From IMG/VR virus record IMGVR_UViG_3300005537_000001, positions 186,001 to 250,000 of that record: 64,000 nt of DNA; one strand, given 5' to 3'. Under the pieces are notes generated by a model that searched no databases, had not been told where the DNA came from, and saw nothing but the letters and a program-made list of their open reading frames with translations. Position numbers and translations under genes: made by a program. Below are positions 1-64,000 of this stretch, one piece after another (positions within the stretch are counted from its first letter, which is position 1; each line of letters starts with the position of its first letter).

Positions 1-1
1 T

Positions 2-466
2 GGTGGTTTCGCTGAGCTAGCGATCTTTCGCGGGCACCGCTACGGTGTTACAAAGCAGGAGTTTAAAAAGAAGCTGGAGATGGGTCCAGCGTTTCTGATC
101 GTTGAGCCAAGCGGTATCGATCACTACGTGCAGCCAGCTCTCGATATGGGTGCTGTCTGGTTGAAGTATTTCGTTTACACCAAACCAGCTGAACTCGTTG
201 AACGTTTCAAGAAGCGGTTTGAAGCTGACGTTGCTAAGGTGCTCACCCCCATTGTGAGTCGCGAGGGCTATATTTCGCTTACACCAAATTCCAAAGTGAT
301 TGACACTGTCAAATCCTACACTGATCGTCTTATCCATCTGCTCGGACCTGAAGCGACGTGGTTTGAAGCCAAGCAGTGGGACGGCATCCTGTATGGTGAC
401 AAGCACCCAACCGAAAACTTGAAGATCATCGACGCCGATATCAGATATAAGCTGGATAACAACTGA
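2..466 (+). CDS. gmk: guanylate kinase-like P-loop nucleotide kinase, 5'-truncated by the window edge
   Basis: Frame is open from base 2 (GGFAELAIFRGHRYGVTKQEFKKKLEMGPAFLIVEPSG), resembling the Gmk FLEwAevhGnyYGT...vlLeidxqG segment. The ORF track starts at an internal Met. Confidence 0.6.
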   Translation, partial: GGFAELAIFRGHRYGVTKQEFKKKLEMGPAFLIVEPSGIDHYVQPALDMGAVWLKYFVYTKPAELVERFKKRFEADVAKVLTPIVSREGYISLTPNSKVIDTVKSYTDRLIHLLGPEATWFEAKQWDGILYGDKHPTENLKIIDADIRYKLDNN

Positions 467-489
467 ACGAAGCAAGATTCTAACGAGAG

Positions 490-495
490 TAAATA
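490..495 (+). promoter_or_regulatory. T4-like late promoter core TAAATA
   Basis: TAAATA lies 5 nt before ATG 501, with no Shine-Dalgarno. Confidence 0.55.
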
Positions 496-500
496 ACAAC

Positions 501-1097
501 ATGAAATTCACTGACGAAGAAGCCCTTCAACTTATGCGCGAGGGTGCCAAACTACCTAAGCCAGGGTTTGGAGCTTTGTCTCCAAGAGCGAACATGGTAT
601 CAGATCCAAAGAACGCTATAACTCCTGCTGAAGCGTTGAACAAAATTGAAAAATGGCGTGAAGGTCTACCAACTGACTGGGTTCAAGATATTGCCGATAT
701 GCATACGAAATTTGGTTTCAATGAAAAAACCAAAAAAATGGATACTAATACATTGAAGGCTCTTCTTAACTTTAGAATTGCATTTCTCAATGAAGAGTTA
801 ACTGAATTGCAAGAAGCAAAAAGCGCCGACGATGTTGTAGACGCATGTATCGATTTAATCGTTATCGCGATAGGAACTCTCAATCTATTTGAGGTAGATG
901 CTAATCTAGCATGGAATCGCGTTCACGGTGCCAACATGTCAAAACAAGCCGGAATTAAACCTGGTCGTAAATTTGCATCTGTTGGTCTTGATCTCATGAA
1001 GCCTGATGGTTGGACAGCTCCGACTCACGTAGACAACGTAGGACTGCTGCAATACTGCTTCGGTGTTCAACCATCACAACCATGGTCGGGAAAATAA
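501..1097 (+). CDS. MazG-like / PRA-PH-type all-alpha NTP pyrophosphohydrolase (dUTPase-like)
   Basis: RIAFLNEELTEL...DDVVDACIDLIVIAIG...AWNRVHGANMSK motif set. Confidence 0.8.
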   Translation: MKFTDEEALQLMREGAKLPKPGFGALSPRANMVSDPKNAITPAEALNKIEKWREGLPTDWVQDIADMHTKFGFNEKTKKMDTNTLKALLNFRIAFLNEELTELQEAKSADDVVDACIDLIVIAIGTLNLFEVDANLAWNRVHGANMSKQAGIKPGRKFASVGLDLMKPDGWTAPTHVDNVGLLQYCFGVQPSQPWSGK

Positions 1098-1099
1098 TC

Positions 1100-1315
1100 A
1101 TGCGAAAAATTGAACTAAAACCTAGGGATGATGGGTCATCTGATATTCTCATAGATGGTGAAAACCATCAGATCGCATGGACTAAAGAACTCACCTATGA
1201 CTTTAAGCATAACCATTATGAAAATCTTGAAGATGAAGTGCTCAACGCGCTTATGGGACATAATTTAACACTCGAAGAAGCTCAAGAAGTTATCAGGCTA
1301 GGGAAAACTAAATGA
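1100..1315 (+). CDS. hypothetical protein
   Basis: ATG 1100 just after the upstream stop; in frame with the track ORF. Confidence 0.6.
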   Translation: MRKIELKPRDDGSSDILIDGENHQIAWTKELTYDFKHNHYENLEDEVLNALMGHNLTLEEAQEVIRLGKTK

Positions 1316-1488
1316 CCAAACAAATCAAATCGGTTGACTATATTCTCAACGACAGGGGTGACACTAGCCACGCTATCGTTATCTATCTTGATGGTACTCG
1401 TGAAACTATCTCCTCGAAGGAGCGCATTCTCGAAGTCACCAACCAAATCAAGTTTCAATCTAAGCAAATTTTGATGGAAGGTACATGA
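1312..1488 (+). CDS. hypothetical protein (58 aa, absent from ORF track)
   Basis: MTKQIKSVDYILNDRGD...; ATGA overlaps at both ends. Confidence 0.6.
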   Translation: MTKQIKSVDYILNDRGDTSHAIVIYLDGTRETISSKERILEVTNQIKFQSKQILMEGT

Positions 1489-1670
1489 AAACTACCGTAG
1501 ATCAATTAATGCTGCTCCTGATGGACGAAGCACAGGATCTTCTCGATAAGCAAGATCCAGGCTATGAGATAGCGGTTGCTTATTCTGGAACGTCGGTTAT
1601 TCTCGACCCAACCGGAAAAGTTGTACTAATCATTAAACCGCCGAAGTGTATATTTGACGAGGTAGCATGA
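1485..1670 (+). CDS. hypothetical protein
   Basis: Coupled ATGA overlaps. Confidence 0.6.
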   Translation: MKTTVDQLMLLLMDEAQDLLDKQDPGYEIAVAYSGTSVILDPTGKVVLIIKPPKCIFDEVA

Positions 1671-1882
1671 GCATTTGGGCGCACGAACACGACCCGTCTC
1701 ACGCGATCAAAATCGTCTACCCGAATGAGATTGGGCTCAATAACATAGTCGAGCTGCACTATAGCATCGATCCAGTTACCCAGCTTGCTAAGTTTATTGT
1801 GTCGCTAGAGGCTTTACAAGACCTAGTGGCTTTAGCGAAGACCAAAGGTGTGAATATTGATCTCATAATGCTTGATCGCTAA
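1667..1882 (+). CDS. hypothetical protein
   Basis: Coupled ATGA overlap. Confidence 0.6.
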   Translation: MSIWAHEHDPSHAIKIVYPNEIGLNNIVELHYSIDPVTQLAKFIVSLEALQDLVALAKTKGVNIDLIMLDR

Positions 1883-1907
1883 CGAATTGAAGCGTTGTGC
1901 TTCAAAC

Positions 1908-1936
1908 CGAGTTGAGTACTCAACTCGAATTTTTTG
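1908..1936 (+). terminator. palindrome plus T-tract, probable intrinsic terminator
   Basis: CGAGTTGAGTACTCAACTCG is a perfect 20-bp palindrome followed by AATTTTTT. Confidence 0.55.
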
Positions 1937-1965
1937 ATGTATAAGAAATATTTAGGAGTCTCCAA

Positions 1966-2247
1966 ATGTCAGTATCTAAGTCAGTAGCTTCAGCTCAAAA
2001 GACGAAGCAGTTCCAGAACCTCATCGCCGCCGGTCTTCAGTTCGTATCAACGGACCGTCAGCTCGCCAACGGCTCACTTGCTTTCACCGGTAAGTTCAAG
2101 GCTGGTCGCAAGACGGTTCGTCCTTCTTACGTTGTAACCGCAAACGGCGCGGTACTCAGCAATGAGTTCAAGGCGCGTCAAGTCGGTAACTACCGCGAGG
2201 GTTTGGCCGCAGTTGCTGAAATTCTCAGCAAGCGCATTGGCGCGTAA
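1966..2247 (+). CDS. small basic hypothetical protein
   Basis: AGGAG RBS, biased codons, followed by its own terminator. Confidence 0.75.
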   Translation: MSVSKSVASAQKTKQFQNLIAAGLQFVSTDRQLANGSLAFTGKFKAGRKTVRPSYVVTANGAVLSNEFKARQVGNYREGLAAVAEILSKRIGA

Positions 2248-2271
2248 GCAACCTGCTAATTTAGCTGTTGC

Positions 2272-2307
2272 AAAGGGACTCCTTTAACCGGGAGTCCCTT
2301 TTTGTTT
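2272..2307 (+). terminator. intrinsic terminator
   Basis: AAAGGGACTCC-N8-GGAGTCCCTTT stem followed by TTGTTT. Confidence 0.85.
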
Positions 2308-2317
2308 AGATCCTGAA

Positions 2318-2323
2318 TAAATA
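2318..2323 (+). promoter_or_regulatory. late promoter TAAATA heading the 2357-9713 cluster
   Basis: Motif lies directly after the terminator and 33 nt before the ATG. Confidence 0.6.
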
Positions 2324-2356
2324 CGTAGCGTACTTTACCATCAGGATCATCACTAA

Positions 2357-4228
2357 ATGAAACTCTTTGACATATTTGAAGCTGAAATCGCTACAAAGAA
2401 CGTTAGCGTCGCGCTTCCCAAGATAGCTTCATATCTTGCTAGAAAGCTTGGCGTTAAGCTTCTTCGAGTTCCTGGAGTTGAGCACTTCCACAACTCAGAT
2501 GGAAATGGTTACGGCGTACGCTACATAGTTTCTGGTGGTACCCGCTGCTTCAGAATAAACTGGAATACCGAAGGTAGCGTAGGACAGATTGCTAGCATTC
2601 ATTCGTTCGACATCTTCAACGGTACGTCCCATGATCCGACGTTTACCATTCACACCAAAGGCATCAACTTCGCCCACGCTTTACCAATGGTCGTAGCGAT
2701 AGCTCGTTCACCAGCCCTTGGTCGCCACTACATGTTTCCAGTTGACCCAAAGCTAGCTCTTACTGAAGGCGTTGTCACAGAGGTCGACAAGCCAAACGCA
2801 TTCAAAGAGGCGCTAAAGGTTAAGTGTCCGCTCTGCAAGGCAGAACCCGGTAAGGGTTGCGTAGGCGTGAGTGGTTGGCGCAAGGGCAAACAGCTTAGCA
2901 CCCTTCACAACGAGCGCCTACGAGCAGCTGGGTTTGGCACTCAAATAACGGAGTCAATTGTTGGTAAAAATGTTAGCGTGACATTTACGCATGATGACAA
3001 GCATCGTGGATCCATAGTTGACGCTGTAAGAATCAGAGCTAAAGATGATAAGGACGCTCGTAGAATATTCGATGAGGAATTTTCAAAGAATTATAAAAAT
3101 CCAAAAATCACCCGTATTCTTTTTCATTACCCGATGAAGCCAATGAAAGAAGCTTTGAACGAAGCGCATCGCGATGACTTCACCGCCGAAGAAGCTCTCA
3201 CCGACTTCTTGAAGCAGCTTGCCCAAGGTAAGACGATGACCCGTTCCGACTTCATCGGTCAGTATCACATCGTCAACGCCGGCATCTTCGACACCGTATT
3301 CAACAACTTCAAGGATAAATTTCGCATCGAGCAAAAACGAGTAGCGCTCGCGTCTAATACTAAGCTTGAAGCACTCAAGGATTCCATCCTCTCCAAGGCA
3401 GGAATCGTCGAAGTTACGAAGGGTGGCACCAAGGAAATTTACCTCAAGGGAGCTCAGGAAGAGCAGGTGGAAAAGGAAGCTGGTGATCGAGTTCCCTACG
3501 AAGACACTCTCGAGCACCTTGAAGGTCTCGTGGTGGCGCTCATCAAGGGTTCTACAAACGCCCTGTTTGTAGCTGGTAAGGGTGGCACCGGTAAAACTCA
3601 GACCGTAGAGCGCGTTCTCCACGCGGCTGGTTTATCGGATGGTAAGGGATACTTCAAGAATTCCGGTTCGGCATCAGCTTCTGGCGTCTACACTTTACTT
3701 TATCACCACCGTAATGATATAATTCTATTCGATGACTCTGACGGTGCTCTTCGAGACACAGACGCGCGCAACCTTATCAAGGCGGCCACCGACACGAAGA
3801 AGGTTCGTAAGCTTGTTTGGAACAAGAAATCATCCTTCATTTTCAATCCAGAAGAAGAGGATCCAGAAGCATATGAAGACGATCTTGGTATGGCACCTCA
3901 ATACTTTGACTTCAAAGGCCGAATCATTTTTATTTCTAACTTGTCACTCGATCAACTGGATCCCGATGGAGCCCTTCGTACCCGCGCTTTCGTTATCAAC
4001 GTTGATCCTACTGATGAAGAGCTGGTAAGCCACATGGGCAAAATCCTCATGGACATCAAGCTTGAGGATGGATTGGTTCTTGACAAGGCAGCTCGCGAGC
4101 ACGTGCTTGAAGTGGTTAAAACATCCAAGCGCAAGGGAGCTGTATCTCTCCGAATGTTGGTACGCGCGCTAAATCTCGCGGCCTCGGGAGCTCCCAACTG
4201 GGCAAAACTAGTTGAGCTGTACGCATAA
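2357..4228 (+). CDS. multidomain protein with a CPxC zinc-finger insert and a C-terminal AAA+ ATPase
   Basis: Walker A GKGGTGKT, Walker B IILFDDSD, FISN sensor and ALRTR finger; CPLCKAEPGKGC...H zinc finger; MKLFDIFEAE N-terminus. Confidence 0.8.
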   Translation: MKLFDIFEAEIATKNVSVALPKIASYLARKLGVKLLRVPGVEHFHNSDGNGYGVRYIVSGGTRCFRINWNTEGSVGQIASIHSFDIFNGTSHDPTFTIHTKGINFAHALPMVVAIARSPALGRHYMFPVDPKLALTEGVVTEVDKPNAFKEALKVKCPLCKAEPGKGCVGVSGWRKGKQLSTLHNERLRAAGFGTQITESIVGKNVSVTFTHDDKHRGSIVDAVRIRAKDDKDARRIFDEEFSKNYKNPKITRILFHYPMKPMKEALNEAHRDDFTAEEALTDFLKQLAQGKTMTRSDFIGQYHIVNAGIFDTVFNNFKDKFRIEQKRVALASNTKLEALKDSILSKAGIVEVTKGGTKEIYLKGAQEEQVEKEAGDRVPYEDTLEHLEGLVVALIKGSTNALFVAGKGGTGKTQTVERVLHAAGLSDGKGYFKNSGSASASGVYTLLYHHRNDIILFDDSDGALRDTDARNLIKAATDTKKVRKLVWNKKSSFIFNPEEEDPEAYEDDLGMAPQYFDFKGRIIFISNLSLDQLDPDGALRTRAFVINVDPTDEELVSHMGKILMDIKLEDGLVLDKAAREHVLEVVKTSKRKGAVSLRMLVRALNLAASGAPNWAKLVELYA

Positions 4229-4707
4229 TGAATCTATCTGAAATATTTAATTCGCGCGCTGACGTTGATTGGACTAGTGGATTTGGAAAATTCACGCTAG
4301 ACAACGTTACATATGGGATTTCAGCCGTGAAAGATAGTCTTGGGGATATAAGCGGGCTTGAAATATTTTTCTATACAGTTGACGATAAACATAGAAAAAT
4401 GGAGCTGACAAAACTTGATCAAAACCAATTTAAAGTTATAGGCATCGTTAAAAATGCGATTAAGCAGAAATTTCCAGGGGAAGAAGTTATTTGGTTTGTA
4501 GCAAAACATGGAATTGATGGTGAAGATATAACGCGCAGATCACATTTTTACGGGATGCTACTATCACGATTATCTAGAGAACTCAACTATCTTCAAATTT
4601 CCGGAATGTTCGGTACCGATCATGTTTATGTTCTATTCAAAGATCATTCACTACTCAGCGCGATAGCATCTAAGCTGGATAAAGTTGATGGAGAGTCAGA
4701 AGCATGA
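4228..4707 (+). CDS. hypothetical protein, putative virion-internal
   Basis: Coupled to the upstream gene; MNLSEIF N-terminus. Confidence 0.7.
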   Translation: MNLSEIFNSRADVDWTSGFGKFTLDNVTYGISAVKDSLGDISGLEIFFYTVDDKHRKMELTKLDQNQFKVIGIVKNAIKQKFPGEEVIWFVAKHGIDGEDITRRSHFYGMLLSRLSRELNYLQISGMFGTDHVYVLFKDHSLLSAIASKLDKVDGESEA

Positions 4708-5345
4708 AGCTCTTCGAAATACACAGTCCACCAGAAAAGCAGGATCTTCAGAAGCTTAGAAGCGTACTTTCTAAACCTCTTAGGCTCAAGAAATCAGACA
4801 CAAATGATTTTTATTCTGCCACGCTCTATGCAAATAGAGTGATGCATTGGGCTACGTCAATGTCTGGTACAGCTCGTTTAGATTTATCCACCATAGGTGA
4901 TGATCTACAATCTCTCATTATGCGCTTCACGTTAACGTGGTTTAAGAAAATAGTTGAAGAGCATGAAGGATCCAAGAAAAATTTACAAAACGATCTGCTT
5001 GATATCAAAAAGTGGATTCGCGATCTGAAATTTTCAAAATTTCCAACTGCAGAAATTGATGTGCTCTACAAAGCCATTTCTACACCCACAAAGAAAGTTA
5101 CTGAAGGCACAATTCCTGACGAAGAAATTACCATCACGATGGGTGTGAGGGGTGACGCTAAGCAGAAGATAGCTGAACTCCTTCACTACATCTCAAACGC
5201 ATGCTCGATGGGTTGCAGCCGCACCTGGGGTGTCGTCAATGGTGATCGAGATGAAGATTGGAAGGTTGACTTTGACGGTGATGGCGCGGATAAATTGGTC
5301 GATGTAAAGATTAATGGTCAGAAAGTTAAGGATTTCATGCGATGA
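4704..5345 (+). CDS. hypothetical protein, putative virion-internal
   Basis: MKLFEI N-terminus; divergent copy of the shared helical module. Confidence 0.7.
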   Translation: MKLFEIHSPPEKQDLQKLRSVLSKPLRLKKSDTNDFYSATLYANRVMHWATSMSGTARLDLSTIGDDLQSLIMRFTLTWFKKIVEEHEGSKKNLQNDLLDIKKWIRDLKFSKFPTAEIDVLYKAISTPTKKVTEGTIPDEEITITMGVRGDAKQKIAELLHYISNACSMGCSRTWGVVNGDRDEDWKVDFDGDGADKLVDVKINGQKVKDFMR

Positions 5346-5716
5346 AGCTGGAAGAACTTACGGCGCATCCATGCCGTTGGTCACTAGCTTTTGAAGGCAA
5401 CATGTCGCGCTATTACGGATCTGATGGCGTCGATATGAAGAAGTTGAAGCGAGCAATTTCGAACAAGTTTGATGATCTAGATGCTAAAACGCAGGATGCC
5501 TTGGTAGGTATCTATCACTGGTTAGAATTGAACGAGAAGGATTTAACCAGCAAGAAGAAGGTAATTGCGACGCTGTTAGGATTTTACAAGATGATTGATC
5601 ACAATGATACAGCCGACTATGACATCGTGAAGCAGCTAATTGAAAATTTTAGGACGTTGGGAATAGATTATCCAGAATTCAAGTCGATTGAGAAAAGTAT
5701 GGAGAGCCAGAAATGA
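5342..5716 (+). CDS. hypothetical protein with shared xPEF module
   Basis: C-terminal FRTLGIDYPEFKSIEKSM. Confidence 0.75.
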   Translation: MKLEELTAHPCRWSLAFEGNMSRYYGSDGVDMKKLKRAISNKFDDLDAKTQDALVGIYHWLELNEKDLTSKKKVIATLLGFYKMIDHNDTADYDIVKQLIENFRTLGIDYPEFKSIEKSMESQK

Positions 5717-6546
5717 GTTTAATTCAACAGTTGCTCGAAGCGCTGATGGGCCAAAAGCAGAAGCGGCTCGAGTTTCTAGTGCAAACCTACGCTCCCAAAT
5801 GGAAAGGCGTTGAGGGCTACAAGGACATTGAGAAATTCGTTGAGCGCGTCGGCACGCTCGACCCATCCCACAATGGTGCGTACATGCAGTGGATGATGAA
5901 GCTGGTGCTAAAGGATCCACACGAGAACAAGGTAGAGGATCTCGAGCGAGTTGCCGGTGATCTCAAGACGTTCGAAGAAAATAAGGCGCGCATCCAAAAC
6001 AAGGATGTCAATTCCTACAAGAGTTTCCAGGAACTGTTCAACGTAATCGAGCCATTCACCAAGCCCCGTGAAAAGAGCAAGGAAGAGCTTGAGATGGATA
6101 AGGATCTCGAGAAGCGAGAGAAAATTCGCAAGGACATCGATACCGTTTACGAAGGCCCAGAAGGTTGGATTAAAATTCCAATGACCAAGCAGGCATCGGT
6201 GTACCTTGGTCAACACACCCGCTGGTGCACCGCCGCGACGCAGTCAAGCAACATGTTCGACAGCTACAACAAGCGCGACAAGCTTTTCGTCATCTACGAC
6301 AAGGAAAAGAAAACGCGTACCCAGCTCCACGTTCAAGGAGGAGAATACCGCGACGAGAAGGATGCCTACATCGGCGTGTCAAAGCTTCCAGGCTGGGCTG
6401 GCAAGGCGATCGTTGCGTGGTACAAGAAGAATCCTGAGAAGATGGGACTGAAGCACGTCATGACTCTCGGCTCTCACGACCCGTCAATCGCTAAGGGTAC
6501 GCAGCACGAAGACGTTCTGAAACTAATGCAAAAATATGGGGTTTAG
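5713..6546 (+). CDS. hypothetical protein with a TRWCTA motif (PcfJ-like domain, tentative)
   Basis: ASVYLGQHTRWCTAA..NMFDSY motif; family call from memory of large-phage proteins. Confidence 0.55.
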   Translation: MSLIQQLLEALMGQKQKRLEFLVQTYAPKWKGVEGYKDIEKFVERVGTLDPSHNGAYMQWMMKLVLKDPHENKVEDLERVAGDLKTFEENKARIQNKDVNSYKSFQELFNVIEPFTKPREKSKEELEMDKDLEKREKIRKDIDTVYEGPEGWIKIPMTKQASVYLGQHTRWCTAATQSSNMFDSYNKRDKLFVIYDKEKKTRTQLHVQGGEYRDEKDAYIGVSKLPGWAGKAIVAWYKKNPEKMGLKHVMTLGSHDPSIAKGTQHEDVLKLMQKYGV

Positions 6547-6547
6547 C

Positions 6548-7462
6548 ATGAGTTTATCCAAGTACGCGCTGTTTATCGAGGCGGCCCAGAAGAAGGGTGA
6601 CACCAGGCCACAAGCTAAGGCCGGCACCAAGGAACGTGAGAAGATAAACAACCTAGATGACCTTCTAGGCGGCCCAAAATCGAAGGGAAGTCTCGCAAAG
6701 CCAGAACCTAAAGTTGAACCAAAATCGGCTGGAGCTGCAAAGCTTAAGGCTGCCGGTGCCGAGAAAACTAGCTTCAAGGCAGCATCAGCAACTATCGACG
6801 CAAGCAAGGCACCACGATTTAACCCTGATGAGATAGATACCAGTCAAGAAACGGATGACGTTGAAGCTTCTCACAGCGTTGGTCATTCTACAGCTGGACA
6901 CAAACCAAAACCGGTAACACCTAACACGCTCCCTGCCGTAATCTCAAAGGCGCTCACCACGATTGGTAAGGATGTCGCAAACATCGAACCAGAGTGGCAC
7001 ATGGTAAAGCATCTTCCTGGCTACATGTCAAAGGCGATCCGGGCGCTCGGGCGGCAGGTATTCTCTCCATTCACCAACACAAAGATAGAAGATATTCAAG
7101 TTGTCGCTCACGTTGGCGGTGGACCAAATACTGAAGCTGAAGTTAACGCGGTGTCCAAGTATGTTTCTGGACATGGTACCCGCGATAAAACTGCTGAGCT
7201 TGCCTTTCAAAAGGTTCTTCCAGACTACAAGGCACAGGTTGTTTCCTACAACTGCGATGGCATCACGTTCTTCATGGTGAAGGATTTCGCTGGCCACTAC
7301 ATCTACGCGTGGCCGCAGTCAGATAGCAAGGACGTTGGTGGAACAGCTCAGGCTGGAATAGAACACTCGCGTCAAGCAAGAGCCGAGCTAACTCACGATC
7401 GCAAGCTTATCGGTCATGATACCGACGACTTGAAAGATCTCATGTCAAAATACGGACTATAA
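6548..7462 (+). CDS. hypothetical protein with a K/A/P-rich N-terminal region
   Basis: ATG 6548 follows the upstream stop; long ORF with phage-like codon use. Confidence 0.75.
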   Translation: MSLSKYALFIEAAQKKGDTRPQAKAGTKEREKINNLDDLLGGPKSKGSLAKPEPKVEPKSAGAAKLKAAGAEKTSFKAASATIDASKAPRFNPDEIDTSQETDDVEASHSVGHSTAGHKPKPVTPNTLPAVISKALTTIGKDVANIEPEWHMVKHLPGYMSKAIRALGRQVFSPFTNTKIEDIQVVAHVGGGPNTEAEVNAVSKYVSGHGTRDKTAELAFQKVLPDYKAQVVSYNCDGITFFMVKDFAGHYIYAWPQSDSKDVGGTAQAGIEHSRQARAELTHDRKLIGHDTDDLKDLMSKYGL

Positions 7463-7464
7463 CT

Positions 7465-8730
7465 ATGCTGGTTTCAGAACTCCTATACGAAAGCATAATC
7501 CTTGAGCATCTTGGTAACCTTGCTCAGCTGAAAGTTGGGGCCATGATCAACATCCTCAAGCAAACAGGCCACATGGGTAGTGGTTCTGGCAAGCGGGCGT
7601 CCGGACCATCAACGTCACCAATTGGCAGACGATTTGGTAATTCATATTCCGGATCGGAAATTGGCGCGAGCAGCAAAATAGTTGACGTGGGCGTCATCAA
7701 GGATGGCATCAAAGGTCTAAGGCAGGCGTTCAAAAAGCACAGCGAAGCCAAAGCCTTCGCGCTTTACGTTGGTGGTCACGCGGTAGCCTTTGGGTCATTT
7801 GACGCGCATGATTTAGGAGGGCAGGCGCGTGGAGGTCTATTCGCATATGATTTAACTTCTCTTGAATCGGAAGTCAACAAGGAGCACGAGGCCAATCTAG
7901 CCAAGCATAAAACGCAGAGCTGGACTACTCCACCAACTCGTCTTGCAACAAGCTCTTTTCACCGTAAGATGCCGGAAGGCACGCTTGTATACGCCGACGT
8001 TGCTGACAAGGACGAATTTATCAAGGGTCTGTTGAAGCTTGTAAGAGCTGAAAAATATGGGGCGGTGAAGGCAAGCATCATGCTTGCCAAAAAGGATGGC
8101 CACAAACTTCCCGAGTTTGACAGCATAATCAAGAGCGTTGAGCATTCTGAGAAAATCGAAAATCAGGATCGATACATCTCACGGTGGGACAGGGAGCGCG
8201 ATGAGGTCAAGAATTACCAGGGTAAGATTACATCTACCGGTGAGTTCATGCACTTTCTAACCAGACTCATTGTCTTGGCCGACAAGAAACCAATTACGGC
8301 TAAGTTGGTTGTGCGCGATCCGGATCTTTACCAGCTGCGCGTTGATCGCAATAAGCGCAGACCAGCTGAACTATCTACACAGCAGTCCCTTGAAGACCTA
8401 AAGATTCGGCTTACCAAGTTCAAGCTAGCCAAGAAACCAACGGTCAACTCCATCCATGAATTCATTGATGAAGCAAAGAAGAAGGTTCTCAAGGTTGTCC
8501 AATTTGACGGAAGAAGCTGGAGCACCATCCCTAAGAAAACATGGGATAGTGACAAAATAGCGCCAGAAGATTTACTTGCTGGAAGATCCTTCAAGCTAAG
8601 GTACAGCACCAAGGATCCAGGTGCCTACGAAAGCATTTACATCACCTACAAGTTTGACCCAAGCACAAGCACTATCGCGCCAATCAATGCCGAATGGTCC
8701 GGTAAGAAAGTTACTCTTGGTAAAGAATGA
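7465..8730 (+). CDS. hypothetical protein with shared xPEF module
   Basis: MLVSELLYE start; internal KDGHKLPEFDSIIKSV. Confidence 0.75.
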   Translation: MLVSELLYESIILEHLGNLAQLKVGAMINILKQTGHMGSGSGKRASGPSTSPIGRRFGNSYSGSEIGASSKIVDVGVIKDGIKGLRQAFKKHSEAKAFALYVGGHAVAFGSFDAHDLGGQARGGLFAYDLTSLESEVNKEHEANLAKHKTQSWTTPPTRLATSSFHRKMPEGTLVYADVADKDEFIKGLLKLVRAEKYGAVKASIMLAKKDGHKLPEFDSIIKSVEHSEKIENQDRYISRWDRERDEVKNYQGKITSTGEFMHFLTRLIVLADKKPITAKLVVRDPDLYQLRVDRNKRRPAELSTQQSLEDLKIRLTKFKLAKKPTVNSIHEFIDEAKKKVLKVVQFDGRSWSTIPKKTWDSDKIAPEDLLAGRSFKLRYSTKDPGAYESIYITYKFDPSTSTIAPINAEWSGKKVTLGKE

Positions 8731-9713
8731 TGAAAACGACTTTCAAAAAGTTCATGGGCGTTGATCGTCCGTTCGAACCTAAACCGTTACCACCTCCAAA
8801 GCAGCCGCATCCAGTTCCCAAGGGCTACAAGCGCGTCAAGGATGGAAGCTTCAACAAACTCGTGAAGATTGATGAGGTCTTTGCCCCACACCCATATTCG
8901 ACACATCTCCTTAACGCGCTTGAGCGTGGTATGTATTCAAAGGCGGAGGTGATGAAGGTTATACTCAAAAAGCTTAAAGATTACGGAGGTGATGACAGCT
9001 TTGGCAGTTTAACAAATCTTATCAAAGTATTCCGAGATGCCGGTCACAAATGGCCGGAATTCGATGCGATAGAGAGATCTTTGAAGGAAGAAACTCTTGA
9101 TGAGATTTCGCTCAAGCACGCCGCGGCCGCAACCGTTCTTGGTGCATCAATGCTCGCGCCAAAGCATACAGCTCACGCAACCGACGTCAACCCTCGCCGG
9201 CAAACATTTTCCCAAATGGTAGCCAAGCAGGCAGAAATGCCAAAGCTGGACGCTAAGGAAGAAAAGGCAGTTAATCAAATTGTCAAGCGCTACGGTGTCA
9301 ATGGTGAGCTGGCAGCGAAGGTTGTTCAGCTAGCTCAAAAATATGAGCACCCAGAATTTCCGAAGGCTAAGGATATCCTCGCGATAGTTGGCATTGAGAG
9401 CAGCTTCAACCCGAAGGCAAAATCCGGGTTGAAGAAAGATCCAGCAGTTGGGTTGATGCAGTTTAGACCTTCAGCTTGGAAGGTTGCAGATGCCAATGAC
9501 GTTGAGACGCAGATAAAGAAGGGGGCCGAAATTCTCAACACCTATTACCGTCATCTTTTCAGCCACAAAGATCGCGCGATACAGGCCTACAACATCGGGT
9601 TGGCAAAGTACAAGGAAGCAAGAGACAATCCCGAAGAAAACCAAGAAATTTTGGACGCTCAAAAGCGCTACCTGGACAAGTACAACCGTGAGGTTGTACA
9701 CTACGAGCTCTAG
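8727..9713 (+). CDS. lytic transglycosylase (SLT domain) with N-terminal cargo-like modules
   Basis: AIVGIESSFNP (catalytic Glu), AVGLMQ, AIQAYNIG; upstream AGHKWPEFDAIERSL. Confidence 0.85.
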   Translation: MMKTTFKKFMGVDRPFEPKPLPPPKQPHPVPKGYKRVKDGSFNKLVKIDEVFAPHPYSTHLLNALERGMYSKAEVMKVILKKLKDYGGDDSFGSLTNLIKVFRDAGHKWPEFDAIERSLKEETLDEISLKHAAAATVLGASMLAPKHTAHATDVNPRRQTFSQMVAKQAEMPKLDAKEEKAVNQIVKRYGVNGELAAKVVQLAQKYEHPEFPKAKDILAIVGIESSFNPKAKSGLKKDPAVGLMQFRPSAWKVADANDVETQIKKGAEILNTYYRHLFSHKDRAIQAYNIGLAKYKEARDNPEENQEILDAQKRYLDKYNREVVHYEL

Positions 9714-9759
9714 CTTCACCCATTTAACATAATGGTGTCATTTAACATAATGTGAAAAG

Positions 9760-9787
9760 TGTACTTTCGGTCAGGTCATGATATAAT
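9760..9787 (+). promoter_or_regulatory. early (sigma70-type) promoter
   Basis: TGTACT-N16-TATAAT, preceded by two ATTTAACATAA boxes. Confidence 0.75.
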
Positions 9788-9793
9788 ACCTAC

Positions 9794-10114
9794 ATGATGA
9801 AGACTCGGAAGCGACGTTCAGACCGTATGCACCTCATATACGCTCTGACGAACATGGCAACCAACGAAAAGTATGTAGGCATGGCGGTTTGCATCGATCG
9901 CTCCGGTAAGGAAACACTCGCCGCCCGCTGGTGCCGACACGTGGGTCGAGCGAAGCATCAGAACAAAAACTGGAGCTTGTGCAAGTCGATTCGAAAGCAC
10001 GGACCCCAAGCTTTCTCACAGGAAATTATCGAGTTCGTTCGCGGCAAAGCCGAAGCGCACGCTCGCGAAACTGAAATCAAGAAGACCGGAAAATACGCTC
10101 TCAACACGGCGTGA
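9794..10114 (+). CDS. GIY-YIG-like endonuclease (Seg-like, minimal)
   Basis: LIYALTN...YVG...RW..H...F...IIE...A...E. Confidence 0.7.
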   Translation: MMKTRKRRSDRMHLIYALTNMATNEKYVGMAVCIDRSGKETLAARWCRHVGRAKHQNKNWSLCKSIRKHGPQAFSQEIIEFVRGKAEAHARETEIKKTGKYALNTA

Positions 10115-10126
10115 TGGAGATTCCCG

Positions 10127-10453
10127 ATGTGCTATTCCCGAAACGCGATGATTGAAAATTTCGAAAAGATGGTCAACTATGCCCATCAAGCTGATCCAAC
10201 TGGCCAGCGATTTCAGCAGTTCGCTAAAGATCCTCTTCCTCCCTGGGCGGTGGATCTTCAGGAAACTCTGGAAGCAGACTCCTCCACGGCGATCGAATTT
10301 TTCCAGCTCGCTCAAAACGATTGTCCCCAATGCGGTGGCTTTGGCTACACGATGGAGACCAACGGCGAGGATGGGGAGACGATGGTTGGTTGCTTCCGCT
10401 GTTGGGTTGCCCATCAGGAACGCAGCATTCCGACTCTCGTGGACGCCGTATGA
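10127..10453 (+). CDS. hypothetical protein with CxxC...CxxC zinc ribbon
   Basis: CPQCGG...CFRC; GGAG RBS. Confidence 0.65.
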   Translation: MCYSRNAMIENFEKMVNYAHQADPTGQRFQQFAKDPLPPWAVDLQETLEADSSTAIEFFQLAQNDCPQCGGFGYTMETNGEDGETMVGCFRCWVAHQERSIPTLVDAV

Positions 10454-10668
10454 TGCAGCTTCTTCACCTCGATCCTACAAAGCGATCGGTTTACTTCATC
10501 ACCGACATCGGCGAGGATTTGATTGCGTCAGCCTCCGATGGAACCGAGCTGCCGCTACCGCGCTACGGCGTTTGGCGGCGCGATGTTGGCGTGGTGGAAG
10601 CTGGTGAGGACATCGCGTTTCTTCAGGAAAAGTACAACGTTCCCAACTCTCAGGTGCACGTGCTATGA
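10450..10668 (+). CDS. hypothetical protein
   Basis: ATGA-coupled start at 10450, shorter than the track ORF. Confidence 0.6.
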   Translation: MMQLLHLDPTKRSVYFITDIGEDLIASASDGTELPLPRYGVWRRDVGVVEAGEDIAFLQEKYNVPNSQVHVL

Positions 10669-11030
10669 AAGCCCAGCTCGTTAAACTTCCTCCTGGCCGT
10701 CGTAAATTCGGCAAGTATCCGTGCAACGACGTTGACAGCTGTGGAAATGCGTGGGGAATCCCAACGTTAAACCAAGCGTATATAGATGGATACAACACTG
10801 GTGCCAATTGGAAGGATTCCTACGATCCAGGCGGACCTTTTACACATAGTTGGAGTGAGTACTACGAGCGCGTCCACCCCGAGGACTGGCAGGACCTTAA
10901 AGCTTATTGCGACGCCACCATAGAAAATTACCAGGAATGGCATCGAGGCTTCAAGGATGCTCGTAAGGGCATTCCTCCACTGCTACCCGAACTGAATCTT
11001 GATAAAATCGCAATCTTGGGGTACAACTAA
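10665..11030 (+). CDS. hypothetical protein
   Basis: Coupled ORF. Confidence 0.65.
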   Translation: MKAQLVKLPPGRRKFGKYPCNDVDSCGNAWGIPTLNQAYIDGYNTGANWKDSYDPGGPFTHSWSEYYERVHPEDWQDLKAYCDATIENYQEWHRGFKDARKGIPPLLPELNLDKIAILGYN

Positions 11031-11368
11031 TGAGTGAGCGAGAAGAATTTACGCAAGCTCTCGCGGATATCATTCGTGAGATGCGGAGATGGACGGCCCC
11101 GTACGGGATAATTGTTGGGATGCACGCTGAAGGTCGAGGCAAGGTTCGCACGATAACCTTCGGAGTTGCTCGACTTCTTGACGCAACAGTAAAGGTCTAC
11201 AGCTCCAGCTACATCGTTCTGGAATCTCAGGGTCCGATGGCCCAGTTCGGAAGTCCCATCACGTTTCGAACACCTCGAGATGCAGTTCTTCCAGAGCGAG
11301 AATCAGCAGCTGCCCAACTTCTCGATTTCATCAAGAAGAATTGGGTTTTCGACGACGCCCGGTACTAA
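11030..11368 (+). CDS. hypothetical protein
   Basis: TAATG coupling. Confidence 0.65.
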   Translation: MSEREEFTQALADIIREMRRWTAPYGIIVGMHAEGRGKVRTITFGVARLLDATVKVYSSSYIVLESQGPMAQFGSPITFRTPRDAVLPERESAAAQLLDFIKKNWVFDDARY

Positions 11369-11377
11369 GAGGAAATC

Positions 11378-11536
11378 ATGAACACCAGATTTTTGCTAGA
11401 TGAAGCTGAAAATCAGGATACCTTCGAACGCTTCCAAAAGCGCCGCAAGCTTGACGATGAAAGCTCTCGCGACCGCAAAAACTCGCGAAAGAAGTTCAGC
11501 CATCGGCCTCAGCAACGTGAACATGACAAAGTCTGA
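11378..11536 (+). CDS. small charged hypothetical protein (52 aa, absent from track)
   Basis: GAGG RBS; MNTRFLLDEAENQDTFERFQKRRK... Confidence 0.6.
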   Translation: MNTRFLLDEAENQDTFERFQKRRKLDDESSRDRKNSRKKFSHRPQQREHDKV

Positions 11537-12098
11537 TAAGCCCAAGGCTAAAAGATGGGTTCGGCTTCGGACGATGTCGCTTGAGCATGGACTTGCGTAT
11601 CTCAACGAGCCGCGCCAAGAGCGCAAAATCCGTGACAACTGGGTTGAGAGCACCAGCCAAAGCGCCAAGACGCGGTTGAAGATGTTCAAGAATGGGCAGA
11701 TAAGGTGCGTGAGCTGCGGGCTCGAAGGAAGCCACTGGCACATCGAGCGGGCTATCAACGATCTGGTGATGCCGTTCAGCATCAACCTTTATGGGCTGGT
11801 TCCAATTAGCGTCGGCGACATCAATAAGCCGGATGAAATAAAGTATACATGGGATGAGGTCATGCTTACGCACGATCATATTCTTCCGCGTTCTCTTGGA
11901 GGGTCCAACAACATCGCAAACGCCCAGTGCATGTGCGAGCCCTGTAACAACAAGAAGGCCAACTTTGTAGGTTTGTCCGAGCTGCTGCGAATCGCGTGCC
12001 ATTCAGATCCGATGGCTATTCACAAGCTCAATTCACCCGAAACAGATACGAAAAATTTGAAGTCAACGATCGCGCGGGCCAGAGCTGAGCTTCGATAA
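11523..12098 (+). CDS. HNH endonuclease
   Basis: CVSC...LTHDHILPRSLGGSNNIANAQCMCEPCNNKK; start moved to ATG 11523. Confidence 0.85.
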   Translation: MTKSDKPKAKRWVRLRTMSLEHGLAYLNEPRQERKIRDNWVESTSQSAKTRLKMFKNGQIRCVSCGLEGSHWHIERAINDLVMPFSINLYGLVPISVGDINKPDEIKYTWDEVMLTHDHILPRSLGGSNNIANAQCMCEPCNNKKANFVGLSELLRIACHSDPMAIHKLNSPETDTKNLKSTIARARAELR

Positions 12099-12272
12099 CA
12101 TGAATAAAATCGACCTGATGAGAGAAAATAAGCGCTTAAGATCTCAACTCAAGAAAATTAAAGCGGAATTAGCTAGGATTACGTCAGATCGTGATGCCAA
12201 AACAAAGCGCATGTGGCAGCTTGCGCATGAGTTAGATTGTCTCAAAACCGGTGAACACGATCAGTGGTGAGA

Positions 12273-12536
12273 TTATAACGCCGGAAATATCGACATCGCG
12301 GCTTGAATGGCAGTGAACAGGCGATCTAGATCTTCCTTCAAAATCAACTGGTTTGTTCCAATGAGGATAAGCTTTTCAGTCTTGAGATCTCCAACCAGCT
12401 CCTGGTATTCGGATTGAGAAAGCTGTCCAGCCTTGAATTGATTTGTAATCGTTACAGCTTCCGCCGCGATGGCTCCAGCTTCATCCCCCACTCCAACGAT
12501 GCTGCCCAGCTTGTTTAGGATATCTGACACGTTCAT
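12273..12536 (-). CDS. hypothetical protein
   Basis: Coupled downstream of the lipoprotein gene. Confidence 0.7.
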   Translation of the reverse strand: MNVSDILNKLGSIVGVGDEAGAIAAEAVTITNQFKAGQLSQSEYQELVGDLKTEKLILIGTNQLILKEDLDRLFTAIQAAMSIFPAL

Positions 12537-12943
12537 GGTTTTCCTCCAATTGCCTTCTGGATTGTCGTTGCCGCGCGGAGAAGAATCTGCATCTTGTCAT
12601 CACAGTAAAATGAGCTTACCGAATTTACCGACGCGTAGCGCTTGTTGAGCTCACTTGTCAGCTGATGAAGATTTGCGGTCAGTGCCGCGGTATCTTGATT
12701 TCCGTAAATGCCTTGAGAATATAGAGCGAGTTCGAAAGCTTGGTTGTTGATATCTTCTGCCGCAGTTTTCATGAACGCTTGATCATCGCATCTACCCTCA
12801 TCGACCGCTATCGTGTAGCGGAGGTGGGTGATCTTGTCATATTCTGAACCGTTAAATGAAGCTACGTTCAAGCTCGCTATCTTGCCGACTAAGGAACAGC
12901 CAGATAGACAGAAAAGGAGAGAGACCAGGAGAAGTTTCTTCAT
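12533..12943 (-). CDS. lipoprotein of unknown function
   Basis: MKK plus hydrophobic stretch plus lipobox LSGC; TAAATA at 12967-12972 on the minus strand. Confidence 0.75.
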   Translation of the reverse strand: MKKLLLVSLLFCLSGCSLVGKIASLNVASFNGSEYDKITHLRYTIAVDEGRCDDQAFMKTAAEDINNQAFELALYSQGIYGNQDTAALTANLHQLTSELNKRYASVNSVSSFYCDDKMQILLRAATTIQKAIGGKP

Positions 12944-13059
12944 TGAGATTCCTTGTAGGATAATGATATTTATTATGTTAAATTGAGACCAGAGGAGAAT
13001 CCGAGAGCAGATCGATTATTGTTAAATGAAAATAACCGTCAGTTATGTTAAATGAACGT

Positions 13060-13088
13060 TGTACTTGCTCAGGTTGATAGATTACAAT
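13060..13088 (+). promoter_or_regulatory. early promoter
   Basis: TGTACT-N17-TACAAT with ATTTAACATAA-type boxes upstream. Confidence 0.65.
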
Positions 13089-13122
13089 GTCTTCGTTGTT
13101 TGAACTACTGGAGATCGCTGAA

Positions 13123-14085
13123 GTGTCTAACGTTGCTCAACTCTCCCTGGATGGTCGGTCCAACAAATGGGTCGCTATCTTCGCAGGAAAGATTCTCGCC
13201 TCATCCCCCAACAAGGAATACGTCGTCAACAACATCCGAGCTGGTCGCTGCACCAAAGCGAATCAAGTACGCGTAACGGACGTCAAGGAAATCGGTGAAA
13301 CCGAAACCGTGACCAACGCGGTCGGCAAGGAAATCCAGCAGAAAGTGGACAAATTCGGAATCAACGAGCGGTTCGACTTCATGGAGGACTTCGTCTCCAT
13401 GGTCGCGGACCGAACCTCTCCTTCTCTTCTCGTAACCGGCGAGGGCGGTCTCGGCAAGACCTTCACGGTCAATAAAGCCCTTCGAACCAACAAGCTTCAG
13501 AAACTCGATCTTGAGGAGCTCACCGTTGGAGCTACCATCGACGACCACAAGTTCTACACGGTGGTCAAGGGGTACTCCACGGCAAAGGGCCTCTATCGGA
13601 CCCTCTGGGAAAATCGCAACCGACTGGTGGTCTTCGATGACTGCGACAGCGTCCTCCGCGATCCGGTCGCCCTCAACATCCTCAAGGGCGCTCTCGACTC
13701 CTACGACAAGCGCATCATCTCCTGGAACGCGGAATCCTTCGGAGACGACGATCTTCCCCGCTCCTTCGAGTTCAAGGGTGGAGTCATCTTCATCTCGAAC
13801 CTCCCAATCTTCAAGATCGACCAGGCGGTCCGCTCACGTTGCATCAGCGTGGACCTCTGCATGACCACGGCTCAGAAAATCGAGCGCATGGAAATGATCA
13901 TCAAGGGAGACGAGTTTCTCCCTGAGGTGGACATGAAAACCAAGCGCCACGCTCTGGACTTCCTCGAGAAGATGAAGGACGAAGCACGCGAGCTCTCCCT
14001 TCGAACCCTCATCGCGGTCACCAAGGTGGCTGCACGAGGTGGAGAATGGAAGCGTCGAGCCGAATATCTCCTCACGGCGGTTTAA
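13123..14085 (+). CDS. AAA+ ATPase, paralog of the 2357 ATPase domain
   Basis: GEGGLGKT, VVFDDCD, FISN, AVRSR. GTG start with GGAG RBS chosen because ATG 13087 overlaps the -10 box. Confidence 0.8.
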   Translation: MSNVAQLSLDGRSNKWVAIFAGKILASSPNKEYVVNNIRAGRCTKANQVRVTDVKEIGETETVTNAVGKEIQQKVDKFGINERFDFMEDFVSMVADRTSPSLLVTGEGGLGKTFTVNKALRTNKLQKLDLEELTVGATIDDHKFYTVVKGYSTAKGLYRTLWENRNRLVVFDDCDSVLRDPVALNILKGALDSYDKRIISWNAESFGDDDLPRSFEFKGGVIFISNLPIFKIDQAVRSRCISVDLCMTTAQKIERMEMIIKGDEFLPEVDMKTKRHALDFLEKMKDEARELSLRTLIAVTKVAARGGEWKRRAEYLLTAV

Positions 14086-14107
14086 CGGATACCACGGAGT
14101 TCGGACC

Positions 14108-14740
14108 ATGGCCACATCACGAAAAAAGCAGGAGCTGTACGACCAAGTATACACTCCCCGGGTCCAGCTGAAGGAAGCAATTCGGCTCCTTCAGCTGGCA
14201 GATCCGGATGACGCTCTGGATTACGACGAAAAAATAAAATGGCGTTCTGATCGAGACGCCATCGTCAAGGACGTCGTTTATGGGAGAAACGCACCCAAGA
14301 AAAAACCAACCCCACAAGCCAAAATCCAGCACCCATCGCTCGTCGAATACGTCAGCCGGATAAACTCTGGTCGCGTCGACAAGCTGGCGGTTAGGAGTCA
14401 GGATCTTACCCGAAACGACATCAACGTGATCGACGTGCAGATCGAAACCGATATGGCTTTGGTCGTCAACGGCACCAAGGCCAACAAGGTGTTCATGCAG
14501 AAAGTCATCAACGAGCTGGGTGCCTTGAAGCGGATGATGATCGAAACCGGCGGGAAGAGCTTCGATCGCCTCGCCCTGAAGGACTACCGCGATTTTCCAG
14601 ATGAGTGGAAAAAATTTCTCAGCGGTCCAGCGAGCGCCATCAACAAGATAAATCCGAGCCGTCAAGCTCGATTTTGGACTGGTGCGAGTTCGGAAGTCCG
14701 CACCGCCATCATGCAATCATCTCTTGGGAGAATAACATGA
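14108..14740 (+). CDS. hypothetical protein
   Basis: GGAG RBS before ATG 14108. Confidence 0.7.
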   Translation: MATSRKKQELYDQVYTPRVQLKEAIRLLQLADPDDALDYDEKIKWRSDRDAIVKDVVYGRNAPKKKPTPQAKIQHPSLVEYVSRINSGRVDKLAVRSQDLTRNDINVIDVQIETDMALVVNGTKANKVFMQKVINELGALKRMMIETGGKSFDRLALKDYRDFPDEWKKFLSGPASAINKINPSRQARFWTGASSEVRTAIMQSSLGRIT

Positions 14741-14988
14741 GTTCCATGATCGAGATACCCGAGTTTCGGCTGCCCTTCATTCCGCTCTACATGCTGCTCA
14801 TCGAGCTGACAGACGGGGACGTGCAGCTGGCCAAGTCTGAAAATGGTAAAGGTCCGGTGGTCGCCGTTGAAGGTAACCAATATCTCCTCCGCGAGATGGG
14901 TGACCGACTGCTCACCAAGAAGCTGATCATCGGCTACCAGCTGGTCAAGACTCTGACATATCCAACTAGAGAGGCTCCGGCGTTATGA
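14737..14988 (+). CDS. hypothetical protein
   Basis: GGAG RBS; ATGA coupling. Confidence 0.6.
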   Translation: MSSMIEIPEFRLPFIPLYMLLIELTDGDVQLAKSENGKGPVVAVEGNQYLLREMGDRLLTKKLIIGYQLVKTLTYPTREAPAL

Positions 14989-15139
14989 CTCGAAAACAGA
15001 TGCAAAAGCGCAGGGCAGCAATCGTAACCGAGCTGTGCAAACTGTCCCGCAACGGCTGGAGGGATGCAAAACCTTGCGACTACCAACCGCTTGAAGCTGA
15101 ACTTCGAACATTGGAACCCAAGCTTAGGAGAAATTCGTA

Positions 15140-15325
15140 ATGTACACGTTGAGGATCGAGTCCACGATTAAGGAAGTTGGACCATTTCATCTTCCCAAGG
15201 ACACCTACAATCTCGACGGAGCCGTCAAGGCAGCCGAGCGCTACAAATCTCGAGTGTGGGTGCTCAACGCGAAGGGTGAAACCGTTGCGAGGTGGGATGG
15301 TCTTGGCAGATGGAAAACGCCATGA
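15140..15325 (+). CDS. hypothetical protein
   Basis: AGGAG RBS; TAATG coupling. Confidence 0.6.
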   Translation: MYTLRIESTIKEVGPFHLPKDTYNLDGAVKAAERYKSRVWVLNAKGETVARWDGLGRWKTP

Positions 15326-15789
15326 AGTATCAAGCTGGGGAATGCTCCTGCAAGGAGTGCAAGTCGGCGTGCAGCAACAAGCCTGGCTGGTTCTCACCTG
15401 CTCAGATAAAACCCCTCGCCAAGAAGCTTGGACTTACCGTTCAGGAGCTGTTTAAGCAGCACCTCCAGATCGACTGGTGGGATCGCTATCCCAAGAACGT
15501 GTTCGTGTTATCTCCGCGTCAAACCCGCGGTACAGGTGGCACGATGTTTCCGGCAAATCCAAAGGGTGAGTGTCATTGGTTCAAGAATGGGAAATGTTCT
15601 ATTCACGAGCTCGGAAAACCAATAGAGTGCCAGCTGCTTGGTCACTCCGAGGCAGAGCCGAAAATTAGCAATCACGAACGTGCTATGAAAACTTGGGACA
15701 ATCCCAAAGCTCAACAGATGATTCGTGATCTCTACGGGAAGGAACCAGAAGCTGAAGAATACAGCATGTTCGAATCATTCACATGGTGA
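15322..15789 (+). CDS. YkgJ-like Cys-cluster (Zn/Fe-S) protein
   Basis: CSCKECKSAC...ECHWF..GKCSIH...KPIEC. Confidence 0.65.
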   Translation: MKYQAGECSCKECKSACSNKPGWFSPAQIKPLAKKLGLTVQELFKQHLQIDWWDRYPKNVFVLSPRQTRGTGGTMFPANPKGECHWFKNGKCSIHELGKPIECQLLGHSEAEPKISNHERAMKTWDNPKAQQMIRDLYGKEPEAEEYSMFESFTW

Positions 15790-16088
15790 GTTATGGCTGC
15801 AAGAATTGAGAAGGACGGAAAATTCTTCCGCAAACGCCGCGGCATCCTTGTGGAAATTCCAGGTGAATGGGTTGGCAAAGTTACCCACCCCCAAACGATT
15901 CGAAAGCGACCATCGAAGCGTGGACAAGGTCGCCACTTCCTTGTAAAAGCAGCACGATGATCCAATAGATCCATACACATACTTCTGCAGATTTGATCCC
16001 AGCGCACCTGTTATGTTAAATGCCTCAACCGGTGCTCCGGCTGCGTGTAAAACACATCGACCAGGTGTCGGGCTGAGGTGAAGATTAG

Positions 16089-16117
16089 TGTACATTCGTC
16101 AGGTTATGTGGTAGAAT
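16089..16117 (+). promoter_or_regulatory. early promoter
   Basis: TGTACA-N17-TAGAAT with TG extension. Confidence 0.75.
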
Positions 16118-16148
16118 AGCCTTACGAATTGAATAACAGGAGATTTAG

Positions 16149-16826
16149 ATGGCCGGTATGTTCAAAAAGGTGAATGTTGAAGTCAAGACCGAACCCAAGA
16201 AAAAGGGTAAGGAAAAGATTCAGCTGAAGATTCCTGGACTCCAGCAGCTTACCCTCCTTGATGCCCTCATCAAGCAGGCCACCGCGATGCAGGCCACCCT
16301 CAAGGCCGAAGCCAACACCATCGGCTTCGAAAAATTCGTGAGCCTCGCTGGACAAAGCGAACGTCCCTCCAGCTTCGAAGGTCTCGACGGTTACGCGACG
16401 GCCTCAGTCGAGGTTCGAAAGCGCAGCTCCGGTTCGGTTCTTACCGACGAAGAAGTTGACGTTCTCAAGAAAGCCGGTATAGAAGCGCAAACGAAGGTGA
16501 CCCAACCCCATCTGTTCGCGATCAACCCGAAATACGCGACCAATGAATCCCTCCTGGGCAAGGTGGAAAAAGCCCTCTCGAAGATCGTGCCGGATGACTT
16601 CATCTCCCAGCAGCTGGAAGTTTCCCGCAAGGTCGTCTCGGACGAGATGCTCGACACGGCTTTCCGAAAAGGTGCAGACGAACAAGTCCTCGCCATTCTG
16701 ACCACGATGGCGCTCAAGCCCAAGCTGAGCGAGTCCTACAACATGGACAACCTCATCAAGGACGCCCTCGAGATCATGCAGCCCACCAAGAAAGCCGCTC
16801 CTACCAAGAAGAGCGTCAAGGCCTAA
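16149..16826 (+). CDS. hypothetical basic protein
   Basis: AGGAG RBS; strongly biased codons. Confidence 0.75.
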   Translation: MAGMFKKVNVEVKTEPKKKGKEKIQLKIPGLQQLTLLDALIKQATAMQATLKAEANTIGFEKFVSLAGQSERPSSFEGLDGYATASVEVRKRSSGSVLTDEEVDVLKKAGIEAQTKVTQPHLFAINPKYATNESLLGKVEKALSKIVPDDFISQQLEVSRKVVSDEMLDTAFRKGADEQVLAILTTMALKPKLSESYNMDNLIKDALEIMQPTKKAAPTKKSVKA

Positions 16827-16834
16827 CGTTCTCC

Positions 16835-17470
16835 ATGACAACTTCGTACACAAAGTACCAGTATCTTTGGCCTCCGAGGCCCGAGCAAAAGATCGCTCCT
16901 TCGTCTCTCACGTTCTACGAAAATCGTAAATGGTGGGCCCAAACGAAGAAAAATGGAACTTGCACCTTGATCTTCTCGAATGGGCGCGAGGTCATCTTCA
17001 AGACGCGTCACAATGACGATCACAAGATGTGGACGCCTCAAGCTGAACACATCGAGTTCTTCCGAAGCGGAACCAAGAGTTTCAGTTCGGACAGCAATTG
17101 GAACGTCTACTGCGCCGAGCTTCTCCACTCGAAGGTCTCCAACGGTCCCAAGAATGAGCTGTACATCTTCGACATTCTCGTGAAGGATGGCGTCTATCTT
17201 ACCGGAGAAACCTTCGCGTATCGCCAGCACGTCCTCCACGGTCTGTGGAATGGGAAGCACGAGGGTGACCAAGTTCGAATAACCCCACAGATTACCGTTG
17301 CAACGTGCATCGACAGTGGATTCGCGGAACGCTTCAACAACCTCAAGCCGGAAGATGAGGGATTGGTGCTGAAGGATCCAAACGCGAAGCTGAAATCCTG
17401 CTTCAAGGCAAGCTCGAATGCAGCTTGGATGGTAAAGTGCCGAATCCCCAACAAAAACTACAGCTTTTGA
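16835..17470 (+). CDS. ATP-dependent ligase-type nucleotidyltransferase (adenylation domain only)
   Basis: Motif I KKNG, III CAEL, IIIa YIFDIL, IV DEGLVLK, V WMVKCR; no OB domain. Confidence 0.75.
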   Translation: MTTSYTKYQYLWPPRPEQKIAPSSLTFYENRKWWAQTKKNGTCTLIFSNGREVIFKTRHNDDHKMWTPQAEHIEFFRSGTKSFSSDSNWNVYCAELLHSKVSNGPKNELYIFDILVKDGVYLTGETFAYRQHVLHGLWNGKHEGDQVRITPQITVATCIDSGFAERFNNLKPEDEGLVLKDPNAKLKSCFKASSNAAWMVKCRIPNKNYSF

Positions 17471-17473
17471 CCA

Positions 17474-18220
17474 ATGCCCGAAGGTCCTGAAGTTCGACTG
17501 CAAGCTGATCTTCTCCAGCGCGTTGTTGGAAGCACGATTCACGGCGCGAGAGTTGTCAGCGGCCGGTATCTACGAAAGCCGATTACCGGACTCGATGAAC
17601 TCGCTGGCAGCAGGATCACGGCCATCAACAATCATGGCAAGCTGATTTACTTCGCGCTCGATGGCAAGCGCTACATCCACTCAACCCTTGGCATGAGCGG
17701 TTCGTGGGAAGCTGAAAATTTGAAGCACACCCGCATCTCGCTAACCCTCTCAAAATCTACCATTCACTATCACGATCCTCGAAATTTCGGGACGCTAAAG
17801 ATAGTTTCGGCAGCTGAACACCAAGAGAAACTTTCTCTGCTTGGACCAGATTTTAGCAAGCCGCTCGATGAATCGGTAACGACCGAAATCGAACGTCGGC
17901 TCAGCTCGTACGGTAGCGGCTGCATCGCCCAGTCACTTCTCGATCAGCGAATCTTCTGCGGCATCGGAAATTATCTGCGGGCCGACGCTCTGTATCTCGC
18001 GAAAATCAACCCGCACGCTCTAAAGCTTTCCAAGCGGAGCTTGAAAAATCTCGTCTTACGCTGCATCGAGCTTTCAAGCTTGGCGTACCTCGAGAGGGAA
18101 TCGTACGAATTCATCATCTACAAGCGGCGAATTTCCAAGCTTGGGAACCCGATAGTTTCAGAGCTGATTGGCCCACGCCGAATATGGTGGTGCCCGGTTG
18201 AGCAGGTCAATTTAACATAA
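17474..18220 (+). CDS. mutM: Fpg/Nei-family DNA glycosylase/AP lyase
   Basis: N-terminal MPEGPEV, HGK, LGMSG, H2TH GIGNYLRADALY. Confidence 0.9.
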   Translation: MPEGPEVRLQADLLQRVVGSTIHGARVVSGRYLRKPITGLDELAGSRITAINNHGKLIYFALDGKRYIHSTLGMSGSWEAENLKHTRISLTLSKSTIHYHDPRNFGTLKIVSAAEHQEKLSLLGPDFSKPLDESVTTEIERRLSSYGSGCIAQSLLDQRIFCGIGNYLRADALYLAKINPHALKLSKRSLKNLVLRCIELSSLAYLERESYEFIIYKRRISKLGNPIVSELIGPRRIWWCPVEQVNLT

Positions 18221-18239
18221 TGTGACCTGAAAATAAGTG

Positions 18240-18268
18240 TTTACTTTTGGTAGATCACGTGATAGAAT
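18240..18268 (+). promoter_or_regulatory. early promoter
   Basis: GTTTACT-N17-TAGAAT; ATTTAACATAA box at 18210-18220. Confidence 0.8.
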
Positions 18269-18308
18269 AGATCTGTAAGTTGATAAACCCGCTGCAAAGG
18301 AGATTGAA

Positions 18309-18686
18309 ATGAATTTGACTTTGACCCAGTTGATCGCGAAGTACAACGAATTGGCCACCGCCGCCGGCGTTGCAACTCGCAAGGGCTTCGAAAGCAAGGC
18401 GAAGGCCGAAGCTGCAATCGCGGCTCTGTCGAAGACGACCACGAAGACTGCGAAAGCGTCGGGCGCCACCCTCCGAGTCCGCAAGGCGGCAGCGGTTCGT
18501 GAGAAAGGTCCTCGCGGTTTCAAGTTCGGCCCGGTGTGGCTGGCTTCGATTGCCGCCGGTAAGGGCGTCGCGTTGAAGCCCGCGAACATCAAGAAGGTGC
18601 TCGAGACGGCAGAAGCCAAGGGTGTGACGGTGACGAAGGATCTGACGCAGGCGGAAATCGTAGCGTTGATCGCGAAAGCGATCTAA
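18309..18686 (+). CDS. Lys/Ala-rich histone-like putative DNA-binding protein
   Basis: AAGGAG RBS, very basic composition, own promoter and terminator; paralog at 55299. Confidence 0.7.
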   Translation: MNLTLTQLIAKYNELATAAGVATRKGFESKAKAEAAIAALSKTTTKTAKASGATLRVRKAAAVREKGPRGFKFGPVWLASIAAGKGVALKPANIKKVLETAEAKGVTVTKDLTQAEIVALIAKAI

Positions 18687-18723
18687 TCGGCGCAAACTTC
18701 TCGAAAGAGAAGAGGCCCGGTCT

Positions 18724-18758
18724 GCGGGCCCCTACGATAGAGGGGCCCGCTTCTTTTT
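18724..18758 (+). terminator. intrinsic terminator
   Basis: GCGGGCCCCT-N7-AGGGGCCCGC followed by TTCTTTTT. Confidence 0.85.
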
Positions 18759-19252
18759 CAGAACGCCAACGAAATCAACCACGAACAAAGAATGAGGATG
18801 CCAGCCTTTTCAGCGGCTGGGCCAGGAACTACCTTCTTTGACAGCTTTGCAAGCAGACCAATTGCAGTTGGAATGATGGCATTTGCGGCAACCCACTTAC
18901 AACCGCTAACGTGACCTTCTAAACCAAGCATTGTCAGAAGCATCACAACGGTTCCCCACGTGTGGATCTGTGAGTGCTTTCCATTAGTTAACTTGTCGAC
19001 GAAGTTCGAAAACGTGTTGGAGATCGCCGTGATCGCCAAACCGGTAGCGGCCACAATCGCCAGGATGTGATCGAACCCGGTAGAGAAGTGGTTGAGAAGA
19101 GCGGTACCAAGAACAACGTAAGCTCCATCTAGGTACCAGTGGTAGGGACCATACAGGCCATCACTGATCGTCTCCTGACGAAGAGGTGGGTACAGGTAGT
19201 TCTGAGCCGCGATGACGGCTAAAAGTAGAAGTGCGGCTAGCGCTAGGAACAT
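18758..19252 (-). CDS. multi-pass membrane protein (DUF998-like)
   Basis: About 5 hydrophobic segments; ISDGLYGPYHW; GGAG RBS; TAAATA at 19276-19281. Confidence 0.6.
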   Translation of the reverse strand: MFLALAALLLLAVIAAQNYLYPPLRQETISDGLYGPYHWYLDGAYVVLGTALLNHFSTGFDHILAIVAATGLAITAISNTFSNFVDKLTNGKHSQIHTWGTVVMLLTMLGLEGHVSGCKWVAANAIIPTAIGLLAKLSKKVVPGPAAEKAGILILCSWLISLAF

Positions 19253-19339
19253 GATTGAGACTCCATTAAAAATGATATTTAGAAGAAAACATGTTGTTAT
19301 TGTCTGATACAGATTTTGGACATTCCCATAAATAAATTT

Positions 19340-20191
19340 ATGTCAAAAATACAGAAAACAGTACTGGTATGCCCCGAATGCAGCACTAAATTTGAAAGAT
19401 ATCCTTCTCAAATTAGATCTACTAACAATTATTGTTCTAAACAATGTGCATACAAGAACATGCCGCCTTGCACAAATGAGAGAAAAATCAAACTTAGCAA
19501 GTTGATGTCAGGTGCAGGAAACCCAGCTTATGGTGGTGGGCAATGGGATGATGATAGACGAGCACGACATTCTAAAACTATGAAGCAGGCGATGAAAGAT
19601 CCTCATCGACGTTATGTTTCCGGAAATGCAAATAGAGACAAAAAATTTTCGAAAGAATTAATTCAAAGGATGCATGCGCATAGAACGCCATCTACATATG
19701 GGCACACTCCCTCAGAACAGCGAAGAAAAGAAATAGGAAAGGAATCATCCAAGCGATGGGCTGATCCAGATATAAAAAGACGCATAGTAGAGGGCGGCCG
19801 GGCAACAAAGGAAGCTAAGGGTACAATAATTCCCCGCAGCATGATATCACCATGGAAGATTTATTGGCAACAAGCTGGATGGAAGGCAAGTTATAGATAT
19901 ACACAAGAACTCAATCTTCAAGAAAGAGGGCTTTGTCGAGACCATATTGTAGGTAGAAAACAAGGATTCCTACTTGGTATATTCCCTGAGATACTTCGTC
20001 ATCCAGAAAATTGCCAAGTGATTACACTTTCGGAAAATAGCAGTAAGGCTAGAAGAAAAGCTGACCCTACTCAACCAGATCTACTAATGAGTAGGATAAT
20101 GGAATACAAAGGCGATTACCCAGAACACAATCTTGTGGTTTCACGGGTTATAGATTATTTAGAAGGTAAAAGATATGAACGTTCTCTTTAG
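19340..20191 (+). CDS. putative homing endonuclease (Zn finger, NUMOD3-like repeats, HNH-like C-terminus)
   Basis: CPEC...YCSKQC; GHTPSEQRRKEIG; RDHIVG...HPENCQVIT..ENSSK; AT-rich. Confidence 0.6.
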   Translation: MSKIQKTVLVCPECSTKFERYPSQIRSTNNYCSKQCAYKNMPPCTNERKIKLSKLMSGAGNPAYGGGQWDDDRRARHSKTMKQAMKDPHRRYVSGNANRDKKFSKELIQRMHAHRTPSTYGHTPSEQRRKEIGKESSKRWADPDIKRRIVEGGRATKEAKGTIIPRSMISPWKIYWQQAGWKASYRYTQELNLQERGLCRDHIVGRKQGFLLGIFPEILRHPENCQVITLSENSSKARRKADPTQPDLLMSRIMEYKGDYPEHNLVVSRVIDYLEGKRYERSL

Positions 20192-20720
20192 TTCAGACAT
20201 GCACTATTCGCATCAAAATATTATCAAGTATTGTGACCGACCGTTCTCGACCGTTGAGGAGATGAACGAGCAGCTTATCGCAAACTGGAATGGAGTCGTT
20301 AGCCGCAACGACGTCGTTTATTGCCTCGGTGACATGTTCTTCTGCGATTTGAGCAAAGCGCGGTCCATCATGCACCGCCTGAACGGCACTAAGCGTTTAG
20401 TTCTAGGCAATCACGACAAGATAATTCGCAGGGAGCCGACTCTCCAGGCGCTTTTCGACAAGATCCTCCCAGATCTACACGAGGAGACGATCAACGGTGT
20501 TCGGTTTATCATGTGCCACTATCCCCTGCTTACGTGGAACAAGGCGCATTATGGGTCGATCAATCTCCATGGTCACCAGCATAACAAGCAAGCTATCACG
20601 GCTATAGACCGACGACGATATGACGTTGGAGTAGACGCCAACGGCTACATGCCGGTTAAGTTGGAAAATATTGTTGCCCAGCTTGAAAAGATACAACCAT
20701 CAAGAGGACGAGAAGACTGA
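20175..20720 (+). CDS. calcineurin-like metallophosphoesterase
   Basis: SDMH, LGD, GNHD, HYP, HGHQH, DVGVD motifs. Confidence 0.9.
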   Translation: MNVLFSSDMHYSHQNIIKYCDRPFSTVEEMNEQLIANWNGVVSRNDVVYCLGDMFFCDLSKARSIMHRLNGTKRLVLGNHDKIIRREPTLQALFDKILPDLHEETINGVRFIMCHYPLLTWNKAHYGSINLHGHQHNKQAITAIDRRRYDVGVDANGYMPVKLENIVAQLEKIQPSRGRED

Positions 20721-20869
20721 TGCGCAACATGACTGATCTTCTGAGGAATCACGCTCGAGCTATTTCGATGCAGGTAACAGATTATCGGCTGAAGAAAGCT
20801 GGAATAACTGTCTCGAGGGGAATCGGTATCAGCAGAAATATTCCGAAGGTAGCTAAGTTACCATTGGAC

Positions 20870-21421
20870 CTAATCAAGAGACTTGCTGGCTGACATGCTC
20901 TTCTGTATGGCCTTAAGCTCAGGCCAATTATGCACTTTTTCTAGCGAGTGAAGTAAAGCTGATAAAAACATTTTGGAATCCTCTAAACCAAACCAAAATG
21001 TGCCATGTTCAGAATCGGCATCAACAACTTCTCGATATTTTGCCAACAGTATTTTTATCGTCTTTTCTTTATCTTCGGTACTACCGAGCGCGGCCCGAAC
21101 AAAATCAGCATCGTTGAGCACCTCTATTTCAAAGGGCGGAGTTTCCTCAAGCTGTGAACGTACGATGAAGCATGGTCGTTTACCTCTTAACCATATCACC
21201 GAAACATTATTATTCGCCCCACCATGTTTGGCGTAATATGTTACTTGTTGAGAATTGACGTCGAAACCAGAATTCGTGCGGCCATTCCAACTGTAAAGCG
21301 TACCATCATAATCTATTTCATCTGGGCGCATCGCCATTCCACCACCGACAGTTTCTGCAAATTCATCTAAAGTCTCAACAGAGATCATTTCGTGTGATTC
21401 GAGAAATTCTTTGAATTTCAT
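20870..21421 (-). CDS. hypothetical protein with C-terminal WPEL module
   Basis: MKFKEFLE start at 21421 (ATGA overlap); HNWPELKAIQKSM. Confidence 0.75.
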   Translation of the reverse strand: MKFKEFLESHEMISVETLDEFAETVGGGMAMRPDEIDYDGTLYSWNGRTNSGFDVNSQQVTYYAKHGGANNNVSVIWLRGKRPCFIVRSQLEETPPFEIEVLNDADFVRAALGSTEDKEKTIKILLAKYREVVDADSEHGTFWFGLEDSKMFLSALLHSLEKVHNWPELKAIQKSMSASKSLD

Positions 21422-22005
21422 ATCGTTTTCCCCATCCAAAAAATTCTGCCAATGTTAACGTGCTTAGGATCTTTGTAAGTTTTCTCCGGAACCATTCCAA
21501 TCTTTCGAAGCGCCGAGAAAAATTTCTCATCGAGATGTCTAGCTCGAGTCTCACCGCGCGGCATGACGTGAACCGGAATTCTCTCTGTATCACCATTGAC
21601 CATTCTAATCGCGGTCATCCGCGCTCTACCTTCATGCCCAACTACTTCAACTCGCAGCGGTTCACCTTGACCAAATTCTTTTTCGTTGTATCTAAACTGG
21701 AGAAACGGAGCTCCAATTGGTATTCTATCCTTGATGTGTTCAGCTATTTTAGCCGCGGCGTCACCGCGATATCCCTGAGCTGCTAGCTCTAGAAATTCGG
21801 ATGGTGTGATTGTCATCGCGAAGCCGAAGTATTTGATTTCTTGGTTATTGGGAACTGCTCCCATTCCATCCTTGTTGTCGAACGCTACCTTGCCTACCTT
21901 GTAGCGATCGTCGACGTTCTTCGCGTCTGGCGCGGAGAGATGCTCGAATTCTGTTTCAGACAGATTCTTGTAATCAAACGTTTCGAAGAGTTCTCTAACT
22001 TTCAA
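21418..22005 (-). CDS. hypothetical protein, putative virion-internal
   Basis: TTG start with GAGGTG RBS; TAAATA at 22029-22034; MKVRELFE. Confidence 0.75.
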   Translation of the reverse strand: MKVRELFETFDYKNLSETEFEHLSAPDAKNVDDRYKVGKVAFDNKDGMGAVPNNQEIKYFGFAMTITPSEFLELAAQGYRGDAAAKIAEHIKDRIPIGAPFLQFRYNEKEFGQGEPLRVEVVGHEGRARMTAIRMVNGDTERIPVHVMPRGETRARHLDEKFFSALRKIGMVPEKTYKDPKHVNIGRIFWMGKTI

Positions 22006-22034
22006 GCTATCACCTCAGGTTGATAGGCTATTTA

Positions 22035-22063
22035 TGTACATCTGATTTGGGGCAGGGTATAAT
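22035..22063 (+). promoter_or_regulatory. early promoter, back-to-back with a late promoter
   Basis: TGTACA-N17-TATAAT abutting the minus-strand TAAATA. Confidence 0.75.
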
Positions 22064-22387
22064 GTGACCATGAGAAAATTGTCAAAATCGGTTGATGAGT
22101 ATCTCGCGGCAGGTGGTTGGTCATCCAGCTTGTTCCTGGAACACGCCAGATCGCTGTTTGGTGATCGAGAGATTCTGCAGCGCTGCACCTTCGAAGTTGG
22201 GCGAAACGTCGTCTACATCAAAGCTGGATCGAAACTGCTAAAGGCATACGTTCACCACAACGGTAGAACAAATCAATTTCTCACCTTTACCGATCAAGCT
22301 GGTGTCGAGGTGATCACCTTTCACAACACCCAGTTAACCCACGTCATCAAGCGGTTCATACTCGACTACTTCGCGGAATCAATATGA
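22064..22387 (+). CDS. hypothetical protein
   Basis: ORF downstream of the promoter; true start may be ATG 22070. Confidence 0.55.
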   Translation: MTMRKLSKSVDEYLAAGGWSSSLFLEHARSLFGDREILQRCTFEVGRNVVYIKAGSKLLKAYVHHNGRTNQFLTFTDQAGVEVITFHNTQLTHVIKRFILDYFAESI

Positions 22388-22680
22388 AGTTGGTACTAAT
22401 CTACACTGATTCAGATGAATACACGTATTGTAACGATGTTGTTCTGCCAATAGAATACGAATCACCGGAGCAAGCTCTAGTCGATTTTGAAGCTGCTGCG
22501 CGTCACTGTCGCGAAGAGGGAACACCAAAATTTGAATTCGCTGGCTTCGAATTTTGGCCGTTCCATTTCTTTCCCCACAAGAATCAAATTAACCTACCAG
22601 AAATTCTGACTATCGAGCAGTGGTTCAACAGTTGCGGAAAATTGATGGTCAATTCGCACGGAGCTGGCGCGCATGGCTGA
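22384..22680 (+). CDS. hypothetical protein
   Basis: ATGA-coupled. Confidence 0.65.
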   Translation: MKLVLIYTDSDEYTYCNDVVLPIEYESPEQALVDFEAAARHCREEGTPKFEFAGFEFWPFHFFPHKNQINLPEILTIEQWFNSCGKLMVNSHGAGAHG

Positions 22681-23131
22681 ATACAAGAAAGGTGAGCTCC
22701 TCAACAAGGCGCTGATAATCGCTACCGTCGCCCACGCAAACCAATACGACAAAGGCGGCAAGCCATACATACTTCACCCCCTCGCGGTGATGCACAAGCT
22801 GCGAACTGTTGATGAAGAGCTGATGTGCATCGCGATTCTTCACGACGTCGTGGAAGATACCGACGTCACGTGGCAAAAGCTGCGGGAGGAAGGAATGACC
22901 GATCGAATCATCGAAGGCGTCCGCTGTCTTACCAAGATTCGCGGTGAAACCTACGAAGAATACAAGCTGAAGGTTAAAAGCAACCCAGACTCCATCGCGG
23001 TCAAGAAGTGCGATCTCCAGCACAACACTGACATTCGCCGGCTTCAGGGAGTCACCGAGAAAGATATTCGGCGAATGGAGCGCTACTTCAATTTCTACAT
23101 TGAGCTAAAGAGCTTGGGTTGCAACACGTAA
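22673..23131 (+). CDS. HD-domain hydrolase, SpoT/Mesh1-like ((p)ppGpp hydrolase family)
   Basis: AHANQYDKGGKPYILHP...AILHDVVEDT...VKKCDLQHN. Confidence 0.85.
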   Translation: MAEYKKGELLNKALIIATVAHANQYDKGGKPYILHPLAVMHKLRTVDEELMCIAILHDVVEDTDVTWQKLREEGMTDRIIEGVRCLTKIRGETYEEYKLKVKSNPDSIAVKKCDLQHNTDIRRLQGVTEKDIRRMERYFNFYIELKSLGCNT

Positions 23132-23140
23132 AGGTGATTC

Positions 23141-23689
23141 ATGCATAAGATTCCTAAAGAATACATCGTTTATTGGACTTCCAAGAAAGTTGGAAAACCC
23201 AACCCAGCTAGCACTGAAACGTACAAGGCGAATTTCAAAACCTTCAACGATTATGAAGATGCCATGGAACTGGTTGAGAAACTTCATGGACTGCGGCGAG
23301 TTGGTGGCCAGTACATGGGTCGAATAGTTTATCACGTTGGCGCGTTCAACGGTGGAAGCTTTGGTTGCGCGGCGTTTGACAACGTTCGAGGCCCGGATTC
23401 GGAAGTTAGTCGACATCCAGATGTGGAGAAAGATACTCAAGATCGCGTCATGGAGATAATCGCTGAGGTTCTCGACCGCGAATCAACCGGTGTAAATCTG
23501 CGCGATAACTTCTTTAGCGATCTCAACTGTGATTCTCTCGACATCGTTGAGCTAATGATCAATCTCGAAGAGCAGTTCGACATCACGATTGATAATGACT
23601 TGACAGGCTGCATCAACACAGTTGAAGATTTATTCAACATCGCGCTTAATCGAATTAGGATGAAGTCATGGTTAGTACCGCAAAAATAA
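23141..23689 (+). CDS. acpP: unknown N-terminal domain fused to an acyl carrier protein
   Basis: C-terminal DLNCDSLDIVELMINLEEQFDITI carries the phosphopantetheine-site DSL. Confidence 0.75.
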   Translation: MHKIPKEYIVYWTSKKVGKPNPASTETYKANFKTFNDYEDAMELVEKLHGLRRVGGQYMGRIVYHVGAFNGGSFGCAAFDNVRGPDSEVSRHPDVEKDTQDRVMEIIAEVLDRESTGVNLRDNFFSDLNCDSLDIVELMINLEEQFDITIDNDLTGCINTVEDLFNIALNRIRMKSWLVPQK

Positions 23690-23973
23690 GTTTGACCAAG
23701 GAAGAACTTCTCAAGGAGCTTGAGAGTGAGAGGATCGCGCAGTTCAAGAGATTTTTTGGCTACGCACCAAGCCAGCCCCGCGAGCCAAACAAAGACAAGT
23801 ATTCAAAATGGGAACAAGCGCAAATCAAAAAGGAGAGAGACTCCGGAATCCTCGAAGGATTTGACTTCATCGTTGAGTGGCTTCCTGACAACTACTCTGA
23901 CTTCATCGACAAATTGTCTCACTACAAGTTCAACTCAATTCGTGAAGCTGAAAATGCTTTGAGCGCTCAGTAA
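23668..23973 (+). CDS. hypothetical protein
   Basis: ORF in operon. Confidence 0.6.
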   Translation: MVSTAKISLTKEELLKELESERIAQFKRFFGYAPSQPREPNKDKYSKWEQAQIKKERDSGILEGFDFIVEWLPDNYSDFIDKLSHYKFNSIREAENALSAQ

Positions 23974-24437
23974 TGGACATCAAGTCGGGTAACGGCTACC
24001 CATCATCGGCTTTGTCAAACTTCGCTCCACACCCCTTCGTTTTCGATGGGGTTCCGGTTGCCTCGATGGAGGGTCTCCTCCAAGCCTTCAAATTCGACAA
24101 GGAGCACATCCAAGTCGAAGTGTGCAAGCTGGTAGGCAAGGCGGCGAATGCGCGCGGTCGTCCTCGCAACTGGCAGGAACGACAGACGCTATACTGGAAG
24201 GGCGTCGAATACCAGCGAGAAGGTGATGCGTACCAGCTTCTTCTGGATCGAGCCTACCAGGCGATGGCGGATCAGAATGAGGGATTTCGAAAGGCGCTGC
24301 TCGCGACGCAGAATGCCGTTCTTGATCACAGCATCGGTCGCTCCAAGAAGAAGGAGACAGTGCTGACGAAATCTGAATTCTGCTCCCGCCTCATGTTCAT
24401 TCGCGGCAAGCTGCGGTCAACCGGACTCAATTGGTAA
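23973..24437 (+). CDS. NADAR-family protein (T4 gp30.3-like)
   Basis: YPSSALSNFAPHPFVFDG...SMEGLLQAFKF...ALLATQNAVLDHSIG. Confidence 0.8.
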   Translation: MDIKSGNGYPSSALSNFAPHPFVFDGVPVASMEGLLQAFKFDKEHIQVEVCKLVGKAANARGRPRNWQERQTLYWKGVEYQREGDAYQLLLDRAYQAMADQNEGFRKALLATQNAVLDHSIGRSKKKETVLTKSEFCSRLMFIRGKLRSTGLNW

Positions 24438-24461
24438 AATCAACCTGATTTTCAATCAAAT

Positions 24462-24490
24462 TTTACTTCTCGCTGATTGCATGTTATGAT
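24462..24490 (+). promoter_or_regulatory. early promoter of the envelope operon
   Basis: TTTACT-N17-TATGAT with TG extension. Confidence 0.7.
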
Positions 24491-24524
24491 GATTCCACGA
24501 TAATTTTGACTCAGGATTAAACTT

Positions 24525-25186
24525 ATGGCTAAGAGCTTGTTCGCCAAATTGGGACTCGTTGAAGATAACGCACTTGAACCGGTAACAGCACACCAGTTCA
24601 AGTTGCACCCGCCGCTCCCATGGCACCATCCTACGCACCAGCTGGTTATGCCTTTACGCCTGGCCCTCAGTTTCAACCACAGGCTGGAATTGCCGATCCC
24701 GAGATGGTCGGCAAGATCAAATCTTCAGTGTTTGCGGCATCGCCGATCATCAGCCAGTTCATGCAGAACCTTGAATTGGTTCGACCGCAGTTTCCGAATG
24801 ATGAAGGTGCCTGCATGAAGGCGGCGCTGGCGTTCACTCGAGTCGACAAAAATTCGCTCATCAGCGAGCTCAACAAAACGGTATCGGCAGCTCTTCTCCA
24901 CACGAGAAGTGGGTTGGAATCCGAGCACAAGCGAGCTCGTGATTCAGCTGTTGGTGGGCTTGAACAGCAGCTTTCGTCAATCAACTCCGAAATTTCGGAT
25001 ACGACGAATCAAATCGCGCAGCTGCAGCAGGCGATCGCCGGAAAGCAGGTGGCCGCGACCGATCTGCAGGGAAAAATTCGAGATGCCGAGGCAAACCTTC
25101 AGCAACAGGATGCCGTGGTGAAGGGTTCTCTAACCCAAGTTGAACAGTTCGTTGCTAACCTCGGTCAAACTTTCGCAAGGCTCTAA
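24525..25186 (+). CDS. coiled-coil protein split by a -1 frameshift near 24590
   Basis: RBS-led MAKSLFAKLGLVEDNALEPVTA joins TPVQVAPAAPMAPSY... in another frame; heptad-rich C-terminus. Confidence 0.65.
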
Positions 25187-25196
25187 AGGAGATTTT

Positions 25197-26243
25197 ATGG
25201 ACTCGTCGTCTAACACAATTGCCGGACTACCGGTTCCCTCCAAGGAAAAGGCGACCCGCTGGGTAGCCCACGCTGGTCTTGCAGCTCTTGGGGTTGCGGC
25301 AATTCTTTTCTTCATGCCGTACATCAATCAAGCTCTCAACCTCCTCGTCAACGGAGCGGTATCGATCGCTGAGCTTGGAGCGATAGCAGCGGGTGTTTGC
25401 TTTGGTTCATTCGCCCTCATTTCCATCTGGCCAGCCTACAAGCGACTCATCGAGAGCTTCGCGAATAAGGCCACCTGGGCAATTTTCGAGTGGGATCCAA
25501 TCACTCCCATGCAGCTCTGGCTCAAGGAAGTTAACGGGGACAAAGAAGAACTTGAATCGCAGTATTCGCAAGTCGGCGCCGTCATCTCGCAAAATGAGCA
25601 GGTAGTTTCCGATGATGAGCGCAAGGCGCTGAAAGCTGATAAGCTATTCGCTCAGGCGGTAGCTCAGTACGGTGCCGACAGTCAAGAAGCAAAGCTGATG
25701 TCGCTCGAACCAGGCACCCTCCGTGAAACGGCGGCACGCATCAAGAGCAGCACGCAGCCCCTCTACGTCGTTCGCGACACCCTCAAGGAAGTCGTTGACG
25801 CGACAGCATACATGCAGCGCAAGGCTGAGCTGGACGTCGAGGCTCTTCAGCAGGAATGGACTGCCGCGCAAAGCGTCGATCGCGCTACCAGCGCCGCAAC
25901 GCGAGTTCTTCGTTCACGAAGCGATCGCAAGCAGAACGCGATGTCCTCGATGAAGATCATTCACGATAAGTACGCTGGCAGCCTCGGACGGTTGCAGTCT
26001 CTCCGCGCCTTGTCGAAGGACGTCATCACGAGCGTTGACATGGACAAGGGTACCTATCATCAGGAAGCGCTTGATCGTCTGCGCAACGAGAGCCGCATGA
26101 TCACCGGCGGAAAAGCACCGGTCACGGTAACGGCAACCGTAGTTCCAACGGCGGCCCTACCGGCACCGAATGCTTCAGTAGGCATCCCGTCATTCTACAG
26201 CGTACCGAAGGTAAAAGTTACCCAAGGCGCAACCAAGATTTAA
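25197..26243 (+). CDS. membrane-anchored PspA/IM30-like coiled-coil protein
   Basis: AAGGAG RBS; two N-terminal TM helices, a WDPI motif, then a long helical region. Confidence 0.6.
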   Translation: MDSSSNTIAGLPVPSKEKATRWVAHAGLAALGVAAILFFMPYINQALNLLVNGAVSIAELGAIAAGVCFGSFALISIWPAYKRLIESFANKATWAIFEWDPITPMQLWLKEVNGDKEELESQYSQVGAVISQNEQVVSDDERKALKADKLFAQAVAQYGADSQEAKLMSLEPGTLRETAARIKSSTQPLYVVRDTLKEVVDATAYMQRKAELDVEALQQEWTAAQSVDRATSAATRVLRSRSDRKQNAMSSMKIIHDKYAGSLGRLQSLRALSKDVITSVDMDKGTYHQEALDRLRNESRMITGGKAPVTVTATVVPTAALPAPNASVGIPSFYSVPKVKVTQGATKI

Positions 26244-26261
26244 CGTTGATACACAAAGGAG

Positions 26262-27962
26262 ATGAAAGTTATGTTTCGCAATAAGCAAGTCGGTGCAATC
26301 ACAAAACTCGGTATTGGAGTTTTGGCGGTTCTAGCTGGCGCTGTAGTCTTCGGTGGACTCTACGGTGTACAGCGGATTCACAAGAGCAACCTCGCAAACG
26401 GTTCGGCGTATGTGGCAAAGGGCACACCGACGAACAATGGCAGCGACGGCGCGACACCAGCGCAATCCGCTCCAACCGCGGCCCCAGTCGATTCGAATAC
26501 CTTGACGGTATCGATCGTGTCATTCCACGGTTACGCTCCAGCTATCCTCGCCAACGGTGGGTCGTTGAAGACTCAGCCCGGCTCGATCTACGCTAAGCTT
26601 GGTCTCAACCTGAACTTGGTCGTTCAAGACGATATTCCGACGCTGCAGACCGTCTTCACTTCGAAGACCGCGCAGTGCGCCTGGCGCACTTCTGACTTCT
26701 GGGCGCAGGAACAACCCAACCTTCGCAACGCGAAGCTTGACGCGCGAGCGGTGATGATCGTAGACAATACGCAAGGCGGTGACGCCATCGTCGCGCGCGA
26801 TCCCTCGGTGCGAACCGTCGAAGATCTTGCTGGCAAGAAAGTAGCTCTGCTGCAGTTCACGCCGTCGCATGGTCTTTTGATCGACGCGATCAACAACAGC
26901 TCCCTGTCTGCCAAGAAGAAGTCATCCATCCAGATGGTCTTCATCAACGCCGATGAGGGAACGGCTGGTGTTCGAGCCGCCTTCGAAAGTGGAAAGGTCG
27001 ACGCGATCGTGCTGTGGGATCCGGATCTCTCCTTGGCGATGCGTCAGCCCGGTTCTCACGTCGTGTACTCCACCAAGCAAGCCACCAACCTCATCTACGA
27101 CGTGATGGTTTGCAACAAGGAAGTTATCGACAGCCAGCAGGGTCATACCGCGGTGCAGAAGTTCGTGCAGGGCTGGTTGGCCGGAGTAGATTATGCCCGC
27201 GTTCACCAAGATGAAGCTGTATCGGCACTAGCCAGCTCCGAGCAGATGTTCGGCGCGATTCGAGATAAAGAAGGTCCCTCCTTCATCAAGGGTCTCTTCA
27301 CTAACCTCGTGTGGACGAACCTTTCGGATAACGCTCGCATCCTCGGTTTGATCGCCGGCGGCACGAACCACTACGAGCGCGTGTATCATGAGTTCGACCA
27401 GATCTACCGTGAGGCCGGCGCTCTTGCTAATCCTAATTCACCGGTGATCAACGCGTCTGATTCCTTCGACTACAGCTTCGTGAAGACCCTGCTCGCCCGC
27501 GACGCGTCAGCTCAACAAGCGGCCACCGTCGAGAAGACAAGCTTCACCACCAGCGGTGCGACCGTCGCTCAGTCTTCAGTAGCGTCCCTAACGAAGCCGG
27601 TCTCGGTCAACTTTGGAACGGGTTCAGCTGAGCTCACCAAGAAGGGACAGGAAGTTATCGACAAGCAAATCGTCCCCTTCCTCGAGGACAATGGCACGGC
27701 ATACATTGAGCTCAGCGGCAACGCGGACTCGACTGGTAGCGACGCGGTCAACCGCCCGCTCTCCCTGGCACGCGCCAACGCGGCGAAGAAGTACCTTGTT
27801 GAGCAGTGGGAAATCCCAGCCGCTCGCTTGGTCGTAGCTGGCAACGGTTCAAGCAAGCCCATCTGCCGCGAGCCGGGTACTGAAGATGGTTTGAGCCTCG
27901 AAGATTGCCGCGCCGCAAACCGCGCAACTCGCGTAGCGATTCTGCAGTCAGCATCGAAGTAA
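26262..27962 (+). CDS. ABC substrate-binding protein (NitT/TauT/SsuA-like) fused to an OmpA-like peptidoglycan-binding domain
   Basis: N-terminal TM anchor; DLAGKKVA, GKVDAIVLWDP; C-terminal SGNADSTG..N..LS.ARA...G.G...P..NRATRV. Confidence 0.85.
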   Translation: MKVMFRNKQVGAITKLGIGVLAVLAGAVVFGGLYGVQRIHKSNLANGSAYVAKGTPTNNGSDGATPAQSAPTAAPVDSNTLTVSIVSFHGYAPAILANGGSLKTQPGSIYAKLGLNLNLVVQDDIPTLQTVFTSKTAQCAWRTSDFWAQEQPNLRNAKLDARAVMIVDNTQGGDAIVARDPSVRTVEDLAGKKVALLQFTPSHGLLIDAINNSSLSAKKKSSIQMVFINADEGTAGVRAAFESGKVDAIVLWDPDLSLAMRQPGSHVVYSTKQATNLIYDVMVCNKEVIDSQQGHTAVQKFVQGWLAGVDYARVHQDEAVSALASSEQMFGAIRDKEGPSFIKGLFTNLVWTNLSDNARILGLIAGGTNHYERVYHEFDQIYREAGALANPNSPVINASDSFDYSFVKTLLARDASAQQAATVEKTSFTTSGATVAQSSVASLTKPVSVNFGTGSAELTKKGQEVIDKQIVPFLEDNGTAYIELSGNADSTGSDAVNRPLSLARANAAKKYLVEQWEIPAARLVVAGNGSSKPICREPGTEDGLSLEDCRAANRATRVAILQSASK

Positions 27963-27976
27963 GCTGTAACGAATGC

Positions 27977-28003
27977 GGGAGAGTAGGACTGTCCTACTCT
28001 CCC
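27977..28003 (+). promoter_or_regulatory. intercistronic stem-loop, probable mRNA stabiliser or attenuator
   Basis: GGGAGAGTAGGAC-T-GTCCTACTCTCCC inverted repeat with no U-tract. Confidence 0.7.
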
Positions 28004-28027
28004 AGCTTCTAACCTGGAGATTTCAGC

Positions 28028-28828
28028 ATGAGCAGCAACTTTTTCAACCCCCACGCCCCACTAACCGGTCTTCAGCGGGAAGAATATGGAATCGGAGCTA
28101 TCTTCGCCCTCATCACGGTGTGGGCAGGTATCACGATGTTGGATTTGGTTGACGCAAACAAGCTTCCATCTCCAATTCAAGTTTTCAACGCTTTCCTGTA
28201 TCTCTCATGGGATCATGGACACAGCATTCTTCTTGGGGCTATGGGCGCAAGCCTTACGCGCATCGGTATCGCGGCTCTCCTCGTATGCGCCGTTGGTATC
28301 CCATTTGGAATAATCCTTGGAGCTTCACCGCGGCTTAATTCAATCTTCTCGCCGATTATCGATCCTTTCCGCTCAGCTCCAATCGCCGCTCTGCTGCCGA
28401 TATTCGTGATGTGGTATGGAATTGGTGATGGCATGAAGATCGCATTCCTCTTCACCGCTGCAGTCGTTTACATCATACCGATGGTTAGAGACGCGATGCT
28501 TGGAGTAGCTTACTGCTACTGGGAAGCGACGGCGGATCTCAGCGCAACGCCCATCGAAAACATCCTGAAGGGAGTGCTGCCGATAGCGATGCCCAGAATT
28601 TTTGACGCGATCATCGTGTCAACGTCAATCCTCTGGACGTACATAACCGTCGCAGAATATGTCAACGCCGACAGTGGTCTAGGACAGATGATTCAAAACG
28701 CGAAGCGCTTCAGCGCGATGGATCAAGTCTTTGCTGGCATCATCGTGATTATCGGATTAGCGCTGCTGACAAACTTGACGCTAACGTACGTCAAGAAGCG
28801 CATTTACTTTTGGGAAGGAACGCAGTGA
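28028..28828 (+). CDS. ABC transporter permease (SsuC/TauC-like)
   Basis: LPSP, SLTRI, PIAALLPIFVMWYGIG, EAA-like loop, VAEY...SGLG. Confidence 0.9.
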   Translation: MSSNFFNPHAPLTGLQREEYGIGAIFALITVWAGITMLDLVDANKLPSPIQVFNAFLYLSWDHGHSILLGAMGASLTRIGIAALLVCAVGIPFGIILGASPRLNSIFSPIIDPFRSAPIAALLPIFVMWYGIGDGMKIAFLFTAAVVYIIPMVRDAMLGVAYCYWEATADLSATPIENILKGVLPIAMPRIFDAIIVSTSILWTYITVAEYVNADSGLGQMIQNAKRFSAMDQVFAGIIVIIGLALLTNLTLTYVKKRIYFWEGTQ

Positions 28829-29373
28829 CAAAGATCATCAACCTCTACGGTGGTCCAGGGACTGGAAAGTCAACAACCGCCGCGGCTCTCTTCGCGGAGC
28901 TCAAGTATCGAGGAGTCAACTGCGAATATGTTCAGGAGTACGCGAAGGACAAGGCTTGGGAGTTCGGCACGAATCATCTCGGTACCCCCAAGGTGTTTCA
29001 AGCTCAGGAATACATCTTTGGAAAGCAGCACTTTAGACTGCGAAGGTGCGCTGAAGATGTCGATGTGATCGTGACGGACTGCCCGTTGTTCCTAGGTTTG
29101 ATTTACATGCCGAAGAACTTTGGTATTCCTTCTCTGAAGAATTGTATTCGCGAGGCTTACGATTTGTACGACAACTTGAATATCTTTTTGGTACGTCATA
29201 AGGAGTACAATCCCAAGGGTCGATTTCAGTCGGAAGAGCAAGCGAAAGACCTCGATGTAAAGGTCAAACAGATGTTGACAAATCAAGCTGTTCCTTTCCA
29301 CGTCGTTGATTCTGATAGAACTGCTGTTGGTGCGATCATTGCGAAGGCTAACGAATGGGGGTGGAAACTATGA
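28825..29373 (+). CDS. NadR/AAA_28-like P-loop kinase
   Basis: INLYGGPGTGKST, EYAKD, VIVTDCP; GTGA overlap. Confidence 0.75.
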   Translation: MTKIINLYGGPGTGKSTTAAALFAELKYRGVNCEYVQEYAKDKAWEFGTNHLGTPKVFQAQEYIFGKQHFRLRRCAEDVDVIVTDCPLFLGLIYMPKNFGIPSLKNCIREAYDLYDNLNIFLVRHKEYNPKGRFQSEEQAKDLDVKVKQMLTNQAVPFHVVDSDRTAVGAIIAKANEWGWKL

Positions 29374-30146
29374 GCGCTACTATTCTCGAATTGAGCGGTG
29401 TTGTCCAGGAATACCCGGATCCACAAAATCATGGTCAAGTAAACCGCATTTTGGATCCACTTACATTGACTTTAGCTGGTCCATCGATCAACGTCATCAT
29501 GGGACGTAGCGGATGCGGAAAGTCGACCGTGCTACGAATGCTAGGCGGTGTTCGACCACCAAAGGTGAAGACGCCAACGCTCGGCACGATCAAGCTTGAT
29601 GGTGTTGAGCTCCACGGCAAGTCCCAAGATGCAGTTACCGTTTTTCAGCAGCCAGTTAACCGTCCAGATCTGACGGTAAAGAAGAACATTGAGTTCCCAT
29701 TCAAGGTTGGCCCGCGGCGCGGCGCGGCTAAGGCTGAAATCGCCCAGCGAGTTGAAGAGGCGATGATAGCCGTCAGCTTGAAGGACAAGGAGTCCCACTA
29801 TCCCAGCGAGCTGAGCGGTGGACAGAACCAGCGCGTCATGCTTGCCCGTGGGTTGGTGACCAAGCCGAAGATTCTTCTGCTTGATGAGCCGTTCAGCGCG
29901 CTCGATCCCATCCTTCGCGTCGACATGCAGAAGCTTCTCGTTGACATCTGGGCGAAGCATCCTTGCTTGGTAGTGATGGTGACCCACGACGTGGGTGAGG
30001 CTATCGCGGTTGCCGACCGCATCATCGTGCTGAACGGCAAACCAGCAAAGATTGCCCTCGATCATTCGGCTGCAGGTGCTCGCGCGCAGGCACTTCGTCC
30101 AGAAGATGCTATTCTCCACAATCAAATTTCACAGGCGCTAAAATGA
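29370..30146 (+). CDS. ABC transporter ATP-binding protein (SsuB/TauB-like)
   Basis: GRSGCGKST, VFQ, LSGGQNQR, LLLDEPFSALD, VTHD. Confidence 0.95.
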   Translation: MSATILELSGVVQEYPDPQNHGQVNRILDPLTLTLAGPSINVIMGRSGCGKSTVLRMLGGVRPPKVKTPTLGTIKLDGVELHGKSQDAVTVFQQPVNRPDLTVKKNIEFPFKVGPRRGAAKAEIAQRVEEAMIAVSLKDKESHYPSELSGGQNQRVMLARGLVTKPKILLLDEPFSALDPILRVDMQKLLVDIWAKHPCLVVMVTHDVGEAIAVADRIIVLNGKPAKIALDHSAAGARAQALRPEDAILHNQISQALK

Positions 30147-31096
30147 GCATCACCATCGGCGGAAATAACAACGGAATCGTGATTAGCTCCAACGCGATTT
30201 TTCCCACCACGTTGGTTGTAAATTCAGAAGATTTTCACTTCGATGAACAGAAGTTGAAATCGACCATCACGATGGATCACTTTGATCAACGCATCAGGAA
30301 AATCTTGACGGCTCTTTGCGACCGCTACAAAGCCGGCGACGTAGAGCCTCTTATCGATTTTCTCGGCGACTACGTTTCGTGGAACGGAGTATTCGCAAAT
30401 GGCGTCGTTAGATTGACTTCACTTATCGGGGCGGCCCGTGAAATTTTCATTGATCCCAGCCAGCGCATCAAGGCGGCGGCCGATCGATCAAACTTCATTG
30501 CGTCATTCATATTTGAAGCTGCTCGTGATGAGTACTCTCACGTTCCTTCTGGTAAGCGGGCTTGCCATCGCTCACTCGCGCAGGCGCTGCTGGTACGCAT
30601 TTCAGAGCTACACCCAAGCTTGGACTATGATCGCCTGTTTGGAGATTGTGAGCTGGTTATAGCTGCAAATAGAGCAACCCTGACTGGATATAGCGGTGGT
30701 TGGGGTGACACCCGCGAGGAGCTAGCTGAGAATTTGTTCTTCGGTATGGGTTACCACGCCGGCTCTGAGATTCTCGCGGACATTGAATTTACGCTCATCG
30801 ACAACGCGCTGCGCGATGAAGTGCCCACTCTTTCAAATGAGCTCTTGAAGCATACAGCTCAGGTAGGTGTAGGCGCTCTTGACGTTGATACCTACCACTG
30901 GATTAGAGTGCACAGCGGCAACGGAGTTGCAGTAGAACAGCACCATGCTCAGATGGCGTTAAGCGCCATAAACTACGGACTCAATTTCGTGACTGTCAAC
31001 AAGCAAATTTGCAGGCGCGCCGTTGAAGCTGGGTTCAGAGCCTTCTCAGAAGCTCAACACGAATTTTTCAACAAGCACGCCCCACACGGAGTCTGA
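30143..31096 (+). CDS. heme-oxygenase-like diiron oxidase/oxygenase (HDO)
   Basis: Ligand pattern AARDEY...HR, HAGSE, HSG...EQHH. Confidence 0.7.
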   Translation: MSITIGGNNNGIVISSNAIFPTTLVVNSEDFHFDEQKLKSTITMDHFDQRIRKILTALCDRYKAGDVEPLIDFLGDYVSWNGVFANGVVRLTSLIGAAREIFIDPSQRIKAAADRSNFIASFIFEAARDEYSHVPSGKRACHRSLAQALLVRISELHPSLDYDRLFGDCELVIAANRATLTGYSGGWGDTREELAENLFFGMGYHAGSEILADIEFTLIDNALRDEVPTLSNELLKHTAQVGVGALDVDTYHWIRVHSGNGVAVEQHHAQMALSAINYGLNFVTVNKQICRRAVEAGFRAFSEAQHEFFNKHAPHGV

Positions 31097-31097
31097 T

Positions 31098-31367
31098 ATG
31101 ATTTCATTTACCCTCGTTGCCATTATTTGCGGATCATACTGTGGTGATAACGGTATGACAACCGTTCGCGTTGACCGTATCCCAACCCTTGCATCTTGTC
31201 AGATCATCGCTGATTATTACAAGAAGCAATATGACATGCCAGGCAGTCATCAATCGGCTATCTGCATTCCCGTTAATGAAATTCCCGCAAACGTAAGGAT
31301 CTCAAATGAAGACAATTCTATCACTAGCAGCTCTTCTCCTAGCAAGCTCCATCGCCACCGCCGGTGA
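31098..31367 (+). CDS. small Cys-containing putative secreted protein
   Basis: Hydrophobic N-terminus and 4 Cys; start moved to ATG 31098. Confidence 0.5.
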   Translation: MISFTLVAIICGSYCGDNGMTTVRVDRIPTLASCQIIADYYKKQYDMPGSHQSAICIPVNEIPANVRISNEDNSITSSSSPSKLHRHRR

Positions 31368-31740
31368 TCTGGAGCTCAGCCTCGGCATCGGTCTTTCAAA
31401 CGCCAACGTAACGTCGGCAACGTGGGCAAAGCCAGGCTGCTGCTACACCCTTGACTACCAGTGGACTAAGCCGAACAGCAGCGCCAGCCTTGGTATTTTT
31501 GGTGGTAAGCTTGGAGAGGGCATCTACTTTCTAGGTCCTAACTACGGATATGTTCTTGGCCCCGTAGCCCTCGGAATTGCGGTTGGAGCCGATCTAGATC
31601 ACGGCACGTACAAGCTGGCGACGGCTCCAGTTATCGAGTACTCGATAAAGCAGTTCTCAATCGATCTTGCCTACCTTGAAAGCCCAATCCGCGCGAGCAA
31701 CGGTTTGATCTTGGCTGTTGGATATCATTTCACGCTATAG
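31306..31740 (+). CDS. signal-peptide protein, possible small outer-membrane beta-barrel
   Basis: Sec signal ending IATA; alternating beta pattern; C-terminal LAVGYHFTL. Confidence 0.55.
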   Translation: MKTILSLAALLLASSIATAGDLELSLGIGLSNANVTSATWAKPGCCYTLDYQWTKPNSSASLGIFGGKLGEGIYFLGPNYGYVLGPVALGIAVGADLDHGTYKLATAPVIEYSIKQFSIDLAYLESPIRASNGLILAVGYHFTL

Positions 31741-31749
31741 GGGGTAACA

Positions 31750-31971
31750 ATGAGCGACTTAACGGAAGAAAGAGTGAGGGAAATCGTACGGGACGAAGCA
31801 TATCGTTCTGAAATGGTGTATTATATTTCAGCATATCCTGAAGCGGTTATCGAGATGGTGCGTAAGCACACAAGTACTGACGATGTTGAAAAGGCGTACA
31901 TTGAATCACTAGCCAAATCGGCTCAAAATGTAATAGATAAGAGACCCAAAAAACGTTGGTGGAAATTATAA
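31750..31971 (+). CDS. hypothetical protein
   Basis: GGGG RBS. Confidence 0.6.
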   Translation: MSDLTEERVREIVRDEAYRSEMVYYISAYPEAVIEMVRKHTSTDDVEKAYIESLAKSAQNVIDKRPKKRWWKL

Positions 31972-32927
31972 TGCAAATCATTCTAGACCCGACCCTGAAG
32001 AAGATTGAACCACCTCGCCGCACGACAGATCGCGAGGCGCTCGCGAAGGTAATTCACCGGCGCCTTGGTGAAAACCACAAGTTCATCGGCAGCTATCTCC
32101 GCGTAGACACCGACAAGCAGCTTGGATTTGTCGGCATGCTCAGCTCAGCTTATTCTCTCCATGAGAAGGTTGAGATAGCTCCACACGATATCTGGTACCT
32201 CGTGCTCAGCGAGATCGCAACGATCATCAAGAGCCAAGAACAAGCGTGCCGGCCGCTGTTTACGAGAGCCGAGACCGGTAAGATTGATATTAAAATCCCA
32301 GTGTCCGACATCACCGAGATCAACCTTCACGCGGTAGTCGTCGCGCTGAAAGAGCTTGTTCCAGTGGATGTAAACGTTTTCGTCCCTCGCCTCAGCAACA
32401 TCACACCTGAAGCCCAGGTGGCACTCTACGCGGCGCTCGCCGACGGGGTGCAGGGATATTACTCCTACTCAACATTCATGTGCGGTATCCCAGAGATTAG
32501 GCTTACTGGAACTCCAGAAGATTGGAATACTCTGTACGAGAGCGCTCGTCAAATCTCAAGCATGTTCGCTTCGGTGAACTTCAAGTCGGCTGTATCCTAC
32601 ATGGATGAGGTTTCGAAGATTATTGAGAGCATCACTGAAACCATCGCCATCGACAACCGAGATTTCTGGAAGGATATCTTCCGCCAGAAAAACATTGGTA
32701 GCGGTGGTGAGCTGGAAATCAACGGTTGGATAACCAAGCTTTACTACAAGGTTAAGCAGCCGCGTAAGCTGGAAAACTTTACCGTTAACAACACGATCGT
32801 CCCATACAAAAATCTGAGCACCGGTAGAAACTTCAAGGGAGTATATGGGGCGTTTGAGCGAATTAGGACGGAAGATGATTTTCTCCGAACAATATATTCT
32901 CACTTCATCTTCGAGGTAATGGAGTAG
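31971..32927 (+). CDS. DUF4419-like protein
   Basis: HEKVEIAPHDIW...YYSY.TFMCGIPEIRLTGTPEDW. Confidence 0.65.
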   Translation: MQIILDPTLKKIEPPRRTTDREALAKVIHRRLGENHKFIGSYLRVDTDKQLGFVGMLSSAYSLHEKVEIAPHDIWYLVLSEIATIIKSQEQACRPLFTRAETGKIDIKIPVSDITEINLHAVVVALKELVPVDVNVFVPRLSNITPEAQVALYAALADGVQGYYSYSTFMCGIPEIRLTGTPEDWNTLYESARQISSMFASVNFKSAVSYMDEVSKIIESITETIAIDNRDFWKDIFRQKNIGSGGELEINGWITKLYYKVKQPRKLENFTVNNTIVPYKNLSTGRNFKGVYGAFERIRTEDDFLRTIYSHFIFEVME

Positions 32928-33054
32928 ATGTTCCTCCTTATCGCTAAGATCTACGTTGTGATTTGGGTGTTGGCATTAGCTCTCGAGCTGGGAAGTAATG
33001 ACCCAGTGGAGCCCTGGAGCTAGGTTAGATACGACCATTTAACAATAATTCAGG

Positions 33055-33083
33055 TGTACATCTGAACGGACCTGTGATACAAT
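33055..33083 (+). promoter_or_regulatory. early promoter
   Basis: TGTACA-N17-TACAAT; ATTTAACAATAA box upstream. Confidence 0.8.
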
Positions 33084-33113
33084 AGTCTTACCATACGAAA
33101 ACGAGAGAGGACA

Positions 33114-35168
33114 ATGGTAAAGACTATCGAGCAGAAGTTCAAAAAGCTTACAGAAGTAGAACATGTCTTAAAGCGTCCAGGTCGTTACATCGGTGCGATC
33201 ACACCCCATACCGAAGAAACCTTCGTATATGCGGAGCCGACGTTGGGTGAAGGCGATGAGGATGAGGTATTGAAATCACCTGACGATGAGCTAGATGATG
33301 GGGATGGGGATGCTGAAGAATTCATCGAAAAGCGGATGATTAAAAAGTCCGTCACCTACAACCCTGGTTTCATCAAGCTTTTCGACGAGATCATCTCCAA
33401 CTCGGTAGATTTCTCCAAGACCCCGGAGGGCAAGCATCTCGATATCGTTCGAGTCGAGGTTGATCAAGAGAAAGGAGAGATCAGCGTTTACGACAACGGT
33501 GGAATACCGGTCGTGAAGCACAAGGAATACAACCAGTGGGTTCCTGAGATGATCTTCGAGCTTCGAGCTGGCAGCAACTTTGACGATGAAGATCAAGCGA
33601 TGCTCACCGGCCAAAATGGAGAGGGCGCCGCCCTAACCAACATCTTCTCAACTAAATTCGTCGTTGAAACGTGCGACGCCGTTAAGAAGTTCAAGATGAT
33701 CTTTGAGGAAAATTCTCAGGATCGCCGCAACCCCAAGATTCAAGATGCGGAGGGAAGCAAGGGCTACACCCGCATTACCTACTACCCCGACTTTGAGAAG
33801 CTGGGCTGTAAATTTACTGACGACAACATGGCGATGCTGCTCAAGCGCGTAGTTGACGTAGCTGGAGTCAACTCCCACCTCAAGGTCTACTGGAATGGTG
33901 ATCGTATTCCCACCCGCTCCTTCAAGGACTACGTTGAGCTCTACGTTGAGCAGCAGGAAAATGGAGCTCCCGGCGAATTTGCCTACGACGAGACTGAGAA
34001 TTGGAAGGTAGCTGTTTCCGCCTCAACTGACGGCTTCCAGCAAGTATCCTTCGTGAATGGTACCCACACGAAGGTCGGCGGCACCCACATCCTCTACGCG
34101 GGCATGCAGATTTGGGAGCACATTCGCGAGCACATCAAGAAGAAGCACAAGGTTGACATCAAGCCTTCCGAGCTTCGACAGCACATGACGCTCTACATCG
34201 ACTGCAACATCGTTAACCCACGCTACAACTCTCAAACGAAAGAAGAGCTGATGACCGAGGTCAAGGACTACAAGACCTCGTGGGAAGTTCCTGATAAGAT
34301 GATCAACAAGATCGTCAAGTCGTCGATCATTCAGTCGATTCTTGATTGGGCAGAAGCAAAGCAGAAGATGGAGGAGCTACGAGATCTGCGCAAGCTCAAC
34401 AAGGACGTTGTTGGTGCCAACCCATCACGAGTTGAAAAATTCTGCGACGCTCTTGAGAAGCACCAGCGTCACAAGTGCATTCTCTTCCTAGCGGAAGGAG
34501 ACTCAGCAGCCAAGTCGCTCTTCGCAGCATCGGATCATCAATTTATCGGTACCTTCCCTCTCAAGGGCAAGCCGCTTAACGTGCGTGAGAAGGAAATCGC
34601 GCGAGTGCTTGGACTCGACAAGAAGAAGGAGGGCAAGACAGAACCCAACGAGATCCAAAAGATTCTCACCATCATTGGACTGCAGATCGGACATGAGGTG
34701 AAGTCGCTCAACGAGCTTCGCTTCGGTAAGGTTGCCTTCGCCACCGACGCCGACGTTGACGGAGCCCACATCGCTGGGCTGCTCATGAATCTCTTCGATC
34801 ACTTCTGGCCCGAGCTCTTCAAGCTTGGATTCATCCACATCCTCCGCACCCCAGTCGTGAAGGTGTTCGTCAAGAATCAGATCCACATCGAATTCTTCAC
34901 CGAGCGTGAGTTCAAGGAGTGGGTCAACAAGGACGGTCAAAAGCTGAAGGGCTGGACACACCGTTACTTCAAAGGATTGGGTACCTCGAAGACACCGGAT
35001 TTCATTCCATACATGACTAACCTCAATAAGTATCTTTTTCAGGTAGCCATGGAGGACACTCCAGACAAGCAGGCAATTGATCTCGCCTTCAATGGAGAAC
35101 GAGCGGACGACCGCAAGGTATGGCTTGAGACTCCGGCAGATAATTTCGAAGATTTCATCATAGCGTGA
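33114..35168 (+). CDS. 39: type IIA DNA topoisomerase ATPase/TOPRIM subunit (T4 gp39+gp60 fused type)
   Basis: EHVLKRPGRYIG, DEIISNSVD, DNGGIP, GQNGEGA, AEGDSA, PLKGK, TDADVDG, YFKGLGT. Confidence 0.95.
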   Translation: MVKTIEQKFKKLTEVEHVLKRPGRYIGAITPHTEETFVYAEPTLGEGDEDEVLKSPDDELDDGDGDAEEFIEKRMIKKSVTYNPGFIKLFDEIISNSVDFSKTPEGKHLDIVRVEVDQEKGEISVYDNGGIPVVKHKEYNQWVPEMIFELRAGSNFDDEDQAMLTGQNGEGAALTNIFSTKFVVETCDAVKKFKMIFEENSQDRRNPKIQDAEGSKGYTRITYYPDFEKLGCKFTDDNMAMLLKRVVDVAGVNSHLKVYWNGDRIPTRSFKDYVELYVEQQENGAPGEFAYDETENWKVAVSASTDGFQQVSFVNGTHTKVGGTHILYAGMQIWEHIREHIKKKHKVDIKPSELRQHMTLYIDCNIVNPRYNSQTKEELMTEVKDYKTSWEVPDKMINKIVKSSIIQSILDWAEAKQKMEELRDLRKLNKDVVGANPSRVEKFCDALEKHQRHKCILFLAEGDSAAKSLFAASDHQFIGTFPLKGKPLNVREKEIARVLGLDKKKEGKTEPNEIQKILTIIGLQIGHEVKSLNELRFGKVAFATDADVDGAHIAGLLMNLFDHFWPELFKLGFIHILRTPVVKVFVKNQIHIEFFTEREFKEWVNKDGQKLKGWTHRYFKGLGTSKTPDFIPYMTNLNKYLFQVAMEDTPDKQAIDLAFNGERADDRKVWLETPADNFEDFIIA

Positions 35169-35176
35169 GGAATATT

Positions 35177-35494
35177 ATGAGCGATTTTGTAGAAGCAACT
35201 GATGAAAATTTTGATGGAGAACTTTCAACGAGTGAGCCAATTGTTCTCAAGTTCAGCTCCCTCGGATGCGGACCGTGCCAAGGTCTTGCGATGCTCCTCT
35301 CGGACATCGTGCCAGCTTATTCTGGGAAGGTAAAATTTATCAACGTCGACGTTGATAAGACGAACATCGTCCAGAAATACGGTATTCGTGGAATACCGAC
35401 GATGCTCTTCATCAAGAACGGCACCGTCGTCGACACCTTGGTAGGTGGACAGCCCAAGAGTCGAATAGAGTCAGCTCTGAACTCGCTTATCTGA
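35177..35494 (+). CDS. trxA: thioredoxin
   Basis: CGPC active site; GIRGIPT; GAGG RBS. Confidence 0.9.
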   Translation: MSDFVEATDENFDGELSTSEPIVLKFSSLGCGPCQGLAMLLSDIVPAYSGKVKFINVDVDKTNIVQKYGIRGIPTMLFIKNGTVVDTLVGGQPKSRIESALNSLI

Positions 35495-35499
35495 AAAGT

Positions 35500-35528
35500 T
35501 TTACTTAACGCTGGCAACAGGATATAAT
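35500..35528 (+). promoter_or_regulatory. early promoter
   Basis: TTTACT-N17-TATAAT. Confidence 0.75.
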
Positions 35529-35533
35529 GACTT

Positions 35534-36907
35534 ATGACCACAAAAGGTGCAAATACGATGACTTCAGCCTTATCAGCTGTTCGCCGCATTCTAGCTCGTC
35601 ACTTCTTCGGCTCAGCATTTAAAGAGTTTTCCCTTTACGACAATGTCCGTTCGATTCCTCTTCTCACTGATGGCTTGAAGCCCTCACAGCGAAAGGCGAT
35701 CTATGGAACCTTGGATCGTGGAGAGAACGCTGGCTTGATGACTGTCGAGCGTCTCGCATCACACGTAGCTTCAAAGACTGACTACCACCATGGTGGTGGA
35801 TCTATGCAGTCTACTATTGTAGGACTCGCGAATGACTACCCCGGGTCAAACAACATGAACCTCTTCCTGCCTGAGGGGCAGTTTGGCTCAAGGCTCTCTC
35901 CCGACCCAGCCGCCGCTCGATACATCGAGACGAAATTATCACCGTTCTTCCGCGCCCTGTACCCCAAGCAAGATGACGGAATCCTAGAGCACAACGAAAC
36001 TGATGGTGAGAAGATCGAGCCAAAAAGTTACGCTCCCATTCTCCCAATGTCGCTCATCAATGGAGCTCAAGGCACGGGTACGGGGCACGCGTGTCTCATC
36101 ATGGCGTACAACCCGAACCAAGTTCGAGATGCGGTTCTGAAGGTGCTAGATGGAGGAAAGCTCAAGCCGGGCAAGTTGGTTCCATGGTATAAAGGCTTTG
36201 ACGGAACGATCGAGCGCAATTCAGAAACTGGACAAGTAGTTATCACGGGCAAGCTGGAAGTTGTTAACTCAACTACGATTCGAATCACCGAGCTCCCAAT
36301 CGGAACCTATCTTGACGACTACAAGGCGCATCTCAACAAGCTGGAAGAGGCGCAGTTTCTGAAAGATCATGAGAGCCGATCTACAGAAACTGAGTGGGAT
36401 TTCAACGTAATCGTTCCTCGGTCGACATCTGCTCTTGGCAAAGAAGAATTGTACAAAAAGTTTAAGCTGATCAAGCGGGACACCGAGAACTTCACGCTTT
36501 GGAATGAGCGTGGTACCTTGGAGGATTTCGGGTCAGCTGAAGCAATCATAACCCGCTTTACCGAATGGCGAGTTACCAAGTACGAGGAGCGCCGGTTGCT
36601 GCTCATCAAGGACGTAACTGAAGCCATTCGCTGGCTGAGCGAGAAGCTCCGCTTCATCCTCTTCTACCTTGACCACGTGGATCAATTCAAGAACAAGAAG
36701 AAGGACGATCTGATTGCCCTGCTCCTGAAGAACGATTTCTCCGACTACGATCGCCTGCTGCAGATGCAGATGTGGAACCTAACCCGCGAGAAGATCGAGG
36801 AGCTTAAGTCCGAGATCGGAGATCAGAAAAAGTATCTCTCGTCGCTCAAGGGTGATACGGCGGTCGAAATGTACCGTAGGGAGCTGAAGGAGTTCAAATA
36901 TGGCTGA
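35534..36907 (+). CDS. 52: type IIA DNA topoisomerase breakage-reunion subunit (T4 gp52-like)
   Basis: DGLKPSQRK, YHHG, GQFGSR, AAARYI (catalytic Tyr), ITELP. Confidence 0.95.
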   Translation: MTTKGANTMTSALSAVRRILARHFFGSAFKEFSLYDNVRSIPLLTDGLKPSQRKAIYGTLDRGENAGLMTVERLASHVASKTDYHHGGGSMQSTIVGLANDYPGSNNMNLFLPEGQFGSRLSPDPAAARYIETKLSPFFRALYPKQDDGILEHNETDGEKIEPKSYAPILPMSLINGAQGTGTGHACLIMAYNPNQVRDAVLKVLDGGKLKPGKLVPWYKGFDGTIERNSETGQVVITGKLEVVNSTTIRITELPIGTYLDDYKAHLNKLEEAQFLKDHESRSTETEWDFNVIVPRSTSALGKEELYKKFKLIKRDTENFTLWNERGTLEDFGSAEAIITRFTEWRVTKYEERRLLLIKDVTEAIRWLSEKLRFILFYLDHVDQFKNKKKDDLIALLLKNDFSDYDRLLQMQMWNLTREKIEELKSEIGDQKKYLSSLKGDTAVEMYRRELKEFKYG

Positions 36908-37211
36908 TTCAGCCGATAGACGATCTGAAGGAAAGCGATCATCAAACTGCAGCGCAATGTATTCTCGTCGCCGAAATCGTCGGCTCATAAATGCAGGAAA
37001 ATGCCTTCGTTGTGGATCAGCAACAGTTCAGAACCGACAGATGTGCTATAGGTGCTCAGACGCGCACCACATACCGGCAGTTATCGAAACAAATGCACGT
37101 CGATTTTTCAAGGTGCGGGGAATAACTCGTGAAAATCTTAAAACCGTTGAAGGTAAGAAATATGCCCTTCAACATATCACCGATTTATTTACGCGAGGTA
37201 AACATGTCTGA
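36900..37211 (+). CDS. basic Cys-rich hypothetical protein
   Basis: CLRCG...CYRC. Confidence 0.5.
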   Translation: MADSADRRSEGKRSSNCSAMYSRRRNRRLINAGKCLRCGSATVQNRQMCYRCSDAHHIPAVIETNARRFFKVRGITRENLKTVEGKKYALQHITDLFTRGKHV

Positions 37212-37365
37212 GATGAAGTGGTTTGCCATCATGGTCATCGGCATTGCGATGAGCGGGGCTGTGGCAGGGATTACGATAAAGCGCTCGCACACGCAGTGCA
37301 TCATCGCCGTCGTTCAAGCTAACAGTAGCATATCGCCGGACGTGGCAAGCAAGCTGTGCGAGTAG
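37204..37365 (+). CDS. small membrane protein
   Basis: GAGG RBS; one TM segment. Confidence 0.55.
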   Translation: MSEMKWFAIMVIGIAMSGAVAGITIKRSHTQCIIAVVQANSSISPDVASKLCE

Positions 37366-37374
37366 GAGAAGCTT

Positions 37375-37710
37375 ATGACAGCATATGCTAGCGTTATCAT
37401 AGAAGAACTTCAAAAGATTCTTGGTTACCCTGGTCGCATGCTGAGCGGATCGAAGAGCGGATACTCCGAGAAGCACCCCACCCACAAGGTCGTCTTAAAC
37501 GGTAACATCTGCACAAAATCCCATGGCAAAATTTGGTATGGAGACATTGACATTACCAGGGATGAGGAAAAGCTGAAGGCCGTCAGCGCCGCGCTTGAGG
37601 ATGACCTATTCATCCTCCGCGAGATGGATGCTCGTTTTGAAAACGAGGCGGCTCCCCGCCTCGATCGTGCTGTCGCAATCGTAACCCCCGTGGAGATAAT
37701 TTACTCATGA
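37375..37710 (+). CDS. hypothetical protein
   Basis: AGGAG RBS. Confidence 0.7.
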   Translation: MTAYASVIIEELQKILGYPGRMLSGSKSGYSEKHPTHKVVLNGNICTKSHGKIWYGDIDITRDEEKLKAVSAALEDDLFILREMDARFENEAAPRLDRAVAIVTPVEIIYS

Positions 37711-38108
37711 TTACCATTGACTGTGGCGTTCGCGTGGTCGAGTTCGAAAAGAACATGCAGCTTGATGAATATGTCACCCTTCCAAGCAAGGCGGCCCTCA
37801 ACCTTGATGGAACCTTTACGTTTGCTTATGACTACCCGCTCTCCAAGGAAGCCCGCTTCGAACACCGCGTATCTCCCGACATGTCGGCGCTCGATATCCT
37901 CACGATCGCGCGGGCTGACTATGAGCGCATCTACCAGGAGGAAGATGAGGACGTCGGTCGATCGACTGGAATGATTCCGGGAATGCTCAACCGCCAGCGA
38001 TCTGACGGTCGCTGGGGTATCTGGGGTCACGTCATCGATGATCTCTTTTTCGAAGCCATCCAAATCAACGACGTCAAGAACACCATCGAGTTCGGAATCG
38101 GTAGCTAG
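37707..38108 (+). CDS. hypothetical protein
   Basis: ATGA-coupled. Confidence 0.7.
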   Translation: MITIDCGVRVVEFEKNMQLDEYVTLPSKAALNLDGTFTFAYDYPLSKEARFEHRVSPDMSALDILTIARADYERIYQEEDEDVGRSTGMIPGMLNRQRSDGRWGIWGHVIDDLFFEAIQINDVKNTIEFGIGS

Positions 38109-38111
38109 AAC

Positions 38112-38546
38112 ATGAAGCTACCACCCGACCTAATCAAGAGGCTTGCTCCAACAATTCCGAAAGGATACCGCCTCACCGTCGTTTCATGGGAAAATGATGG
38201 CGATAACTACAACACCAAAATCAAAAGTGGACTGACGAAAGAGTACGCCTTGTTCTTCGTTGATCTTTGCAAGGCTGTCGACCACGACAGTGAGATTGCT
38301 AATCTCTACGAACCATCCGATGAGGAGGTAGGAGACGCTCACCGGGTGTTGAGAGATGTGATGATCAAGCACAGGAAGGCTGATGAGAATGAACCTCTTG
38401 ACGAGGTTGGTGATTCGGCGATGGAATACCTGTATGATCTTGGGCTCTGTCACGGAGAATTCTTTACCCGCGTCTGCGAGTCATTCAAGGTCGAGTTAGT
38501 TCCCGAAGACGTGCACTTTGAGGACGTCACCAAGGATTTCACGTGA
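38112..38546 (+). CDS. hypothetical protein
   Basis: In operon. Confidence 0.7.
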   Translation: MKLPPDLIKRLAPTIPKGYRLTVVSWENDGDNYNTKIKSGLTKEYALFFVDLCKAVDHDSEIANLYEPSDEEVGDAHRVLRDVMIKHRKADENEPLDEVGDSAMEYLYDLGLCHGEFFTRVCESFKVELVPEDVHFEDVTKDFT

Positions 38547-39580
38547 GCTTTGAGACCAAAAATGCCGGATACGAAGTAAGCGTTAGCTACACCGAGGTTG
38601 GTGATCTCACCTACTCGCGGTGGAAGCTGGAGCAGGCTCCAGGAAACTACGAGCAGCTTATGTTTACGGCCAAGAACGTCCGTGAAGCATTCTCGCTGTT
38701 GTGCGAGCACTTCAAGCTCAAGTGGTATAAAGATGCAACTGGAACGGCGCATGGGTACAACAAGCACATCTTCTTGACCCACGGAAGTCACCTAGCGATT
38801 CAGTTTCATGAAAGTAAAGCTGCACAGGTGGCTGCAATCTTAGCGACCATTCCAAGGGCGAAGCCGGAATCATCAATCAAGTGGTGGTACATGGGCGTAA
38901 AGGAACCAGAGGGCATAACGATGCCCCTTGAAGGTTTTAGTCCAACTGATGAATTCTATCCCTGGATGTCAAAATCAATCGCAACATTCGCGCGGGAATA
39001 TTCTGAATCATCGGCAAACGTGCTGCTCCTGCTGGGACAACCCGGAACCGGTAAGACCTCGTTCATCCGCGGGCTCATCAGGGAAATGAGCTACGAGACG
39101 TGGGTGACGTATGATTCGAAGGTTCAGCAGAACGAGCAGTTCTATATTCAATTTACAGCGATCGCGAGAAACGCGGATATCCCCGCTAGTCTCCCTGAAG
39201 AGCTGCGCGACGGTTCAAAGCGCGATGATGGTCGCTGCCTGGTGCTGGAGGATGCCGATGAGATGCTCTCCAAGCGAACCGAGGGCAACAAGATCATGAA
39301 CCGCCTGCTGAACCTTTCAGACGGTCTTGTCTCGCTGCCGGCCCGCAAGATCATCTTCTCAACCAACCTCCCTGGGTTGAAATCAGTTGATGAAGCCCTC
39401 CTTCGCCCTGGTCGCTGCTTCGCTGCGATTAAGTTCAGAGATCTAACACGCGCGGAAGCTCAGCGCGCTTGCCGCAGCGTCGGCATCGACCGCGCGATCA
39501 CGAAGGAAAAATTAACTCTTTCGGAAGCTCTCAATGGCCATCAGGAGATGAACATTGGAATTCAACACATTGGTTTTTAG
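38543..39580 (+). CDS. AAA ATPase (classical AAA clade)
   Basis: GQPGTGKT, LVLEDAD, LLNLSDG, DEALLRPGRCF. Confidence 0.85.
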   Translation: MSFETKNAGYEVSVSYTEVGDLTYSRWKLEQAPGNYEQLMFTAKNVREAFSLLCEHFKLKWYKDATGTAHGYNKHIFLTHGSHLAIQFHESKAAQVAAILATIPRAKPESSIKWWYMGVKEPEGITMPLEGFSPTDEFYPWMSKSIATFAREYSESSANVLLLLGQPGTGKTSFIRGLIREMSYETWVTYDSKVQQNEQFYIQFTAIARNADIPASLPEELRDGSKRDDGRCLVLEDADEMLSKRTEGNKIMNRLLNLSDGLVSLPARKIIFSTNLPGLKSVDEALLRPGRCFAAIKFRDLTRAEAQRACRSVGIDRAITKEKLTLSEALNGHQEMNIGIQHIGF

Positions 39581-39591
39581 GAGAACATGAA

Positions 39592-39783
39592 ATGATTGCA
39601 AATTCACCAAGTCGAATCGCGAAGCGCCGCAAGGGTGCCCTCGAGCGTCGAACGAAGGATCTCAAGAAGTGGGAAGGCAAGCTTGGAGCTGATGCTGACA
39701 ACAAGGAGCTAAAAGCTAAGGTTGAAATAGCGAAGGCCGAAGTCACAACGCTTAACAAGAAAGTTGGAAGCGTCTTTTCGTGA
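39592..39783 (+). CDS. small basic coiled-coil protein
   Basis: GGAG RBS; start moved to 39592. Confidence 0.55.
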   Translation: MIANSPSRIAKRRKGALERRTKDLKKWEGKLGADADNKELKAKVEIAKAEVTTLNKKVGSVFS

Positions 39784-40025
39784 AGCCAAGCCGACAAGCT
39801 CAAGGCGCGATCGACGCCCTGGTGCGGGCTGTTGAAGGCAAGGGCGACGTAAGGTACTTCAAGGCGGCCCTTGAAAAGTACGTCCTTGGTCTGGAGCGCA
39901 GCCTGGTGGCCGCCCAAGTTAGCCAAGCTTACTCGGCCGCGGTCTCGGCAAAGCGGCAGAGAGCGGCACGAGCTGGTCAAGAAAATCATGAGGCGCACAT
40001 CGCCATCTTAACTAGGAAGAAATAA
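39780..40025 (+). CDS. hypothetical protein
   Basis: GTGA-coupled. Confidence 0.55.
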   Translation: MKPSRQAQGAIDALVRAVEGKGDVRYFKAALEKYVLGLERSLVAAQVSQAYSAAVSAKRQRAARAGQENHEAHIAILTRKK

Positions 40026-40231
40026 TGTCAAAGAAAACCGTAGCGTATGAAGCTCGCCTAACCGAAATTATGGTTGGAATCGGTGTCTTCGTAAAACCGA
40101 TTGACCATCCGGATTCTGAAAATGTATCCAACAAGAAGTTCGTGTACACGAGCAACGTAGTCAAGGATCTCGGCGATGGAGTGTTTGAAACACAGAACAC
40201 TATCTACGTGCCGTCTCGGGAGCTGAATTGA
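40025..40231 (+). CDS. hypothetical protein
   Basis: TAATG-coupled. Confidence 0.6.
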   Translation: MSKKTVAYEARLTEIMVGIGVFVKPIDHPDSENVSNKKFVYTSNVVKDLGDGVFETQNTIYVPSRELN

Positions 40232-40623
40232 AGATGAAGCCGAGTGACTTGGGCTATTTGATCGCGCCTTGCCTGCTGGTAGCTAACGCGCTGACGCACA
40301 GCTTTATCTTCATCTTCGCGTATGGAGCGCTGCTGGTACTCGCCCTCGTCATGTCGGTGTTTATGTTTCTGTTCTACGGGTTCATGCGCTCGCACCAGCC
40401 AAAAGAGTACAAAAAGCTAATCGTGAAGATTTCAGCTGAATACGGGGCGCAGCGGAAAAGATCAGTCTTGACTCTCATCGCGTCGATCATCACTGCATTT
40501 GCCGGTGGTCTTTACATGGTTGATCAGGGATTTTTCACGATGGCAGCGCTCGTCATCGCGGTTGCGGTGCTGTCGCAGTTGTTTTTGTGGATGATTAGGA
40601 AGGACGTCAAGGCGTTATCATGA
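40228..40623 (+). CDS. membrane protein (about 4 TM)
   Basis: Hydrophobic segments. Confidence 0.7.
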   Translation: MKMKPSDLGYLIAPCLLVANALTHSFIFIFAYGALLVLALVMSVFMFLFYGFMRSHQPKEYKKLIVKISAEYGAQRKRSVLTLIASIITAFAGGLYMVDQGFFTMAALVIAVAVLSQLFLWMIRKDVKALS

Positions 40624-40928
40624 GTTGGGCTGATAACTACGTCAGGAAACTTCTAGATGGAGAGAAGATGCAATTCCGTCCACGAGGTAACTCGATGGCA
40701 CCTTTCATAGAGTCAGGTGAACTTGTTACGGTCGTTCCCGCGACCAATGGCATGATCAAGATTGGTGACATAGTGCTGTGCAGGGTGAAGGGCAACCAGT
40801 ATCTCCACCTCGTGAAGGCGATTGACGAGACTAAGGAGCGGTATCAGGTTGGAAACAACCGCGGTGGGATAAACGGCTGGGCTCAAGGTGGCAACATTTA
40901 CGGTCGAGTGACCAAGGTGGAAGCATGA
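40620..40928 (+). CDS. S24/S26 peptidase-like protein
   Basis: RGNSMAPFI..G, GDIVLC...YLHLVK. Confidence 0.7.
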   Translation: MSWADNYVRKLLDGEKMQFRPRGNSMAPFIESGELVTVVPATNGMIKIGDIVLCRVKGNQYLHLVKAIDETKERYQVGNNRGGINGWAQGGNIYGRVTKVEA

Positions 40929-42515
40929 CGGTTAAAATGACGGCGGCTCAGAAGGAACACTACGAGAAAGTGATGAAGGAGCTCAGCGATGATCTCACCA
41001 AGCTGCAGCTCAAGTACGACAGCAAGTATCTTGCCGTCGCCCTCCTAACCAAGGCGGTTTGGCTGATGCAGCTGCTGCAGGCGGCAAAAGTTTGGTCTCA
41101 AGATGAGGTCAGCGTTATCGTTCAAGCCGCGTTCGCGGACGTGCATGAAGTCGTCAAATCACCAACGATCATGACGATTGACCCGAGCAATCCAACTCCG
41201 CAGCCACGAGCGAGCTGATGTCACAGTGGAACAAGAAGGATGTGGATGGTTGCGTTAATGGCGTCGAATTTCATGGGCCTCACCATGAGGATGGCTGCCT
41301 AGAGGATATTGGGAGCAAGCTTACAGACATGCTCCTTCGTCCGATAAATGTTGGCGATACCGTAGCCCGCGCCACCACGTATGGGAGATCCGCTTTTATC
41401 GAGATACGAAAGGTCACTAGAATAGATGGCGGAAAGATCTACCTCGGTGAAAGCAAGGTTGCGATCAAGTACCCAAGCCGGCTGCTCGTCATCACGTCGC
41501 TGCGACAGAAAGGATAGGTGAATGCCGAAGCTCGAAATCAAAACTATCTCAGAGGTTGACGTCGACGTGGCGATGCTGGCAAGATGCTTCGCCCACATGA
41601 ACGATGAAGATCAAGCTCAATTCTTCATCGAGGTCGCTAAGATTGGAGAGACCTGGGGAAACCTTGGTGGAGAACAGCAGTGGTGGTTTATCGGCCGCCA
41701 CCTGAGTACGTGTGAGTGTTCAACTGATTCGGCACGTGATATGATACGCTCTATAGCAGACGCGATCAACTACAAGCAGGTTAAGGCGGCATGAGCGATA
41801 AACCAATTACCGACGACGAGATGCTGGCGCGGCTGGATGCCAAGTTTCTGTACGTCCTCAAGCACGTGAAGCATCCGGCTGACCACTACCCGCGCGACAC
41901 GTACACCGTAATCTTCGAGGAAGGTGACAAGATAAAGATTGGCGACATCACTAGTCCATTCTACCACCTTCACGGCATCGACACGTACGCAACGTGGAAT
42001 GGGCGGCGGCACTGGTTTAAATCGGGTCTGATCGCCGATGAGATGCCAGATCGATATCTTGAACACATGCAGACCATGTTTGACGGTCATCTTCCAATGG
42101 AAGATGGCAAGTATCTGGTTCTCTTGGATACGTCAAAGCTTGAATTATCACGCTGAGGAGAAGCACGGTGAAGGAAAGAATCAACGCGGTTGGTAGCAGC
42201 ATTCCAGAACGATTCGCGCTCTCAGCCATAGCGCAAGTCATCGAAAATAAGGGCGTCTTTGACGCAAAATTCAAGGGCAACGCGGCTGACGGGGTTGAGG
42301 TTGAGCTTATCGTAAATGGAGTTTCACTCTCCTTTACGGACGTCATCAACGACTGGTATCAGCGGATTAACTCAAGGCGCGAGTATGAGGTTCGCCAGGC
42401 CGCCATGAAGATGGTTAGTGAAGCTGGGCTAGACCAAGTCGCTGGCGCGCTTCGGCACGCGGAGCTCGCGATCACCCACGCCATTGAGCAAGTAACGTAC
42501 AGCGCTGAACGATAA
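40925..42515 (+). other. run of five hypothetical CDS (40925-41218, 41218-41517, 41522-41794, 41791-42156, 42168-42515)
   Basis: Tightly coupled plus-strand ORFs with no recognisable motifs. Confidence 0.65.
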
Positions 42516-42569
42516 CCTGATAAATATTGGCAGAGACGCGCTAAGCAGCCGCTTTGCATAGGAAGAAAA

Positions 42570-43529
42570 ATGAATGACAAGAAGCTAGGTGCCATCTACG
42601 GCGCCCTTATCGGCGACGCCACTGGCTGTCCCTACGAATTCAACAGCCCTGAAAAGCTACCCCATCCCGACGAGATCGACATGTTTCCTCCGTCATGGTG
42701 GGAGTGCGCGTATCCCAACGTAAAGCTTGGGACCTACACCGACGATGGAGCTCAAACCCTCTGCCTGCTCGAGTCCCTCATCGAGGGAGGAGACCTCATC
42801 ACGGTGCTTCGAACGAAGCTGCAGAAGTGGCTGCACGAAGGCTACATGGCGGTTGACAGCTACGTGTTCGACGTGGGTAGCCAAACTCGCGCCGCGCTGC
42901 TAACGAAAGATCACACGAAGGTCTTTGCCGAAGAAGCTTCAAACGGTAACGGCGCGCTGATGCGCTGCATTCCTGTCGCGGTAATGGCTCAGTCAGAAGA
43001 TTACGCGATCACCATCGCGATGGAACAAGCCAAGGCTACCCACCCCCACATGTGGTCCCAGCTGACGTGCGCGGCATATGCCCTCATCGGATATTGGATG
43101 ATACGCGGTCACAAGATCACGATATCCGATTGCGTTGGGGCTCCAGTGGAGCAGGTGGTCAGCGACGCTGAATCGCTCATCATTCCAGCCTTCAGCCTGC
43201 TGCAGCGCAAGTTCCCAGAACATCGTCAGCACCTCGCATACATCTATAACTACCGCTATACCGAACCAACCGGCACCGGCTTCGTCGTTGATGCCTTCTG
43301 GTCGGCGCTCTTCGCGCTTCGAGTCGGTGATACGTATGAGAAGGTGATAAAGAGAGCCATCGAGCTTGGGCACGATACCGATACTACCGCGTGCATCGCC
43401 GGCGGGTTGGCAGGCATCAAGTTTGGAATGGCAGGAATACCGCGAAGGTGGATTGATGGACTGCGCGGTAGGGAGCTAATCGATTCGCTAGCGGCACGTG
43501 CGTCCCTCGGAGTAGAGGTCAACGAGTAG
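42570..43529 (+). CDS. ADP-ribosylglycohydrolase (DraG/ARH family)
   Basis: GALIGDATG, GTYTDDG, SNGNGALMR, TH, GHDTDTTACIAGGLAG. Confidence 0.92.
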   Translation: MNDKKLGAIYGALIGDATGCPYEFNSPEKLPHPDEIDMFPPSWWECAYPNVKLGTYTDDGAQTLCLLESLIEGGDLITVLRTKLQKWLHEGYMAVDSYVFDVGSQTRAALLTKDHTKVFAEEASNGNGALMRCIPVAVMAQSEDYAITIAMEQAKATHPHMWSQLTCAAYALIGYWMIRGHKITISDCVGAPVEQVVSDAESLIIPAFSLLQRKFPEHRQHLAYIYNYRYTEPTGTGFVVDAFWSALFALRVGDTYEKVIKRAIELGHDTDTTACIAGGLAGIKFGMAGIPRRWIDGLRGRELIDSLAARASLGVEVNE

Positions 43530-43546
43530 GACGGGGAATTTCAGTC

Positions 43547-43846
43547 ATGATGTACATACTTACCCAAGAAGAGTTCAACGCTCTCACCGCGAAGAAAGAT
43601 AGCGTTAAATTGGAAAACACGAAGAAGCTGCAGCAGCTGTGCACGAAGATAGCAAATGAAATGCCAATCAGTCGATCTTGGAATCCAAAGGATGAGCCAA
43701 AACCGTGGGGCTGCATCTTGAACGTTAAAAGCGGCCGGCACATGAAAGAAAGCTATGAGCCAAAGGAAGGGAGAAATCCTGGGTACTGTGACGAATGTCC
43801 AGTTGAAACTATCTGTCCGTATCCCTACAAGGAGCACAGTCAATGA
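43547..43846 (+). CDS. Cys-rich hypothetical protein
   Basis: GYCDECP...CP. Confidence 0.6.
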   Translation: MMYILTQEEFNALTAKKDSVKLENTKKLQQLCTKIANEMPISRSWNPKDEPKPWGCILNVKSGRHMKESYEPKEGRNPGYCDECPVETICPYPYKEHSQ

Positions 43847-44067
43847 ACGCGCGGTTCGACTATCACGGTTGGAAGCTGCACGAAGCTCTATCAGACATCG
43901 AGCGACATGTCAGCGCAGTCCGTGAGAAGAGGGAGTGCAGGGACGTCGAGCTCATCACGGGTCATGGCATAATACAGCAGGAAGCCATCAGGCTGTTGAA
44001 ATCCTACGGGCTTAATCCGACGATCAAGCTTGGCAACAGCGGAATTATCGTATGCGAGATCGAGTAA
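43843..44067 (+). CDS. stand-alone Smr-like domain protein
   Basis: DYHG...EA...VELITGHG...GNSG. Confidence 0.7.
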   Translation: MNARFDYHGWKLHEALSDIERHVSAVREKRECRDVELITGHGIIQQEAIRLLKSYGLNPTIKLGNSGIIVCEIE

Positions 44068-44068
44068 C

Positions 44069-45779
44069 ATGAGCAAGACGCTGCTTGAACGATTGGAGAC
44101 TGTTGGTCCACTCTGTGCCGAAGCGGCCAAACACGTGCGAACGTTGGAATCGTATCTTGCTAGAACAGGTGCTGATTTCTTTATCGAAACTAAACCGACC
44201 GACGAGGAACTAGCTGAAGCTATCAGATGCGCCGCCGCCCATGGAGAAAAGCTGATAGCCGAGCTGAATCGACGAAAGGGATACACGACCCACTCGGCAG
44301 GTTCACTCGACAAGAACTGCATCTGCTACGGTAACTGGAGAAAGATAGTAGCCGATACTGAACACCTGCTGGACAAGGAGTTCGTTCGCGACTACGATGG
44401 TAAGATATACAGCTTCACCGGCGTGATGCACGGCTCGGATGATTTCTACTACGTAATGTGGAGCAAAGAGCGTACCATCTTCAGTTCTTGCGTTGGATCG
44501 CTCGAGACGAACGGTTTCACGCCGCTGGTGGTGGGCGGGTGAGCGTAGCCTACCTCATCACCGAATATTGGTACGACGCTCTCGAGAATCGCAACTTCGA
44601 GGGCTACAGCTCCATCGGCATCATCTATGACAAGGCAGAGGCTGAAGCCTTCGTCAAGGCGGGTGGAGAGGTACCAGGAGACGGCATCCTTATCTACCCG
44701 TTGCTACCTAACGGTTGCTCGGATTTCAGCAAGCAACCGACATTAGGTCGTCAGATGAACGCGCGTTATCACGCGCACGAACTGCCGATCATCAATTAAC
44801 CGCGCGGTGAATCATGAGCAACAAGCTTACGAAGGAAGAACGCATCGAGTGCCTGCAGCTCCTCATCGACAACATCGATAAGCATGACCGCAACATGGTT
44901 CTCTACGTCGAGAAGGTCGCGTATGAGCTAGCGATAGTTGAAAACAAGATGGTTGGCATGAGCGAGTTAGAGATGCGCAAGTTTCTCGGGCTCTATTACG
45001 AGGGACGTGAGAAGGACTACGACGCTGGCATCTATTATGAATCTGAGCAGTTCGATCACTACACCATCTACGAAAATGGGCAAGTCAAGGATGAGAGCTT
45101 TAACCAAGTTATGGATGGCTCGTCGATTCGGGTTTCACTGGTAGACGGCAAGGTGTACAAGGTTGGGCTTGGTGCTGGTCGATTGATATACGCGAGAGAC
45201 AAGGTACCCAAGGAGCTGCTACCGTGACCGAAGCTCAGTCATACGTCACTCCCTGGGTAACCGGTCATCGAATCGACTGCTCCATCCAGTCGCTGAGCCG
45301 CTACGCTAAAGCGCGCTGCAGCTGCTACGAGTTGAACAGCACGTGTCAGACATGTGGCCGCCGCCTTAATCCAGCTGACGCGACCGAAGGTAATCCAACT
45401 TGCGAGGGTCATGCGCGTGAAGCCTAACCGAATTCGCATCATGAACACAACCACGCTTGAGCACAACGGTGATCAGTGCATGGTCATCCGCATCGACATG
45501 GATGGCAGCTGCTCCGTCGGTTCAATCGAGCCTGGAGAAAGCTTCGAGATGAACCTGCCATATGGCAGCACTCTAACGGTTCGTGAGAGCGTCTCAGCAA
45601 TCCACACGAAGGGTCAACGGGTAACTGAGAATGGAATAACGAGAGCGCTGTATCCTACAAGGGAGCGACAGCCAAACGCGCCGCTCACCGACCCACACCC
45701 CTTCACTCCGCTGTTTGTTAACTGTCTAATCTGCAAGTTGTGCGGCAACGGACCAAACGTGGCGTTCCATAATGTTTAG
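44069..45779 (+). other. run of hypothetical CDS (44069-44542, 44539-44799, 44814-45227, 45224-45427, 45411-45779)
   Basis: Coupled plus-strand ORFs. Confidence 0.6.
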
Positions 45780-46728
45780 ATCAGACGCCCACAAGATTCT
45801 CGGCACCACCGACCAGATGTCCGATGAGGAGATCAAGAAGCGCTACCAGAAGCTGCGCTCGCTCTACCATCCCGACAAGAACCCTGGCAATGAAGCGGAA
45901 TCGAAGAAGAAGTTTGAGGCGGTGCAGGAAGCGAAGGACGTGCTGGACGGTAAGGTTAAGCAGCCACCTCCTAACTCCGGCTTTAGGCAGCAGCCCGGCG
46001 GCTTCAGCACGCACTACGTCAATCCAGAGGATCTCGCCGAGTTCCTCAAGAACTTCCAGCAGGCCTTCCACCCTGGGCCGGACAACCGACCGCGCCCAGA
46101 CAAGATAGACGACTACCAAGACAGCTGGGGTTCATCTGGCCCAGGAGCCCGCTCCCACGGTCCACAGGTACAGCAGCTGAACGCGGTCATCGTTATCTCC
46201 CTTGAGGAGGCCTTCAACGGCTGCACCAAGGAGATCAACATCCCAGTTCCAGGTGCCCTCGCGGCGCAGGAACCCCACAAGGTAGTCATACCGCGGGGCG
46301 CGTCAGAGTCGGACGTCGTCGCGGTAATCGAGAAGCCGACCCTCACAATCCGCTGCTTCATCCGTATCGCCCCGTCGGAGTACAAGGTGCAGTTCGCAAG
46401 CCCATTCAACGTCAATGGAGCTGGCAACGTCATCCGCGAGCAGAAGGTATCGCCCTTCCTGATGATGACAGGTGGCTTCATGGAGGTCAAGACCCTCGAC
46501 GGTACCATCAACGTGCGGGTGCCCGAAGGTCTTGAGGCAAACATGATGCTCAAGGTGCAGGGCAAGGGCTACTGGAAAGGATTCAGATCTACCGAGCGCG
46601 GCGACATGTTTCTACGAATGGTACCCGACATCAAGCCGATCAAGGACATACCGCTCGCCGAATACGCGCGGTTCACCCAGGTGGTAGACGAGTACCGCAA
46701 GGGACAGAAGGTGGATGAAAAGGTATGA
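45772..46728 (+). CDS. dnaJ: DnaJ-class co-chaperone (J domain, G/F-like linker, C-terminal domain, no Zn finger)
   Basis: IKKRYQKL...YHPDKNPG, ISLEEAFNG, VKTLDG, GKG...GDM. Confidence 0.9.
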   Translation: MFRSDAHKILGTTDQMSDEEIKKRYQKLRSLYHPDKNPGNEAESKKKFEAVQEAKDVLDGKVKQPPPNSGFRQQPGGFSTHYVNPEDLAEFLKNFQQAFHPGPDNRPRPDKIDDYQDSWGSSGPGARSHGPQVQQLNAVIVISLEEAFNGCTKEINIPVPGALAAQEPHKVVIPRGASESDVVAVIEKPTLTIRCFIRIAPSEYKVQFASPFNVNGAGNVIREQKVSPFLMMTGGFMEVKTLDGTINVRVPEGLEANMMLKVQGKGYWKGFRSTERGDMFLRMVPDIKPIKDIPLAEYARFTQVVDEYRKGQKVDEKV

Positions 46729-49114
46729 TTAACGCTACAGTCCTATTCGCTATCTTCTTCATCGCCATACCGGCCGTGGCCATCTTCGCCTCGAAGCGCG
46801 CTACCCGAAGGCGCGAGCGCGAAGAAGACGAAAGGCTCCGCGCCGAGAGAGCTCACGGCATTCTTGACGAGCTCGCGGTTGATTTCAACCCAGAGCTGGC
46901 CTTCAAGAGGGTGGCTGACCGTAGAGGTCTAACGGTAGAGCAGCTTCAGGAAGAGCTTCACGCCAGGGCTCAGTACGCGTCAGATCATCCCAACGAGTGC
47001 GTCTTCTGCAAGGTAACATCAGATCCCGTCCACTCGTTCGAATCATGTCCAGAGCTGAGGAGGCAACGTGACAACCGAGTTCAATGAGGAGTGGTGCCTG
47101 ACGATGGCGCGCCTTGAGGACAACGACAGCTGGAACCGAGCAGAAGCTATCAAGCGGGTTGCCGCCAAACACAACATTTCAGTCGAGGAGCTTGAAGCCG
47201 ACATCCGCCCGCGCCTGGCGTACACGACCGAGCGCGCCTACCTGGAGCTGCTCGATGGACCTGACGACACCTACCCACCCTGGAATCCCAACCTGCCAGC
47301 CAACCGCCAGGGACCCTTCGCGCTTCCTAAGAAGGAAGGCAGAGACTATATTTTTGGTGACTCACTCGCCGCGGTAAACCTGTCGAAGATGATCTACGAG
47401 AACCATCCCGAACAGTTCCGCCGGGTCGCCAGGGTGATGAACAACATCAACGCGCTGATCAAGAAGGGAGCCGCGGTTGAAGACGGCGGGCTCAGGTCAT
47501 GGCTGTACAAGGCGATCAGGAAGCACATCGCTGAATCCTTCGAGACCGTGGAGGTCAAGGCGGTCGCAACCCACGCGCGCAACGTGCTGATCAGCAACCT
47601 CCGCTCAGCCTTCAACCGGACGACAGCATGACCGGTCCACCCAGCTACAGTGATCCTGACGACCGCTTTGGACGGACCTGTCGGTGTGGCAACGCGCTGT
47701 ACCTGGAGATCGGCATCATTGAAAACCGCAACGGCATCCCGCACCTGAACAAGCAAAAGCATCCCTGCTTTCCCGGCAGCATCGAGATCGTTGAGTGCGC
47801 GGCCAAGTGCGGCTATTTTGCTCCAAGATACCGGAGGTACGATACGTGAAGCTTCTCTACAACCTGGTGATCTGCTTTCTAACGGCGGCCGCCATCTTCA
47901 TAACCTACAAGCTGGTAACTACATGATCCACAATCACGCGCAGCAGTTCCACCTCGGTCCAGCCGCGGTCATACTGCTCGTCATCGCGGCAGCCTTTCTA
48001 ATCCTACTGATCAAGGGATTTACGGACGATGAGTAGCGTACAGCGATCCGCCCCCAACCACCGTTCCCGCGGTCCGAATAGCTCAACTACCAACAACCTC
48101 TGGCACCGCCTGCACAAGAGGATAGCCGACAGGATGAGCAAGCAGCTGGAGAAGCTAAAATGAACAACGACTGGAACGACATCAAGTGGAACTGGTACCA
48201 CAAGCCACGAATGACCTTCGAGCGCTGGTGCAAGACAGATTCAACCTATGACCTGATAATATCAATCGCGACGGCGGTGCTGCTATTCGGCGCGATCATC
48301 GCAGGTCACTACCTGACGGCTGGTACCATAATCAGCTGCACCGCGGCTCTCGCCGGCATAACCTGTTACTTCAGGAGACATTACTGATGAGCTGGTACTA
48401 CTGTCCTGATGTGAACCGCAGCGTCTACGGGTGCTGCGCCTCGTGCAACTGCTCAAGAGGTAACGGTACCGCACCAGCTCCGCGAAAGAACCAGCGCCGC
48501 CCTACTACAAACATACCTACCTGCGGTACCGTTTATGCTAAAAGCAGTTCGACCGGCACCAACTGTCTAAAATTACCAGATCATCCAGGACCATGTGGAC
48601 CAACTCCACCGAGCTCAGGCATACCATTTAGAAGCGAAAGCGGCGACCTGTACCTGGTACCCGACCAACAGCAGATACTCGACTACAAGGCGGCGATCGA
48701 ACGCGGTGACGAACCGGCGATGCTACGCTTTGAAGAAGGTTGGACTGGTTGGGAAGCAATAACAGATGACTCAACGCCATGGTAACTAAAGAGCTAACCG
48801 AGGAAGAGATACGGCGGCAGATACAAGCTAAGGCTGTGGCAAGGCTGCTCAGCCCATATCAGGTTGAGCAGCTGGAGATAGTTCGCCGAATAGCTGAGCG
48901 AGGACTGATGGTAGCCCAGAAAGAAGGCAGCGGCCACTTCTGCGATCTGTTCACGCACCTGCTTGACAACCTGGTGCTGCTGCGCAAGGGAGATGCCTAT
49001 ACCGACGGCACACCATGGGCACTACCTGCTGTCGACCTGCAAACTAAGGAACCACCGTCCATTGCGGTTGGTTCCGCTACGCCCTTGTTGTGGGGTTCAG
49101 GACGCCTCCCTTGA
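46725..49114 (+). other. run of small hypothetical CDS (46725-47087, 47068-47631, 47628-47849, 47846-48036, 48160-48387, 48387-48785, 48779-49114)
   Basis: Coupled plus-strand ORFs; several have a TM segment or Cys pairs. Confidence 0.55.
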
Positions 49115-49128
49115 CCGGATTAATTGAC

Positions 49129-49644
49129 ATGGGTTATTCCGGGTTGCGGAAGATCATATCCGGCGGTCAAGTCGGTGTAGACCGGGGTGCCCTCGCTGCC
49201 GCCTTAGCTTTCGGTGTAGCAACGGGCGGCTGCGCGCCTCGTGGATGGCGAACGGTAACTGGCAGCGCACCAGAATTAGGTAGTTTGTATGGCTTGATAG
49301 AGCACGTTAGCCCAGAGTATCCCCCTCGAACCGAGGCGAACGTTCTCGCGGGCGACGGTACGCTGGTGATAGCTTCAGATCGCAACAGCGCGGGAACGGC
49401 GCTGACGATTCGCTACTGCTTGAAGCACTCGAAGCCGTACCAGCTGGTAGAGCCGCGGCGAACCGAAAGCTGGATAGCTCCGGTAAAGGAGCTCGCCGAG
49501 TGGATTATAAACCGGGAGATTGAAGTACTTAATGTAGCTGGTAACCACCGTGATGGAGCGTACCACGCGGACGTGACGATGGTGATCGTTAACCAGCTGT
49601 TCGTGGAGCTAGAGAAGCGTGATAGATTGGTTAAGAAGGATTAG
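49129..49644 (+). CDS. SLOG-superfamily protein (MoCo-carrier/DprA-like)
   Basis: IISGGQVGVDRGAL...TGG.AP.G...Y..RT..NV...DGTL...GT.LT...LNVAG. Confidence 0.8.
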   Translation: MGYSGLRKIISGGQVGVDRGALAAALAFGVATGGCAPRGWRTVTGSAPELGSLYGLIEHVSPEYPPRTEANVLAGDGTLVIASDRNSAGTALTIRYCLKHSKPYQLVEPRRTESWIAPVKELAEWIINREIEVLNVAGNHRDGAYHADVTMVIVNQLFVELEKRDRLVKKD

Positions 49645-49730
49645 AGATAAGCTGACGTGGGAGCCGGGCAGGGACTACGATCGCTACCTCGCGCGAAGGT
49701 CGCTGGTAAGCGGAGATGAACCGGGATGCG

Positions 49731-50045
49731 TTACTTGCGAAACAGTCCAGCGCGGTACGTTTCGGTCCGCTCTTCGGCGAGCCTTAAGGCTGCCTCCTCC
49801 AACACCGTAACGATCGGGTTGTAGTCGACCTTGTCGGTGTCTGGTACCGGCAGCGAGCTGGTACCAACCGAGGTGATGCCGTCCAGCAGCGAGTCGTTAG
49901 CGCAGCACGGTTCGGCGCAGTCAGCTTCCCACTCGATGCAGCGGCCGACCGTTACGTTGTCACCGTACCAGCTGGTCGGTAGCTCGACGCGTCCGTGCAG
50001 GTTGATGGTGAACAGGCGGTCGAACTCGGTTGGATGTCGGGTCAT
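49731..50045 (-). CDS. hypothetical protein
   Basis: First ORF of the minus-strand block. Confidence 0.5.
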   Translation of the reverse strand: MTRHPTEFDRLFTINLHGRVELPTSWYGDNVTVGRCIEWEADCAEPCCANDSLLDGITSVGTSSLPVPDTDKVDYNPIVTVLEEAALRLAEERTETYRAGLFRK

Positions 50046-50291
50046 GGTAGCAGCTCCACTATCTTCTTGGTTAGCGAATCGATCTCAGCTTGAGCAACCT
50101 GAGTATTATCCTTTACCCACTTATCTATCCTGGCGCGCAGGGCGGTCTGCTGCTCATCGCGCTTCTCACGCAGCGTTTCGATCGTATCTTCCTTCATAGG
50201 ACCACTATGTGGTGAGGTCTAGTGCAGACGTGCGTTAGACCAAAGTGGATGAGACCCTTGCAGGTGGGGCAGCGGACTTCTACGTACTGGC

Positions 50292-50516
50292 TCATTTAAC
50301 TATCCTCAGCTTCTTCTTGAACTTTGAAACGGATGGGCGGTGCTTCTTCGCGGCAGGTCTAACTGACGGTGGCTCGGTAGCCACGCCATCTCGCAGGATG
50401 AAGTCATGGTCCTTTATCTCGAGGGTAAGGGAGGTACCCTTGCCAAGCACCAGCTTGAAGTCGTTGACTGAGCTTATCTGCAGCTCACCTTCTACCGCGG
50501 TAAGGGTTACCTTCAT
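50292..50516 (-). CDS. hypothetical protein with a basic tail
   Basis: MKVTLTAVEGELQI...KKKLRIVK. Confidence 0.55.
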   Translation of the reverse strand: MKVTLTAVEGELQISSVNDFKLVLGKGTSLTLEIKDHDFILRDGVATEPPSVRPAAKKHRPSVSKFKKKLRIVK

Positions 50517-50599
50517 GCGCTGCTCACTTAAGATACCCCAGGTTGAAAGCCAACCCGCGCGAGAGCGTCTTGCACTGTGGTACCTTCGGTCTCCCACTG

Positions 50600-50740
50600 T
50601 GTAGTCGGACGCTGTGCGTCACGACACACTTCGCGGTACGCAGAAGCTGAGATGTGAAGGAGGGTGTAGGTGTCTGTCATGCTCGTATTTATCTAGAAGG
50701 GGTTCAGCAACTGTAGTCGGACGCTGTGCGTCACGACACA
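50600..50740. repeat. two identical 29-bp palindromic direct repeats (50600-50628 and 50712-50740)
   Basis: TGTAGTCGGACGCTGTGCGTCACGACACA x2 with an 83-nt spacer. Confidence 0.9.
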
Positions 50741-50764
50741 GCTTAGTAACGGCGCCTGCGCAAA

Positions 50765-50847
50765 CCCCTTATGAGGTAACCAGGTGTGTAGATATCCCCT
50801 TATGAGGATAGATAAGCCTCTGGAATCCCCTTATAGTGATATATCAC
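50765..50847. repeat. three CCCCTTAT(G)AG boxes at 31-bp period plus a 12-bp palindrome
   Basis: Boxes start at 50765, 50796 and 50827; GTGATATATCAC at 50836-50847. Confidence 0.8.
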
Positions 50848-50990
50848 CTCTGGGGAAAGACCTCTGGCGCTACGGGGGACCCAGGTATTTTTCGCGCGCA
50901 GATTCAGGAGCGGCAGGAATAAATTGCCGATCGCGACACCTGCTCCGGGATGACCCGGATTTTTCTGGTGCGTTAGATCCAAGTCACCTA

Positions 50991-51239
50991 CTACAGTCCG
51001 ATCACCAGAGCTTTGGGCAGCTCCCGCATGTTCGCGTACTCTTCATCGTCCATGCAGCAGTCCTTCGCGCTCCACTCGGTGAAGTATGGCGTGATGTCTC
51101 GGCCGTCCATGTCGAAATTAGCTTCAGCCATTGCCTCAGATAGAAAGTGGTAATGATTACCCTCTTCGTCGGAAGATATCAGGACTACAGCCTCAGGATC
51201 ATGGCTCTCGAGAATTTTTATCAGTTCGCGTACGTTCAT
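50991..51239 (-). CDS. acidic hypothetical protein
   Basis: AAGGAGG RBS. Confidence 0.75.
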   Translation of the reverse strand: MNVRELIKILESHDPEAVVLISSDEEGNHYHFLSEAMAEANFDMDGRDITPYFTEWSAKDCCMDDEEYANMRELPKALVIGL

Positions 51240-51340
51240 GACATCTCCTCCTTACTTGTGGATTTCCTTAAGGGAACTGGACGTACAACCTGGACGTGAC
51301 ACCTTCTCCCGGCGGTCCCGGGAATTTTGGCGCGGTTGGA

Positions 51341-51881
51341 TCAGAGCGTCCAGTGAACCTTTTCATCTTCTACTACGTGCTCGATGCCAGCTAGGGTGAA
51401 CACGCTAGCCATATCCTGGGATAGGTAGCAACCTTGATCGGTGCCGGTCAGCGCCCACAGCAGTCCGCGGAGCATACCATCCAGATGATCGGCGCTGCCT
51501 CCACCGCTCTCAAAGGTCTGCGCCGCCTTGATGATCGCTTTCTGCAGCTCCAGCTTTCTTAGCATCGAGTTATCTCCACAGCTTTTTCTTGACGGCTAGC
51601 TCATGGTGCCTCGCTGCACTTTCACCGCACGGCATCCTGCCGCTGGCTAATCCCTGTCCTCCTGAGTACCTCGCGCTCGGCAGCTGCATCCGCCGCTTCC
51701 CGTAAACGACGTCGGTTGGTACGTGTGGACCGCTGCAGTACGGCGGAAATGGGCCGACGGCGCGGATGAACCACCTGCAGTCCTTGCAGAGCTTCACTTC
51801 GTTCCAGCTCCGTTTAGCAGGTATTGTTCCAGCTGGGCGGCGCGTTGGATCAGTTCCTCGGTGGCTGGATTGTATCTCCAC
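51341..51881 (-). other. two hypothetical CDS (51341-51565, and 51570 to about 51800 with CxxC motifs)
   Basis: Minus-strand ORFs. Confidence 0.55.
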
Positions 51882-51953
51882 GGCGCTTTGATCGCGGCTA
51901 CCAGCGCGAACGCTCGTACTGAAACTGGTGAGGAAGTTTGTGGATAGTGAATG

Positions 51954-52382
51954 TTAAAGTCCTGCATTTAATTTCCCTCGGTCGTTGAGTAAGCTTCTCG
52001 CGATGATCTCCAGCTCATGATTGACGAAGCTGACAGCGTAAGCCGCGCCGATGATTCGAAGCACCAGCTCCTGTTCATCATCTGCAATCGCCTTCTTTAG
52101 CCCCTTTAGGATCCATGGAACCAGGTCGACGAGTGGAGTTATCGCTAACCAGGGTACGTCTTGACCGTACTGGTTCAGGTGCCACCCCACCGTTGAATAA
52201 TATCCACTGCGTCCTACAACGCCACCTTGGGATATGTCTATCAGCTCGCTAAGTGCGATTGTAGATAGCTGAGTTTCCAGCTTTCTGATTTCAAACAACA
52301 GCTCTAACTTTCCCAGCTTGAACGGGTTGTCGAACGGGTTAATCGTTTGACGCGACCTGGTGGCGATAAGGTATTGGTTCAT
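51954..52382 (-). CDS. hypothetical protein, paralog of 52469
   Basis: TPLVDLVPWILKGL...NHELEIIARSL; promoter TGTACT-N17-TAAAAT at 52391-52419. Confidence 0.7.
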   Translation of the reverse strand: MNQYLIATRSRQTINPFDNPFKLGKLELLFEIRKLETQLSTIALSELIDISQGGVVGRSGYYSTVGWHLNQYGQDVPWLAITPLVDLVPWILKGLKKAIADDEQELVLRIIGAAYAVSFVNHELEIIARSLLNDRGKLNAGL

Positions 52383-52468
52383 CTGCGCCTATTTTAACCC
52401 ATCTGGAAACGTAAGTACAACCTGGACCTGACACCTTCTCCGGATGCTCCCCGGATTTTTGGGGCTGG

Positions 52469-52885
52469 TCAAAAGGCGCGCGGGAACGTAAAAGCGCGCC
52501 GCGCGAATTCCGCGCGTCTGTCTTCAACTACCTCGGACCTCAGGCTGTTCTCGATGATGTCAAGCTCCTGATCCTGGTGACCGCTCTCCTTAACGATCTC
52601 GATTATCAGCAGGATCTCGGCCGCGAGACCGGTAGCGACGGCGTCCCGGAGCCCAGCGAGCAGCCACGGTACCAGCTGGGACAGCGGCGTTAGCTGGACC
52701 GGATGCTGCGTGATCCCAACCTTCTTTATCCCTAGAAATTCCTTCAGCGTCTGCGGCGGTTGAAGCGCGTACTCGAGAGAGCGCAGCGTCTGCCAGTCCA
52801 TGACGAGATAATCGGTCGTCGGTCTGTCGACCAGCTCGGCCTGCCAGCCGTGAGCCAACCCAATCAGGAAGTCTGTTTCACTCAT
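52469..52885 (-). CDS. hypothetical protein, paralog of 51954
   Basis: TPLSQLVPWLLAGL...GHQDQELDIIENSL. Confidence 0.7.
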   Translation of the reverse strand: MSETDFLIGLAHGWQAELVDRPTTDYLVMDWQTLRSLEYALQPPQTLKEFLGIKKVGITQHPVQLTPLSQLVPWLLAGLRDAVATGLAAEILLIIEIVKESGHQDQELDIIENSLRSEVVEDRRAEFARRAFTFPRAF

Positions 52886-52927
52886 GCGCTAATTGTAACA
52901 CCAGGCGAGCTGGTAGTAAATAGACGC

Positions 52928-53638
52928 ATGCTGATACAAGATCTACAATCAATTCTAACCGAAGCTCAGGCTCGGCTGTACGCCGGCTGGGTTGGAGCTC
53001 GATCCCACAACTCTTCGGCTATTCACATTTTTATTCCAGATCATAATCATCCGGGTAATAGCCCTAGCAGCCCAATATATGTTTATCCAGGCTTACCATT
53101 TTCAGCTAGTAACGGTGCTCCAGGTACAACAGCTCCAGCTGGAACGAAGGTGTCAATCGGTGGTAAAACAAGCATCAAGGAATTTATCAATTCTGACTAT
53201 GGGATTCGGATGTACGGTCCGTTCATCAAGTTGATTAAATCCCAAAAGATTACAGATCAACAGCTACTTGATTTTGGCGCCAACATCTTAGCGCAAGTTA
53301 TCGCGAGCGGCGCCGACGAGGATAAATATTTTTCGTTTAAAGCCAAGCTACCGACCCAAGATGATATCATTCGGGGAATTCTCAAGATTTACAAGGATGA
53401 GCCCAAGGAGGTTAAGAGATTTATCTCCAACGCCAAGAAGCTTGGGTACAAGATTCCAGACGACGTGCTTGGAGCGATCTCAAAGTCGATCACCCACACT
53501 CGCAAGACTGAGGAGGCGGCGCGTCATGATAGCGCCGTCGCGGCGGCAAAGTCAGCTTTAGATAGAGCGCACCAGCGCCACGAGGATGCGGTTGCACGGC
53601 GTAACGCCTTCTTGAAGAAACACGGATTAGAAAGCTAA
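52928..53638 (+). CDS. late hypothetical protein with shared helical module
   Basis: TAAATA at 52917-52922, 5 nt before the ATG; MLIQDLQSILTEA; KLGYKIPDDVLGAISKS. Confidence 0.75.
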   Translation: MLIQDLQSILTEAQARLYAGWVGARSHNSSAIHIFIPDHNHPGNSPSSPIYVYPGLPFSASNGAPGTTAPAGTKVSIGGKTSIKEFINSDYGIRMYGPFIKLIKSQKITDQQLLDFGANILAQVIASGADEDKYFSFKAKLPTQDDIIRGILKIYKDEPKEVKRFISNAKKLGYKIPDDVLGAISKSITHTRKTEEAARHDSAVAAAKSALDRAHQRHEDAVARRNAFLKKHGLES

Positions 53639-55239
53639 GGTTTCTTTTTCTTCCGAGCCGCGGCGCGCTCAACTCCGCCGGCGTAGACTTCCTGAGCTCG
53701 CGCGCGGCTGTCGAACGGCCCGTACATGTACCACTCGACTACGATGTACCACTTTGCCCAAATCCTGAACGGCTTAACGTTCATCGGTTTTTCTCCGGCG
53801 CTCGGCGGCTCTCCGAAGTTCAGTCTGATAACCAGCTTCAGCCGCTCCCTTGTTAGTCCACGGTCCGTACTGCACACCGTTAACTATGACCCACCAGCCA
53901 GTTCGAAGCGCGAAGGGACCGTGGTTGTTCGCAACCTCTCTCAGCTTCTTTAGGCGATCATACTCATCCTGGCTGATGTGCTCGATGCTGTCCTTCGGCT
54001 TCAGGCAGATGTGACAGCGGCTTTTATCCCGCGCCGTCGCCAAGAAGACGTGGCGGAGGTCCTCGTCTGGCCATGCATCCTTTTCCATGGCTAAATTCCA
54101 ATCAGCTCTAGTTCGACAATTTCGGCGCGATCGTCGAACCACATCTTTTGCGGCGAGGCGAGGTGTTCTTCTGCCGCCTCAAGCGTGACGTAGGCGGCTC
54201 TCGCGCTGATGTTTCCGATAGACTTATTTTCTCCGACGATAACGAAAATCTTCATCGCGTTTCTCCTTAGTTAGACCATCAACCCGTACTGGTGTAGAAA
54301 GAAGGCTCCGTCTGGTTCTTCATTGATCATCTCCATCACCTCGGCAGCGAGCTGGCGCTGGTGTGGCTCCAGCTTCCACCAGAGCACCGCCAGCTGGCGC
54401 AGGTACTTCTGCCTGGTCCGCTGGGTCTTGGCGGCCCGGGCCAGTCGAAAGCAAGTCATGAAGGCAGGGAGGTACGTCATGGCGGGTCACTCGTCGGTTA
54501 CCTCGTCGCACGCCTGCGCGATCGTGTTCAGCCAGCTGCTAACCGCGTCGAGCGCGATTCCTCCCTCCTGAACCGGATGATCCGCCATCCCCTGCAGGAA
54601 CAAGCTGATCATGTAGCCAACGTCCTTGGGACTGACGTCGATGCCGAGCGCGTTTGCCGCGGCGGTTACGTCATCGACGAGTGAGGCGATAGTTTTGATT
54701 TCTCGCGTCATAGCAGCATCATCCTGTAGCCGTGGCTACGTCTTCAACCTCGTCAACGATGTCGGCGACAAGCAGCAACCACGTCGTAACGTAGTTGATT
54801 TCAGGTCCGTCGCTCTCATCATCTGGTCCATCGGCAACTCCCTGCAGGAACAAGCTGATGATGAACGCCGCCTCTCGTGGGCTGATAATTACGCCAACCT
54901 GGGTTGAGGCTAGAGCCGCGTTGTGAACAAGCGCTTCAATCTTGTGCATGGCGTTCACCCGGTGTTGTTCGATACCCACATCCGGGCGATCAGCAGATCA
55001 AGCTGGTGCAGGTCGCTGTCGAGTGACGCAAGCTCAGCTTGAGCGCTTCCATGGCAGCTGCCACCCTTGTGGATCTTGGTGATGTCGCCGACAACTCGAT
55101 CGCGCTCGATTCGCGCGTGGCGCAGCAGGCAGAGCAGCTCAACTCGGTTGTCGATGACGAACGGTGTTTGAAGCTTCAGCCCGATGATCCGGCTGCCTGC
55201 CGTCATCGTTGAAGTTGTATTGATCGGCGGGATTGACAT
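53635..55239 (-). other. run of small early-type CDS (53635-53784, 53774-54088, 54271-54480, 54487-54711, 54719-54958, 54955-55239)
   Basis: Coupled minus-strand ORFs including two paralog pairs. Confidence 0.6.
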
Positions 55240-55261
55240 GACACATTCTCCCTTTGGGCTC

Positions 55262-55285
55262 GGGCAGAGTGTCAGTCCTCTGCCC
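55262..55285 (-). terminator. stem-loop after the histone-like gene
   Basis: GGGCAGAG-N8-CTCTGCCC with no clear U-tract. Confidence 0.45.
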
Positions 55286-55298
55286 TACCCAGGCACCA

Positions 55299-55697
55299 TC
55301 ACAGCGCCGGCTTGATGGCCTCCGCGATGTCGCGTGGGGTGGTATCCTTTCGGTTGGGTACCTGGACTCCCTTGGCCTTCGCCAGCGATAGGAGTTTCGG
55401 TAGGTTGGCTGGCCGTACAGCCACACCCTTGCCCTCGGCTACCGACTTGAGGAATACCGCTCCGTAGCGGAATCCGCGGGGCCCGGCGCGGTGGACCGAC
55501 TTCTTGACCGTCTTGATCCGCTTCGTTACCGCTTCGGCGGTATCCTGATCGACTCGAATTCCCGACGGTCGATTTTGGATGAAGGAGGTCAGCTTCGACA
55601 CCGACTGAATCTTGTGCTGCCGGATCAAGGCTCGAGCCTCGTCCGCGTCCTTAAGACCAAGTTCAGCCGCCTTTTCGATCAGTGCATTCATCTTCAT
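55299..55697 (-). CDS. basic putative DNA-binding protein, paralog of 18309
   Basis: AGPRGFRYGAVFLKSVAEGKGVAVRPANL matches the 18309 protein; AAAGGAG RBS. Confidence 0.75.
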   Translation of the reverse strand: MKMNALIEKAAELGLKDADEARALIRQHKIQSVSKLTSFIQNRPSGIRVDQDTAEAVTKRIKTVKKSVHRAGPRGFRYGAVFLKSVAEGKGVAVRPANLPKLLSLAKAKGVQVPNRKDTTPRDIAEAIKPAL

Positions 55698-55875
55698 GGT
55701 CGTCTCCTTTGCTGTGTTGCGTTATGTTCCTGATGGAGCTATTCCATCAGGTAGGGATATCATACAACCTGTCATCAATCAGTTATATAGTCCTTTAGGC
55801 CAGGTTCATGTAGTCCCAGGACTACAAGGTTTACAAATTATGTTAAATGAAGATCTTCCTATTATGTTAAATCGG

Positions 55876-56208
55876 TTAGTCACCGCCGGCAAGCGACTGC
55901 AGGGCGAGCAGCGTCAGCAGGTGGGCCCGGTCAAGTCGTCTAATCTTTCCAGCTTTGAGATCATCGTGCATCGCGTCCCGCGCCTTCCGAAGAAATATAA
56001 TCGCGTCGTGCAGCGGAGTGTTTCCACTTCGCCTCCCCTTGTCCAGCTTCTGCTTCTCAAGCCCGAGCTGCTGCCGCCACTTGTAGAGGGCGGAGTTCGG
56101 AATTTTAAGATTGTCAGCGATTACCTGTGGGCTCTCCTTCTTCATCCGCGCGACCGCCAACCGCTTGAACTTTTCGGTGTACGTCTTTCGCTTCTTCATT
56201 TTCTTCAT
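55876..56208 (-). CDS. helix-turn-helix protein resembling IS3 OrfA (HTH_Tnp_1)
   Basis: RKTYTEKFKRLAV...QVIADNLKI..SALYKWRQQ. Confidence 0.7.
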   Translation of the reverse strand: MKKMKKRKTYTEKFKRLAVARMKKESPQVIADNLKIPNSALYKWRQQLGLEKQKLDKGRRSGNTPLHDAIIFLRKARDAMHDDLKAGKIRRLDRAHLLTLLALQSLAGGD

Positions 56209-57314
56209 CGTCCTCGTCTCCGTGCTGGTGTTTCAACGTGGTCCATGCGGCTAGAGTACCTCGCTAGGTCGTCCCTCCGCTTCACTATCTCGGCGGGTCG
56301 CCGCTTTGCCCAGCTGTTCAAATTTGCTCGACACCTTTGACACGTGTCGAGCTTGCTCCGTGGGCTCAGCTCATCTCCGCAGTTCTTGATGACGCATCGT
56401 CTTACTGTCATGCGAATTATCCTGTTTGTTTGGGTTTTACTTCTTCAATCGTCAGCGCCGCGTCCAACTCCTGTCTCGGCAGCGTTCGACTCCAGAGCTC
56501 CGCCAGAAGTTCAGCGTGCCTCGCGGTCCGCCGCTTTATCTCTTCTGTTTCAAGCCGGAGATCTAGAATGAGCTCCTCCATCGTCATATCCTCAAGCTTA
56601 ACCATCTGCTCCCCTCCCCTTCGCGCCTTAGCGCTTGAACAAACCCCTGAAGCGCTGAATCATGGATTCAGACGCGTCTAGGTGTTCCTTAACCTCCATC
56701 TCGGATGGTTTAGGCTCTACAAGCTCAGCCGGCGGTTGGACTATGTCGGTCACCTTGATCTTCGTAGACGTATCTCCGCTCTTCTGATCTCCGCGCAGCT
56801 TGCGATCGATCCACTCAAAGTAGTTCATCCCGCGACCTCCCTATCGCTATCTTCATCGTTGCGCCGGAGCAGCTCCTCCATTTCCTCCGCCGTAACTATC
56901 ATCGCGCTTATCGAACTTTTGAAGCTGTCCAGCTGCTGCAGGCACTCCTGTACCGACTGTCGAAGGGCCTGAACCTCATACCACTTAGTCGCGGCGGGAT
57001 GTTCGGCAACCATCCGATTTATTAGCTTCTGGCAAGCTATGGTCATCTTTAGCACTTTCTCTTGTAGCATCTGTCGCTCCCTAATTTTGTGGGCGCTCTG
57101 GATCCTTCGAGGCGTTTCTAACGCCGGCAAAAAAACCAGAGATGTAAACCGTCAGCAGCAGCTCCTTCAGCAGCAGCTCCCTTTCAGGAACATCTTGACA
57201 GAAGAAACCAACCACCTCTGCCTTTTCCTTCATTATCGAATCGACGTGAAGAGATACTTCCTGGGTTTTCTCCTCTGGCGCCAACCGAATGGTATCTTCA
57301 GTCTGTATGATCAT
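56205..57314 (-). other. run of small CDS (56205-56411, 56417-56605, 56628-56828, 56825-57070, 57081-57314)
   Basis: RBS-led minus-strand ORFs. Confidence 0.6.
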
Positions 57315-57400
57315 GTGCTCACCCCAGCACCGAGGCAAGGTTGAAGCTGAAAAATTTCTTCATTGAAACTCCTAGTTGTTAAAGAACGTGAAACGTTCTA

Positions 57401-57429
57401 ATTATAACATGAACCTGGGCCAGGTTACA
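57401..57429 (-). promoter_or_regulatory. early promoter driving the leftward block
   Basis: TGTAAC-N17-TATAAT with TG extension on the minus strand. Confidence 0.75.
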
Positions 57430-57478
57430 TAGGAGGGAAAGTGCAGGTTGGAGGGTGGGATAATTGCCGGTTAGCGTG

Positions 57479-57484
57479 TAAATA
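57479..57484 (+). promoter_or_regulatory. late promoter TAAATA
   Basis: 29 nt before ATG 57514. Confidence 0.6.
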
Positions 57485-57513
57485 GTTGAACGCACGTTAG
57501 CTGGAAGTGAAAA

Positions 57514-57783
57514 ATGCTACTCAAAGATTTGCTTGTGTACGAAGAAACAAAGTCAGCTGCCGTCCACCCGCACACGGAAACTCTCTCCAAGCTAATTCAC
57601 GACATTCGAAATCCGCTCGGCGCGATCTTAACGACGAACCGGATGCTAGCTTCTGGTGTGTCTGACGAAAGTCTTTTCAAGTTTATTGAGCTACAGGATG
57701 TAGCGTGCCGGGAGATAAAAGAGCTGCTGCGGGTCGCGGCTGAAACCTTACCAGCTAAAGCTAATTGGCTGAAGAAAACCTAA
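57514..57783 (+). CDS. stand-alone histidine kinase dimerisation/phosphoacceptor (HisKA/DHp)-like protein
   Basis: LSKLIHDIRNPLGAI H-box, second helix, no ATPase domain. Confidence 0.75.
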   Translation: MLLKDLLVYEETKSAAVHPHTETLSKLIHDIRNPLGAILTTNRMLASGVSDESLFKFIELQDVACREIKELLRVAAETLPAKANWLKKT

Positions 57784-57796
57784 GCTGGAGCGTCAC

Positions 57797-58363
57797 GTGA
57801 ATTTACATCAACTTCTAGAAGCAGCAGCTCCAACATTTGATAATTTGACAGGTAAAGACATTGGGCTTCATCCACACATATTTGGGGCTCCATTCGTGGC
57901 TGTCAGGTGGAAGATAGGTGGAAATAATGGGCAAGCCCTCGTGGATTTCCCGGCTGGTAAGCCGCCCATCGTATCAACGCGCGGCGAAGATACAGAGCGA
58001 GCATTCATAGCAGCAAATAAAAGCCTACTGATAGATTTTGCAAGTAACCTACTGCTGCAGGCGGTCGCGCTAGGTACTGATTTCACAGGTGCCCGCGATC
58101 GCCCATCGAAATATAAACCGGTATCAAGTCAGGCCTTGGCGCGCGGAATTTTATCGTGGTACAAAACAGTTAACCATAAAATGATGACCAATCTGCTTGC
58201 GACAGTTAAGGCGGTGGGTGGTCATCTACCAGCTGACGTTGTAGCCGCTGTGGGAAAGAGCATTGGCGTTACTCGTGTCGTGGAGCTTAAAAAGCGAATC
58301 GCGTCAACTAAAGCTAGTCTTGCTAAAATGGAAGCCGAACTAGCGGAGCTGGAAGCAAAATAG
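57797..58363 (+). CDS. late hypothetical protein with shared helical module and coiled-coil tail
   Basis: MNLHQLLEAA; KAVGGHLPADVVAAVGKS. Confidence 0.7.
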   Translation: MNLHQLLEAAAPTFDNLTGKDIGLHPHIFGAPFVAVRWKIGGNNGQALVDFPAGKPPIVSTRGEDTERAFIAANKSLLIDFASNLLLQAVALGTDFTGARDRPSKYKPVSSQALARGILSWYKTVNHKMMTNLLATVKAVGGHLPADVVAAVGKSIGVTRVVELKKRIASTKASLAKMEAELAELEAK

Positions 58364-58441
58364 CGTCGACGTTATAGCCTAGCTCTAATTTGTTCGAGCA
58401 GTGATTGTATCGTTTTGAGCAGCTCAATTATCTGCTGTGTT

Positions 58442-59549
58442 TCAGTCACGTGATTCTCCAAGCTTTGAGTTGTGCAGCTCTACGATGTGGTGAGCTATCT
58501 TTTGTCCAACGTTAAAGGCAACACCTTCTTGATTCTTGTACTCGACCCCAAAATCAGATCTACCTGGCTTTACCACAGCTGAGAAGATGCTGCCACCTCG
58601 AGCAACCCATTTCTCCTTGAGCAGATCGCTCATTTACCAATTCCAAGCTGATCACCGCAGCGGCAGTCGCTGAAAAATCCGCACTTGATGATGCAGATAC
58701 CGCGTGAGTCGTATTGCGGTAAGGTCGAAACCAACCACGTGGTGCTGCCGCATTCTGGACAGCTATCGGCGTCTTTCGTCCAAAGATGTCCGCACTTAAC
58801 GCACTGATTTTGCTTAATTGTCATTATGCATGCGCCACATCTTCACAAGCCCATCGATCTGGTCTTGTATTCGCTTGACGCAGAGGAGCTTCGCGTTTTT
58901 GTAGTGAGAGTTACCATTTACGAATCGCGGGATCCAAAAGTGGTGTTCATCCTCCCACACATACGCTAGCGACCACTCACCCTCTACTACGCTGTAATTT
59001 TCTTCAGTCGATTTAAGAGGATACGTGAACGTAAGTGGCTCGTTCAAAAATGCCATCATGATTTCGAATTGAACGAAGTGACCACCGCTACCCATGCGAT
59101 CAACAAAGTAGGCATCGCTTATCGCGAGAATGTGATCGAGGTCGATGTAGCGACCTATTAAATCTGAATGGTAGACTCTCATGCTTCTTTGTCCTTGTGC
59201 CAATTGCTCTCACGACACAATGGGCACTGAATGAATGGTGGATTCTGCAGTGGGAGTACTAGGTCGCTGTAGTTGTACGTGAAGATGCTCTTGCATCGCC
59301 CGCACTTCATCTTGTACAGCGTAGGAGGCCCGAGATTATCCTTAATGATGGTTACTGTCATTTTGCTGCTTTTCCTGTTCTACCATCAACGTCGCACCAG
59401 GGACAAATGTGCAGAGCGCCACGATCAGCTGTATCCTTACTCATCCCCCACTCACTTTGTAACTTTTCAGACCAAGCGTCCTTGAGAATTTGGATCAAGT
59501 GACCATATCCGATTCTATCCGCCAACTCGATGACTTGAGCTTCATTCAT
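58442..59549 (-). other. run of small CDS (58442-58633, 58630-58824 Zn ribbon, 58814-59182, 59179-59361 Zn ribbon, 59358-59549)
   Basis: ATGA-coupled minus-strand ORFs. Confidence 0.6.
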
Positions 59550-60010
59550 ACCGGTTGCACCAACCAATGTCGGCGGTCTTGAACGACGTCACGCTTAGCT
59601 TTCAAAAAGACATACGCTGCGTCCAAATCTGGTTGTAAACCATTCTTGACCATCCACGTGGCTAGAGTGAGCGGGCTGCGCTCAACTCCACCAAGACAGT
59701 GAATCAAGAGTGGTCTGTAGCTGTCGTAGTAATCATCAAGAAGCAGGTGGGCAACTGCCAGCTTGCCTGGGTCAACAAGCCGCTTGCGCTGAATACGATT
59801 TATTTCTTCCTCAGCTCCCTGCGTCGCGAAGTAATCTCCAATGACCAGTGGTACTTCCGGCTCTACGTTAAGGATAGGAACGTGGAATGTCGGCGTGTAG
59901 CCAGGAACTATATCCTCATGGACATAGAGGGTGTCCATCTTTGTCTGCTCACCAGCGAAGGTAGCATCCTTGATGTTGCCAAGGTAGATGCTGCGGATTA
60001 TGTTGTTCAC
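59546..60010 (-). CDS. dual-specificity/tyrosine protein phosphatase
   Basis: CX5R loop LIHCLGGVERS; IYLGN. Confidence 0.85.
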   Translation of the reverse strand: MNNIIRSIYLGNIKDATFAGEQTKMDTLYVHEDIVPGYTPTFHVPILNVEPEVPLVIGDYFATQGAEEEINRIQRKRLVDPGKLAVAHLLLDDYYDSYRPLLIHCLGGVERSPLTLATWMVKNGLQPDLDAAYVFLKAKRDVVQDRRHWLVQPV

Positions 60011-60468
60011 GTGTTGACGCTTGCTTTAATTTGGGAAAAGTTATCTACCCGCTCCACCCAACCAGTGCCTTCACACGTCTCGCATCTTATCCGCGGCCAA
60101 ATCAACGTATCAAACGTATCTTGCTTGCCTATTTCTCGTAGATTATCATGTGTGCCAAAATTTTCGAAACAACCAAAAACAGTCCTCCAGGCCGGAGGTC
60201 TCTGAAGTTTATCGAACAGTTCAAGCGTAACAAAACGTTTTCTGATGGTTCCCAGATTACCGCATGTTGTACAAATAATTTTCATTTACTTGCTCACCTT
60301 TTCTTCAATGCATATCCATGACCCTGGAGCTACAGCTTGAATAGCTTGATACTTCATGCCGCCCCACCTGTACAGCACCAACGTTCCTTCATCTTCGATT
60401 GTAAAGCGATCAGCTTTTACATCGATACCGCTCGTATTCCAAGTGGTCCACATGGTGAATGTTTTCAT
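60007..60468 (-). other. two small CDS (60007-60285 with CxxC pairs; 60286-60468)
   Basis: Coupled ORFs. Confidence 0.55.
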
Positions 60469-60803
60469 GAGTATCCTTTACAGCTTCGTGAGCGCGATGA
60501 TCGCGAGGAGCCCAATGAGAAACTTCAGCTTGAAAATTTGAATGTCAGCGTACTCATTCATCGCCGCTCGCCGAACGTGCTCAGGTTGAATAGCTTCTGT
60601 TCTGTCCGAAGGGGAGATAGGACCCATGATTCTCTTGAAATATTCCATGCGCGCTCCAGGGGTGAGGATTCATCTTAACACGTTGAGAATGGGATGTATA
60701 CGGATATTTGGGCGGACTCAGGTGTTCATCTGATCCTCGCCGTGATAAAATCTCATTCTATCCTAGATTGCGATCAAAGTAAATAATTCAGATACGTGTC
60801 AGC

Positions 60804-61064
60804 TTGGATGCAAATTTGTTCAGCGGAATCATCTCAAGTCTTCTCTCAATCAGCGCCAAATCCCTCAAAGATGATCTGAAAAAGGTTGAGGCAACATGGG
60901 CGCCGGCAAAGCGAAATCTTATCGTCGCCCACGATCAGAAGGACACGCTGCAGGTATACGCCGACATAGAATACAAAGCTTACGTTCCCAAAAAGTACAA
61001 CGCTTGGAACGTCACCTTCACCCAGTGGGGTAGCGACACCCACGTAGTAGAGTTTAGCATATGA
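60804..61064 (+). CDS. hypothetical protein, paralog of 62222
   Basis: TAAATA at 60780-60785; KAYVPKKY motif. Confidence 0.55.
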   Translation: MDANLFSGIISSLLSISAKSLKDDLKKVEATWAPAKRNLIVAHDQKDTLQVYADIEYKAYVPKKYNAWNVTFTQWGSDTHVVEFSI

Positions 61065-62222
61065 AAGCAAACCACGAATATGAAGCTGGTGAATATGAAT
61101 TTCACGAGTGGATGAAGAAATATTGGACCGGCGTTCCGCGAGTTTGGCTTTCACAGGCGGCAGAATATTTTGACACCGGCGTTCAAATCGGCTGGGAAAT
61201 CTGGCAGCGCTTCTTTCCCAAGGATGAACCAGACGTAAAGGTTTGGAACATGTTCCGCGGCGCTCGATATCGCGATGGCAAGCTTATCGAAAGCTACGAT
61301 CATGGCGCCCTTAGCTCAACGCCACCAGCGATGGTGGAATACGCTGACTACGCCGCGCTGTGGGAAAGTCACCGCAAGCTTAAGCAGCTCTACGGTGAGC
61401 TTGAGGATCAAGTTTTCGGAGGAGATAGAACATGAGCGATCCTGGATATTTCGTCAAGAAAGAGGGACTGTGGGAGTACAGCGTGAAGCGACTCTCTTCA
61501 GAATCCCGCGAAGAAGCTATCGAGCAGCTCAGGGCTATACCTATTTCAGATGATCTTAAGAGGTTCATGCAGCTATGACCGGAGATTACCCGCCAACGCC
61601 TGAATTTGGAGCATTTCCACCAGAACCCGGCGTGCTTTTCGTAAATCAAAATAACGTATTAAGCTTCAACATGGGAGCCCCTGGAGCAACGCTGACACTC
61701 CATCCATCACCCAGCGAACTCGTGTTAACCATCAGCGGCATCGATGGGGATATCGCTACGATAGGTCAGGATGGCACCGTTAAGCTTACCAAGGAAGGAT
61801 CAGCTCCTGAAGCTGCTCAGGCTTTTTGGCAGTGTATTAGCCTATGCTATCAGGGTATAATGGCTGAACGTGATGCTCTTAAGCTTCAGGTTGAAGATCT
61901 TCTCGAAGAAATTCAGTCGTTGGAAGAAGAGTATAACGATATGAAATCCGATTTTTGGGATTTTCCGTAACCACAACTTAAGGAACTTTACATGACTGAA
62001 GTAACCGCGGTAGCTCCTCCCATCTCAAAGGCCAAGGCGCGGGAAGCTGCCTTCGCAAATCTCAGTCACGATGAACTGTTGGCCCTCGTGGTACAGCAAT
62101 CACGCTTCCTCGCCGAAGCAAAATCACTCCTTCGAATTGCCGCCAAGACGTTTCGCTGGGTGAACAAGCCAACCGACGCGCAAGTCATCGACGATTTTTT
62201 GCGCCGCGTCAAGGGTGACTAG
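61061..62222 (+). other. hypothetical CDS (61061-61435, 61575-61970, 61992-62222)
   Basis: Plus-strand ORFs. Confidence 0.6.
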
Positions 62223-62437
62223 TGCAAGAGGCATGTGAGAAGCTTCGCGAGGAGCTTAGAAAGGTAAGCCCGAAGATCTACGTATCCCACGATAACGTAA
62301 GCATCATAGAGGTGCACGGTGATCCAAGCATCAAGGCCTACGTACCCAAGAAGTATGATGGCTTTGACGTTCAATTCAGCGTTTGGGATGGTCAAGAAAT
62401 TATTCTTGATATCGACGAAATAATTGTCAGCGGTTAG
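62222..62437 (+). CDS. hypothetical protein, paralog of 60804
   Basis: KAYVPKKYDGFDV. Confidence 0.6.
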   Translation: MQEACEKLREELRKVSPKIYVSHDNVSIIEVHGDPSIKAYVPKKYDGFDVQFSVWDGQEIILDIDEIIVSG

Positions 62438-62535
62438 TCGGCGCGCTTCAGCACACCGGGGCATAGATGGATGCAAAACGGTTCGAATCCTAAATACGGC
62501 CGAGGAGCGCGTTGACACTTTGAAGGAAAATAACA

Positions 62536-63462
62536 ATGGAAAGAGCTTATCTTGATCTCCTGAGTGAGGTTCTGCGGGATGGTGAAGATCGAATGGATCG
62601 TACCGGCGTGGGTACAAAATCCGTATTCGGTCGTCAGCTGCGCTGCAACCTAAAGAATAATTTCCCACTCATCACCACCAAGCGAATCCCATGGAGACCA
62701 GTTCTTGGTGAGCTGCTTTGGTTCATAGAGGGATCTGGAGATGAGCGGCGACTTGCCGAAATTACCTACGGAACTAGAGATCCAGAACAAAAAACTATCT
62801 GGTCTCCAAATGCCGAGTACACCACGGGATCCAAATTCAAGCCGGAGTTCACTGGTGACCTCGGGCGAGTCTACGGTGTGCAGTGGCGGACTTGGCAGCA
62901 TCACGTTGTGCGCCACGCTGGGACATCGGTAAATCACCCAGATGGTGGAGAAACTTTCTACAGCGCAAGCGTTCTCCGTCAGGAAATTGATCAGCTTGCT
63001 AACATCATCAACAAGATCAAGACGAACCCAGCTGATCGTAGGATGGTGCTGACGGCGTTCAACGTTGGTGAGATGGATCAAATGGCCCTGCCACCTTGCC
63101 ACATGTTTTCCCAATTTCACGTTAACGAAATGAAGAAGGAGCTGGACTGCCTTGTCTACATTCGAAGCAATGACTTATTCCTTGGGACGCCGTTTAACAT
63201 CGCGTCATACGCGATACTAACGTACGCGATCGCGCACGTTACAGGGTACACTCCGGGTGATCTCATCGTTACGATAGGCGACGCGCACATCTATCGCAAC
63301 CATCTAGATCAAGTTAAGGAGCAGCTCGCGCGAGAGCCACTCCCTCATCCATATTTGGTTTTAAACCCAGAAGTTACCGATATCGACAAGTTTACCATGG
63401 ATGATTTTCGATTGGTTAACTACAAATCGCATGAGGCGATAAAGGCGCCGATGGCTGTGTAG
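62536..63462 (+). CDS. thyA: thymidylate synthase
   Basis: DRTGVGT, FPLITTK, ELLWFI, GRVYGVQWR, MALPPCH, RSNDLFLGTPFNIASY, GDAHIY. Confidence 0.97.
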   Translation: MERAYLDLLSEVLRDGEDRMDRTGVGTKSVFGRQLRCNLKNNFPLITTKRIPWRPVLGELLWFIEGSGDERRLAEITYGTRDPEQKTIWSPNAEYTTGSKFKPEFTGDLGRVYGVQWRTWQHHVVRHAGTSVNHPDGGETFYSASVLRQEIDQLANIINKIKTNPADRRMVLTAFNVGEMDQMALPPCHMFSQFHVNEMKKELDCLVYIRSNDLFLGTPFNIASYAILTYAIAHVTGYTPGDLIVTIGDAHIYRNHLDQVKEQLAREPLPHPYLVLNPEVTDIDKFTMDDFRLVNYKSHEAIKAPMAV

Positions 63463-63623
63463 CATGGATAAGCGGTTATTAGAAATTTTAATTCTTGCTG
63501 AAGAGCAGGTTTTTCTACGCACGCAAGAATATCCATTTCAAGATCAATCTGAGCGTAGTCACTGTTGGAATACTCTCAAAAAAATTCAAGATGCGATACG
63601 CGTAGAAACTACAGGGGATAAAG

Positions 63624-63890
63624 ATGACAATGTCAAATAGGGGGCTCACCAAGCTTATCGAAGAGTGTGGTGAGCTTGCGCAGATTGCCGCTAAGAAGAT
63701 AGCCTATCCCGATACCGACGTGCATCCGGATGGTAAAGGTTCTTTGATTGGTCGACTTGAAGATGAAGTTGCAGACGTCATGGCCGCGATAGCGTTTGTA
63801 GCTGAGAAATTGGGACTTGATGAAGCAAGAATGTTCGCTCGCGGTGATGCAAAGCGCAAGCAATATCAAGAATGGGATACGGAAAAATGA
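63624..63890 (+). CDS. MazG-like NTP pyrophosphohydrolase
   Basis: KLIEECGELAQ...K...LEDEVADV. Confidence 0.8.
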   Translation: MTMSNRGLTKLIEECGELAQIAAKKIAYPDTDVHPDGKGSLIGRLEDEVADVMAAIAFVAEKLGLDEARMFARGDAKRKQYQEWDTEK

Positions 63891-64000
63891 AAATAGTAGT
63901 CGAAGATCCTATATCAGGGCAACCTCTCATAACATCTGGCTACATGCAGGTCAGACCAGAACCATTAACAGTAGCGGAACTTCGAAATACAGTGCGTTTG

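Follow-up and report, generated by a model that had tools for sequence, protein, structure and literature searches.

Introduction

In phage T4, L/I-x-E is the site after which the prohead protease gp21 cleaves, and IPIII needs no more than its first 10 residues for targeting (PMC9026906). In phiKZ, 201phi2-1 and SPN3US (gp175/gp245 proteases), the cut that removes N-terminal propeptides falls after Glu and is made by a gp21-like but diverged protease (PMC9026906). The T4 starts used for comparison were those of gp24 (MAKINELLRE), gp22 (MLKEQLIAE), gp21 (MNEPQLLIE) and ipII/ipIII (MKTYQEFIAE).

The window analyzed here is a stretch of 64,000 nucleotides from the complete, 368,054-bp genome of an uncultured jumbo phage with direct terminal repeats. 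An initial annotation had described positions 2318-9713 as a late operon of putative capsid-internal, ejected proteins with N-termini resembling the T4 capsid-targeting sequence. Every N-terminus that it quoted proved to be real, both in the eight operon ORFs, which lay where it had put them, and in five genes elsewhere in the window.

Results

Phage and head genes

The whole genome was covered with 545 called genes, the gene calls and start choices being crude. A portal (phrog_213), an S77 head maturation (prohead) protease of the T4 gp21 family (PF03420, 83 bits; phrog_207, E 9e-53), a gp23-type capsid protein (PF07068, 314 bits) and, at genome position 338546, a gp55-like late sigma factor (phrog_234, E 1e-25) were found, and judging from these matches the head core of the phage is of the T4 type. 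The phage belongs to the XacN1/RsoM2USA/PA5oct lineage (Rak2-related), which has a T4-like capsid protein, and not to the nucleus-forming phiKZ lineage; PA5oct is a distant relative (capsid-protein identity of 43%).

Organization of the operon

The region 2318-9713 was found to be a single unit, in which a strong terminator and one ATAAATA promoter-like site are followed by eight translationally coupled genes (Table 1). Since TAAATA/ATAAATA occurred exactly once on the + strand of 2300-9720, at 2317/2318, one promoter serves the eight genes, not one each. Hence, the earlier statement that the N-termini stand behind TAAATA promoters held for the operon as a unit, but not gene by gene. Among the genes elsewhere, TAAATA stood upstream of those starting at 22005 (-29), 57514 (-35) and 52928 (-11, too close to convince), and the genes at 21421 and 57797 follow TAAATA-led genes in the same units. 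The sigma-70-like promoter downstream marks the 3' boundary of the operon, and the same arrangement of promoter and GIY-YIG endonuclease was observed 3' of the operon in a related phage, L025.

Among upstream 7-mers, ATAAATA showed the strongest enrichment in the genome (55 observed against 5.7 expected, about 10-fold), and it was located 5' of head, tail and baseplate genes; the promoter-like word (A/G)TAAATA was used to assign genes as late or early. The view that the eight genes form a late-type operon, read from a predicted gp55-type ATAAATA promoter, is supported indirectly by these sequence features. The operon products were mostly basic, with a pI above 8.3 in 6/8. In the syntenic operon of L025 the flanks and four genes were conserved, genes 2, 3 and 4 were missing and one gene was replaced; in this comparison, the operon takes the form of an array of variable cassettes.

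Table 1. Coordinates in the window of the operon and of tagged genes outside it. In the N-termini, a slash follows the Glu of the tag.
Feature	Position	Strand	Remarks
Intrinsic terminator	2272..2301	+	12-bp stem, 6 G-C pairs, T-run; closes upstream unit
ATAAATA, T4-late-promoter-like	2317..2323	+	39 nt 5' of first ATG; directly after terminator
Gene 1, 623 aa, MKLFDIFE/AE	2357..4228	+	Zinc-finger residues 149-192; C-terminal P-loop/AAA
Gene 2, 159 aa, MNLSEIF	4228..4707	+	No match in family searches
Gene 3, 213 aa, MKLFEI	4704..5345	+	No match in family searches
Gene 4, 124 aa, MKLEEL	5342..5716	+	One PEF module, DNA 5555-5704
Gene 5, 277 aa, MSLIQQLLE/AL	5713..6546	+	Conserved family, invariant TRWCT...H...D
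Gene 6, 304 aa, MSLSKYALFIEA (MSLSKYALFIE/AA)	6548..7462	+	Low-complexity basic N-terminal half
Gene 7, 421 aa, MLVSELLYE/S	7465..8730	+	One PEF module, DNA 7993-8142
Gene 8, 327 aa, MKTTFKKFMG	8730..9713	+	Start 8727/8730, (M)MKTTFKKF; PEF module, DNA 8937-9086; hydrophobic segment; SLT
Sigma-70-like promoter, TTAACA-16-CATAAT	9724..9751	+	Drives next gene, GIY-YIG endonuclease
AAA paralogue of gene 1 C-terminal half, tag-like MSSLFELLE	13087..14085	+	No TAAATA upstream
MKVRELFE (22005), then MKFKEFLE (21421)	20870..22005	-	ATAAATA at -29; second gene with weak PEF-module match
MLIQDLQSILTE/A gene	52928..53638	+	Paralogue of 57797-58363; weak PEF-module match
MLLKDLLVYEE (57514, 89 aa), MNLHQLLE/AA (57797, 188 aa)	57514..58363	+	GTAAATA at -35

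Products of the operon

The ATPase claimed for gene 1 was confirmed as a true P-loop/AAA domain (Walker A GKGGTGKT); the matches of the gene 1 product were PF24623 (E 2e-7) and phrog_1250 (E 4e-32). The family of the AAA domain is widespread in T4-like phages, and its PA5oct member, EST35_0359, was without a tag and not among the virion proteins detected. The L025 orthologue of gene 1 starts with MKLVNLYE, behind ATAAATA. Gene 5 encodes a conserved, PcfJ-like product that bears a Cys/His/Asp signature. In 20 orthologous sequences (44-58% identity) Glu9 was invariant and Leu7 nearly so, with a prefix of variable length. For gene 6, the longest ORF begins at 6536, and the start at 6548 was chosen for its better ribosome-binding site; its L025 orthologue starts with MRFKDFFE. 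Orthologues of gene 7 start with MLVEELLTE, MLTYELFE and VLVKDLLIE.

The muramidase of the initial annotation had to be corrected to an SLT lytic transglycosylase, encoded by gene 8 (residues 215-305; PF01464, E 6e-14). The best PHROG match was phrog_342, 'internal virion protein with endolysin domain' (E 3e-7), spanning only the SLT domain of roughly 110 residues in a profile of 1235 positions. From its domain content, gene 8 could plausibly encode a wall-cutting protein delivered with the DNA. The DHp decoy proposed at 57514 was weak, as the HisKA match of this product was below threshold.

The N-terminal tag

Seven operon products start with M-(K/L/N/S)-(L/V)-x-(E/D/Q)-(L/I)-(L/F)-E or a near form of this short, amphipathic motif. 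The MKTTFKKF of gene 8 lies outside it and represents a second variant, with an even closer resemblance to the tag found on internal proteins of T4. The pattern M-[KLNSRT]-[LVIF]-x-[EDQ]-[LIF] was present at the start of 32/545 genes, compared with 2.4 +/- 1.5 (maximum 8) in 500 rounds of shuffling residues 2-12, and at 0.3% of internal Met residues. The residue after [LIFV]-x-E in the tags was Ala or Ser in 13/23 cases, compared with 15% at other sites of this kind (p 8e-6). In the tags of genes 2-4 the sole L-x-E stands at residues 3-5, and in gene 8 there is none near the N-terminus. The first 38 residues of the capsid protein contain five [LV]-x-E sites.

Equal frequency of the motif in early genes, which the initial annotation had named as refuting its reading, was not observed: units led by (A/G)TAAATA held 31/37 tagged genes and 155/508 of the others (odds ratio 11.8, p 2e-10), and when units were counted, 17/21 tagged units were led in this way, compared with 55/243 others (p 1e-7). 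The likeness to T4 targeting sequences claimed there was supported indirectly by its design, its concentration in the head module and late units, the [LI]-x-E followed by Ala/Ser, its retention among orthologues and the S77 protease encoded in the genome, with MKTTFKKF remaining off the main motif.

A motif without any targeting role, left by common descent, by a cassette recombination joint or by selection on the translation initiation of late mRNA, seems rather improbable. It would agree with the variable cassette array and with the several tagged proteins that are paralogues, and Lys at position two is common in well-translated genes. Nevertheless, outside the tag itself most of the tagged proteins show no relationship to one another. 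The letters of the tag change freely between orthologues, but the pattern persists, as does the Glu in gene 5, and this points to the peptide rather than the DNA as the target of selection. Moreover, the tag is missing from the late proteins of highest abundance (sheath, capsid, baseplate), and initiation effects leave the enrichment of Ala/Ser after Glu unexplained.

Tagged genes in the head module and the PEF module

The genes from portal to capsid and just after include the starts MLVCELLE, MLIQDLLNISE, MLVRELLE, MLVRELLQE, MLLEEL and MLTRELLSE. A second type of tag, L(K/R)xLAG(I/L/M) and then (I/L)-x-E, opens the products of five more genes in this stretch, and an FMN-reductase domain stands behind a 29-aa extension in one product of this group.

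A module of about 48 aa, named PEF, is common to three operon proteins (genes 4, 7 and 8) and travels with the tag. It was found in 397 representative proteins worldwide, has no Pfam family and was not found in PA5oct; it is a new module, not described before.

The PEF module also bears on the possibility that the tag is an N-terminal interaction helix for another late process (chaperone, tail/baseplate or a non-virion late complex), in which case the operon would encode accessory proteins of the late phase, located outside the head or remaining in the infected cell. Situated among baseplate genes, at genome position 330962, is the gene of a tagged protein that carries three PEF modules, and a further module is on a paralogue of the gp55-like sigma factor, not an obvious head protein. 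SLT domains of myophages are often at the tail tip or baseplate, and phrog_2013, 'lytic tail protein', likewise matches gene 8. However, the densest tag cluster of the genome is among the portal, protease and capsid genes, the major tail and baseplate proteins are untagged, and the tag is built like T4 propeptides, with [LI]-x-E and then Ala/Ser among its features. Weighed together with the virion data below, this possibility was considered unlikely.

Tagged proteins in virions of relatives

The PA5oct protein EST35_0205 is a homologue of gene 5 (about 30% identity over 178 residues, E 6e-20), starts with MKLFEVF and is annotated as 'structural protein, ESI-MS/MS', that is, a virion protein; gene 5 is the only operon gene with a homologue known from a virion. 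Similar starts were observed in the PA5oct virion proteins EST35_0150, 0230, 0238, 0349 and 0381, but the simple pattern was only weakly enriched among the virion proteins of this phage (4/9 pattern matches). In RsoM2USA, two virion-band proteins carry tags of the MKTFKQFL type, ORF89 (MKTFKQFLSE) and ORF132 (MKTFKQFLNTLME). These virion proteins argue against the late accessory role discussed above, which is favored by the lipase and chitinase packed in the XacN1 virion, both untagged; hence, the tag is not required for virion entry. Related metagenomic phages have syntenic or analogous gene arrays with every gene tagged, including genes for a cell-wall hydrolase and nucleotidyltransferases.

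The tagged proteins could also be components of the prohead core or scaffold which, like T4 gp22, gp67 and gp68, are degraded and expelled at maturation, and would then be neither cargo nor effectors. The same type of N-terminus is found on T4 core proteins, the proteins with several PEF repeats resemble structural repeat proteins, and several tagged proteins are small and without known relatives. Even so, this is very unlikely, as enzymatic domains (AAA ATPase, SLT, FMN reductase, nucleotidyltransferases, cell-wall hydrolase) would be odd in a disposable scaffold and the PA5oct and RsoM2USA counterparts were found in mature virions.

Discussion

The best explanation of these results, to which we assign a probability of about 60%, is that the tag is a T4-like capsid-targeting or propeptide signal on late operon products, trimmed by the S77 protease in the prohead. 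Transcription from one gp55-type ATAAATA promoter would yield eight coupled, tagged proteins late in infection. The tag would give them affinity for the scaffolding core, so that they are built into the prohead, where the S77 (gp21-family) protease would trim it after (L/I)-x-E and leave the mature protein inside the head, perhaps for ejection into the host. The putative cargo would comprise an AAA ATPase with a zinc finger, a PcfJ-like protein, a lytic transglycosylase of the SLT type that has a hydrophobic segment, and several fast-evolving proteins without known relatives. Speaking against this explanation are the untagged PA5oct member of the AAA family and the untagged XacN1 enzymes, the weak enrichment of the pattern in PA5oct virion proteins, the distance of PA5oct and its single virion homologue of an operon protein, the L-x-E position in genes 2-4 and its absence in gene 8, and the want of homology to T4 internal proteins. 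If this is true, sequence alone may reveal proteins that are packed, and perhaps injected, by uncultured phages.

Like the phage studied here, phiKZ, 201phi2-1 and SPN3US are jumbo phages, and they have dozens of head-internal proteins, many of them in paralogous families. Nevertheless, phiKZ-type proteases cut after S/A/G-x-E, the propeptides are longer and lack a short common N-terminal tag, and the ejection and inner-body proteins of these phages have no homology to the tagged proteins. Gene 8 shares its SLT domain (PF01464) with internal virion proteins of the T7 gp16 type (phrog_342), but in place of the T7 gp16 architecture its small product combines a tag, a PEF module and a hydrophobic segment. 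Gene 5 is a true homologue of EST35_0205, which lies in a structural cluster (EST35_0197-0210) away from the head and tail modules; the PA5oct protein is larger (482 aa), and its neighbors show no homology to the remaining genes of the operon.

With regard to T4, the operon proteins are not homologous in sequence to its internal proteins. This phage is further set apart by tagged genes numbering about 35-45 per genome, where T4 has a handful, by at least three tag variants (MKLxELLE, MKTFKQF and LRKLAG types), by large multi-domain putative cargo and by the extra, repeated PEF module. In common with IPI, IPII, IPIII and Alt, a tag of about 10 N-terminal residues, of the same design, stands on unrelated, fast-evolving proteins. 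Further features in common with the T4 internal proteins are (L/I)-x-E followed by Ala/Ser, a predominance of basic products, gene cassettes that vary between related phages, a late promoter of the TATAAATA type and, encoded in the genome, an S77 protease of the gp21 family.

Organization of the operon and its promoter

The eight genes of the operon abut or overlap their neighbors by 1–4 bases and should therefore be read as one operon with one promoter, not eight. On the plus strand of these 7.4 kb only a single copy of (A)TAAATA was found, the promoter-like ATAAATA located 39 nt ahead of the gene 1 ATG. The initial annotation had placed the N-termini of these proteins behind TAAATA promoters; one such site does head the operon, but there is not one promoter per gene. 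Six of the eight encoded proteins are basic. The features delimiting the operon, together with others discussed below, are collected in the table. In L025, a metagenomic phage locus, the syntenic operon is also followed by a GIY-YIG gene with a similar promoter.

Coordinates of the operon, its boundaries and related features (window coordinates unless marked genome or preceded by a locus name)
Feature	Coordinates	Remarks
93-aa gene	1966-2247	Directly before the terminator; paralogue of the central portion of a tagged PEF protein encoded at genome 144543; 68% identical to the gene at the equivalent position in L025
Terminator, 12-bp stem	2272-2301	Followed by AATAAATA at 2317-2323
Operon, genes 1-8	2318-9713 (+)	Gene 1 at 2357; gene 8 ends at 9713
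GIY-YIG homing-endonuclease-like gene	9794-10114	Own sigma-70-like promoter TTAACA-16-CATAAT at 9724-9751; bounds the operon
AAA paralogue of the gene 1 C-terminal half	13087-14085	phrog_1250, E 1e-60
ADP-ribosylglycohydrolase-like gene	42570-43529	phrog_6572, E 2e-49
Clusters of tagged genes	genome 143-153, 188-195 (the operon), 206-208, 238-244 and 352-364 kb	
Second gp55-like sigma paralogue	genome 177100-177594 (L015:600-1094)	Sigma70_r2, E 3e-8; phrog_234, E 3e-9
Proteins with the second N-terminal motif	genome 354690-357513 and 364098-364685 (L017:4690-7513, 14098-14685)	
Papain-family cysteine peptidase	genome 364816-365583 (L017:14816-15583)	PF00112, E 4e-16; adjoins the head module
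Array of tagged PEF proteins	L024:1-20909	518-kb metagenomic contig
RsoM2USA ORF438	L029:14479-16161 (-)	

The late promoters of T4 have the sequence TATAAATA and are read by gp55. In the genome studied here, ATAAATA was the top enriched 7-mer upstream of genes (55 observed versus 5.7 expected) and was located 28–62 nt ahead of many head, tail and baseplate genes. Judging from this promoter word, the operon would be expressed late, from a gp55-dependent promoter of the TATAAATA type.

The window spans positions 186,001–250,000 of its source record, a complete virus of 368,054 bp with direct terminal repeats and 48% G+C, corresponding to a jumbo myophage whose core is of the T4 type. This core includes the portal (phrog_213), a gp23-type major capsid protein (PF07068, 314 bits) and, encoded between both, a prohead protease of the S77 (gp21) family (genome 353265-353912; PF03420, 83 bits versus a cut-off of 27; phrog_207, E 9e-53). 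T4-type topoisomerase II subunits and a gp55-like late sigma factor (phrog_234, E 1e-25) are also encoded. According to capsid-protein identity, the nearest cultured phages were Ralstonia phage RsoM2USA (61%) and Xanthomonas phage XacN1 (55%), Pseudomonas phage PA5oct being more distant (43%). None of 50,697 phage records matched the operon DNA under near or distant search settings, a tblastn search with the 421-aa product of gene 7 gave no match, and a scan of viral contigs with gene 5 found no relative.

A short N-terminal tag is shared by the operon and the head module

All thirteen N-termini listed in the initial annotation were found in the sequence. The main form of this tag, M-[KLNSRT]-[LVIF]-x-[EDQ]-[LIF], opens 32 of the 545 genes of a crude whole-genome gene call. 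Since shuffling of residues 2–12 gave 2.4 +/- 1.5 genes, and the same pattern followed only 0.3% of the internal methionines, the tag was enriched at N-termini by approximately 13- to 20-fold.

The distribution of the tag was then compared between transcription units, using gene starts and timing classes that are our own rough calls. Units led by (A/G)TAAATA contained 31 of the 37 tagged genes versus 155 of the 508 untagged ones (odds ratio 11.8, p 2e-10), and the bias was maintained when counted by unit (17/21 versus 55/243, p 1e-7). The term "early" denotes here only the absence of the late word, since the strict sigma-70 pattern for defining early units had zero matches. Because tagged genes and units favor an (A/G)TAAATA lead, the motif is not equally common in early genes, and the proposal of capsid-internal proteins was not refuted by this comparison.

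The N-termini of the operon were also compared with the T4 sequences, taking M-K-x-hydrophobic-x-(E/Q)-(F/L)-(I/L)-x-E as the reference form. Seven of the eight proteins showed the main or a near form of the tag, and gene 8 (MKTTFKKF) fitted the variant MKT(F/Y)(K/Q)(Q/E)F. An I/L-x-E at residues 6–9 followed by Ala/Ser is present in genes 1, 5 and 7, and F-I-E followed by A in gene 6; genes 2–4 have only an L-x-E at residues 3–5, and in gene 8 no L-x-E was found close to the N-terminus. Genome-wide, Ala or Ser follows the [LIFV]-x-E of the tag in 13 of 23 cases, compared with 15% when the same motif lies elsewhere (p 8e-6), a putative cleavage-site signature in agreement with the Glu-Ala bonds of T4. 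The capsid protein carries five [LV]-x-E sites within its first 38 residues. All 20 orthologues of gene 5 (44–58% identity) keep Glu9 and nearly all keep Leu7, the preceding residues varying in length and sequence. Similarly, the gene 7 orthologues start with MLVEELLTE, MLTYELFE or MLLEQIFLTE, followed by a conserved LGNLSQL block.

Tagged starts were also observed in the head module: MLVCELLE in the gene after the portal, MLIQDLLNISE in the gene after the protease, and MLVRELLE, MLVRELLQE, MLLEEL and MLTRELLSE in others. Furthermore, five head-module proteins open with a second motif, L(K/R)xLAG(I/L/M), followed by (I/L)-x-E. In an FMN-reductase-like member of this set, the Pfam domain begins only at residue 30.

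Tagged proteins in the virions and genomes of relatives

The homologue of gene 5 in PA5oct, EST35_0205, starts with MKLFEVF and is annotated as "structural protein, ESI-MS/MS"; gene 5 is the only operon gene with a virion-proven homologue. Other PA5oct virion proteins, with tags on EST35_0150, 0230, 0238, 0349 and 0381, start with MKINDIITE (encoded right behind the portal), MRLDEIQ, MKIKDILVE, MHLFELFDQIE and MKILEFNLTE, and EST35_0203 opens with the second motif (MFNINDILRLAGV). The simple tag pattern was only weakly enriched among the virion proteins of this phage, which counts against a packaging role of the tag. In RsoM2USA, abundant virion bands were assigned by mass spectrometry to ORF89 (MKTFKQFLSE) and ORF132 (MKTFKQFLNTLME), whose starts are very near the T4 tag; the MKTTFKKFMG of gene 8 is of the same type. 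RsoM2USA ORF438 was dropped as firm evidence, because its 560-aa GenBank ORF is at odds with the published mass of 51.7 kDa. Inside its annotated start, MLHRETLMLTFKQY, there is a tag-like internal start, MLTFKQYAQPILTE.

The XacN1 lipase (ORF279) and chitinase (ORF272), reported to be packed in the virion, lack a tag-like N-terminus in their annotated form, and the PA5oct member of the gene 1 AAA family is untagged and was not detected in virions; both observations also speak against such a role. The scaffold-like ORF275 of XacN1 starts with MKELLEKLLSSELLTEE, as does its counterpart in this genome.

In the syntenic operon of L025, ATAAATA is followed by an ATPase starting with MKLVNLYE, by proteins starting with MSFALIIELLE, MRFKDFFE, VLVKDLLIE and MKVNELLQE, and by the GIY-YIG gene; genes 2–4 are absent and the last gene is different. 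In two other metagenomic phage loci, L023 and L024, tags were found on a cell-wall hydrolase, a Pol-beta nucleotidyltransferase and a cytidylyltransferase-like protein. In the literature searched, no account was found of tags of this kind for the XacN1/RsoM2USA/PA5oct lineage.

The PEF module

An all-against-all comparison revealed a module of approximately 48 aa, named PEF, with the consensus kD..IK..L..lK...(variable)...ar..G.dYPEFk.IEKS.G. and contained in eleven proteins of this genome, namely the products of genes 4, 7 and 8 plus eight more. Among these eight are a three-copy protein encoded among the baseplate genes, a two-copy protein beside the head module and the second gp55-like sigma paralogue. 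The tag is present on 8 of these 11 proteins. When 1.84 billion representative proteins were searched with a PEF profile (E <= 1e-3), 397 matched, with as many as 12 repeats and sizes exceeding 2000 aa; the tag pattern opens 46 of the best 150 matches. No Pfam family was found for nine large PEF proteins, and the module was not detected in PA5oct, in the parts of RsoM2USA and XacN1 examined or in the T4 head region. PEF is a widespread unannotated domain that merits its own family.

In the AlphaFold model, the PEF unit is predicted to form a beta-hairpin and three helices, and the model of the three-PEF protein (pLDDT 82) had no match in the PDB. The conserved (S/A)-I-E-K-S of the module was considered as a cleavage site of the phiKZ type (S/A/G-x-E). 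This was rejected as the main reading, since the capsid N-terminus, like the tags, argues for L-x-E specificity, and the module adopts a domain fold. The module might dock to the scaffold or the capsid interior, or bind DNA inside the head, both suggestions being guesses.

The array in L024 extends over more than 18 kb, and nearly all of its genes combine the tag with one to five PEF modules; some encode Pol-beta nucleotidyltransferase or cytidylyltransferase-like domains. The second gp55-like sigma paralogue of this genome has one C-terminal PEF module and a tag-like start, MYLDAVIE; the joining of a sigma factor to a module of putative head cargo is odd.

Predicted functions of the operon proteins

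The initial annotation had foreseen an ATPase, a muramidase and a DHp decoy among these proteins. The ATPase was confirmed in gene 1, which encodes a phage zinc finger and an AAA domain (phrog_1250, E 4e-32 over residues 335–620) with Walker A (GKGGTGKT) and Walker B (ILFDDSD) motifs; the Pfam AAA_16 match was under its cut-off. The AAA paralogue of its C-terminal half has a tag-like start, MSSLFELLEIAE, and is preceded by no TAAATA, but by GTTAAATGA, which occurs twice. The muramidase corresponded to a cell-wall enzyme domain in gene 8, but of a lytic transglycosylase and not a hydrolytic muramidase (SLT, PF01464, residues 215–305, 52 bits versus a cut-off of 21.3, with the catalytic Glu-Ser motif in GIESSF). 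A hydrophobic stretch precedes this domain; a putative cut at L-D-E, at about residue 126, would expose it as the new N-terminus. For the supposed DHp decoy, encoded at 57514, the HisKA match was sub-threshold (22.1 bits versus a cut-off of 26.9, E 1.6e-4).

The gene 5 model (predicted structure, pLDDT 90) gave no significant PDB match by Foldseek. Its neighbors in the AlphaFold DB were uncharacterized, DUF4116 or weakly PcfJ-like proteins, with a TM of about 0.3. A GNAT-like identity for residues 136–277 was discarded, the Z of 5–6 being under a trustworthy level. Genes 2, 3, 4, 6 and 7, like most of the other tagged proteins, had no family assignment in Pfam or PHROGs.

A possible route for capsid-delivered proteins

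These results suggest a route in which gp55-RNA polymerase would read the operon late from its ATAAATA site and the genes would be translated in a coupled manner. The tag helix would bind the scaffolding core during prohead formation and the S77 protease would trim the tag after (L/I)-x-E. The mature proteins would remain with the DNA, and at least some may exit with it at infection, the SLT protein acting on the cell wall and others on host processes.

In its widest form, the proposal is that tag and PEF mark a large unrecognized class of capsid-delivered proteins in an uncultured jumbo-phage clade, with about 40 per genome, up to 2000 aa and as many as 12 repeats. The packaged and injected proteome could then be read from the sequence, including nucleotidyltransferases, an FMN reductase, wall hydrolases and a gp55-like sigma factor injected to reprogram the host RNA polymerase. 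This reading is a speculative one, to which we assign a probability of roughly one in five.

Most huge phages have been encountered only as metagenomic sequence. If the tag were a real capsid address, the set of packed and possibly injected proteins would be predictable without culture. The fast-changing tagged cassettes would then be prime candidates for host take-over and counter-defense, and the tag could be used as a cargo-loading signal in relatives infecting Pseudomonas or plant pathogens (Ralstonia, Xanthomonas).

Comparison with the T4 and phiKZ systems

The design of the tag is shared by the head-core proteins of T4, namely gp24 (MAKINELLRE), gp22 (MLKEQLIAE), gp21 (MNEPQLLIE) and gp67 (MEGLIE), and the internal proteins ipII and ipIII start with MKTYQEFIAE. 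In that phage, gp21 cleaves after L/I-x-E and ten residues of IPIII are enough for targeting (PMC9026906). None of the eight operon proteins matched IPI, IPII or IPIII in Pfam or PHROGs; as far as their sequences indicate, they are analogues of the T4 internal proteins and not members of those families. The operon system can be likened to the capsid-targeting sequence and gp21 processing of T4, as well as to the propeptide-bearing ejection proteins of phiKZ-like phages, the proteins being non-homologous in both cases. Compared with these known systems, what is new is the larger scale (about 40 tagged genes), the diversity of the tag, which has several variants, and its link to a repeat module not described before.

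What the first reader, a model, noticed from the sequence alone, without database searches (positions are those of the whole stretch)
5342..9713. Unnamed ~50-aa helical module (G-x-x-WPE[LF]-x-x-I-x-x-S) shared by about 9 otherwise unrelated proteins
Seen copies: 5342 FRTLGIDYPEFKSIEKSM; 7465 AKKDGHKLPEFDSIIKSV; 8727 FRDAGHKWPEFDAIERSL; 20870 LEKVHNWPELKAIQKSM; 52928 AKKLGYKIPDDVLGAISKSI; 57797 VKAVGGHLPADVVAAVGKSI. Weaker copies occur in 4704, 51954 (NHELEIIARSL) and 52469 (SGHQDQELDIIENSL). Each is preceded by an I/L-x-x-x-L-L-x-x-[YL]-K helix. The module is attached to different domains (transglycosylase, unknowns), as a modular tag would be. Inference: a sorting, packaging or ejection tag, or a common docking domain for a phage or host partner. 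I know no family name for it.
Basis: partly seen in the sequence, partly recalled or inferred. Interest (0 to 1): 0.85.

Follow-up and report, generated by a model that had tools for sequence, protein, structure and literature searches.

The report
Unnamed helical bead domain of jumbo phages
The shared 50-65-residue helical module is real and marks a large, unnamed protein family found only in very large phages, where it occurs 1 to about 14 times per protein in a fast-changing gene cassette; its function is unknown, most likely docking.

Summary
A profile built only from metagenomic proteins outside the window scores five carriers at 34-58 bits, against 8.9 bits for the best of 6,732 shuffled or reversed decoys. 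The gene at 57797 is a paralog of the 52928 gene. The copies at 52469 and 51954 are weak but above every decoy. The copy at 4704 is not supported.

The module has no Pfam or PHROG family and no PDB or BFVD fold match. An exhaustive search found 393 proteins, all metagenomic, on contigs up to 519 kb. They carry up to about 14 copies each. AlphaFold predicts independent three-helix beads joined by disordered acidic linkers.

The module is position-independent. It is added to the N-terminus of a transglycosylase family, and it sits mid-protein here but at the C-terminus in all 24 homologs of the 7465 protein. Module genes lie in a conserved cassette between homologs of 5713 and 7465.

All six strong carriers also start with a short motif resembling the T4 capsid-targeting sequence. 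That motif is a better candidate for a sorting tag than the module.

My best reading is a multivalent docking bead of variable, possibly virion-internal, proteins. The function is inferred, not shown.

The parts
5342..5716 (+). Carrier 1 (124 aa), a minimal single unit. It starts MKLEELT and its module is at the C-terminus (DNA about 5522-5713).
   Evidence: ORF. Independent profile 56.6 bits. Leave-one-out E = 1.3e-9.
7465..8730 (+). Carrier 2 (421 aa). It starts MLVSELLYE and its module is mid-protein (DNA about 7993-8148). It is the conserved last gene of the cassette.
   Evidence: 38.4 bits. There are 24 homologs of about 420 aa, each with one module, but at the C-terminus. Homologs close the cassette in L005/L013, L008, L009, L014, L016 and L017.
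8727..9713 (+). Carrier 3 (328 aa). It starts MMKTTFKKF. Its module is at residues about 63-123 (DNA about 8910-9092). Then come a conserved LDEISLKH motif, an Ala/Gly-rich hydrophobic segment ending AHA, and an SLT lytic transglycosylase domain (residues 215-305).
   Evidence: 58.3 bits. PF01464 at 52.1 bits against a cut-off of 21.3. Homolog architectures.
20870..21421 (-). Carrier 4 (183 aa from the ATG at 21421). It starts MKFKEFLE, like T4 IPI, which starts MKTFKEF. Its module is at the C-terminus (DNA about 20882-21088). The upstream gene in the same operon, 21418-22005(-), starts (L)KVRELFE.
   Evidence: 34 bits. Leave-one-out E = 4.9e-5. N-termini. T4 IP N-termini.
52928..53638 (+). 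Carrier 5 (236 aa from the ATG at 52928). It starts MLIQDLQSILTE. Its module is at DNA about 53333-53503 and has a 2-residue insertion (IPDDVL). A charged helical tail follows.
   Evidence: 35-36.5 bits. The public cluster representative begins at this same Met. Paralog of 57797.
57797..58363 (+). Carrier 6 (188 aa, GTG start). It reads (M)NLHQLLEAA. It has a divergent module at DNA about 58130-58273 and a charged helical tail.
   Evidence: BLASTP to the 52928 protein, 8e-10 over 106 aa. Only 2.0 bits with the independent profile, so membership rests on paralogy.
52469..52885 (-). Weak copy (138 aa). Its module-like stretch is at DNA about 52532-52672. It is divergently transcribed from carrier 5.
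   Evidence: 16.1 bits, above every one of 6,732 decoys.
51954..52382 (-). Borderline copy (142 aa). Its module-like stretch is at DNA about 51981-52121.
   Evidence: 9.6 bits against a best decoy of 8.9. Paralog of 52469 (BLASTP 1.4e-7).
5713..6546 (+). Conserved first gene of the cassette (277 aa, no module). It starts MSLIQQLLE. It is possibly PcfJ-like.
   Evidence: 44-54% identical homologs lie immediately upstream of the module genes in L002, L005/L013, L008, L009, L014, L016 and L017. Its homolog in phage PA5oct, EST35_0205, starts MKLFEVF, is annotated 'structural protein, ESI-MS/MS', and lies next to TerL. The PcfJ link is an Atlas lead only and Pfam does not detect it.
2357..4228 (+). 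AAA-type ATPase with a zinc-finger (623 aa). It starts MKLFDIFEAE and heads the same tightly packed gene string. A homolog lies next to the cassette in L008.
   Evidence: phrog_1250 and PF24623. tblastn to L008 at 7e-26.
4704..5345 (+). Claimed weak copy. It is NOT supported as a module carrier. It does share the N-terminal motif (MKLFEIH).
   Evidence: No hit with either profile.

Best explanation
SHOWN. The module is an autonomous domain of about 50-65 residues. Its core is a three-helix bundle, preceded by one extra helix or a beta-hairpin. It defines a large, unnamed protein family confined to jumbo and mega phages.

The signature is K-x-x-[IV]-[IV]-[KR]-x-h-L-x-x-h-K, then a variable loop, then h-x-x-L-[RK]-x-x-G-h-x-W-P-E-[LF]-x-x-I-x-[KR]-S-h. 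Here h is a hydrophobic residue.

The domain occurs from once to about 14 times per protein, as beads joined by disordered acidic linkers. It can sit at any position relative to other domains.

Its genes cluster in a cassette whose gene content varies greatly between phages. The cassette is bounded by two conserved genes, homologs of 5713 and of 7465. This phage carries a minimal version (5342, 7465, 8727) plus dispersed single-module genes.

INFERRED. The module is a protein-protein docking bead. It tethers variable cargo to one common partner, and arrays of it give multivalency. Known cargo includes the SLT transglycosylase here, and a ParB-like nuclease, a polynucleotide kinase and many unknown domains elsewhere.

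MOST LIKELY SETTING, stated with less confidence. These are virion-internal proteins that are injected with the DNA. The short N-terminal motif would take them into the prohead, as the T4 capsid-targeting sequence does for internal proteins. The motif has two forms, M-K-L-x-E-h-F-E and MK(T)FK(E/K)F. The module would bind a core or hub component, possibly the 5713-like protein. So the module would be the docking part, not the address label.
For: A real family: an exhaustive HMMER search of 1.84 billion representatives found 393 proteins at E<=1e-3, 148 at <=1e-10 and 25 at <=1e-30, with up to 13 stretches per protein. A profile built from those proteins alone recovers the window copies far above the decoys.

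Fold: AF2 on the module alignment gives pLDDT 86.9 and pTM 0.72, with four helices. The six-module protein P0091 gives a beta-hairpin plus three helices per unit, linkers below pLDDT 50, and pTM 0.34, which means beads on a string.

Portability: see the SLT family and the 7465 family.

Cassette synteny holds in seven independent loci.

Phage-only distribution:
- Contigs reach 519 kb and lie next to T4-type topoisomerase II, ribonucleotide reductase and similar genes.
- No relative was found among 185,579 GTDB genomes with the WPELDIIx[KR] pattern.

Cargo domains.

Leads towards virion targeting:
- All six strong carriers have the N-terminal motif in one of its two forms, against 7 of 117 other genes (Fisher 4e-7, post hoc).
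- 42 of 147 metagenomic members have it, and Glu at position 8 is enriched (p = 1e-11).
- T4 IPI, IPII and IPIII start MKTFKEF or MKTYQEFIAE. The 20870 protein starts MKFKEFLE.
- T4's capsid-targeting sequence is a 10-20 aa propeptide. Giant-phage ejection proteins have propeptides of more than 100 aa, and in SPN3US gp47 the propeptide is followed by a transmembrane segment (PMC5694885, PMC3012670). That matches the 8727 layout of N-terminal region, then L-D-E, then hydrophobic segment, then SLT.
- The PA5oct homolog of cassette gene 5713 starts MKLFEVF, was detected in virions by mass spectrometry, and lies next to TerL (PMC7318152).
Against: There is no direct evidence that any module protein is in a virion, and no partner has been identified.

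In the five loci with Pfam-annotated context (window, L005/L006, L007, L008, L009), the cassette lies among replication, metabolic or unannotated genes, not morphogenesis genes.

The part of PA5oct I scanned (118-143 kb) has no module. In 100 kb of PA5oct, only 2 of 5 genes starting with the loose N-terminal motif are virion proteins.

The N-terminal motif also heads an AAA ATPase (2357), an unlikely capsid passenger.

The motif definitions were made after seeing the data. The resemblance to the T4 capsid-targeting sequence needs a one-residue shift.

No conserved cleavage motif follows the module.

The phage's prohead protease and scaffold lie outside the window and were not examined.
Confidence: 0.4

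Rival explanations
1. Intracellular host-interaction repeats. The module arrays would be variable binding surfaces, playing the role that ankyrin, LRR or DUF4116 arrays play in other large viruses. They would be made inside the infected cell to capture host or defence proteins, or to scaffold a replication or assembly zone. They would not be packaged. The N-terminal motif would be only a conserved amphipathic first helix.
For: The cassette sits among non-structural genes in the loci examined.

Copy number and gene number change strongly between related phages, as expected under an arms race.

For the cassette's first gene, 5713, the Atlas structural neighbours are viral proteins that carry LRR, LRV, WG-beta or DUF4116 repeats. 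This suggests that interchangeable repeat arrays accompany this protein type.

Multivalent beads joined by acidic disordered linkers fit a scaffold or a condensate.
Against: It does not explain the strong link between the module and an N-terminus resembling the T4 capsid-targeting sequence.

It does not explain the virion-detected PA5oct homolog of 5713.

The core positions are highly conserved (K 95%, L 96%, W 90%, P 90%, E 97%, S 95%). That fits one constant partner better than many diverse targets.
Confidence: 0.3
2. Substrate or adaptor tag for a phage AAA+ machine. The module, the N-terminal motif or both would be recognised by the ATPase encoded nearby: the 2357-like AAA protein, or the FtsH-like protease next to the cassette in L005. 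The machine would then unfold, degrade or translocate the carriers.
For: A 2357-like AAA ATPase lies next to the cassette in the window and in L008. An FtsH-like protease follows the cassette in L005, L006 and L013.
Against: The linkage is loose. L002, L007 and L009 show no ATPase within the fetched flanks. The ATPase itself carries the N-terminal motif. Arrays of up to 14 modules are hard to explain as degrons.
Confidence: 0.1
3. Nucleic-acid-binding, helix-turn-helix-like domain. The G-h-x-W-P-E-L-x-x-I-x-K-S-L stretch would be the turn and the recognition helix, and arrays would coat DNA.
For: The spacing G-h-x-x-x-x-h-x-x-h loosely recalls helix-turn-helix motifs (my inspection). A few low-probability Foldseek hits of the P0091 model are winged-helix regulators (all E>0.9).
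Against: The modules carry no net charge, at -0.002 per residue, and the linkers are acidic. No helix-turn-helix family appears in Pfam. No fold match reaches E<0.4. In the model the hairpin comes before the helices, not after them, unlike a winged helix.
Confidence: 0.05
4. Chance resemblance or compositional artefact of Lys/Glu/Leu-rich helices.
For: The only PDB sequence hits are de novo designed helical repeat proteins, which shows that composition contributes.
Against: See the leave-one-out, independent-profile and decoy tests. Positions W, P, E, S, G, K and L are 81-97% conserved over 519 repeats. Orthologs at 64-68% identity keep the module.
Confidence: 0.01

Closest known systems
T4 capsid-targeting sequence (CTS) and internal proteins IPI, IPII, IPIII and Alt
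   Same: Both are sets of otherwise unrelated, fast-evolving proteins that share a short conserved N-terminus. T4 has MKTYQEFIAE and MKTFKEFTST. This phage has MKFKEFLE, MMKTTFKKF and MKLxEhFE. In both, a hydrophobic-x-Glu falls within the first 8-12 residues. In both, the genes are scattered outside the morphogenesis clusters.
   Different: The T4 proteins have no shared internal domain and no repeats. Here the hallmark is a folded bead of about 55 aa, repeated up to about 14 times. Cleavage and packaging have not been shown here. The register differs by one residue in most carriers.
Long N-terminal propeptides of giant-phage ejection proteins (SPN3US gp47, gp53 and gp54; phiKZ inner-body paralogs; PMC5694885)
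   Same: In both cases paralogous head proteins have conserved N-termini. A propeptide of more than 100 aa precedes a hydrophobic segment. In 8727 the CTS-like start and the module are followed by L-D-E, a hydrophobic segment and the SLT domain.
   Different: No sequence or fold similarity was detected. In most carriers the module is C-terminal, not within an N-terminal propeptide. There is no proteomics for this clade.
Polyvalent proteins and their LPD domains (Iyer et al. 2017, PMC5512222)
   Same: Both include giant multidomain phage proteins. These join occasional effector domains (SLT or lysozyme, ParB-like nuclease, kinase) through uncharacterised helical domains, and are proposed to be injected with the DNA.
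   Different: No Pfam LPD, MuF or zincin peptidase domain is present. Most members here are nearly pure arrays of one bead, with few enzymes. There is no association with a portal, MuF or type IV secretion system.
Repeat arrays of large viruses (ankyrin, LRR, LRV, DUF4116)
   Same: Both show lineage-specific expansions of a small binding repeat with variable copy number. Such arrays are found beside or fused to PcfJ-like proteins in phages.
   Different: Here each unit folds on its own as a bead with flexible linkers, rather than forming a continuous solenoid. There is no sequence or fold match to any of these families.

Membership tests
T4-type CTS-bearing internal head proteins | A conserved N-terminal capsid-targeting peptide of 10-20 aa (T4: MKTYQEFIAE or MKTFKEFTST) | tested here: inconclusive
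   20870 starts MKFKEFLE and 8727 starts MMKTTFKKF. The other four strong carriers start M-[KNL]-[LV]-x-[EDQ]-[LF]-h. All six carriers have one form, against 7 of 117 other genes. The resemblance is short, was defined post hoc, and needs a one-residue shift.
T4-type CTS-bearing internal head proteins | Removal of the CTS by a gp21-type prohead protease after (L/I)-x-E | not testable with these tools
   A hydrophobic-x-E lies within the first 12 residues of the carriers. Glu at position 8 occurs in 19 of 42 family N-termini (p = 1e-11). The SLT family keeps L-D-E before its hydrophobic segment. Cleavage itself needs protein chemistry.
T4-type CTS-bearing internal head proteins | The protein is present inside virions | not testable with these tools
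   The only evidence is indirect. The PA5oct homolog of the neighbouring cassette gene 5713 is annotated as detected in virions by ESI-MS/MS (PMC7318152).
T4-type CTS-bearing internal head proteins | The genome encodes a T4-like prohead protease and scaffolding core | not tested
   These genes are not in the 64-kb window. The rest of the 368-kb contig was not retrievable as a whole.
Polyvalent proteins (Iyer et al. 2017) | Several enzymatic effector domains in one large polypeptide, with LPD, MuF or zincin domains | tested here: not met
   Pfam finds only SLT in 8727. It finds no LPD, MuF or peptidase domain in the carriers or in the members tested: 7 whole top proteins and 10 long non-repeat segments. 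Single members carry a ParB-like domain or a polynucleotide kinase.
Known helical repeat families (HEAT/ARM, TPR, Sel1, ankyrin, DUF4116, LRV) | A match to the family profile or fold | tested here: not met
   There is no Pfam hit for the module. Foldseek against PDB and BFVD gives a best E of 1.3 and 3.1. The PDB profile search returns only de novo designs.
Pfam DUF6745 | A score above the gathering threshold with an aligned domain | tested here: inconclusive
   Two giant L002 proteins sum to 35.8 and 51.5 bits against a cut-off of 27. These sums come from many faint matches to about 20 profile positions, and none is individually significant. No window carrier matches. This is probably a short-motif echo.
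Helix-turn-helix DNA-binding domains | A profile or fold match, and a basic surface | tested here: not met
   There is no Pfam helix-turn-helix hit. The modules carry no net charge. There is no significant fold match.
SLT lytic transglycosylase (PF01464), for the C-terminal domain of 8727 only | A profile match above the gathering score | tested here: met
   52.1 bits against 21.3, at residues 215-305. 89 homologs carry PF01464.
PcfJ-like (PF14284), for cassette gene 5713 only | A profile match | tested here: inconclusive
   The Atlas feature search gives a score of 0.93 to viral clusters in which 26% of members carry PcfJ. Pfam itself finds nothing in 5713 or four of its homologs, even at E<=1.

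The most novel reading that the evidence does not exclude
Jumbo phages of this clade would have a previously unrecognised cargo-delivery system. It would be a cassette of greatly varying gene content that encodes proteins with a T4-CTS-like N-terminal address and 1 to about 14 copies of a new docking bead. The beads would load variable effector domains into the prohead by binding a conserved hub, the 5713-like protein or a core protein. The cargo would then be injected with the DNA. [quoted passage not shown]
Probability: 0.25. Interest if true: 0.8.

Novelty: new variant of a known kind. Interest (0 to 1): 0.6.

Why it matters
Huge phages carry hundreds of genes with no assigned function. This family accounts for a visible share of that unknown coding capacity. 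At least 393 clusters at 50% identity belong to it, some proteins exceed 2,000 aa, and some phages have four to nine such genes in a row.

It also comes with a recognisable cassette and a candidate address peptide. Naming the domain would let annotators flag these genes.

If the docking and targeting model holds, it would make testable how very large capsids are loaded with variable internal proteins. It would also give a portable pair of parts, address plus bead, for loading foreign proteins into phage heads, as the T4 capsid-targeting sequence already allows.

If instead the arrays act inside the cell, they would be the jumbo-phage counterpart of the ankyrin and LRR expansions of giant viruses.

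Tried and rejected
- Megablast of 4000-12000 against INPHARED found nothing.
- tblastn of the SLT carrier and of two multi-module proteins (P0091, P0100) against isolated phages found no module-bearing hit.
- A 40-kb stretch of the 642-kb uncultured phage LR756502, around its AAA homolog, has no modules.
- Pfam and PHROGs give nothing on the carriers, on the top members or on their long non-repeat segments, apart from SLT, ParB-like, polynucleotide kinase, DUF5661/phrog_17056 and DUF6267.
- Foldseek of both models against PDB, and of the module model against BFVD, found nothing significant.
- The PDB sequence-profile search returned only designed repeat proteins.
- The ESM Atlas gave no lead on 5342 or P0109.
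- Promoter and terminator scans were not above the shuffled expectation. There is no T4 late promoter TATAAATA in the window, so timing could not be inferred.
- I tested whether the N-terminal motif is a nucleotide-level signal. Codon choice varies, so the conservation is at the protein level.
- I tested a polyprotein idea, with conserved cleavage sites after each module. No motif follows the module end.
- In PA5oct, 2 of 5 genes with the loose N-terminal motif were detected by mass spectrometry. This is inconclusive. I scanned only 100 kb and did not fetch the rest.
I used alignment A4 instead.
- The claimed copy in 4704 is rejected.

Full report
**Where the window comes from.** The window is 64 kb of a 368-kb viral contig, IMGVR_UViG_3300005537_000001. 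It carries a T4-type split topoisomerase II. The best isolated relatives of that enzyme are Xanthomonas phages X1 and BUDD at about 51% identity, then XacN1. There is no nucleotide-level match to any isolated phage. Recognisable genes in the window are non-structural. They include a MazG-like hydrolase, HNH and GIY-YIG endonucleases, a phosphoesterase, an ABC-type ATPase, an ADP-ribosylglycohydrolase and two phrog_1250 AAA ATPases.

**Checking the observation.** All six quoted strong copies lie in good ORFs.
- In leave-one-out profile searches of all 849 six-frame ORFs, the left-out copy was always the top non-training hit. The E-values ran from 1.4e-10 to 4.9e-5 for five copies and 0.064 for 57797.
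- The 57797 protein is a clear paralog of the 52928 protein.
- I built a profile only from repeats of metagenomic proteins found later, with no window sequence in it. It scores five carriers at 34-58 bits, 52469 at 16.1 and 51954 at 9.6. The best of 6,732 shuffled or reversed decoys scores 8.9.
- The claimed copy in 4704 is not supported.

This gives six solid copies, two weak ones and one rejected.

**What the module is.** Close relatives of the SLT carrier include proteins with two modules in tandem (P0004, P0007). That extended the unit to about 65 residues.
- AlphaFold2 on the 12-sequence module alignment gives four helices, pLDDT 86.9 and pTM 0.72.
- Neither this model nor a six-module protein model matches anything in PDB or BFVD.
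- Pfam, PHROGs, a PDB sequence-profile search and the ESM Atlas give no family.

An exhaustive HMMER search of 1.84 billion cluster representatives found 393 proteins at E<=1e-3, and 148 at <=1e-10. All are metagenomic and unnamed.
- Most carry several modules. With the larger profile the range is 1 to 14, in proteins of up to 2,070 aa.
- Spacing between modules peaks near 110 and 150 residues. In about two thirds of proteins the last module ends within 15 residues of the C-terminus.
- Over 519 repeats the signature positions are strongly conserved: K 95%, L 96%, G 81%, W 90%, P 90%, E 97%, I 85% and S 95%.
- The modules carry no net charge and the linkers are acidic.
- The model of P0091 shows each unit as a beta-hairpin plus three helices. 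Linkers have low confidence and the overall pTM is 0.34. The units are therefore independent beads, not a rigid solenoid.

**Portability.**
- Most of the 89 homologs of the SLT protein are about 200 aa. They begin MK[VL]xE[IL][IL], continue with QLDEI[SN]LKH, an Ala/Gly-rich hydrophobic segment and an A-x-A, and then the SLT domain. They have no module. The window protein and its nearest relatives have replaced the extreme N-terminus with an extension of 60-125 residues that contains one or two modules.
- In the 7465 family, all 24 homologs have exactly one module at the C-terminus. The window protein lacks that one and has a module inserted mid-protein.

The domain therefore works independently of its position.

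**Genomic setting.** In seven independent loci, on contigs from 27 to 519 kb, the same order recurs.
- First comes a 5713-like gene, 44-54% identical to the window gene.
- Then come zero to about seven genes full of modules.
- Last comes a 7465-like gene.
- One 493-kb phage has four giant module genes close together: 917, 2,070, 1,768 and 2,369 aa.
- A 2357-like AAA ATPase or an FtsH-like protease is sometimes adjacent.
- Flanking genes are replication, metabolic or unannotated genes.
- A scan of 185,579 bacterial and archaeal genomes for the most conserved peptide found no relative. IMG/VR gave five loci.

The window phage has a minimal cassette (5342, 5713, 6536, 7465, 8727) and extra single-module genes elsewhere.

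**A second shared feature.**
- Twelve of 123 predicted genes start with M-x-[LVIF]-x-[EDQN]-[LIF]-h. These include five of the six strong carriers (Fisher 2e-5).
- The only two genes starting MK..[FY][KQ][EQK][FY] are the carriers 8727 and 20870. So all six strong carriers have one of the two forms.
- Codon choice varies, so the conservation is at the protein level.
- 42 of 147 metagenomic members share the first form, with Glu enriched at position 8.
- All but one of the 7465 homologs have a clear version of it, and so does most of the module-less SLT family.
- The T4 internal proteins, read from the T4 record, start MKTYQEFIAE and MKTFKEFTST. The 20870 protein starts MKFKEFLE. In locus L008, several consecutive cassette genes have [ST]FKQF or TFKTY within their first eight residues.
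- In T4 this peptide is the capsid-targeting sequence. It takes otherwise unrelated internal proteins into the scaffolding core (PMC3012670) and is removed by the prohead protease gp21 (PMC5694885); that gp21 cuts after (L/I)-x-E is from my own knowledge.

These motif definitions were made after seeing the data, so I treat them as a lead.

**Other leads towards virion association.**
- The 5713 homolog in the isolated jumbo phage PA5oct is EST35_0205. It is 31% identical over 186 aa and starts MKLFEVF. It is annotated as a structural protein found by ESI-MS/MS and lies next to the large terminase (PMC7318152).
- The layout of 8727 is an N-terminal region, then L-D-E, a hydrophobic segment and a peptidoglycan-cutting domain. 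This parallels SPN3US ejection protein gp47, whose long propeptide precedes a transmembrane segment (PMC5694885).
- A few family members carry a ParB-like nuclease or a polynucleotide kinase domain. These are typical of injected polyvalent proteins (PMC5512222).

**Evidence against virion association.**
- The cassette never lies among morphogenesis genes in the loci seen.
- The part of PA5oct I scanned has no module.
- The loose N-terminal motif is not clearly enriched among PA5oct virion proteins in the 100 kb I scanned, at 2 of 5.
- An AAA ATPase also carries the motif.
- No cleavage motif follows the module.

**Verdict.** The module is a new, widespread, phage-restricted bead domain. Its most probable role is a position-independent docking unit that gives multivalency.

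My preferred setting is capsid-targeted, co-injected variable proteins, in which the N-terminal motif is the address and the module is the docking part. I hold the full statement at about 0.4 and the complete delivery-system reading at about 0.25. The main rival, at 0.3, is an intracellular host-interaction or scaffolding repeat.

Noticed in passing
window 2357, 4228, 4704, 5342, 5713, 7465, 12536(-), 21421(-), 22005(-), 51239(-), 52928, 57514, 57797 (gene starts): These genes share an N-terminal protein-level motif, M-[KNL]-[LVI]-x-[EDQ]-[LIF]-h-(E). Twelve of 123 predicted genes match the strict pattern, and 5713 fits with a one-residue shift. The second form, MK(T)FK(E/K)F, occurs on 8727 and 20870. 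Both forms resemble the T4 capsid-targeting sequence. The motif is also common in the metagenomic family and in the module-less SLT family.
   Followed up: partly
window 5713-6546 and 6536-7462; loci L002, L005, L008, L009, L013, L014, L016, L017: The 5713 family is the conserved first gene of the module cassette. It ends in a conserved G-T-x-H-E-D-L-x-x-L-M-K-K-Y-G-[VLI]. The neighbouring gene 6536 has no module but ends in a similar D-D-L-K-D-L-M-S-K-Y-G-L. The Atlas suggests that the 5713 protein is PcfJ-like, but Pfam does not confirm it.
   Followed up: partly
window 9092-9180 (8727 residues about 123-150) and homologs P0005-P0090: The SLT family has a conserved Q-L-D-E-I-[SN]-L-K-H, then an Ala/Gly-rich, weakly hydrophobic stretch, then an A-x-A. 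This could be a signal peptide with an unusually long acidic N-terminal region, a SAR-type (signal-anchor-release) anchor, or the start of a mature ejection protein after cleavage at L-D-E. I could not decide between these.
   Followed up: partly
window 2357-4228 and 13087-14085: These are two paralogous phrog_1250 AAA-type ATPases. The first has a phage zinc-finger (PF24623) and a long N-terminal extension. Homologs occur in T4-like phages, where some are annotated 'thioredoxin', and in PA5oct.
   Followed up: no
window 9794-10114, 11400-12098, 19316-20191: These are putative homing endonuclease genes. A GIY-YIG SegE-like gene lies directly after the cassette, and there are two HNH genes. My simple gene caller left 19253-20174 empty, although a 291-aa TTG-start ORF with an HNH match lies there.
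   Followed up: no
window 52886-52927: This is a 42-bp divergent intergenic region between 52469(-) and 52928(+). It has sigma-70-like hexamers on both strands, with TTTACT-17-TACAAT and a TG on the minus strand. These end only 5-6 nt before the start codons, which suggests near-leaderless transcripts. Across the region, promoter-like sites were not above the shuffled expectation.
   Followed up: partly
L002:17294-22600 and L002:22611-26213: Two giant module proteins give summed Pfam DUF6745 scores above threshold, through many faint matches to about 20 profile positions. One of them starts with a DUF6267 domain (E = 5.7e-18). The meaning is unknown.
   Followed up: no
window 42570-43529 and 33114-36907: There is an ADP-ribosylglycohydrolase homolog (phrog_6572). 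There is also a T4-type topoisomerase II, split into two genes with a small ORF (35177-35494) between them. In locus L007 a 1,528-aa module protein follows the topoisomerase genes directly.
   Followed up: no
L008:7626-13014: Four of the five consecutive genes listed here (not the 7465 homolog at 10001) begin with near-identical peptides: MKTFKTYL, MKPSFKQF, MLLNSFKQF and MELSSFKQF. They include the 5713 homolog and the AAA ATPase homolog. These are very close to the T4 IPI start, MKTFKEF.
   Followed up: no

What the first reader, a model, noticed from the sequence alone, without database searches (positions are those of the whole stretch)
9722..55872. Recurrent 11-bp ATTTAACATAA box beside early promoters
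Exact copies in either orientation occur at 9722, 9740, 12973, 13043, 16011, 18210, 55838 and 55862. ATTTAACAATAA variants occur near 13016 and 33037. All are intergenic or at gene ends, often paired, and mostly 6-70 bp upstream of a -35 box. Both histone-like paralogs have them. This suggests a phage regulon operator or activator site, or a nucleoid-organising site.
Basis: partly seen in the sequence, partly recalled or inferred. Interest (0 to 1): 0.6.

Follow-up and report, generated by a model that had tools for sequence, protein, structure and literature searches.

The report
XerD-arm boxes upstream of phage promoters
A jumbo phage carries about two dozen near-perfect copies of an 11-base box just upstream of the promoters of its DNA-replication genes, and the box is letter for letter the half of the bacterial dif site that binds the host recombinase XerD, so the phage may use XerD as a promoter factor.

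Summary
ATTTAACATAA occurs 8 times in the window (expected 0.04) and 16 times in the 368-kb phage genome, plus 6 copies of a 12-mer variant. All copies are intergenic.

The boxes belong to one promoter subclass, TGTACTTTC..TCAGGTT..TAnAAT. This subclass drives a UvrD-like helicase, DNA ligase, topoisomerase II, an AAA protein, a GIY-YIG nuclease and two paralogous small proteins. The promoter-proximal box is centred near -49, or one helical turn further at -59. A second box usually lies 16-25 bp upstream.

A 54%-identical relative (G004) has 28 boxes of the form A[T/G]TT[A/T]ACATAA, partly at orthologous promoters.

There is no XerC arm beside it and no phage recombinase. An unrelated ~50-kb phage lineage places the same box at -49/-50 of consensus sigma-70 promoters and shares only the helicase with this phage.

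My best reading (about 0.4) is that host XerD is recruited without recombination. The main rival (about 0.35) is a phage-encoded factor that co-evolves with its site, because other relatives carry GTTACA-type repeats at the same positions. Nothing is shown biochemically.

The parts
9722..9732 (+). Distal box, exact ATTTAACATAA, centred about -66 of the 9760 promoter
9740..9750 (+). Proximal box, exact, ending 9 nt before the -35 and centred about -48
9760..9787 (+). Boxed-class promoter: TGTACT, spacer containing TCAGGT, extended TATAAT
9794..10114 (+). GIY-YIG homing-endonuclease-like gene downstream; its G004 ortholog also has two boxes
12973..12983 (-). Exact box in the divergent intergenic region, 30 nt upstream of the minus-strand lipoprotein gene
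13016..13027 (-). 12-mer variant box ATTTAACAATAA
13043..13053 (-). Exact box, inverted relative to the plus-strand promoter, 6 nt upstream of its -35
13060..13088 (+). Boxed-class promoter (TGTACT, CAGGTT in spacer, TACAAT), conserved in 17 related loci
13123..14085 (+). AAA/clamp-loader-like protein (phrog_1250). The likely start is GTG 13123, because ATG 13087 overlaps the -10 and relatives align from residue 9-14 onward
12533..12943 (-). Predicted lipoprotein (lipobox LSGC) downstream of the minus-strand boxes
16011..16021 (-). Single exact box, inverted, 67 nt upstream of the -35 at 16089
16089..16117 (+). Boxed-class promoter (TGTACA, TCAGGTT, TAGAAT) before a 225-aa gene of unknown function at 16149-16826
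18210..18220 (+). Single exact box overlapping the end of the upstream ORF, ending 19 nt before the -35 and centred about -59, flanked by a 7-bp inverted repeat
18240..18268 (+). Promoter (TTTACT, 17-nt spacer, TG-extended TAGAAT)
18309..18686 (+). P0001, a 125-aa Ala/Lys-rich protein and paralog of P0002; function unknown, possible SAP/HeH-like N-terminus
33037..33048 (+). Single 12-mer variant box ending 6 nt before the -35, centred about -46.5
33055..33083 (+). Promoter (TGTACA, 17-nt spacer, TACAAT)
33114..35168 (+). DNA topoisomerase II large subunit; its G004 ortholog has a box 83 nt upstream
55838..55848 (-). Exact box, the downstream one of the pair before P0002
55862..55872 (-). Exact box directly after the stop of the HTH gene, 24 nt from its partner
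55757..55787 (-). Candidate promoter for P0002 (weak -35, ACAGGTT in spacer, TATGAT); inferred by eye only
   Evidence: inference
55299..55697 (-). P0002, a 132-aa paralog of P0001; the single G004 homologue of the pair also has a box upstream

Best explanation
Each box is a protein-binding site that belongs to a subclass of sigma-70-type phage promoters: T[GT]TAC[AT] at -35, TCAGGTT in the spacer, and an extended -10. This subclass transcribes the phage's DNA replication, repair and topology genes. The box acts from a fixed face of the helix. The promoter-proximal copy is centred at about -49, or one turn further at -59. A second copy usually lies 16-25 bp upstream, mostly in the same orientation as the promoter.

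The box is the exact 11-bp XerD arm of the proteobacterial dif site, and the phage encodes no tyrosine recombinase. I therefore take the host recombinase XerD, bound as a monomer per box, as the most likely binder. No XerC arm is present, so no recombination is expected. XerD would work as an upstream activator or architectural factor for host RNA polymerase. Its inner, catalytic-domain side would face the -35.

Shown: the enrichment, the promoter association, the geometry, the conservation in a relative, and the sequence identity with the XerD arm. Inferred: that a protein binds, that it is XerD, and that the effect is activation.
For: Enrichment and sharpness. There are 16 exact copies and 2 one-mismatch copies genome-wide against about 0.1 expected.

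Promoter subclass and geometry. Conservation is confined to the boxes, the -35, CAGGT and the -10, while the spacers vary. The proximal box is centred at -46.5 to -51 in 7 of 10 promoters and at -57.5 to -59 in 3 of 10. The association with CAGGT-spacer promoters has odds ratio 30.

Regulon. The downstream genes include a UvrD-like helicase, ATP-dependent ligase, topoisomerase II large subunit, an AAA protein and a GIY-YIG nuclease.

Conservation. G004 (358 kb, median 54% protein identity) has 28 boxes against 0 for the control pattern. Boxes lie upstream of its TGTAC promoters, including the orthologous helicase, GIY-YIG, topoisomerase II and g_289818 promoters.

XerD arm. The box equals TTATGTTAAAT, the arm found in E. 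coli, Yersinia, Pseudomonas, Aeromonas, Neisseria, Nitrosomonas, Ralstonia and others. The next base is T in 14 of 16 copies, as in dif. The conserved block has the same length as the arm.

Variation pattern. The positions that vary among G000 and G004 boxes (2 and 5) are positions that also vary among natural XerD arms, for example the TTATGTAAAAT and TTATGTTAAGT types. Positions 3, 4 and 7-11 are fixed in both sets; position 6, fixed in the boxes, varies in a minority of natural arms.

XerD biochemistry. XerD alone binds dif or a half-site with KD about 10 nM, whereas XerC alone needs more than 100 nM (PMC2800217). XerD-only sites without recombination already exist in B. subtilis as XDS (Karaboja 2021, as cited in PMC11840125).

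No phage recombinase. Pfam PF00589 and PF02899 give nothing in G000.

Independent lineage. G001-G003 (about 50 kb, 54-56% GC) place the same exact box at -49/-50 of TTGACA-N17-TATAAT promoters in 7 of 7 cases. They share only the helicase with G000 and G004 by BLASTP and by pair-profile HMMs. This favours a host-supplied binder.

Wider scan. In IMG/VR contigs with at least 40% GC, paired XerD arms occur in 16 (proteobacterial type) plus 6 (Firmicutes type) spacer-distinct groups, against 1 plus 1 for the reversed control patterns.
Against: No binding or expression data exist, and XerD is not known to act at promoters.

Other relatives (61-76% identical AAA protein) keep the same core promoter. 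At the same two distances from the -35 they carry GTTACA-type repeats, which are not XerD arms. This pattern is what a phage-encoded factor co-evolving with its site would produce.

The exactly conserved 12-mer variant has one extra base inside the arm. That should disturb a rigid XerD register.

Some boxes are inverted relative to the promoter (13043, 16011, several in G004).

Isolated relatives (XacN1, X1, Xoo-sp13, RsoM2USA, CM1) are enriched neither for the box nor for the Xanthomonas arm.

A MAG that holds a G001-like contig has a likely dif whose XerD arm differs from the box at one position, although the binning is uncertain.

Total counts of Firmicutes-type paired arms in IMG/VR do not exceed the control: 35 against 47 contigs.
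Confidence: 0.4

Rival explanations
1. The box is the operator or activator site of a phage-encoded, sequence-specific DNA-binding protein that co-evolves with its site within this jumbo-phage clade. It would act like a middle-gene activator. The identity with the XerD arm would then be coincidental.
For: The relatives form a graded series at the same promoter positions: GTTACA[A/C]TTT in most, TTTACATAA and TTAACATAA in G004, and TTAACATAA in G000 and L312. The core promoter is conserved throughout. A one-base insertion variant is tolerated. Both orientations occur. L312 carries a further palindromic upstream motif, which suggests modular phage regulators. Phage-encoded activators of replication-gene promoters are common (established knowledge, for example T4 MotA).
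Against: An exact 11-of-11 match, plus the following T, to one of the most conserved bacterial protein-binding sites is unlikely by chance. I estimate 1e-3 or less. The unrelated G001-G003 lineage uses the same exact box at the same position, yet no shared protein other than the helicase is detectable. The nearby HTH gene is absent from G004. No MotA-like gene is present. No candidate binder has been identified.
Confidence: 0.35
2. The boxes are themselves RNA-polymerase-binding elements. Each box contains a -35-like TTAACA and an overlapping -10-like CATAAT. A direct pair spaced 18-20 nt therefore forms an extra sigma-70 promoter, or an RNAP 'antenna', upstream of the main promoter.
For: The pair at 9724-9751 is the best sigma-70-like match in window 9000-19000, with 10 of 12 positions and a 16-nt spacer. 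Pair spacings of 18, 19 and 20 nt recur in G000, and 17-19 nt in G004. G004 and relative motifs TTTACA and GTTACA resemble the phage's own -35.
Against: Single boxes (18210, 33037, 16011, and all proximal boxes of G001-G003) cannot form such a promoter. Pairs spaced 24-43 nt exist. Most G004 boxes end in CATAAC and so lack the critical last T of a -10. The invariance of all 11 positions exceeds what -35 and -10 hexamers need.
Confidence: 0.1
3. XerD, or another protein, is bound for a non-transcriptional purpose. The options are an oriented roadblock or unloading site for host DNA translocases (FtsK, SMC complexes), a nucleoid or phage-chromosome organiser, or a sponge that titrates XerD away from host dif.
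For: XerD on a half-site stops FtsK in an orientation-dependent way (PMC2800217). XerD at XDS sites unloads Smc-ScpAB (as cited in PMC11840125). Most boxes share the orientation of the mostly co-directional genes.
Against: These roles do not explain the restriction to one promoter subclass, the fixed -49/-59 positions, or the same position in G001-G003. Twenty-four sites in 368 kb, clustered at about 13 loci, make a poor array for genome-wide organisation.
Confidence: 0.07
4. The boxes are passengers of a duplicated or mobile promoter cassette and have no binder of their own.
For: Boxes and the CAGGT-type promoter travel together. Mobile promoter cassettes are known in T4-type phages (established knowledge).
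Against: The sequence between boxes and promoter elements is not conserved and varies in length, while the boxes stay exact. Boxes persist at orthologous promoters in a relative with 54% protein identity.
Confidence: 0.03

Closest known systems
XerD-binding arm of the chromosomal dif site (XerCD/dif dimer resolution)
   Same: The 11-bp sequence TTATGTTAAAT is identical, including the first base of the central region. The length of the conserved block is the same. The positions that vary among phage boxes also vary among natural arms.
   Different: There is no XerC arm and no 6-bp central region followed by an inverted arm. There are many copies per genome, as direct repeats. They lie upstream of promoters in a lytic-type jumbo phage that has no recombinase. 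Recombination is not expected.
XDS sites of Bacillus subtilis (XerD-only sites that unload Smc-ScpAB; Karaboja et al. 2021, as cited in PMC11840125)
   Same: Both are stand-alone XerD-type sites used without dimer resolution, and several copies occur per replicon.
   Different: XDS sites lie in the chromosomal terminus and act on SMC. Here the sites sit at fixed promoter positions in a phage, and XerD binding is not shown.
T4 middle promoters (MotA box with AsiA/MotA sigma appropriation)
   Same: Both are phage-specific sequence elements that mark promoters of DNA-replication genes and define a temporal regulon on host RNA polymerase.
   Different: The MotA box replaces the -35 at about -30. 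Here the -35 is kept and the box lies at -49/-59. No MotA homologue was found.
Monomeric activator sites such as the MarA/SoxS/Rob marbox
   Same: Both are asymmetric sites, mostly in one orientation, at discrete positions one helical turn apart upstream of the -35.
   Different: The sequences are unrelated, no AraC-family protein has been identified, and this comparison rests on my own knowledge only.
UP elements (alpha-CTD binding, -40 to -60)
   Same: They share the position upstream of the -35 and the A+T richness.
   Different: UP elements are degenerate A/T tracts. The box is an exact 11-mer with an invariant C:G pair, and it also works at variable distances and sometimes inverted.
Host-factor-dependent phage promoters (IHF and Fis at lambda and Mu promoters)
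   Same: The logic would be the same: a conserved host DNA-binding protein placed upstream of phage promoters.
   Different: The factor would be a site-specific recombinase that is not known to regulate transcription.

Membership tests
dif / Xer recombination site | 11-bp XerD arm | tested here: met
   The box is the exact reverse complement of TTATGTTAAAT.
dif / Xer recombination site | XerC arm in inverted orientation across a 6-8 bp central region | tested here: not met
   Sequences 3' of the boxes are variable or are another box in direct orientation. The boxes are therefore not dif, cer or psi sites, and not an IMEX attP.
dif / Xer recombination site | A cognate tyrosine recombinase acts on it | not testable with these tools
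   The phage encodes none. Host XerD binding needs an experiment.
XDS-type XerD-only sites | XerD occupancy without recombination | not testable with these tools
   Only the sequence identity with the arm is shown.
XDS-type XerD-only sites | Location in the replication terminus and an effect on SMC | tested here: not met
   The sites are spread over about 13 promoter loci of a phage genome. An SMC effect is untestable here.
T4-type MotA-dependent middle promoter | MotA box at -30 replacing the -35, with MotA and AsiA genes present | tested here: not met
   The -35 is retained and the box lies at -49/-59. PF09114 found nothing in G000, but the control genomes were also silent, so absence of the gene is weakly supported.
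UP element | A/T tract matching the UP consensus between -38 and -59 | tested here: inconclusive
   The position fits. The sequence does not match the UP consensus as I recall it: the box has an invariant C and is exactly conserved. No UP scoring was run.
Upstream activator site (class I-like) | Discrete positions on one helical face upstream of the -35 | tested here: met
   Proximal boxes are centred at about -49 or -59 in G000 and at -49/-50 in G001 and G002. Transcription start sites are inferred from the -10 hexamers, not mapped.
Upstream activator site (class I-like) | A bound activator raises transcription | not testable with these tools
Sigma-70 promoter formed by a box pair | -35-like and -10-like hexamers 16-18 nt apart, conserved | tested here: inconclusive
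   This holds for the three canonical pairs of G000 spaced 18-20 nt (at 9722, genome 51913 and genome 266010; the 18-nt pair at genome 74154 also gives a 16-nt spacer), for example TTAACA-16-CATAAT with 10 of 12 positions. It does not hold for single boxes, for wide pairs, or for most G004 boxes, which end in CATAAC.
Mobile promoter cassette | Homology extending through the whole cassette | tested here: not met
   Only the boxes and core promoter elements align.

The most novel reading that the evidence does not exclude
Host XerD is co-opted, without XerC and without recombination, as a promoter-proximal factor centred at about -49.5 by at least two unrelated phage lineages, to drive their replication genes. 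XerD is scarce, so the growing number of phage genome copies could titrate it. That would shut the regulon off with time and also starve the host dif site of XerD.
Probability: 0.35. Interest if true: 0.85.

Novelty: new variant of a known kind. Interest (0 to 1): 0.62.

Why it matters
If XerD binds these boxes, a near-universal recombinase with one of the most conserved DNA sites in bacteria would gain a second role as a phage-exploited promoter factor. That would give a simple reason why a phage promoter set could work across many beta- and gamma-proteobacterial hosts. It would also add a second case of XerD-only sites beside the B. subtilis XDS.

The box equals the E. coli arm, so the idea can be tested directly in E. 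coli with reporters in wild-type and xerD-deleted strains.

If the binder is instead a phage protein, the finding still defines a clean replication-gene regulon. It has a conserved core promoter and rapidly turning-over upstream sites in an uncultivated jumbo-phage clade related to XacN1-like phages. That makes it useful material for studying how a regulator and its site co-evolve.

Tried and rejected
- **Close DNA relatives among isolated phages:** none found.
- **Known RNA family:** no Rfam match in the window.
- **General hairpin hypothesis:** flanking stems are only slightly above background (mean 2.5 against 1.5 bp), apart from a few long stems, so it was rejected as a general feature.
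- **Covariation test in isolated relatives:** neither the box nor the Xanthomonas-type arm ATTTCGCATAA is enriched in XacN1, X1, Xoo-sp13, RsoM2USA or CM1. The boxes are therefore specific to a sub-lineage.
- **Queuovirinae phages with the same helicase family (MiCath, DoCa3):** no boxes.
- **Phage tyrosine recombinase or MotA:** none found.
- **Shared DNA-binding protein between G000/G004 and G001/G002:** none detectable.
- **P0001/P0002 as binders:** no family match, a low-confidence fold (pLDDT 52) and only SAP/HeH-like hints. This was not pursued.
- **HTH protein at 55876:** absent from G004.
- **Exact GTTACA-N3-GTTACA pattern:** rare in the relatives' full records, so the relatives' motif is looser than that pattern.
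- **Literature:** no paper in the held library describes this box as a phage promoter element. One search was wasted on an ambiguous term.
- **Protein-complex prediction (XerD with RNAP domains):** not run, because a negative result would be uninformative.

Full report
**Source.** The window is bases 186,001-250,000 of a single 368,054-bp virus record with direct terminal repeats (G000). It is rated complete and has 48% GC. Its topoisomerase II large subunit is 43-51% identical to those of Xanthomonas phages X1, BUDD, XacN1 and Xoo-sp13, Ralstonia phage RsoM2USA and Stenotrophomonas phage CM1. It is therefore an uncultivated jumbo phage of that broad group, probably with a beta- or gamma-proteobacterial host. 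Nearly all genes lie on the + strand (my own crude ORF-based gene calls).

**Observation.** Their expectations are 0.04 and 0.01. Genome-wide there are 16 exact 11-mers and only two one-mismatch copies, plus five exact 12-mers and one near copy. The motif is unusually sharp. All copies are intergenic or overlap the last codons of a gene. In called-intergenic DNA alone (66.5 kb, 45.6% GC), 13 copies stand against 0.04-0.09 expected.

**Anatomy.**
- The genome has about 44 promoters of the type T[GT]TAC[AT]-N15-18-TAnAAT, often with TG before the -10. From my own knowledge, this -35 resembles that of T4 early promoters.
- Twelve of the 44 have a box within 90 nt upstream. Eight of those twelve also carry CAGGT in the spacer, typically as TGTACTTTC, 1-3 nt, TCAGGTT. 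Only 2 of 32 unboxed promoters do (odds ratio 30, p = 1e-4).
- An alignment of nine boxed promoters shows conservation confined to the boxes, the -35, CAGGT and the -10. The spacers between them vary in sequence and length. This argues against simple cassette duplication and for selection on the boxes.
- I took the -10 hexamer as -12 to -7. On that basis the promoter-proximal box is centred at -46.5 to -51 in seven promoters and at -57.5 to -59 in three. Distal boxes lie at -64 to -70, -76.5 and -83.
- Most boxes point the same way as the promoter. Those at 12973, 13016, 13043 and 16011 are inverted relative to the nearby + strand promoter.

**Regulon.** The genes behind boxed promoters are:
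- a UvrD-like helicase;
- an ATP-dependent DNA ligase;
- the topoisomerase II large subunit;
- an AAA/clamp-loader-like protein (phrog_1250);
- a GIY-YIG endonuclease;
- the paralogs P0001 and P0002;
- several small proteins of unknown function.

This is a DNA-metabolism regulon. 'Early' is an inference from the sigma-70-like promoters, and delayed-early or middle timing is as likely.

**Identity of the box.** A full-text search for the 10-mer returned mainly papers on dif. The table in PMC2731167 shows that TTATGTTAAAT, the reverse complement of the box, is the XerD arm of dif in E. coli, Yersinia, Erwinia, Pseudomonas, Acinetobacter, Aeromonas, Shewanella, Vibrio, Neisseria, Nitrosomonas, Thiobacillus, Ralstonia and others. 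The same paper shows that this arm is the best-conserved part of dif.
- The base after the box is T in 14 of 16 copies, as in dif, where the central region follows. The conserved block is as long as the arm.
- No XerC arm follows any box. The neighbour is either variable sequence or another box in direct orientation. The boxes are therefore not recombination sites.
- The phage has no tyrosine recombinase domain, while the control genomes all gave matches.
- Published biochemistry makes lone arms plausible binding sites. XerD alone binds dif or a half-site with KD about 10 nM, XerC alone needs more than 100 nM, and XerD on a half-site is an oriented block to FtsK (PMC2800217).
- XerD-only sites without dimer resolution are known in B. 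subtilis as XDS (Karaboja 2021, as cited in PMC11840125).

**Relatives.** A search with the AAA protein found 17 related viral loci at 46-76% identity. They fall into three patterns.
- The closest locus, L312, has G000-type boxes.
- G004 is a complete 358-kb phage with 54% GC. It shares 228 of 429 G000 proteins at a median 54% identity. It has 26 copies within one mismatch against 0 for the control pattern, and 28 copies of the core TT[A/T]ACATAA, in the form CCA[T/G]TT[A/T]ACATAA. These lie upstream of TGTAC promoters.
- In G004, the orthologs of the G000 helicase and GIY-YIG genes again have two boxes each. The topoisomerase II gene, the P0001/P0002 homologue and g_289818 are also boxed.
- The positions that vary among these boxes (2 and 5) also vary among natural XerD arms, for example the Methylobacillus type TTATGTAAAAT and the Rhodoferax type TTATGTTAAGT. 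Most fixed positions are fixed in natural arms too.
- The remaining relatives (L313, L314, L317-L325, L327) keep the core promoter almost unchanged. At 9-10 or 19-21 nt from the -35 they carry GTTACA-type repeats. These are not XerD arms.
- Isolated relatives are enriched neither for the box nor for the Xanthomonas-type arm.

**An unrelated lineage with the same box.**
- A scan of IMG/VR for paired boxes found 102 contigs. Among them, G001-G003 (40-55 kb, 54-56% GC) have 3-5 exact boxes each, all on one strand, in the primase-polymerase/helicase region.
- In G001 and G002 the box ends 9-10 nt before a near-consensus TTGACA-N17-TATAAT promoter in 7 of 7 cases, so it is centred at -49/-50.
- These promoters have their own spacer motif, AGCGCT.
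- By BLASTP and by G000-G004 pair profiles, the only protein these phages share with G000 and G004 is the UvrD-like helicase. Two phages with that helicase family but no boxes exist.
- The same exact site at the same promoter position in two lineages with no shared regulator is what a host-supplied binder predicts.

**Wider scans.**
- Collapsed by spacer, paired proteobacterial-type arms form 57 groups in IMG/VR, 16 of them at 40% GC or more. The reversed control pattern gives 32 groups, 1 of them at 40% GC or more.
- Paired Firmicutes-type arms form 26 groups (6 at 40% GC or more), against 24 (1) for their control.
- This is suggestive for mid-GC contigs only. Total counts are dominated by A+T-rich repeats and by oversampled lineages.
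- Some other contigs (L021, L024, L039) carry dense arrays of TTATGT[A/T]AA in both orientations that look like iterons or centromeres. I did not resolve what they are.
- A MAG that holds a G001-like contig has a probable dif whose XerD arm is TTATGTCAAAT, one base off the box. The binning is uncertain.

**Weighing the explanations.** I hold at about 0.85 that the box is a functional cis-regulatory protein-binding site of a replication-gene promoter class.
- For the binder, the exact arm identity is the strongest single datum. I estimate a chance match at 1e-3 or less. The variation pattern and the G001-G003 lineage add to it.
- Against XerD stand the GTTACA series in relatives, the conserved one-base insertion variant, the inverted copies and the lack of any precedent.
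- I put host XerD at about 0.4 and a co-evolving phage factor at about 0.35.
- The rest goes to three readings: box pairs acting as promoters (the pair at 9724-9751 scores 10 of 12 as TTAACA-16-CATAAT, but G004 boxes mostly end in CATAAC and single boxes cannot do this), non-transcriptional XerD roles, and passive cassettes.
- The direction of the effect (activation) is inferred from position only.

**Limits.**
- Gene calls outside the tool lists are my own.
- Transcription start sites are inferred.
- No expression or binding data could be obtained.
- The hosts are unknown.
- The IMG/VR comparison used one control pattern for each arm type.

Noticed in passing
G000 genome 289719-289749 (outside the window) and G004 161127-161160: A box sits in the loop of a perfect hairpin of 10 bp or more, upstream of the same ortholog in both phages. 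The two stems are entirely different in sequence (compensatory), and the loop has opposite orientation relative to the gene.
   Followed up: partly
window 13087-13125: The longest ORF of the AAA gene starts at an ATG inside its own -10 hexamer. Relatives and an upstream GGAG point to GTG 13123 as the real start.
   Followed up: partly
window 12533-12943 (-): A 136-aa predicted lipoprotein (signal peptide with lipobox LSGC) is transcribed divergently from the AAA gene, with three boxes on its strand upstream.
   Followed up: no
window 55876-56208 (-): A 110-aa HTH_Tnp_1/transposase-like helix-turn-helix protein ends 4 nt before a box pair. It has no homologue in G004, G001 or G002.
   Followed up: partly
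window 18711-18750: A strong bidirectional terminator-like hairpin (9-10 bp, GC-rich, T-runs on both strands) lies after P0001, between convergent genes.
   Followed up: no
window 16835-17470 (+): A 211-aa ORF has a weak match to ATP-dependent DNA ligase (phrog_114, E = 1.5e-4), in addition to the full ligase elsewhere in the genome.
   Followed up: no
L312 1200-1300 and 6930-7000: The closest relative carries another upstream motif, a near-palindrome GAACTGGTTA[A/T]CAGTT, at about -60 of the same promoter class. This suggests several regulators acting on one core promoter.
   Followed up: no
L024 860-1550, L039 7900-8470, L021 7570-8160, L350 (MAG contig C103): Dense arrays (10 or more copies in a few hundred bp, both orientations) of TTATGT[A/T]AA[A/G/C]-type motifs resemble iterons or centromere repeats in unrelated mid-GC viral or plasmid-like contigs.
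   Followed up: partly
L023 and L047 (G001, G002), promoters at L023 875, 3107, 4953 and 5925: The boxed promoters of this lineage share their own spacer palindrome AGCGCT between the -35 and -10, analogous to TCAGGTT in G000.
   Followed up: no
G004 8261, 247041, 322859 (+ strand): Several G004 boxes are inverted and directly abut a TGTAC -35 on the opposite strand. G000 does not show this second architecture.
   Followed up: no
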